Counted from the stretch's first letter, positions 1 through 20,000 are shown. The stretch: DNA of 20,000 bases from an uncultured virus (IMG/VR IMGVR_UViG_3300020447_000004) (IMGVR_UViG_3300020447_000004); one strand, 5' to 3'. Notes: a model not told the origin generated them from the letters alone. Numbers and translations: made by a program.

Positions 1-2
1 TC

Positions 3-305
3 GTGACCCTACTTGGAATCGACCATCTGGTGGCTGCCTACACTCCTGAGCTGGAGCGTCATGTCAACGTCACTCAGCACGCACCCTCGGCCGAGTATGT
101 GCACGGAGTAACCACACTCGACCGTGTAGATGACGGGCGGCGCGTGGGCCGTCTGTGGTCGGAGGACGGACTCACCTACAACGTGGTCATGCGCAGGTAC
201 GTCGGTACTGCTGAGATCGGTACGCGATCCTACTACACCCTTCCGGACTACCGGACCGCTGTCATGGTCCTGCTGTCTCGCGCTCATGTGGAAGAAAAAC
301 TCTGA
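3..305 (+). CDS. Hypothetical protein (possibly 5'-truncated by window edge)
   Basis: Open frame ending ...VEEKL-TGA. The stop lies inside module copy 1. Confidence 0.6.
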   Translation: MTLLGIDHLVAAYTPELERHVNVTQHAPSAEYVHGVTTLDRVDDGRRVGRLWSEDGLTYNVVMRRYVGTAEIGTRSYYTLPDYRTAVMVLLSRAHVEEKL

Positions 306-349
306 CTTTTGAGGTGCTCGTGCGTCTCTTACCTGTACCCACTACGGAG
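296..349 (+). promoter_or_regulatory. Conserved promoter/leader module, copy 1 (imperfect palindrome)
   Basis: aaaactctgactttt; TGAC(303-306)-N16-CGTC(323-326); ctgtacccactacggag; ATG at 357. Confidence 0.8.
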
Positions 350-356
350 AAATAAA

Positions 357-698
357 ATGTACCCGCGAGAAGAAAACGTCACCCTGCCCAACGGTATCAC
401 CATCCAGTCTTTCTACGATGATGAGGGGAAGCTGCATCGAGACGGTGGGCCTGCTCAGGTCTCCCGCAGGGCCGATGGGTCACTCATCAGTCTGGCATGG
501 TATCGACACGGGGTCCTGCATCGTGAGGGTGGGGCTGCTAAGCGGACTTACTATCTGGATGGGTCTTGTATCGTGCAGTGGTTTCGGGATGGGAAGCCTC
601 ACCGCGATGATGGACCTGCGTGGGTTCAATACAACTCCGAGGGGGTGAATGAGGTGACGGCTTTGATGAAGGATGGAAAGTGGGTGGAAAGTCTCTGA
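357..698 (+). CDS. LHRxxGPA (MORN-variant-like) repeat protein
   Basis: GGAG before ATG357; three LHRDGGPA/LHREGGAA/PHRDDGPA units; ends VESL-TGA in module 2. Confidence 0.85.
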   Translation: MYPREENVTLPNGITIQSFYDDEGKLHRDGGPAQVSRRADGSLISLAWYRHGVLHREGGAAKRTYYLDGSCIVQWFRDGKPHRDDGPAWVQYNSEGVNEVTALMKDGKWVESL

Positions 699-742
699 CT
701 TTTGGTGCTCTCAAACGTCTACTGGCTGTACCCACTACGGAG
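687..742 (+). promoter_or_regulatory. Conserved promoter/leader module, copy 2
   Basis: AAAGTC-TCT-GACTTT at 688-702; TGAC-N16-CGTC(716); ctgtacccactacggag; ATG749. Confidence 0.85.
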
Positions 743-748
743 CCACAA

Positions 749-1090
749 ATGTCCTCCCTCTTCGCGAACCTCTTCACTACGTCTACTCCCGACACTCGCC
801 CCGCATGGGCGCAGCGTGAAGGTGAGTGGCGCGTCTCTCACCTGGACCGTCTCCAGGCAGGTCTCCGGGCTCTCCCCTCGGTAGACGGCGATGTCTACGC
901 GGAGTACGACGGGTCTACCTCCTTCTGGGTGAGCTACCGCGACAACCGCGACCCTGATATGTGGCAGAACCGTCTCAAGACCCTGGCACATAACCTCAGG
1001 AGTGAGGGCCTCAAGGCCAAGACTGTACGGCGTCGGGGCCGTGTGGTGGGCGTGCGTGTCTCTGACCCCTCCCCGATTGCCTCCCTGTAG
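749..1090 (+). CDS. Hypothetical protein (MSSLFANLF...)
   Basis: Start re-assigned to ATG749, just after the module's GGAG. Confidence 0.75.
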   Translation: MSSLFANLFTTSTPDTRPAWAQREGEWRVSHLDRLQAGLRALPSVDGDVYAEYDGSTSFWVSYRDNRDPDMWQNRLKTLAHNLRSEGLKAKTVRRRGRVVGVRVSDPSPIASL

Positions 1091-1106
1091 AACCTCTGGA
1101 GAGACC

Positions 1107-1538
1107 ATGTCAGCCCCTATCCGGCCCGAAGACGTCCCTACGTGGATGAAGAACCAATTCTCGCTGGAGCGTCGAGTCCAGTGGCTGGACGGCCGTAAAG
1201 GGTCGTGGCGCCCCGGAGAAACGTTTGAACACCATCTACACCTATCCACCCGTCAGTGGACCTCCAAAGGGCACACATACAAACCTCACCTCTATGGGAC
1301 GTTGCAGAGTAGTCTCAATGGGTACCGTGTGCACATCTGGGTCTGGGCCCACTTCTTCGCAGTGCGGCACGGAGGATATAAGGCCGAAATCGTGGTCGAA
1401 ACGAGTGGGATCCGGGGTGTGATGCCGCATCGTCGTCTGGAAGGTCATGTCTTCTTCACGAGTGAGGAAAATGCTCCCAAGAAGCTGAACAAGGTGCTAC
1501 GAGAGATGCGGGAAACCCTTCTAAGTGACGCCACGTAA
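1107..1538 (+). CDS. Hypothetical protein (MSAPIRPEDV...)
   Basis: GGAG upstream of ATG1107; tight packing with neighbours. Confidence 0.7.
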   Translation: MSAPIRPEDVPTWMKNQFSLERRVQWLDGRKGSWRPGETFEHHLHLSTRQWTSKGHTYKPHLYGTLQSSLNGYRVHIWVWAHFFAVRHGGYKAEIVVETSGIRGVMPHRRLEGHVFFTSEENAPKKLNKVLREMRETLLSDAT

Positions 1539-1561
1539 TCCTACCTCCCAGGAGATACCTC

Positions 1562-1993
1562 ATGACCGAACCCAATCGAATCTACCGTACGGATGGTACC
1601 CTCCAGCAGGTGGAATACCGCAATGATGAGGGAGACCTGCACCGTGATGGCGGGCCGGCTCTCACCACGTACCGACAGGATGGGAGCACCCTTCTCTGTG
1701 AGTACTACTATCAGAACGGACTGCTGCACCGTGAGGGTGCCCCCGCTGTCAAGGAGTATTGGTCTTCTGGACAGATCCGATGTATCGACTACTACCAAGA
1801 CGGCCGTATGCATCGCGAAGGCCATCCCGCTCTCACGGAATACCGGAAAGACGGGTCGGTGTGGTATGAGGAATACTGTCTGGAGGGACGAAAGCATCGC
1901 ACGGATGGTCCGGCAACTCGTGAAATCCTGCCGGATGGAACTCCCAGGTACGAAACATACTACCTACACGGAGAAAAAGTAAAAAGTCTCTGA
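1562..1993 (+). CDS. LHRxxGPA repeat protein
   Basis: AGGAG RBS; four 28-aa repeat units; ends HGEKVKSL-TGA in module 3. Confidence 0.9.
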   Translation: MTEPNRIYRTDGTLQQVEYRNDEGDLHRDGGPALTTYRQDGSTLLCEYYYQNGLLHREGAPAVKEYWSSGQIRCIDYYQDGRMHREGHPALTEYRKDGSVWYEEYCLEGRKHRTDGPATREILPDGTPRYETYYLHGEKVKSL

Positions 1994-2035
1994 CTTTTTC
2001 TCCTCCCAAACGTCTACTGACTGTAAAACCCGGAG
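1981..2035 (+). promoter_or_regulatory. Conserved promoter/leader module, copy 3
   Basis: AAAAAGTC-TCT-GACTTTTT at 1981-1999; TGAC-N16-CGTC(2011); GGAG 2032-2035; ATG2043. Confidence 0.85.
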
Positions 2036-2042
2036 AGCTACC

Positions 2043-2240
2043 ATGTTTGCCACCATGACCCTGGACTCTGTGCTCGCTACCCTGTCGCGCCCTACGGACA
2101 CGGTGACAATCGGCTTCAACAACGCTGTCAAGCTGATCGCTGAATCGAACGGCCGCCTGACGTGGCTTGATGCAGGGGACAGTTGGGCGCGGGTGTGCCT
2201 CGCTCGAAAGGGCAGCGAGTACCCTCCTCTGACCTGCTAA
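2043..2240 (+). CDS. Small hypothetical protein
   Basis: First ORF after module 3, with RBS. Confidence 0.7.
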   Translation: MFATMTLDSVLATLSRPTDTVTIGFNNAVKLIAESNGRLTWLDAGDSWARVCLARKGSEYPPLTC

Positions 2241-2252
2241 GGAGAAAACAAC

Positions 2253-2534
2253 ATGAACGTCTACATGCTCCTCGCAAACCGTCCCAGTGCACTCGACTAC
2301 AACCGCTCGGTGACCGCCCTCATCGGCATCTACCAGAACTCCGCTGCCCTCAAGTGTGAGGTCAAGATCCAGACCGCGGTCGATAACCACTACGATGAGT
2401 ATCGTGTCGAGCGAATGTCTTTGGATGACCCGTACCTGGGAGAGCTTTTGCACTCCACGGGACGACGGGTCTGGGATCGGGATAGCGGTATGATCTCGGA
2501 TGACGAATGGGCGGCAATCCTGCAGGAAGGCTGA
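2253..2534 (+). CDS. Hypothetical protein
   Basis: TAAGGAG RBS overlapping the previous stop. Confidence 0.75.
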   Translation: MNVYMLLANRPSALDYNRSVTALIGIYQNSAALKCEVKIQTAVDNHYDEYRVERMSLDDPYLGELLHSTGRRVWDRDSGMISDDEWAAILQEG

Positions 2535-2565
2535 CCACACAGAAACAACAGACTCGGGAGAAAGA

Positions 2566-3018
2566 ATGATCCCCACGCATCGATCTGAAAAAGGTGGAAC
2601 CGTGACACGAAGTGTGCACGGGGGCACCACCAAGGTGGAATACCGCAACGCAGCGGGCAAGCTCCACCGAAGCAACGGGCCTGCGGTCATCTGGTATGAT
2701 GCAGAAGGGTGTGAGGTCTATGCGCAGTACCGAGACGAGGGGGTCATCCATCGTGACGACGGTCCTGCCATCGTACGCACGACTCACCGTGGTGAGTCGA
2801 TGGAGTCCTACTACCGGTATGGTGCATGTCATCGTGACGGAGGCCCCGCCTACATCGCGTATCGACCCGATGGTACCGTACGGACACGCATGTACTACCG
2901 AAACGGCTTCTTCCACCGCGATGATGGTCCTGCTAAGGAGTTTCACTGTGGAGACCCGAACCGCTACGCGTGCCAGTACTATCAGTACGGGGTCCGTCAG
3001 CGCCGGGGAGGCCGGTAG
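2566..3018 (+). CDS. LHRxxGPA repeat protein
   Basis: GGAG before ATG2566; four HRxxGPA units. Confidence 0.85.
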   Translation: MIPTHRSEKGGTVTRSVHGGTTKVEYRNAAGKLHRSNGPAVIWYDAEGCEVYAQYRDEGVIHRDDGPAIVRTTHRGESMESYYRYGACHRDGGPAYIAYRPDGTVRTRMYYRNGFFHRDDGPAKEFHCGDPNRYACQYYQYGVRQRRGGR

Positions 3019-3083
3019 TGACACCCGCGGGATGTCGAAAGGTCTTGTATTGGATGGAAGGTGGTGAATCTACTACCAAACTC

Positions 3084-3704
3084 TCAGGTATGGATAGACC
3101 ACAATCTCCGGAGAGATTCCCCCACCATGACGTCTAAGCTCTCATAGTCCGTGATGATGTCTTCCAGCTCAATGCCCTGACTGCTTTCTGCAATCTGCAC
3201 ACGAAACTCTTTTCGGTACGGATTAATCGTGACCTCTAACCCTGACTCCCCTTTGGAAGCCTCAATCATCGCGATAGTAGCCTTTATCCAAGGTCGACCT
3301 ACCCGAGCACCTGACAGCGACTGCATCATCTCAAAAACGCGCTGAGCTACATCCTTGAGACCCATCGCACGACCACCCTTCGGGGCTCTCTTGGACTGCC
3401 GCTCCGCCGACTTCAGGATGGCAGCAAAGACAGCATCGTATCCCGACAGGTCACCTTGGAGGGCTGACGTCCCCAATCCCTTGATGATACGGTTATAGGT
3501 TCGGGCAAACCCCTTGGGTAAATACCCCTCCCGAATCCCACCCTCTACATAGATGCCCAATTTATTCAACCAAAGGTCTGAGTCCCGAGAGTCGGTCTGG
3601 ACCTTACGCTGAATTTGCTTGACCTCTCGGATATAGCGGGAAAAGTCCAGCTGAGCCACTCGAATCTGACTCGCAATACGATTTAGTCTGTCGGCCAACA
3701 CCAT
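3084..3704 (-). CDS. Hypothetical protein, counter-oriented, N-terminal LNRIASQI
   Basis: 206-aa ORF with GGAGG RBS; upstream motif shared with 4769-5170. Confidence 0.8.
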   Translation of the reverse strand: MVLADRLNRIASQIRVAQLDFSRYIREVKQIQRKVQTDSRDSDLWLNKLGIYVEGGIREGYLPKGFARTYNRIIKGLGTSALQGDLSGYDAVFAAILKSAERQSKRAPKGGRAMGLKDVAQRVFEMMQSLSGARVGRPWIKATIAMIEASKGESGLEVTINPYRKEFRVQIAESSQGIELEDIITDYESLDVMVGESLRRLWSIHT

Positions 3705-3722
3705 ACGTCCTCCATAGATGGA

Positions 3723-3757
3723 TATCTGCTTACTCTGCCTAACAAAAAAAAAAATGG
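3723..3757 (-). promoter_or_regulatory. Second shared upstream motif (CCA-T9-11-GTTAGRCAG..TA..CAGATA), copy 1
   Basis: Near-identical to 5186-5218; both precede minus-strand genes. Confidence 0.5.
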
Positions 3758-3801
3758 CAAAACATTTCCCACCGAGATAGGAACCTCTATAGGGAGCCGA
3801 A

Positions 3802-4161
3802 ATGCAAGAGATATCGCTCGCACATGTCCAGTACTACATCTCGTACTACATCTCGTACAACTACGCGAACATCGCCGTGACTGAACGCTACCCTGCTTAC
3901 GCGGCAAAGAGAGACGAGCCCTCCTATCGCCATTATGTAGACGGTGAAGCATCCATGCTACAGTGGCGAGACCTCTCCGGCAAGACCCATCGAGAAAACG
4001 GACCCGCTGAGGTAGAGTATATCAGAGGAGGTGAGGTCTATGGCATCTCCTACTACCGACACGGTCAGCTCCACCGAGACAGGGGCTACGCTGTCATCAC
4101 CTTCAAAGCCCCCTACCAATGTCGACATATCTACCGCAACGGAGAGCCTCTAAAATGGTGA
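3802..4161 (+). CDS. LHRxxGPA repeat protein (divergent)
   Basis: THRENGPA and LHRDRGYA units; GGGAG RBS. Confidence 0.8.
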   Translation: MQEISLAHVQYYISYYISYNYANIAVTERYPAYAAKRDEPSYRHYVDGEASMLQWRDLSGKTHRENGPAEVEYIRGGEVYGISYYRHGQLHRDRGYAVITFKAPYQCRHIYRNGEPLKW

Positions 4162-4165
4162 CCTC

Positions 4166-4381
4166 GTGAAACATGACTACACCCTCAGGCTGAGGACGAA
4201 CCTCCGATGGGCCCAGATACAGGTCTATCGTGAGGAGTGTCTACACCATGAAGACGGACCCGCCGAGGTGGCCCTGCTCCATGACGGTACTCCGTCTTAC
4301 TTGGGGTACCGTCATGGAGAATATGTGTACATGTCCGAGACAGACGGCGCATATTCTCCATGCATAGATGTGACGTTTTAG
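4166..4381 (+). CDS. Short single-repeat protein, MKHxYTL subfamily (GTG start)
   Basis: KHDYTL N-terminus; LHHEDGPA. Confidence 0.7.
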   Translation: MKHDYTLRLRTNLRWAQIQVYREECLHHEDGPAEVALLHDGTPSYLGYRHGEYVYMSETDGAYSPCIDVTF

Positions 4382-4443
4382 GTCGATTAGACTGGCCCAC
4401 ATCAGCCTAAGATGTTAGAAACTCGCTACACCATAGGAGCACT

Positions 4444-4737
4444 ATGCCACTATCCTGGACCCCCACAGAAGTTGAGCACCCGACCAAAGGAGTCATCATG
4501 GCCCGTCACACACTACACCCGTCTATGGGAGATGTCTACGTCTATCCCATAGACTGGCGTATGGGTATGTGGTGCGCATATGTCCCGCAAGGTGGGAAAC
4601 ACAAAACAGGAGTACAACACTTCCTGGGAGTGTTTGGAGCAGATGGATACGCGCTCAGTGCTCCCGAGATCACACCGGCTCTGTGGGAAGACGCACAGAC
4701 TAAGGCCGAAATGCGGTTAGAGTCCGCACTCTCTTAG
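4444..4737 (+). CDS. Hypothetical protein
   Basis: AGGAG RBS at both ATG4444 and the alternative ATG4498. Confidence 0.65.
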   Translation: MPLSWTPTEVEHPTKGVIMARHTLHPSMGDVYVYPIDWRMGMWCAYVPQGGKHKTGVQHFLGVFGADGYALSAPEITPALWEDAQTKAEMRLESALS

Positions 4738-4768
4738 AGTACACCAAGGAGTGGGTGACACAACACCC

Positions 4769-5170
4769 CTACACCACAGCGTCAATCACCAACTCAGTAA
4801 TGCGCTTTGCAATCTTAGCCGCCCCTAAACGAGATGGGTCCAACCGCTCCTTTACCCGTGAACCGGAGACGATACCAAAAATGTCCAGCTGAGTCCGATG
4901 CGCCCCCCCAAACTCTACCATGAGGTCTACATCCGTACCACTCAACTGTAAGCCTGAGATGGTAGTATCAACGTATAAAGCTCCCGACGAAAGTGGGTCA
5001 CCTTTCCCACCATGCCTCTGGTACATCGACTCTACATAGTGCTCAATGAACGGAACCAACCGCTCCATATAGGCCGTCTGAGCCTTATCCAACTCGCGAG
5101 TCCACTCAGTAGCCCCCGCGACCTTCGATAGGTCTGCCGCAATCTTCTGTAGCTGTAGAGAAATGTCCAT
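4769..5170 (-). CDS. Hypothetical protein, counter-oriented, N-terminal LQKIAADL
   Basis: AGGAG RBS (5176-5180) before ATG5170. Confidence 0.75.
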   Translation of the reverse strand: MDISLQLQKIAADLSKVAGATEWTRELDKAQTAYMERLVPFIEHYVESMYQRHGGKGDPLSSGALYVDTTISGLQLSGTDVDLMVEFGGAHRTQLDIFGIVSGSRVKERLDPSRLGAAKIAKRITELVIDAVV

Positions 5171-5185
5171 GGAAACTCCTAATAC

Positions 5186-5218
5186 TATCTGTGTAGACTG
5201 TCTAACAAAAAAAAATGG
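5186..5218 (-). promoter_or_regulatory. Second shared upstream motif, copy 2
   Basis: tatctg..ta..ctgtctaacaaaaaaaaatgg on + strand, matching 3723-3757. Confidence 0.5.
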
Positions 5219-5300
5219 ACACCGCACGAACACCATGATAGAGGGCCTCTCGCACATCGACATAGGTATCTCCACAGCATCGCGCAGAAATGGTGACCCC

Positions 5301-5549
5301 ATGAAACACGTCTACACACTACAGGTCCTCTCTAACAAAAAGACAGGGCTCTCCCTCATCAGGTACTACCAAAATGGCCAAGTCCACCATGATGATACCT
5401 CACCTGCCATGCTCACATGGCACCCCAGGTGGGGGTACACTCATGCGGAATACTTCAAGGACGGGCAAATCATCCGATCCGTCCACAATATAGAATACCG
5501 TACCCACCTCATGGACACAATTCATAGAGCCCTCATAGGTTCACCATGA
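5301..5549 (+). CDS. Single-repeat protein, MKHxYTL subfamily
   Basis: MKHVYTL...YYQNGQVHHDDTSPA; ATGA overlap with next gene. Confidence 0.75.
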   Translation: MKHVYTLQVLSNKKTGLSLIRYYQNGQVHHDDTSPAMLTWHPRWGYTHAEYFKDGQIIRSVHNIEYRTHLMDTIHRALIGSP

Positions 5550-5911
5550 AACATATCTACACACTCCGGACCGAGCACACATGCACGCAAGGTACCTACG
5601 CAGAGGTACTTTATGGTGGACGCCTCCTGAGAGACGGGACTCCCGCCATACTGAGATACTATCGTGGGCAGTGTGTGCACTACATCACATGGAATGCTGA
5701 CACAGGACAGTGGGCCAGTCACACCCTCAATAACCTCCTGTACTGTCAAATGATCGCAAACCTCCTGTACTGTCAAATGATCGCAGAAGAATTCCAGCGA
5801 CGTGACCCGTACTACCGCCAACTCCGAGAATCTACAGTGTCTATCGCACGAAGAATGTTCCAGGTGACTCCACTCCCATGCCTCTCTGACCCTGTATACA
5901 TGGAAGAGTGA
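5546..5911 (+). CDS. Degenerate repeat protein, MKHxYTL subfamily
   Basis: MKHIYTL...GRLLRDGTPAILRYYRG; in-frame 27-nt duplication. Confidence 0.7.
   Translation: MKHIYTLRTEHTCTQGTYAEVLYGGRLLRDGTPAILRYYRGQCVHYITWNADTGQWASHTLNNLLYCQMIANLLYCQMIAEEFQRRDPYYRQLRESTVSIARRMFQVTPLPCLSDPVYMEE
5732..5785 (+). repeat. Perfect 27-nt tandem duplication (NLLYCQMIA x2)
   Basis: aacctcctgtactgtcaaatgatcgca at 5732-5758 and 5759-5785. Confidence 0.95.
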
Positions 5912-5915
5912 CTCA

Positions 5916-6113
5916 ATGAAGACACTCTCCACGCGCAAAATCAGGTCCCGAGAGAATGGGTCTGTCCATCGTGAGGTCTACCTCCACCACGGACAGGTCC
6001 ACCATGACACATACCCCGCCCGCATCGGATACACAGACCAACACATCTTCGGATATACATATTTCCAGCACGATCAGAAAGGTCCCAGCTGCTACAACAA
6101 CCCCCTGAAGTAG
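5916..6113 (+). CDS. Short single-repeat protein
   Basis: YLHHGQVHHDTYPARIGY. Confidence 0.7.
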   Translation: MKTLSTRKIRSRENGSVHREVYLHHGQVHHDTYPARIGYTDQHIFGYTYFQHDQKGPSCYNNPLK

Positions 6114-6169
6114 CTCCCCCCTCGATACCGTGTTAGGGATATGGGTATGTGATAGATCCTGGAGGCGAT

Positions 6170-6496
6170 ATGAAGTGTGTGTACCTCAAACGAGTGGTGT
6201 ATCAGTGGACCCTTAAAGCCACCATCCGAAGGGACGGACCCAACCAATATACGACCACAAAAAATGCTCGATACTGGTCTGTGATGTATACTGTGTACTA
6301 CCAAAACGGACAGTACCACAGGGCCGAAGGCCCTGCTGTCATCGAATATCGAACCGACGGGTCTGTCTCCTGTGAAATCTACTACCAAAACGGAGAGTTG
6401 CACAGGGCCGGAGGCCCGGCTTTCATCGAATATCGAGCAGACGGGTCTGTCTACAGGGAGGGCTAGTACCAAAACGGAAAGCCCCAATCACCATGA
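6170..6496 (+). pseudogene. LHRxxGPA repeat protein with premature TAG at 6464-6466
   Basis: 84-nt units start at 6296, 6380 and 6464. The third reads TAG TAC CAA AAC GGA instead of TAC TAC CAA AAC GGA. The frame continues to a TGA overlapping ATG6493. May still yield a near-full-length protein. Confidence 0.7.
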
Positions 6497-6771
6497 AACT
6501 ACAATACCTCGCAGAGTGGGAATACGATTTCAGACTCCTCCACGTCACCTATGACGCCCATCCCCTCATCGGAGAAGGCCTCGATCAACTGTGGCAAGCC
6601 CGCATCTCTGGGCACCCTATCTACGAAATATATATCTACCAACCAAACATCACACTCTGGGAACAAGTCTACGCCACACAACGCGACCCCACATCCCCGC
6701 TACAGTCCCTCCGTATCTTCTACACCGAGAGCGGCGGATGCTCCTGGAACCTCTGTGGGACCTGGAGATGA
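6493..6771 (+). CDS. Hypothetical protein
   Basis: ATGA-coupled at both ends; N-terminus resembles 6768-6947. Confidence 0.65.
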   Translation: MKLQYLAEWEYDFRLLHVTYDAHPLIGEGLDQLWQARISGHPIYEIYIYQPNITLWEQVYATQRDPTSPLQSLRIFYTESGGCSWNLCGTWR

Positions 6772-6947
6772 CCCGTGTCTACTCCCTCGAAGTCTGCTAT
6801 GACCTCCTACTCGTCTTCTATACCACCCACCCACTACCAAAACCCTTCTATCGTAGCGACACCCAACCCTACACAAACTACTCCCTGTGGGTCGACTGTC
6901 AACCTGACCCCGAATACCCCCTACCCACACGACTGACACAGACATGA
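6768..6947 (+). CDS. Small hypothetical protein (MTRVYSLEVCYD...)
   Basis: ATGA overlaps at both ends; shares YD..LL..Y..HPL with the preceding ORF. Confidence 0.55.
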   Translation: MTRVYSLEVCYDLLLVFYTTHPLPKPFYRSDTQPYTNYSLWVDCQPDPEYPLPTRLTQT

Positions 6948-7159
6948 ACCTTACACACTGTACCAAACATTTCTACGGAAACGACACCCTCTATGTGGAC
7001 CAACCCCTCACACCACCACAGTACATCTCCCCAGACCTGTTGAAAGTTCTGTGGGCAGCGACCTCGCTGAGCCCAGACACCATCAAAACCCGAATGGATA
7101 ACCCCCACCCAACAATACATCGCACAACACCCCACATGTGTACGTATCTACTACCATGA
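6944..7159 (+). CDS. Small hypothetical protein
   Basis: ATGA overlap chain; could be the frameshifted tail of the previous gene. Confidence 0.4.
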   Translation: MNLTHCTKHFYGNDTLYVDQPLTPPQYISPDLLKVLWAATSLSPDTIKTRMDNPHPTIHRTTPHMCTYLLP

Positions 7160-7329
7160 CCGACTACAATACGTGGCGATCCCCCTCCAAACCCCCTCAG
7201 ACCGTCTCTTCCTGAGAGCATGGTATGGAGAAAGGTTTCGAGTCAGTCTGTGGACTCACTCGGCACGCCATACAACCTACCTACCATTCGATGTCCGTAG
7301 TCCTGTACTCTACTATGACACATAACCAT

Positions 7330-7803
7330 TCAGAGAGTCGCCTGCAACACTCCCCGTAGATAATATTCCTCCTGAGGAGCCCCTCCCCCATACCGTATCA
7401 CCGCAGGACCCCACTCTCTATGTAACTGACCCCTCTCGAAATACGCATGGAGAGTTGCTACACCCTCATATACCCAACGCCGTTGTACCACATGGGTGTC
7501 GTCCCGAGCATCATATGTCACCACAGCAGGACCCCCAACCCGATGTCGCACTCCCCTATGGTAGTAGGACTCTACCTTACCTACATATTTCGACTGATAG
7601 AGCACCTGTGCAGGACCACTCTCCCGATGCAGCTCTCCATACGCATAATATCCAATACTCGATACCATACCCCTACCATTGTAATGCACATCAGCCGGAT
7701 ATCCGTCATCCCGATGGAGTACACCTCCCTCATAGTATGATACCCTCAGTACCCTCCCCCTACGCCCATACTGGTAACATACTGTGGCCCCAGACTGTCG
7801 CAT
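7330..7803 (-). CDS. LHRxxGPA repeat protein
   Basis: Four repeat units; GGAGG RBS. Confidence 0.85.
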   Translation of the reverse strand: MRQSGATVCYQYGRRGRVLRVSYYEGGVLHRDDGYPADVHYNGRGMVSSIGYYAYGELHRESGPAQVLYQSKYVGKVESYYHRGVRHRVGGPAVVTYDARDDTHVVQRRWVYEGVATLHAYFERGQLHREWGPAVIRYGGGAPQEEYYLRGVLQATL

Positions 7804-7820
7804 ACTACTCCTCCTGCACC

Positions 7821-7850
7821 CCTATAACACGACACCCCCTCCCCCGTCAA
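7821..7850 (-). promoter_or_regulatory. Sigma70-like promoter candidate TTGACG-N18-TATAGG (TGn extended)
   Basis: Directly upstream of the RBS/ATG7803. Confidence 0.5.
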
Positions 7851-7881
7851 AACCCACAAACGTTTTCAGACCATTTTGACC

Positions 7882-8364
7882 CCAAATTCAATGCACACTA
7901 AGTTCGCGAATTTCAAGTACCCAATACAACACCCAAACGATAATCAACCAATTCTACAGATCCCATGACACATCGAATTTGACCCTATGCACATGCGTAC
8001 CATACCGTATGACACATGGGGGTTTGCCATATGCATTCGTATCGTATGGTGTCTGACCCATGACCGTTACCCATGACCATGTGTGATGTCTCATGCTCGG
8101 GGAGCAGGGTGTTTAGCAACTGTTATAGTCGAGTATAACAGTGCGGGAATGTGGTGAGCGTCGGGGTTTTGCTTGTCCATGTCTCCTCGCATCCTCATCC
8201 CGCGAGCGAAGCGAGCCCTGAGCACGCGGGATGAGGGGTGGTTTATGATCGAATTGGGGGCCAAATTCAATGCACACTAAGTTCGCTAATTTTGGCAATT
8301 TAAAGGTACTTAACAAAAATAATCAACCAATTCTACGGATCCAAGCACACATCGGAATTGACCT
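7882..8364. repeat. ~100-nt degenerate direct repeat (7882-~7986 and 8261-~8364)
   Basis: Exact 26-mer ccaaattcaatgcacactaagttcgc and 17-mer taatcaaccaattctac, both offset by 379 nt. Confidence 0.9.
8193..8236. repeat. 12-bp perfect inverted repeat around a GCGAGCGAAGCGAG motif
   Basis: cctcatcccgcg (8193-8204) / cgcgggatgagg (8225-8236). Confidence 0.9.
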
Positions 8365-8580
8365 AAGGGGAAATACACAACACAATAGGGAGTTAACCGT
8401 ATGTGCATAGGGTGAAATACGCACTCCGATAGGGTCAACTTCATACCTGCATAGGGTGAACCCCGTACTGTCCCATAGGGTTAACTACGCATAGGGTGAT
8501 GTACGGCCGAACCTAAGGTGTATTACAGGGGAGGTGGTACGGTTAACTACGTATGCGTGTAGGGGGTTGACCGTATGGTG
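8355..8580. repeat. Array of short TAnGGTYAAC / TAGGGTGA motifs (iteron-like)
   Basis: e.g. 8392-8401 (rc), 8430-8439, 8476-8485, 8538-8547, 8566-8575 (rc). Confidence 0.7.
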
Positions 8581-8770
8581 TCACGGGATGTCTTTTTATG
8601 TCACCAAATGTCATTTCGGGTTGCGGGTCTGGTCGAGACGTGGTAGCCTATTTTCGCTACTCTGTAAGGGGAGCATAGAGTGCAGACGCAAAAATGCCCG
8701 TATGAAACAGGGCTCATACGGGCTAACGGGTATAGCTGTTGTGTGCTATTGCGTGATGTGGCATGACCTG

Positions 8771-9088
8771 TTAGGGTTGTGTGCGTTTTTGTCCGTCGAG
8801 GGTGTACCGGATGATGTAAGGTGAGCGTGTGAAGTCTCTTTCGCCGTCTTTCCAGTAGGATAGGATATCGAAGTTACCTGTGGGGTGGAAGGATACGTAA
8901 GCTGGGAGGTTGGTTCGGTGTCTCTTACCGTGTTGGTACCAGATAGCGAGGCATAGGGCCCCGGAGGGGTAGTATGACACGTAAGCGGGGCCCTCGGATC
9001 TGTGTTTGAGTCCATCACGGTAGAACTGGACTGCGGCACAGATTCCATGAGAGAAGGTGAAGGATTGGATGGTGTGGACGTGTTTCAT
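8771..9088 (-). CDS. LHRxxGPA repeat protein, MKHxYTL-like N-terminus
   Basis: MKHVHTI...KHRSEGPA...RHRTNLPA. Confidence 0.8.
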   Translation of the reverse strand: MKHVHTIQSFTFSHGICAAVQFYRDGLKHRSEGPAYVSYYPSGALCLAIWYQHGKRHRTNLPAYVSFHPTGNFDILSYWKDGERDFTRSPYIIRYTLDGQKRTQP

Positions 9089-9090
9089 GG

Positions 9091-9765
9091 CTACCACTGT
9101 CCCGGGCTAATCCGCAATCCATAGAGGTCAAGTGGGGGAGGGTTGTGGATGTCCTGTAGACAGTCTCGCATGACCCGGAGGATGCCTGTAGCTGTTCCGG
9201 GGATGCAGTCGGGGAGGGCTGTCCATCCTTCGGTGTAACGGGACGGGCTTCGTGGGTGAGGGTCCAGCTCTCCCAGAGCCTTCCCACTGCCCCAGATCTG
9301 GTCAGGTGTTTTATCCGTCCACCTGTAGTAGCGTTCCCAGGGGTAGTACTTACCCTTGACTTGGATTTCCCCCCAGAGATGGATACCTGTTGCATCGGTC
9401 TCATAAGTGGTTCGGGGGTCTTGGGACACGATTTCAGCGCCCAACGCTTCCAGGTATTTTAGGCGACGCTGGGCGAGGTTGGGGGCATGGACATAGCGGT
9501 GACGGGCATGGACCCATTCAAGTCCTTCCAGGAGAGCCTTAAAGGCTTCTGTCTGGTCATATAGGGGGATGCGGTTGGGGTAGACCTGACCCATCCAGCA
9601 CAGACGGTACCGCGTCCCATCTAAGGAGACGGGGGTGAGGGTCCCTCGGACATGTGCATGGTCTGCGAGGGCATAGGAGATGTGGAGCGTGTCTCCCGAG
9701 ACATGACCCTGAAACTTCGGGTCATGTGCGGTCAGTCGGGATGCCAGTTGGTAGAGGGTGTTCAT
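9091..9765 (-). CDS. Hypothetical protein (224 aa), N-terminal LYQLASRL
   Basis: GGGAG RBS; own promoter candidate. Confidence 0.8.
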   Translation of the reverse strand: MNTLYQLASRLTAHDPKFQGHVSGDTLHISYALADHAHVRGTLTPVSLDGTRYRLCWMGQVYPNRIPLYDQTEAFKALLEGLEWVHARHRYVHAPNLAQRRLKYLEALGAEIVSQDPRTTYETDATGIHLWGEIQVKGKYYPWERYYRWTDKTPDQIWGSGKALGELDPHPRSPSRYTEGWTALPDCIPGTATGILRVMRDCLQDIHNPPPLDLYGLRISPGQW

Positions 9766-9788
9766 GAGTCTCCCTGGGTTTGTGGGAG

Positions 9789-9817
9789 GCTATACCACGT
9801 TGGGGCGGGTTTGTCAG
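9789..9817 (-). promoter_or_regulatory. Sigma70-like promoter candidate CTGACA-N17-TATAGC (TGn extended)
   Basis: In the intergenic gap upstream of ATG9765. Confidence 0.45.
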
Positions 9818-9835
9818 GGTCCGTCGGGTAAGGTG

Positions 9836-10132
9836 TCAGCCGTAGCGCAGGATGGCAGTGAGATCCGCTTCCGTGAGACATTGGACTTCGTCATCGTTTT
9901 GGTAGTAGGACCCATACAGCACCGACCCATCACGTTGGTACTCAATCGTAGCTGGGCCACCCTCGCGGTGCAGTTTTCCATGGAGGTAGTAAGAACGACG
10001 CATGACCGACCCGTCTGGGCGGTACTCGATGTAAGCGGGTCTGCCTTCCCGGTGCAGCTGTCCCGCATCGTTGAGGTACTCCTCTCGCATGAGAGTCCCC
10101 TCGGGGTAGTAGGTCTTCACAGACTCAGACAT
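9836..10132 (-). CDS. LHRxxGPA repeat protein (MSESVKTYY...)
   Basis: GGAG RBS before ATG10132; two repeat units. Confidence 0.85.
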   Translation of the reverse strand: MSESVKTYYPEGTLMREEYLNDAGQLHREGRPAYIEYRPDGSVMRRSYYLHGKLHREGGPATIEYQRDGSVLYGSYYQNDDEVQCLTEADLTAILRYG

Positions 10133-10163
10133 TTTCGTTTCTCCGCTTTCGAGGGCCGAGGGC

Positions 10164-10421
10164 TCAGCAGTAGCGCAAGGCGGCAGCATTCTGGGCCTTG
10201 GCCAGTGCCGACTCAGCGAGACGCCATTCCGAGTAAGCTGCGTCCATGGCCTGCTCCGCACGGTACTCCTCACAGACCTTGCGGCAGCGGGCACCACCAC
10301 AATCACACTCCGACATATCCAGAGCACGCCCCGCCCGCCGGTAGCGCACCTGAGCAGCATCGATCGTGGCACGGGCAGACAGGACGGCGGGGGAAGCGTT
10401 GACGTAGTCGGTGCAGGACAT
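10164..10421 (-). CDS. Small Ala-rich helical protein with CxC-x4-C-x3-C cluster
   Basis: First ORF after module 4. Confidence 0.75.
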   Translation of the reverse strand: MSCTDYVNASPAVLSARATIDAAQVRYRRAGRALDMSECDCGGARCRKVCEEYRAEQAMDAAYSEWRLAESALAKAQNAAALRYC

Positions 10422-10428
10422 CTTGAGT

Positions 10429-10484
10429 CTCCGTAGCGGTTACAGGTAAGAGACGCATGAGAGACCCAAAAGTCAGAGACTTTC
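10429..10484 (-). promoter_or_regulatory. Conserved promoter/leader module, copy 4
   Basis: Palindrome 10469-10483; N16 spacer 10456-10471; ctgtaaccgctacggag. Confidence 0.85.
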
Positions 10485-10655
10485 TACACTTTCTCCGTGT
10501 AGGTAGTAGTACTCATGCCGCACAGTCCCGTCTCTTCGATACCCGATGACAGCAGGACCGGAGGCCCTGTGTAGACCTCCGTGGTGGTAGTAGTACTCAC
10601 ACCACACCGCTCCGTCAGATCGATAGGTGATTTTTCGGCATTGGGTCAAGACCAT
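10473..10655 (-). CDS. Short LHRxxGPA protein ending VESL in module 4
   Basis: AAGGAG RBS; paralog of 13482-13664. Confidence 0.8.
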   Translation of the reverse strand: MVLTQCRKITYRSDGAVWCEYYYHHGGLHRASGPAVIGYRRDGTVRHEYYYLHGESVESL

Positions 10656-10697
10656 TTAGCTCCTTTAAACAGAGTCCAGCCCAAAGCTGCTCAGTAC

Positions 10698-11042
10698 CTA
10701 CACAGACCCGTCATCATAGCGCAGCTCCTTGGCGGACCCGTCTTCACGAGTATCACCCGGGAAGATCTTCACGAGGGGACGGTGCGACCGGATCCAACGC
10801 CCCTCCTCCCAGTACTCCATATGAGTGACGTACCCCTCATCTCCGTACCAGATGACAGCGGGACCTTCCTCACGGTGGCGCATGCCGTGCTGGTAGTACA
10901 CCACACGCCAGACGCGGCCTGTCTTCTGGCCCCGCTCAATGTAGGCGGGACCCTCGTCACGGTGCATCCGCCCCTCTGCGTCACGGTAGATGGTAGAGGG
11001 GTTGAACTTTTCCGTGGTCGGATTGTAGAGAGGCTTGGGCAT
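10698..11042 (-). CDS. LHRxxGPA repeat protein with distinct C-terminal tail; paralog of 15131-15488
   Basis: GGAG RBS before ATG11042. In-frame upstream mini-unit from ATG11120. The TAG stop aligns with TGG in the paralog. Confidence 0.75.
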   Translation of the reverse strand: MPKPLYNPTTEKFNPSTIYRDAEGRMHRDEGPAYIERGQKTGRVWRVVYYQHGMRHREEGPAVIWYGDEGYVTHMEYWEEGRWIRSHRPLVKIFPGDTREDGSAKELRYDDGSV

Positions 11043-11154
11043 TTTTGTTTCTCCGTGTAGGTAGTAGTGCTCTCGCTCCACAGTCCTGTCAAGGTAATAG
11101 CTCTTCACCGACTCAGGCATGTCAGGCTTCTGTAGCAAGGTCCCTAAGACTTTC

Positions 11155-11183
11155 GCCTCAGGGGCCTTAGGTGCCCCTCAGGC
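11155..11183 (-). terminator. Hairpin at end of 11178-11549
   Basis: gcctcaggggc-N7-gcccctcaggc (one mismatch); no U-tract. Confidence 0.35.
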
Positions 11184-11549
11184 CACGATGTACTTCTTCT
11201 CCACGAACCACCGCACACCCTCACTGTCCACCACCTCAACGCAGCTCGGGATGTCGTAGTAGCCCCGACGAGCCTTGACGCGACCCCGCACCACCTTGAA
11301 CTCCGTCTCACGACGGTCACGTGCGTAGATGGAGCTGGGGGGAAGCTTGGTCTCGCCAGCCGAATCCATGCCCTTGGAAGCGTCGGAAGCGGCCCACCGC
11401 TCGTAGTCCTCCTGGTTCGGGGCACGCCACATCTCCACGGCACGGACGTTGTAGCGGTCCATGCCCTCAGGGCAGGCATCCGTCAGCTCACCCGAGATCC
11501 GGTTGCGGTAGAGAGGGATGCGGACGGTCATGTTCTTGCGGATGCTCAT
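11178..11549 (-). CDS. Hypothetical protein
   Basis: First ORF after module 5; RBS. Confidence 0.8.
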   Translation of the reverse strand: MSIRKNMTVRIPLYRNRISGELTDACPEGMDRYNVRAVEMWRAPNQEDYERWAASDASKGMDSAGETKLPPSSIYARDRRETEFKVVRGRVKARRGYYDIPSCVEVVDSEGVRWFVEKKYIVA

Positions 11550-11556
11550 TTCGTTT

Positions 11557-11612
11557 CTCCGTAGCGGTTACATGATAGAGACGTTTGGAGAGACCAAAAG
11601 TCAGAGACTTTC
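11557..11612 (-). promoter_or_regulatory. Conserved promoter/leader module, copy 5
   Basis: Palindrome 11597-11611; N16 spacer 11584-11599. Confidence 0.85.
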
Positions 11613-11699
11613 TACCTTTTTTCCGTGCAGGTAGTCCTCCTCACGCACCACCGTCCCTCCCTTTCAATATCAGAGTCTTCGGGTGTGTTCGCCCTTCAC
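11601..11699 (-). pseudogene. Remnant of repeat-protein minigene
   Basis: Manual translation VKGEHTRRL*Y*KGGTVVREEDYLHGKKVESL*. Confidence 0.7.
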
Positions 11700-11705
11700 G
11701 TGCCG

Positions 11706-12038
11706 CTATCCCTTCTCCACGTCCCTCAAGAGACGCTTCGTGGACCCCAACTCCCCCAACACCTGATCCAGCTCGTACTTTGGGGGACGGCGACACAGCT
11801 GTAGCTCCTCCAACTGCTTCTCCAGGTAGGCAATCCGCCACCGCAATGCCTTAGGGTGGTAGGATCCCCACACGTCCACCAGACCGTTCGGGACCGTACC
11901 GTGTCCCCAGTACTTCTCACTGACCTCTCCGGGCCGGTCCAGATCCACACGGAAGGTAAGAGGTTGGCTATTGAACCACGATGACGACCGGGAGTCGTAC
12001 ATAGGTGGGGGCGGGTCAGTGTAGTTACGGTACCACAT
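11706..12038 (-). CDS. Hypothetical protein with C-terminal coiled coil (MWYRNYTD...)
   Basis: GGTGA RBS before ATG12038, adjacent to the upstream stop. Confidence 0.65.
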   Translation of the reverse strand: MWYRNYTDPPPPMYDSRSSSWFNSQPLTFRVDLDRPGEVSEKYWGHGTVPNGLVDVWGSYHPKALRWRIAYLEKQLEELQLCRRPPKYELDQVLGELGSTKRLLRDVEKG

Positions 12039-12042
12039 TTTG

Positions 12043-12843
12043 TCACCGAATGACAGAAGGAGAGTAGTAGACTGCGTGGACGTTATTCCGGGAAGGGCCG
12101 CCACAGGGAGCCTGTTGGAAGTCTCGCAGGTCATCGGCCCACTGACGTGCATCCGCCACGACAGCCCGAAACTGGTCCAGGATCCGGTCCTTCTCGTCAT
12201 CCGGCAACGTACTCTCCGCTACAGCCGTCACCGCATTACCCAACTTCTCGGCTGCGGTTCGGTTGAGCATACGCAGCCGCTGAAGGCTCTTTGCCACACT
12301 CACGCGCTCCTGAGCCTTACGACGCTTCTCCTGCTCAGCCTTGTACTCCTTGAGACGTACCAGCTCCTTCTTGAGACGCTCCTCGGCCTTCTGTAGTTCG
12401 GCCAGACGGGTCTTCACCATCTCCAGACACTTCTCCTTGTTCTGTTGGATGAGGGCCTGTAGAACGATCTGTGGCACCTCTCCGTAGACACTACTGGGCT
12501 TGATGCCGTCTCGCTGAGCATGGGTCAGCTCCATATACCGACATGTGATATGGTCTTCGATGGAGGTCTGTCCGTTCAAGATGGACTGAGCAATGGAGAT
12601 AGCCTCCCCTACCTCAGGTAGGGTTTCTTCTGGATTGAGCTTCCACCAAAGCCCCTTCGGAGTGAGGGTGTGCGCAGGCTCCAACACCGCCTCTCCCGAA
12701 AACTCCAGGTCATCTCGGGTCAGTGCGACCTTCCCCTTACGTGCCTTACGTTTGTTGTAGGCACGGATCAGCGAAGTCACGACGGAGTCTGGCATGCTCC
12801 GAATGTCTGCATCGGTGAGAGTGATGTCAACCTGCTTGCTCAT
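12043..12843 (-). CDS. Coiled-coil hypothetical protein; paralog of 14257-15063
   Basis: Shared blocks THAxRxGIKPSSVY and RLRMLNRTAAEKL. Confidence 0.85.
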   Translation of the reverse strand: MSKQVDITLTDADIRSMPDSVVTSLIRAYNKRKARKGKVALTRDDLEFSGEAVLEPAHTLTPKGLWWKLNPEETLPEVGEAISIAQSILNGQTSIEDHITCRYMELTHAQRDGIKPSSVYGEVPQIVLQALIQQNKEKCLEMVKTRLAELQKAEERLKKELVRLKEYKAEQEKRRKAQERVSVAKSLQRLRMLNRTAAEKLGNAVTAVAESTLPDDEKDRILDQFRAVVADARQWADDLRDFQQAPCGGPSRNNVHAVYYSPSVIR

Positions 12844-12906
12844 GAATATCTCCGGGAAAGGGTTTCCAGGGGGCTATCCTACCCACCCCCCCACTGTCCA
12901 GTACTT

Positions 12907-13428
12907 TCAGGAGTAGGACCATTCCTGAGTCGGGATGACCTTCGTAAGATCCTGCCCCAGCTCCTCGTCAATGACCTGAGAAACGAGACGGTAGAGGGTC
13001 TGTGCAGCCTCAGGGGAGTCGCAGCTGATGCGGAGGTAGCGCCGCTCCTGGGCACTGTCACGGGAGACCAGCATGACCGTGGAGCCGCTCTGGCCCATGG
13101 TAACAGCCTCCAGGACATCCTCCCGAAGGAGGTCCTCATGTTCCTGAATCAGCTGGTAGTAGCTGTTCTCCCAGGCAGCCTTGACGATGTCACGTGCCTC
13201 GTCCCAGCACTGCTCATCCATGTCATCCACAAAGCCCATACGGGCCATCTCGTAGCCCTCGGACATGCAGTAGAGATCATGGTTTTCGCACACGTCACTC
13301 CAGGGAGTCACAGGACTCACCTCAGCCAGTAGAGCGCTCGACAGGTTTTCAACGTAGCGACGGACCAGAGCCTCACGGTTGGCACGGTCAGACATGGTAG
13401 AGGAGAGGTAGTTCTTGAAGTAAGACAC
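12907..13428 (-). CDS. Acidic hypothetical protein (GTG start)
   Basis: AAAGGTGA RBS at the end of module 6. Confidence 0.75.
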   Translation of the reverse strand: MSYFKNYLSSTMSDRANREALVRRYVENLSSALLAEVSPVTPWSDVCENHDLYCMSEGYEMARMGFVDDMDEQCWDEARDIVKAAWENSYYQLIQEHEDLLREDVLEAVTMGQSGSTVMLVSRDSAQERRYLRISCDSPEAAQTLYRLVSQVIDEELGQDLTKVIPTQEWSYS

Positions 13429-13435
13429 GGTGTCA

Positions 13436-13493
13436 CCTTTCGTAGTGGTTACTGTCAGTAGACGCACGAGAGACCTAAAAGTCAGAGACTTTC
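13436..13493 (-). promoter_or_regulatory. Conserved promoter/leader module, copy 6
   Basis: Palindrome 13478-13492; N16 spacer 13465-13480. Confidence 0.85.
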
Positions 13494-13664
13494 TTCACTT
13501 TCTCCGTTTAGGTAGTAGTCATCACCCTCCACAGTCCCGTCAGGATGATACCAGATGACAGCAGGGCCTCCGGCCCTGTGCCTCTCTCCGTTTAGGTAGT
13601 AGTACTCATACAAGACAGACTTGTCGGACCGATACGTAAGTCTTCGGGTGTAGGTCGGAGTCAC
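13482..13664 (-). CDS. Short LHRxxGPA protein ending EESL in module 6
   Basis: GTGA overlap with the upstream gene. Confidence 0.8.
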   Translation of the reverse strand: MTPTYTRRLTYRSDKSVLYEYYYLNGERHRAGGPAVIWYHPDGTVEGDDYYLNGESEESL

Positions 13665-14101
13665 AGAGCCTCGCCCCGCAGGTAGCTCGCCTCCCAGAGC
13701 ACCTCACCATCTTCTGCATACTCGATGTAGGCAGGCCCCTTCGAGCGATGGAGCTGATCCAGACAGTAGTATTCCACCTTCAGGGGCTGACCACTGGGGT
13801 AGCGCACGATGTAAGCAGGGCCGTCGATCCGATGCTTCTCACCCGCCAGATAGTAGATCTCCTTACGGGGGCGCCCCTGTTCATCATAGTGAATGACCGC
13901 AGGCTTACCCCACCGATGGAGCATACTCCGGTTGTACCACTTGTGGTAGATGACCGACCCATCCTCCCGGAACTTGACCACCGCAGGGAGGTCCCCGGAC
14001 CCTTCCAGCTCACCGTCATCGTTGAAGCGACGGATGGCCTGGAGGGCTCCGCTGGGGTAGAAGGCGTAGAGCGTGTTGCCGAATTCGAGGGAGGAGGGCA
14101 T
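13661..14101 (-). CDS. LHRxxGPA repeat protein
   Basis: Four repeat units; follows module 7. Confidence 0.85.
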   Translation of the reverse strand: MPSSLEFGNTLYAFYPSGALQAIRRFNDDGELEGSGDLPAVVKFREDGSVIYHKWYNRSMLHRWGKPAVIHYDEQGRPRKEIYYLAGEKHRIDGPAYIVRYPSGQPLKVEYYCLDQLHRSKGPAYIEYAEDGEVLWEASYLRGEAL

Positions 14102-14108
14102 GTCATGT

Positions 14109-14164
14109 CTCCGTAGTGGGTACAGGTAAGAGACGCACGAGGGACCTGAAAGTCAGAGACTTTC
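14109..14164 (-). promoter_or_regulatory. Conserved promoter/leader module, copy 7
   Basis: Palindrome 14149-14163; N16 spacer 14136-14151; 3' part identical to copy 1 (cgtgcgtctcttacctgtacccactacggaga). Confidence 0.85.
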
Positions 14165-14245
14165 TACCCTTTTTCCGTTCAGGTAGTACTCCTCCCACTC
14201 TACAGACACGTCGGGTTGCTACTCGATTCTTCGGGTGTAGAGTGA
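14153..14245 (-). pseudogene. Remnant of repeat-protein minigene
   Basis: Manual translation SLYTRRIE*QPDVSVEWEEYYLNGKRVESL*. Confidence 0.7.
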
Positions 14246-14256
14246 CGCCGTAAAAA

Positions 14257-15063
14257 CTACGTAGAACCAACTACGGTCCACATCGGCCCCCTACTCCGAT
14301 ATCCTCCACACCCCCCTCGGTGGAAATCCTGTAGGTCACGCTCCCACTGACGTGCCTCACCCACCACGGCCTCGAAATTCGCCAGAATCTCGTCCTTCTC
14401 TGCGCCAGGGAGCGTGCTCCGTGCCACGCTCAACACCGCCTCCTCCAGCTTCTCGGCTGCTGTCCGATTGAGCATTCGCAGACGACCCATGCCCCGTGCA
14501 GGAGCCTCTCGCTTGGAAATCAACTCGCGTGCCTCCTGCTCCACCTTCTGTTCCCGAAGCTTCACACACAGAGTCTTCAACTCCTCCACCTTGGTCAGAA
14601 GGGTCGCGCGCTGAGTCCTCACCATCTTCATGCACGCCTTCCGGTTCTATTCCACCAACTGACTCTGGACCGACTTCGGAAGGCTAACATACACACTGCT
14701 CGGCTTAATACCCTCCCGTGGAGCATGCGTCAAGCCCATCTGACTGACATACAGATGTTCAAACAGGTCCGCATCTCCCCCCAACACTTGCCGTGCCGTC
14801 TCTGATGCCTCCTCGACCTGAGAGAGCTTACGGATAGCCGTGTCCAGACACCACGTATAGCTGTACACCATCAACGGACCTCCCAGACTCTCCCCTACCT
14901 GAATCGACACCTCACCCAAAAACTCCATGTCACCCTTCGCCAGAGGGGTCTTCTTCCGTCGAGCCTTCCGTTTGTTGAAAGCCCGTAGCAAGGGTCCGGT
15001 GACCGAATCCGGCATGTCCCGGATCTGTTCATTGGTGAGCTTGAGGGTAATCTGCTGTGTCAT
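14257..15063 (-). pseudogene. Coiled-coil protein paralog interrupted by in-frame TAG (14647-14649)
   Basis: The two track ORFs are in the same frame; the TAG aligns with CAG (Gln) in 12043-12843. Confidence 0.8.
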
Positions 15064-15109
15064 TTGACCTCCGTGTATTGTGGTGGGACATATCACCTCA
15101 GTCCCTTCA

Positions 15110-15151
15110 GTGCCACTACGGTTTGGGGACCTACCCAAACCGTAGTGGCAC
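15110..15151. repeat. Perfect 18-bp inverted repeat, 6-nt loop
   Basis: gtgccactacggtttggg-gaccta-cccaaaccgtagtggcac. Confidence 0.95.
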
Positions 15152-15488
15152 CCACTCCTCCCCATCCGCGTAGCGCAGTCCCGTCGCAGCCCCATCCTCC
15201 CGAGTCTCACGGGGGTACAGCTTCACAATGGGACGGTGCGACCGGACCCAACGCCCCTCCTCCCAGTACTCCATATTACCCCTCAGCCCCATACCAGATG
15301 ATAGCGGGACCTTCCTCGCGATGTCGCTGCCCGTGACGGTAGTACTCCTCACGCCAAACTCGGTCGGTCTTCCGATCCCGCTCAATGAAGGCGGGACCTT
15401 CCTCACGATGGACCCGTCCCTCAGAATCACGGTAGATGACATGAGGGTAGGGCTCGTTTGTAAGCGGATTGTTCATCGGTTCAGACAT
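15131..15488 (-). pseudogene. Frameshifted paralog of 10698-11042
   Basis: 8-nt deletion near 15276 (gaggggta[cgtcactc]atatggag) splits WYGAEG from MEYWEEGRW. Confidence 0.8.
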
Positions 15489-15495
15489 TTTCATC

Positions 15496-15566
15496 CTCCA
15501 TTGGACAGGTAAGAGACGTTGGGACAGGTAAGATGCGCACGGGACTCCCAAAAGTCAGAGACTTTC
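15496..15566 (-). promoter_or_regulatory. Conserved module, copy 8 (rearranged)
   Basis: Palindrome 15551-15565; -10 position reads CGCA; ggacaggtaaga duplicated at 15503 and 15522. Confidence 0.7.
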
Positions 15567-15983
15567 TACCTTTTTCCCGTTTAGGTAGTAGGTCTCACTG
15601 GAGACAGACCCGTCGGATCGGTAGAGGGTGTAAGCAGGGCCTTCGGCCCTGTGACTCTTACCCTTTAGGTAGTAGGACTCACTCTCCACCGTCCCGTCTT
15701 TTCGATACCAGATGGAAGCCGGACCTCCGGTCCGGTGCCTCGGCCCGTTCTGGTAGTAGGTCTCACGCTCCACAGTCCCGTCTTTTCGATACCAGATGGA
15801 AGCCGGACCTCCGGCCCTGTGTTTGAGACCGTTTTGGTAGTAGGTCTCACAGAAGACCGGCCCGTCTCCGTAATACATGATGACAGCCGGGCCTTCGGCC
15901 CGATGCAGCTGCCCGTCCTCGTTGAGGTACTCCTCACGCAGGAGGATTCCGTCAGGGCTGTAGACCTTCACAGGCTCAGACAT
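15555..15983 (-). CDS. LHRxxGPA repeat protein (MSEPVKVY...) ending VESL
   Basis: Four units; two near-identical 84-nt units (40-nt exact match at 15691 and 15775). Confidence 0.9.
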   Translation of the reverse strand: MSEPVKVYSPDGILLREEYLNEDGQLHRAEGPAVIMYYGDGPVFCETYYQNGLKHRAGGPASIWYRKDGTVERETYYQNGPRHRTGGPASIWYRKDGTVESESYYLKGKSHRAEGPAYTLYRSDGSVSSETYYLNGKKVESL

Positions 15984-15989
15984 TTCGCA

Positions 15990-16045
15990 CTCCGTAGCGG
16001 TTACAGTCAGTAGACGCACCAGAGACCCGAAAGTCAGAGATCTTC
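15990..16045 (-). promoter_or_regulatory. Conserved promoter/leader module, copy 9 (imperfect palindrome)
   Basis: gaagatctctgactttc; N16 spacer 16017-16032; ctgtaaccgctacggag. Confidence 0.85.
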
Positions 16046-16056
16046 GGGAGAAAATC

Positions 16057-16371
16057 TCACGCGGTAGCGAGCTTGCAGAGGGTGGCACATGCGCGACGAG
16101 CGGTACGCTTGTTCGCAGACTTGCCCATGAGATGGTAGTACCAGACCGCACCAACCCCACGCAGGCAGTACTTCACGTGATGGTAGAGACCATCCACCGT
16201 TAACTTCCCGCGCGTACTCAGGTGAGCCATCACGTTGTCACGGTAGATCAGCACCTTCGTCCCGTTGGGCATCACGAGTTCGGTCGCGGTCCCGTAGGAG
16301 TCAATCTCGACAGGAGTCACCGAGAGGGCACGGGCAGTCAGGTCGTCAGCAAGCTCAGATCGAACGCTCAT
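16057..16371 (-). CDS. Hypothetical protein, single gene between modules 10 and 9
   Basis: RBS in module 10. Confidence 0.8.
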   Translation of the reverse strand: MSVRSELADDLTARALSVTPVEIDSYGTATELVMPNGTKVLIYRDNVMAHLSTRGKLTVDGLYHHVKYCLRGVGAVWYYHLMGKSANKRTARRACATLCKLATA

Positions 16372-16378
16372 GTTGTGT

Positions 16379-16430
16379 CTCCGTAGTGGTTACAGTCCGT
16401 AGACGCTCCAGGGGAGCAAAAGTCAGAGAG
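16379..16430 (-). promoter_or_regulatory. Conserved promoter/leader module, copy 10 (half palindrome)
   Basis: tctctgactttt; N16 spacer 16406-16421; ctgtaaccactacggag. Confidence 0.85.
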
Positions 16431-16491
16431 ATCTTCTTAATTGGGGTGGCGTAGTGCAGTGAAACCCTTTATGGGGTGTATAGGAGGTAAG

Positions 16492-16920
16492 ATGATTGCA
16501 TACAGCCCAGTCACCGAACGATTTCAGATGGATGTAGGTCAGGTGGTGATGCAACTGCATCAAGAGGGCCGTGTTACCCGTCCACAATCATACCGCCCTC
16601 TGTCATATTCGTTGGTGCTTAGGCTGCAAAAGGGTACAACACCATGTCAGGTTTTGTTTAGCCTCACCCCCTCAGGGGGATGTAAACTGCGCGCCATGAC
16701 ACCTCACGGAAGCGACTGGGAAGCGGAGGCTCCCTCTCCTGACATGGAGACCCTTTCCCGTCTTGTGGATCGTATGTATCTCTGGGTAGATATGGAGTTT
16801 GAACGTCGGCGTAAGCGTGCGCAGGAGTACGAAAACGAGATGGAAAGGTTGCAGCGCGAGATGGCCCGATTGAGGGGGGAAATGCACCGTCTTCGGGGAC
16901 CGGATACCTATGTTTCTTAG
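16492..16920 (+). CDS. Hypothetical protein with C-terminal coiled coil
   Basis: AGGAGGT RBS before ATG16492. Confidence 0.75.
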   Translation: MIAYSPVTERFQMDVGQVVMQLHQEGRVTRPQSYRPLSYSLVLRLQKGTTPCQVLFSLTPSGGCKLRAMTPHGSDWEAEAPSPDMETLSRLVDRMYLWVDMEFERRRKRAQEYENEMERLQREMARLRGEMHRLRGPDTYVS

Positions 16921-16921
16921 C

Positions 16922-16977
16922 AAAAGTCTCTGACTTTCGGGCCTGTCGTGCGTCTACTACCTGTAACCGCTACAGAG
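16922..16977 (+). promoter_or_regulatory. Conserved promoter/leader module, copy 11
   Basis: Palindrome 16923-16937; TGAC-N16-CGTC(16951); ctgtaaccgctacagag; ATG16986. Confidence 0.85.
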
Positions 16978-16985
16978 AAACGCAA

Positions 16986-17335
16986 ATGTACCAAGTGCTC
17001 ACCGATTCCCTCAGTGAAGAGCATATCAGCACCCTCGTGGAACCGCTCCACACCAAGCCCTACCCCGTCATCGCGGAAAATCGGGTGAGGGATGACCTCC
17101 TCTCTGAGGATCAGCTGGTCTCCTACTACCAGCACCACGATCAGGCCGCCTTCGAACAGTACGTCAACAACATGTCGCACTACTACCGACCTGATACCAT
17201 CTTCGCGGCTCGCAAGGCCTGCGCAACACCCTCCAGGCTAAGATGCCTCTGTCTGGACTGGCTGAAGCCCTCCGCAACCGAGACATCGACATCGTCATCC
17301 AAAAGATCATGGAAGACACCATCTTCGGAGACTAA
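16986..17335 (+). pseudogene. Hypothetical protein with probable 1-nt deletion near 17219
   Basis: Restoring GCC[C]TG gives ...ARKALRNTLQAKMPLSGLAEALRNRDIDIVIQKIMEDTIFGD-TAA, followed directly by the GGAG of the next gene. Confidence 0.6.
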
Positions 17336-17348
17336 GGAGTAAACCCCC

Positions 17349-17588
17349 ATGTTCCGAGTCACCTTCCCCGCTACCTACCGACCCCACTCCGTCAACTTCC
17401 AGAACCGACACACAGCTGTCGAATTCGCCCGACTCCTCGCTGCCTCCGAGGGGCAGACCCTCCAAGAGGTTATCTCCGGAACCCTCTTCGAAGATACCAT
17501 CGGACCCGAAATCGAAGCGGTCGAGTACAACCGAATCGGTTCCTCCGAGGAGGTCATCCTCGAAGAAGTCATCCGTATCCACTACTGA
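17349..17588 (+). CDS. Small acidic hypothetical protein
   Basis: TAAGGAG RBS. Confidence 0.75.
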   Translation: MFRVTFPATYRPHSVNFQNRHTAVEFARLLAASEGQTLQEVISGTLFEDTIGPEIEAVEYNRIGSSEEVILEEVIRIHY

Positions 17589-17600
17589 CCCTGGAATCCC

Positions 17601-18113
17601 ATGACCATCAACGCAGTGCAAGCCGAAACCCTCCGAACAGCACTACAGCACATCAGTGACCTCGCTATCGCTAAGGGAGCTGTCCCAAAGGGATATTCCC
17701 CCCGCGACTGCTCTGTCAAGCTCTGCATCGACCCCGAGTACATCACCCCAGACGGGATCAAGGTCAAAGTCATTGCACCCGGCTACGAGTGTGACACCCT
17801 CATCGACGTAGCCCTCACATGGGAGGACCTAAACCTGTCTGTGGAGGAGTACAAAGCCAAGGTGGCGCGTCAGGAAGAGAAGAAGGCTTTGGAACACGAA
17901 ATTCTCGTACATAAAACAAACATCTCCCGTCGCACTTCTAAGGTGGACATCGGATCCGCAGCACAGGCACAGCTGGATACTCGTACCAACCTCACCCCCC
18001 TCGAACGTGCACGACTGACCGTAAAGGCCCTGGAGGGTCAGGAAGCAAATGAGTGGGTCACTACCGCCCGAGAGTTGGTCAAGGACCTCGAAAAGCGTCT
18101 GCGCTCACTGTAA
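17601..18113 (+). CDS. Hypothetical protein with coiled-coil C-terminal half
   Basis: 170-aa ORF in the operon. Confidence 0.8.
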   Translation: MTINAVQAETLRTALQHISDLAIAKGAVPKGYSPRDCSVKLCIDPEYITPDGIKVKVIAPGYECDTLIDVALTWEDLNLSVEEYKAKVARQEEKKALEHEILVHKTNISRRTSKVDIGSAAQAQLDTRTNLTPLERARLTVKALEGQEANEWVTTARELVKDLEKRLRSL

Positions 18114-18123
18114 CTGACACTGT

Positions 18124-18156
18124 AGAGCCCCTACTCTAAATCGGAGTGGGGGCTCT
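18124..18156. terminator. Hairpin between convergent genes
   Basis: agagcccctactc-N7-gagtgggggctct (13 bp, one G-U). Confidence 0.6.
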
Positions 18157-18169
18157 CTCCGTTCTTGGG

Positions 18170-18328
18170 TCATTGCTCGACTCCGTCTATTAGGTAGTAG
18201 TGCTCCCGCTCCACAGTCCCTTCCGGTCGATAGTAGATGATAGCAGGGCCTCCGGCCCTGTGCAGACGATTGTTTAGGTAATGGTACTCATAGGAGACGG
18301 TCCCGTCGGGTCTATAGATGTGTTTCAT
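18170..18328 (-). CDS. Short LHRxxGPA protein (MKHIYRPDG...)
   Basis: GGAG before ATG18328; LHRAGGPA. Confidence 0.75.
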   Translation of the reverse strand: MKHIYRPDGTVSYEYHYLNNRLHRAGGPAIIYYRPEGTVEREHYYLIDGVEQ

Positions 18329-18504
18329 GGGCGGACTCCGTGCTGGTAGTAGACCCCACGCTCCACCGTCCCCACAGACCACTCCCAAACGAAAGTGACA
18401 AAACTTCCACTGGACGCCGCCACCAAACACGTTACAGGATAAAAAATCCCCAGATCCAGCCGCCCCACATACGCAAACACCCTAAGTAAACACCCCCATA
18501 CGTG

Positions 18505-18813
18505 AATTCCCCCTATAGATATACCACTTAATCACTCCACTAACTGAACTGCGCACTAACGTGATTTTTCCATACTCCCCCACCAACACTCCCCTCTCGT
18601 CAAATCACAGTAAAAACGACTAACCCAAACAGTCAATTCCCCCTACTGTTATACAACTTAATCACTCCACTAACTGAAATACGCACTAACACAAATCTCC
18701 CACATCCCTCTCCAGCACAGCATCATGGCCAAAAGTGCAAATAAGCATGTAACCCAAACAGTCAATTGCCCCCTACTGTTATACAACTTTCACACCCCCT
18801 TAACTTAACTGCA
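18505..18813. repeat. Three degenerate ~60-nt direct repeats, period ~130 nt
   Basis: aatt(g)ccccta...tatac.actt..cac.cc.ctaact at ~18505, ~18634, ~18764. Confidence 0.85.
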
Positions 18814-19180
18814 CGAAGCGTGATCTCCCCACAACCCCCAATGCGCCTCCACTCTCGACAAAAACGCAAACAACAGACTAAACCAAAACCGAATTCTCCC
18901 GTGGTTTTGACCCCTCACTAAACCTCCAGGCTGCTTTACACCCCCTAAGTAGTACGACCCCCACATCACTCCTCCACCCTTCTCCTCATACTGAAGAAAC
19001 GCAGGACCATCCTCTCGACGCATCACTCCATCTCGGTAGTAGCACTCCCACTGAACACTACCCCGACCCAGATACATCAAGCGTGCGGGCCCCCCTCTCG
19101 ATGGTACTCACCGCATCGAAGATATCCCACACAGTCCCATCTGAAAGATAGGTGGTTCTGCATATATGCTCTGTCTTCAT
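18805..19180 (-). pseudogene. Doubly frameshifted LHRxxGPA gene
   Basis: GGAGG + ATG19180. MKTEHICRTTYLSDGTVW, GEYHREGGP and ..ECYYRDGVMRREDGPA fall in three different frames. Confidence 0.7.
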
Positions 19181-19246
19181 AGGACCCTCCAGATTCTGTT
19201 AGGCCCCTCTAACACTCCACCCCACTCCTCGCAACCACTAATCTGG

Positions 19247-19650
19247 GAGTACGTAGAATTACTTAGGTCAACACCCCTACACATACGGTTAACCACTAAG
19301 GTCAACTCCACACCCCAATAAGGCTTACTACTCACACACATACGGTCAAATACCCACTCCCTTAAGACCCACCCATTAGGTCAAATACCCACTCCCTTAA
19401 GAGAGTACGTAGAATTACTCAGGTCAACACCCCTACACATACGGTTAACCACTAAGGTCAACTCCACACCCCAATAAGGCTTAGTGCGTAGTGCTGTGCG
19501 TATTTCACCTTAGGCCAACACCCCTTTCCCTCCCCAAATCCCCCTCTGTAGAAACACTCAGGTTAACCCCTAATGTAGTGCGTATTTCACCTTAGGGACT
19601 AACCTCACCCAAATACGGCTAACTACGCACCCTCATACGGTTAACCCCGT
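19247..19650. repeat. Nested direct repeats and TAnGGTYAAC motif array
   Basis: 81-mer at 19247 and 19403 (1 mismatch); 24-mer at 19344 and 19379; ~12 GGTYAA-type motifs. Confidence 0.9.
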
Positions 19651-19814
19651 AGTGTAGTGCGTGTTTCTACATACCCCTGTACGTTTTTTCACTGATAATA
19701 CGCATAACATAAACTGTACATTGGGTTGTTGTGTTGTGTTGGGTTTTTTCATAAGTTGAGTTTTGTCGGATTTCCACTGTTATGGCCAAGCAGAACATCC
19801 CCCACAACCCTCAC

Positions 19815-20000
19815 AAACCCCCTGTCTCAGCGCATTCTCGGGGCTCGCTTCGCTCGCAGGAGGAGAGATGCGAGGAGACAGGGACATGATCTGTGACAGA
19901 GGCTATGAGATACGGGGCAAACAAAACCCCCTGTCTCAGCGCATTCTCGGGGCTCGCTTCGCTCGCAGGAGGAGAGATGCGAGGAGACAGGGACATGATC
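19815..20000. repeat. Two identical 77-nt stem-loop repeats (period 109; second reaches the window end)
   Basis: 19815-19891 = 19924-20000; arms ccctgtctc / gagacaggg; contains ctcgcttcgctcgc. Confidence 0.95.

What the first reader, a model, noticed from the sequence alone, without database searches (positions are those of the whole stretch)
296..16977. Eleven-copy palindrome + promoter + leader module that partitions the region into gene cassettes
Seen: a ~55-nt element occurs at 296, 687, 1981 and 16922 (+) and at 10429, 11557, 13436, 14109, 15496, 15990 and 16379 (-). Consensus: (G/A)AAAGTCTCTGACTTT-N13-CGTCT(A/C)(C/T)-N3-CTGTA(A/C)C(C)(A/G)CTACGGAG-N6-8-start. Every copy sits immediately before a start codon, and the downstream genes are mostly unrelated to each other. 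Known: T4-type phage PeSL cassettes and mycobacteriophage start-associated sequences are repeated regulatory elements, and PeSLs are linked to modular gene shuffling. Inference: this is a portable expression and recombination module that builds a variable early-gene cassette array, integron-like in logic but with a promoter per cassette.
Basis: partly seen in the sequence, partly recalled or inferred. Interest (0 to 1): 0.9.

Follow-up and report, generated by a model that had tools for sequence, protein, structure and literature searches.

The report
Repeated phage promoter-leader module
A huge uncultured marine phage places the same roughly 60-base "stop, promoter, leader, ribosome site" unit in front of dozens of small gene groups; it looks like a promoter read by an alternative sigma factor, not an integron-like recombination system.

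Summary
There are exactly 11 copies at the stated coordinates, each ending at a start codon, and no shuffle of the window came close to that number. The same module occurs 58 times in 122.7 kb of held metagenome sequence (27 in the window's own 56-kb contig, 31 in 12 other contigs). It is absent from IMG/VR, INPHARED phages and bacterial genomes.

Anatomy: A-tract, invariant CTGACTTT(T), a fixed 13-nt gap, invariant CGTCT, TGTA(A/C)CC, GGAG, then about 7 nt to ATG. The layout TGAC-T-tract-N16-CGTC matches ECF-type sigma promoters, not sigma-70 promoters.

The "palindrome" is not a maintained hairpin. Its right arm is invariant and its left arm varies without compensation (perfect in 21 of 58; RNA dG -2.6 kcal/mol).

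The downstream genes are not all unrelated. About 19 of 46 ORFs are MORN-like paralogues, and several of these end inside the module at its TGA.

Integron-like logic is not supported. PeSL-like recombination could not be tested because no relatives were found. One paralogue does show a promoter core deleted between short direct repeats.

Verdict: a new variant of a known kind (phage repeated promoter cassettes), of moderate interest.

The parts
293..356 (+). Module copy 1, left arm degenerate (AAAAAC). Its TGA at 303-305 ends ORF 3-305. Drives MORN-like gene 357-698.
686..748 (+). Module copy 2. Its TGA at 696-698 ends gene 357-698 (...WVESL*). Drives ORFan 749-1090.
1981..2042 (+). Module copy 3. 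Its TGA ends MORN-like gene 1562-1993 (...YYLHGEKVKSL*). Drives 2043-2240 and the following + strand genes.
16921..16985 (+). Module copy 4. Upstream gene 16492-16920 stops just before it. Drives 16986-17342, 17349-17588 and 17601-18113.
10422..10485 (-). Module copy. Its TGA ends small MORN gene 10473-10655. Drives 10164-10421 and downstream minus-strand genes as far as the terminator.
11550..11613 (-). Module copy preceded by a decayed MORN tail (no full gene). Drives 11178-11549.
13429..13494 (-). Module copy with an atypical ribosome site (GAAAGG) and a GTG start. Its TGA ends small MORN gene 13482-13664. Drives 12907-13428.
14102..14165 (-). Module copy preceded by a decayed MORN tail (14153-14256). 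Drives MORN-like gene 13661-14101.
15489..15567 (-). Aberrant module. The -10/start region is tandemly duplicated: the copy at the correct spacing reads CGCAT, and the intact CGTCT sits 19 nt too far away. It precedes a frameshifted paralogue (15276-15488 plus 15131-15442) of gene 10698-11138.
15984..16046 (-). Module copy, left arm degenerate (AAGATC). Drives MORN-like gene 15555-15983.
16372..16435 (-). Module copy, left arm degenerate (GATCTC). First of the leftward array. Drives 16057-16371.
11040..11138 (-). 5' part of gene 10698-11138. A MORN start and tail are joined in frame to the leader end and ATG of a paralogue of 15276-15488. The promoter core is missing between the direct repeats ACGGAGAAA.
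   Evidence: alignment
8696..8723 (-). Strong intrinsic-terminator-like hairpin (11-bp stem followed by a T run) at the end of the leftward array.

Best explanation
Each copy is a compact intergenic 'gene end, promoter, leader, ribosome site' unit of a huge marine phage.

Layout, with the C of CTGACTTT as position 0:
- A-rich tract at -9 to -5.
- TCTCTGACTTTT, a -35-like block.
- A semi-conserved gap.
- CGTCT at 21-25, a -10-like block.
- TGTA(A/C)CC at 32-38, the predicted transcription start region.
- GGAG at 44-47.
- ATG at about +55.

The TGA inside the -35-like block serves as the stop codon of the upstream gene in about a third of copies.

The layout TGAC + T-tract, 16 nt, CGTC is that of ECF-type (group 4) sigma promoters. 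The most likely reader is therefore RNA polymerase carrying an alternative sigma, either phage-encoded or a hijacked host ECF sigma, rather than the host's primary sigma.

Each unit starts a short transcript covering 1-4 small genes. In this window many of those genes are MORN-like paralogues. There is no terminator between units, so transcription accumulates until the hairpin at 8696-8723.

Shown: the repeat, its fixed geometry, its strict coupling to start codons, the absence of a conserved hairpin, and the absence of a sigma-70 pattern. Inferred: promoter activity, the class of sigma, and the start site.
For: The repeat is real and widespread:
- 11 copies in the window and 58 in 122.7 kb of held sequence.
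- CTGACTTT and CGTCT are invariant or nearly so in 53 aligned copies, while the gap between them is much less conserved.
- Spacing is fixed in 52 of 58 copies.
- The start codon lies at +55 in 31 of 58 and at +53 to +57 in 48 of 58. The script found an ORF in 54 of 58. Two of the 4 misses are window copies whose ORFs one search found with a looser ribosome-site pattern.

It is not a sigma-70 promoter:
- No sigma-70-like site lies at any module. The window has 5 such sites against 11.7 +/- 4.0 expected.
- The position that would be the -11 A is an invariant C.

It resembles ECF promoters:
- Passages read in PMC5758882 give the ECF features as an 'AAC' -35 core, a -35-proximal T-tract (tGAAACnTTTt), a 'CGT(C/A)' -10 and spacers of 14-17 bp.
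- A passage in PMC10651043 gives the AlgU consensus as GAACTT-N16/17-TCtgA.
- The module reads TGACTT-N16-TCT(A/C)(C/T).

It is not an RNA structure:
- The alifold consensus energy is about 0.
- The 52 distinct copies show no compensatory changes.

One anecdote links module and gene: the only module with a disrupted -10 spacing (15565) precedes a frameshifted gene.

The setting is a phage:
- Other parts of the contigs encode DNA methyltransferases, a Thg1-like enzyme, RNA ligases, a dCMP-deaminase-like protein, and NAD-salvage enzymes (NAD synthetase and, more weakly, nicotinamide phosphoribosyltransferase). These have PHROG matches.
- The best Thg1 matches are phages of 316-635 kb.
- The window's 266-aa protein is on record on a 391,752-bp contig.
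Against: - There are no transcript data. The runs found are DNA and are held as contigs.
- The -35 core is GAC in 53 of 53 copies, not the AAC typical of ECF promoters.
- No sigma-factor domain was found among the ORFs scanned: 61 from the window and 150 from other loci. Only about 123 kb of a genome of at least 392 kb was available, so this is weak evidence either way.
- If these are immediate-early genes, dependence on an alternative sigma would need a packaged or very early sigma.
- The left arm is conserved well above background (A 45, A 42, A 45, T 44 and C 45 of 53). A role as a half-site for a dimeric regulator cannot be excluded.
Confidence: 0.65

Rival explanations
1. PeSL-like recombination cassettes. 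The modules are promoters, but their main evolutionary role is as portable homology blocks. Homologous recombination between them inserts, deletes and shuffles gene cassettes, possibly through mini-circles.
For: - The region is dense in ORFans and paralogues.
- 'Small MORN gene + module' units are duplicated, and their homology ends within about 10 nt of the downstream start codon. Examples are 10432-10638 vs 13441-13647, and 10427-10514 vs 14107-14194.
- Gene 10698-11138 lacks the promoter core exactly between the two ACGGAGAAA repeats that flank it in its paralogue.
- One copy in another contig has an internal deletion (listing).
- PeSLs have the same order of parts: stop codon, promoter, ribosome site, start (PMC2839356 section 13).
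Against: - No related genome is available, so breakpoints could not be mapped.
- The junctions of the larger paralogous genes carry no module: 12043-12843 vs 14257-15063, and 10698-11138 vs 15131-15488.
- The 'joints' seen in the laid contigs are short cross-mappings of other module copies, with sides of 30-58 nt.
- Conservation of the module is explained well enough by promoter and leader function.
Confidence: 0.3
2. An operator plus promoter. The 15-bp palindrome AAAGTC-TCT-GACTTT is the binding site of a dimeric phage regulator that switches the whole gene class on or off.
For: The left arm is conserved above background even where it is non-coding. It overlaps the -35-like block, which is the usual place for a repressor or class II activator.
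Against: - The palindrome is perfect in only 21 of 58 copies.
- The central pair is G:C in 22 of the 52 distinct copies and mismatched in 30.
- The right arm is invariant while the left arm drifts, so the two halves are under different constraints.
Confidence: 0.15
3. An integron-like site-specific recombination array, with the palindromes acting as attC-like hairpins cut by a dedicated recombinase.
For: Repeated palindrome-containing elements separate small, often unrelated genes.
Against: - There is no conserved hairpin.
- Every unit has its own promoter-like motif.
- Copies lie on both strands, forming convergent and divergent blocks.
- No integrase or recombinase domain appeared among the 211 ORFs scanned.
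- Units hold 1-4 genes, not single promoterless cassettes.
Confidence: 0.03
4. An RNA-level element (a processing site, a translational operator or a hairpin promoter of the N4 type) rather than a bipartite double-stranded promoter.
For: - The leader CC(A/G)CTACGGAGAAAC is conserved beyond what pairing with 16S rRNA needs. This recalls the SAS of Cluster K mycobacteriophages (PMC3203893 passages).
- The 6-bp stem with a 3-nt loop recalls N4 virion-polymerase promoters (recalled, not checked in any call).
Against: - No consensus fold and no covariation.
- The best hairpin has dG -2.6 kcal/mol, and the common AAAATC variant does not fold.
- The most invariant blocks lie upstream of any plausible transcript start and are kept at a fixed spacing, as for sigma-type recognition.
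Confidence: 0.07

Closest known systems
PeSLs (promoter-early stem-loops) of T4-type phages RB49 and phi1 (Arbiol et al. 2010, PMC2839356; outline and section 13 read)
   Same: - About 50 repeated intergenic cassettes per genome.
- Made of the upstream gene's stop codon in an A/T-rich stretch, a -35/-10 promoter, a Shine-Dalgarno sequence and a start codon.
- Concentrated before ORFans in plastic regions.
   Different: - PeSL promoters match the sigma-70 consensus and carry a stable G/C-rich stem-loop that terminates transcription.
- This module has no sigma-70 pattern and no stable or conserved stem-loop.
- Recombination between copies and mini-circles were demonstrated for PeSLs and could not be tested here.
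ECF (group 4) sigma-factor promoters, e.g. B. subtilis sigma W/X/M/V and Pseudomonas/Azotobacter AlgU (PMC5758882 and PMC10651043, passages read)
   Same: - A short -35 core ending in AC, followed by a T-tract.
- A 16-nt spacer.
- A CGTC / TCT -10 block.
- Close adherence to consensus across many copies.
   Different: - The -35 core is GAC, not AAC.
- The setting is a phage with at least 58 copies, not a small stress regulon.
- No cognate sigma has been identified.
Start-associated sequences (SAS/ESAS) of Cluster K mycobacteriophages (Pope et al. 2011, PMC3203893, passages read)
   Same: - A conserved asymmetric motif that includes the ribosome-binding core.
- It lies a few nt before the start codons of non-structural genes of different families.
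- The upstream gene's stop sometimes lies inside the motif.
- An upstream inverted repeat is present in a subset.
   Different: - SAS is a 13-bp motif at the ribosome site with no promoter assigned.
- ESAS has 17-bp inverted repeats.
- In this module the strongest conservation lies 30-55 nt upstream of the start, in two promoter-like blocks.
Integron attC/cassette arrays
   Same: Repeats punctuate an array of small, diverse genes.
   Different: - No integrase was found.
- There is no conserved single-strand hairpin.
- Each unit carries a promoter.
- Copies lie on both strands.

Membership tests
PeSL cassettes | Promoter matching the host sigma-70 consensus (-35 TTGACA, -10 TATAAT) | tested here: not met
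   The sigma-70 scan finds no site at any module. The -10-equivalent block is CGTCT, with an invariant C where the -11 A would be.
PeSL cassettes | Stable stem-loop acting as a terminator or attenuator | tested here: not met
   The best hairpin has dG -2.6 kcal/mol. The palindrome is perfect in 21 of 58 copies, with no compensatory changes.
PeSL cassettes | Order of parts: upstream stop codon, promoter, Shine-Dalgarno, start codon. Located before ORFans. | tested here: met
   With a coding-score filter, 47 of 58 copies have a scorable upstream ORF. Its stop lies inside the module in 18 copies and 4-37 nt upstream of position 0 in the other 29. GGAG and the start codon sit at a fixed distance. 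Most downstream genes have no family match.
PeSL cassettes | Indels and replacements between related genomes map to the cassettes; mini-circles form | not testable with these tools
   No relatives were found. The runs are held only as contigs. One internal promoter-core deletion was seen.
ECF-type sigma promoter | -35 core with a conserved AAC | tested here: not met
   The core is GAC in 53 of 53 aligned copies. The criterion comes from PMC5758882.
ECF-type sigma promoter | T-tract just downstream of the -35 core | tested here: met
   T at positions 5-7 in 53 of 53 copies and at position 8 in 44 of 53. The criterion comes from PMC5758882.
ECF-type sigma promoter | -10 element CGT(C/A), with a spacer of 14-17 bp | tested here: met
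   CGTC at positions 21-24 in 52-53 of 53 copies. There are 16 nt between TGAC and CGTC, and the spacing is fixed in 52 of 58.
ECF-type sigma promoter | A cognate group-4 sigma factor in the phage or host | not testable with these tools
   None was found among the 211 ORFs scanned with Pfam.
Integron | IntI-type integrase next to the array | tested here: inconclusive
   No integrase domain was found in the scanned ORFs of the window or held loci. Most of the genome was not seen.
Integron | attC sites whose structure, not sequence, is conserved; promoterless cassettes | tested here: not met
   Here the sequence is conserved and the structure is not. Each unit carries a promoter-like motif.
SAS/ESAS (Cluster K mycobacteriophages) | A 13-bp GGGATAGGAGCCC-type motif 3-7 bp before the start codon | tested here: not met
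   The leader consensus is CC(A/G)CTACGGAGAAAC. Only the GGAG core is shared (motif from PMC3203893).
MORN_2 (PF07661) repeat proteins, for the neighbouring genes | Pfam MORN_2 match above the gathering score | tested here: inconclusive
   Window proteins score 17.2-18.8 bits against a cut-off of 29.6. Paralogues in contig CESG01031619.1 score 35.0 and 31.5 bits, and are 45% identical to window gene 1562-1993 (E 3e-27).

The most novel reading that the evidence does not exclude
A marine phage of about 390 kb or more expresses a large part of its accessory genome from well over 50 copies of one ECF-sigma-type promoter that has a built-in stop codon. That number is likely above 100 genome-wide. 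This would mean that a phage-encoded ECF-like sigma is the master switch of a whole phage gene class. Alternatively, the switch could be the host's envelope-stress sigma, triggered by the infection itself. The same modules, flanked in MORN genes by a 9-13-nt repeat of their own leader, would then be the breakpoints at which genes are fused, silenced and shuffled.
Probability: 0.25. Interest if true: 0.65.

Novelty: new variant of a known kind. Interest (0 to 1): 0.42.

Why it matters
Repeated promoter cassettes show how large phages organise and time the expression of their many unknown genes. If this motif is read by an ECF-type sigma, it would be a clean, very large regulon (at least 58 near-consensus sites) for a sigma class not usually linked to bulk phage transcription. 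It would also give a simple sequence handle for finding all genes of that temporal class in this lineage. The module further gives exact start codons for dozens of ORFans. Finally, it documents how promoter loss fuses or silences MORN-like paralogues.

Tried and rejected
**Searches for relatives**
- Megablast of the whole window against INPHARED phages gave no match.
- tblastn of the 266-aa protein against phages gave no match.
- The pattern scan of IMG/VR gave 0 hits.
- The pattern scan of bacterial and archaeal genomes gave 2 single hits, which is chance level.
- In the metagenome scan, the 2 JGI contigs (L011, L016) were pattern matches only. nhmmer found no module in them.
- The search for related loci in IMG/VR with three non-repeat proteins gave nothing, or one marginal 35% match (L032). 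I did not follow that up.
- The search for homologous proteins with the 266-aa protein returned only the protein itself.
- All-against-all comparison of the held contigs found no syntenic relatives: DNA, ORFs of 70 aa or more with MORN-like pairs excluded.

**Population evidence for recombination**
- Four marine-metagenome DNA runs hold the stretch, from two samples and two studies. Both samples may be the source.
- The runs are held only as Logan contigs. These break at the modules.
- The listed 'joints' and loose ends are short cross-mappings of other module copies.
- This gives no verdict on recombination.

**Other checks**
- Rfam found no family and ARAGORN found no tRNA in the window.
- Whole-genome tools could not be used because no genome or record is held.
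- Earlier scan notes by place and by sequence returned nothing.

**Readings considered and rejected**
- Intrinsic terminator: the stem is too weak.
- Sigma-70 promoter, with CTGACT-N17-TCTACT as 4/6 + 4/6: the -11 A is missing and that position is an invariant C.
- Bacteroidetes-type TTTG/TAnnTTTG promoter: the TA is poorly conserved.
- Sigma-54, sigma-28 and T4 late or middle motifs: no resemblance (judged from recalled consensus sequences).

**A correction to my own count**
My first count of upstream ORFs ending at the module's TGA was 30 of 58. That count included spurious alternative-frame ORFs. With a coding-score filter it is 18 of 58.

Full report

Yes. The 15-mer AAAGTCTCTGACTTT with up to 3 mismatches occurs at all eleven stated places. 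It gives 19 matches, because a palindrome is counted on both strands. The expected number is 0.43, and none of 200 dinucleotide-preserving shuffles reached 19.

Extracting the copies shows a shared element of about 60 nt that ends at a start codon every time. A profile built from the 11 copies recovers exactly those 11 (E 1.4e-23 to 1.8e-15) and nothing else in the 20 kb, apart from a reverse-strand echo at E 0.04.

**2. Where does it come from?**

The window equals positions 36373-56231 of a 56,231-bp metagenome contig, plus 141 further bases.

The window has no megablast match in INPHARED phages. The module pattern has no hit in IMG/VR and only two single, chance-level hits in 185,579 bacterial and archaeal genomes.

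In the metagenome collection the pattern hits the window's own contig many times and 12 other contigs of the same assembly set. Two JGI contigs matched the pattern but not the profile, so they are chance hits.

Profile search of all held sequence (122.7 kb in 18 pieces) gives 58 copies. Of these, 27 are in the window's contig and 31 are in the 12 other contigs.

Outside the window these contigs encode several DNA methyltransferases and a Thg1-like guanylyltransferase. They also encode T4-type RNA ligases, a dCMP-deaminase-like protein, a radical-SAM protein, RNA-repair-type HAD and nucleotidyltransferase proteins, and NAD synthetase. A weaker PHROG match is to nicotinamide phosphoribosyltransferase. 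Many of these have PHROG matches.

The Thg1-like protein's best matches are uncultured phages of 485-635 kb and jumbo phages of 316-368 kb, at 37-44% identity. The window's longest protein (266 aa) has no relative among 5.8 billion clusters other than itself. It is on record on six contigs, the longest of 391,752 bp. Four marine-metagenome DNA runs hold the stretch, from two samples that may be the source.

I conclude that this is part of a huge, uncultured marine phage. No virion gene was seen in the held pieces, so the assignment rests on gene content.

**3. Anatomy of the module**

I aligned 53 of the 58 copies without gaps, taking the C of CTGACTTT as position 0. The profile is:
- A-rich at -9 to -5.
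- T and C at -3 and -2 (44 and 45 of 53).
- T at -1 (52 of 53).
- CTGACTTT at 0-7, where every position is 51-53 of 53.
- T at 8 (44 of 53) and GG at 9-10.
- A pyrimidine-rich, semi-conserved stretch at 11-20.
- CGTCT at 21-25 (51-53 of 53).
- TGTA at 32-35, (A/C)CC at 36-38 and GGAG at 44-47.
- An A-rich spacer, then the start codon.

The distance between the two invariant blocks is the same in 52 of 58 copies. The start codon lies at +55 in 31 of 58 and at +53 to +57 in 48 of 58. The script found a start and an ORF in 54 of 58. Two of the four misses are window copies with atypical ribosome sites, whose ORFs were found.

Two invariant blocks at a fixed distance, with a less constrained spacer, are the signature of a sigma-type bipartite promoter. 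What follows is a leader so short (about 20-26 nt) that almost every base is taken by the start region, the ribosome site or the spacer.

**4. What kind of promoter?**

It is not sigma-70-like. A consensus scan finds only 5 sigma-70-like sites in the window against 11.7 +/- 4.0 expected, and none lies at a module. If CTGACT-N17-TCTACT is read as -35/-10, the key -11 A is replaced by an invariant C.

The layout is instead TGAC, T-tract, 16 nt, CGTC. Read another way, it is TGACTT-N16-TCT(A/C)(C/T).

Passages I read in Gaballa et al. (PMC5758882) describe ECF promoters as follows: an 'AAC' -35 core, a -35-proximal T-tract (tGAAACnTTTt), a 'CGT(C/A)' -10 and spacers of 14-17 bp. A passage in PMC10651043 gives the AlgU consensus as GAACTT-N16/17-TCtgA.

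Three of these four features are met. The -35 core is GAC rather than AAC, so I call the module ECF-like in the way it works but do not file it as a proven member.

No sigma gene was found among the 211 ORFs scanned with Pfam. Most of the genome could not be reached.

**5. The palindrome**

Eight of the 11 window copies have a perfect 6+3+6 palindrome, but only 21 of all 58 do. The remaining copies have 5 pairs (11), 4 pairs (16), or 3 or fewer (10).

The right arm GACTTT is invariant because it is the -35-like block. The left arm drifts, and the middle pair is G:C in 22 of the 52 distinct copies and mismatched in 30. There is not one compensatory change.

As RNA the perfect version folds at only -2.6 kcal/mol, and the common AAAATC variant does not fold. 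RNAalifold finds no consensus structure for the module or for the leader.

The palindrome is therefore not a terminator, an attC-like hairpin or an N4-type hairpin promoter. The left arm is still conserved above background, so an upstream A-tract contact or a regulator half-site remains possible.

**6. The module holds the upstream gene's stop**

The invariant TGA of CTGACTTT is the stop codon of the best-scoring upstream ORF in 18 of 58 copies, using a coding-score filter. An unfiltered count gave 30 of 58, but that included spurious frames. In a further 29 copies the stop lies 4-37 nt upstream of position 0, often directly against the left arm.

Unrelated upstream proteins therefore share C-termini of the form ...E(S/N/T/K)L*, imposed by the module. 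Intergenic DNA is essentially just the module.

**7. The neighbouring genes**

My provisional gene map has 46 ORFs. About 19 of them form one family with repeats of the type YYxNGxxHRxxGPA. Window members match Pfam MORN_2 only below the cut-off (17-19 bits against 29.6). Paralogues in another contig pass it (35.0 and 31.5 bits) and are 45% identical to a window member.

Four of the 11 genes directly behind a module are of this family. The other seven are ORFans with no Pfam or PHROG match.

In six window copies (1983, 10483, 11611, 13492, 14163, 15565) the 25-45 nt upstream of the module are also conserved. They encode the family's C-terminal repeat (...YYL(H/N)GE.VESL*). At 11611 and 14163 only a decayed tail is left. 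Across all 58 copies such tails are a minority, about 9 by inspection of the listing. The module therefore does not depend on the family.

**8. Transcription map**

- Modules at 295, 688 and 1983 point rightwards into a block that runs to about 7160.
- Seven modules from 16433 down to 10483 point leftwards. That array ends at a strong terminator-like hairpin at 8696-8723.
- The module at 16923 points rightwards again.
- Units hold 1-4 genes.
- No module lies in 2100-10400 or beyond 17000.

**9. Is it a recombination module?**

The runs that hold the sequence are kept as contigs, which break at the modules. The 'joints' are 30-58-nt cross-mappings of other copies. This gives no verdict.

Internal evidence is mixed.

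In favour:
- Units of 'small MORN gene + module' are duplicated, with homology ending within about 10 nt of the downstream start codon.
- Gene 10698-11138 is an in-frame join of a MORN start and tail to the leader end and ATG of a paralogue of 15276-15488. The promoter core is missing exactly between two ACGGAGAAA repeats, one in the MORN tail and one in the leader.
- Module 15565 carries a 19-nt tandem duplication that puts CGTCT at the wrong distance, and it precedes a frameshifted gene.
- One copy in another contig has lost the -10 block (listing).

Against:
- The larger paralogous genes (12043-12843 vs 14257-15063, 41-54% identity) sit at junctions without modules and in a different gene order.
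- There is no recombinase domain, no conserved hairpin and no promoterless cassettes, so the integron analogy fails.

My reading is that the modules are promoters first. Because they are numerous 60-nt repeats, they are also occasional substrates for ordinary homologous or microhomology recombination.

**10. Comparison with what is known**

PeSLs of T4-type phages are the closest in architecture. They share the order stop codon, promoter, ribosome site, start, and sit before ORFans in plastic regions. They are defined, however, by sigma-70-consensus promoters and strong stem-loop terminators, and neither is present here (PMC2839356 section 13).

ECF promoters are the closest in motif geometry.

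SAS/ESAS of Cluster K mycobacteriophages share the conserved ribosome-site context, and sometimes an upstream stop inside the motif. They are much shorter and have no promoter assigned.

Earlier notes of this scan describe MORN-gene arrays with promoter modules in a T4-like phage, and PeSL-like arrays in huge rumen phages. They concern other genomes and I did not test them here.

**11. Verdict**

- The repeat is real and highly non-random.
- It is best explained as a repeated promoter-leader unit of a huge marine phage, probably read by an alternative, ECF-like sigma.
- The palindrome is largely a by-product of an A-tract facing the TTT of the -35-like block.
- The integron-like reading is rejected. 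PeSL-like shuffling is possible but unproven.
- It is a new variant of a known kind. Interest is moderate.

Noticed in passing
window 3739-3752 and 5202-5215 (+): A second repeated intergenic motif, CTAACAAAAAAAAA(A)TGG, has 2 copies where 0 are expected by chance. Each lies in the divergent gap upstream of one of the two minus-strand genes (3084-3704 and 4769-5170) that interrupt the rightward block. It may be another promoter class or a bidirectional signal.
   Followed up: partly
window 7800-8760 and 18480-20000: Two non-coding regions of about 1-1.5 kb are full of direct repeats. They include 59-nt units spaced 130 nt apart, 81-nt units spaced 156 nt apart, and GGTCAA-containing 33-mers. 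At the very end is a 100%-identical 77-nt repeat (19815-19891 and 19924-20000), just where the public contig stops. They look like iterons or an origin, or like an assembly end. Rfam finds nothing there.
   Followed up: partly
window 4166-6466 (+): A tandem run of small MORN-like genes whose products begin MKH(I/V)YTL. They are joined by a conserved stop/start junction (AAATGGTGACCnC(A/G)TGAAACA) and have no promoter module between them. This sub-family appears to be co-transcribed and translationally coupled.
   Followed up: no
window 15131-15488 (-) vs 10698-11138 (-): 15276-15488 plus 15131-15442 together make a frameshifted copy of gene 10698-11138. Identity is 66% over residues 33-102 and 67% over residues 102-144. 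It is probably a pseudogene.
   Followed up: yes
window 12043-12843 (-) vs 14257-14631 and 14647-15063 (-): The 266-aa coiled-coil-like ORFan has a paralogue that is split into two ORFs (54% and 41% identity). It has no relative in 5.8 billion protein clusters other than itself.
   Followed up: partly
whole window, runs X1-X4: Word depth of the laid contigs in run X1 differs along the window, from about 15-22 over 1-10,000 to about 32-35 over 10,000-19,000. This could reflect strain heterogeneity or cross-mapping of repeats. I did not interpret it.
   Followed up: no
L013, L014, L015, L021, L022, L031 (same and sister contigs): There are unusually many DNA methyltransferase genes: N6_N4_Mtase, D12 class, an Eco57I C-terminal domain, and DUF4942 with a methyltransferase domain. 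RNA-repair-type genes are also present: a Thg1-like enzyme, Rnl1-like and Rnl2-like ligases, RlaP, and the HAD_SAK_2 domain. Several of these sit in module-driven units.
   Followed up: partly
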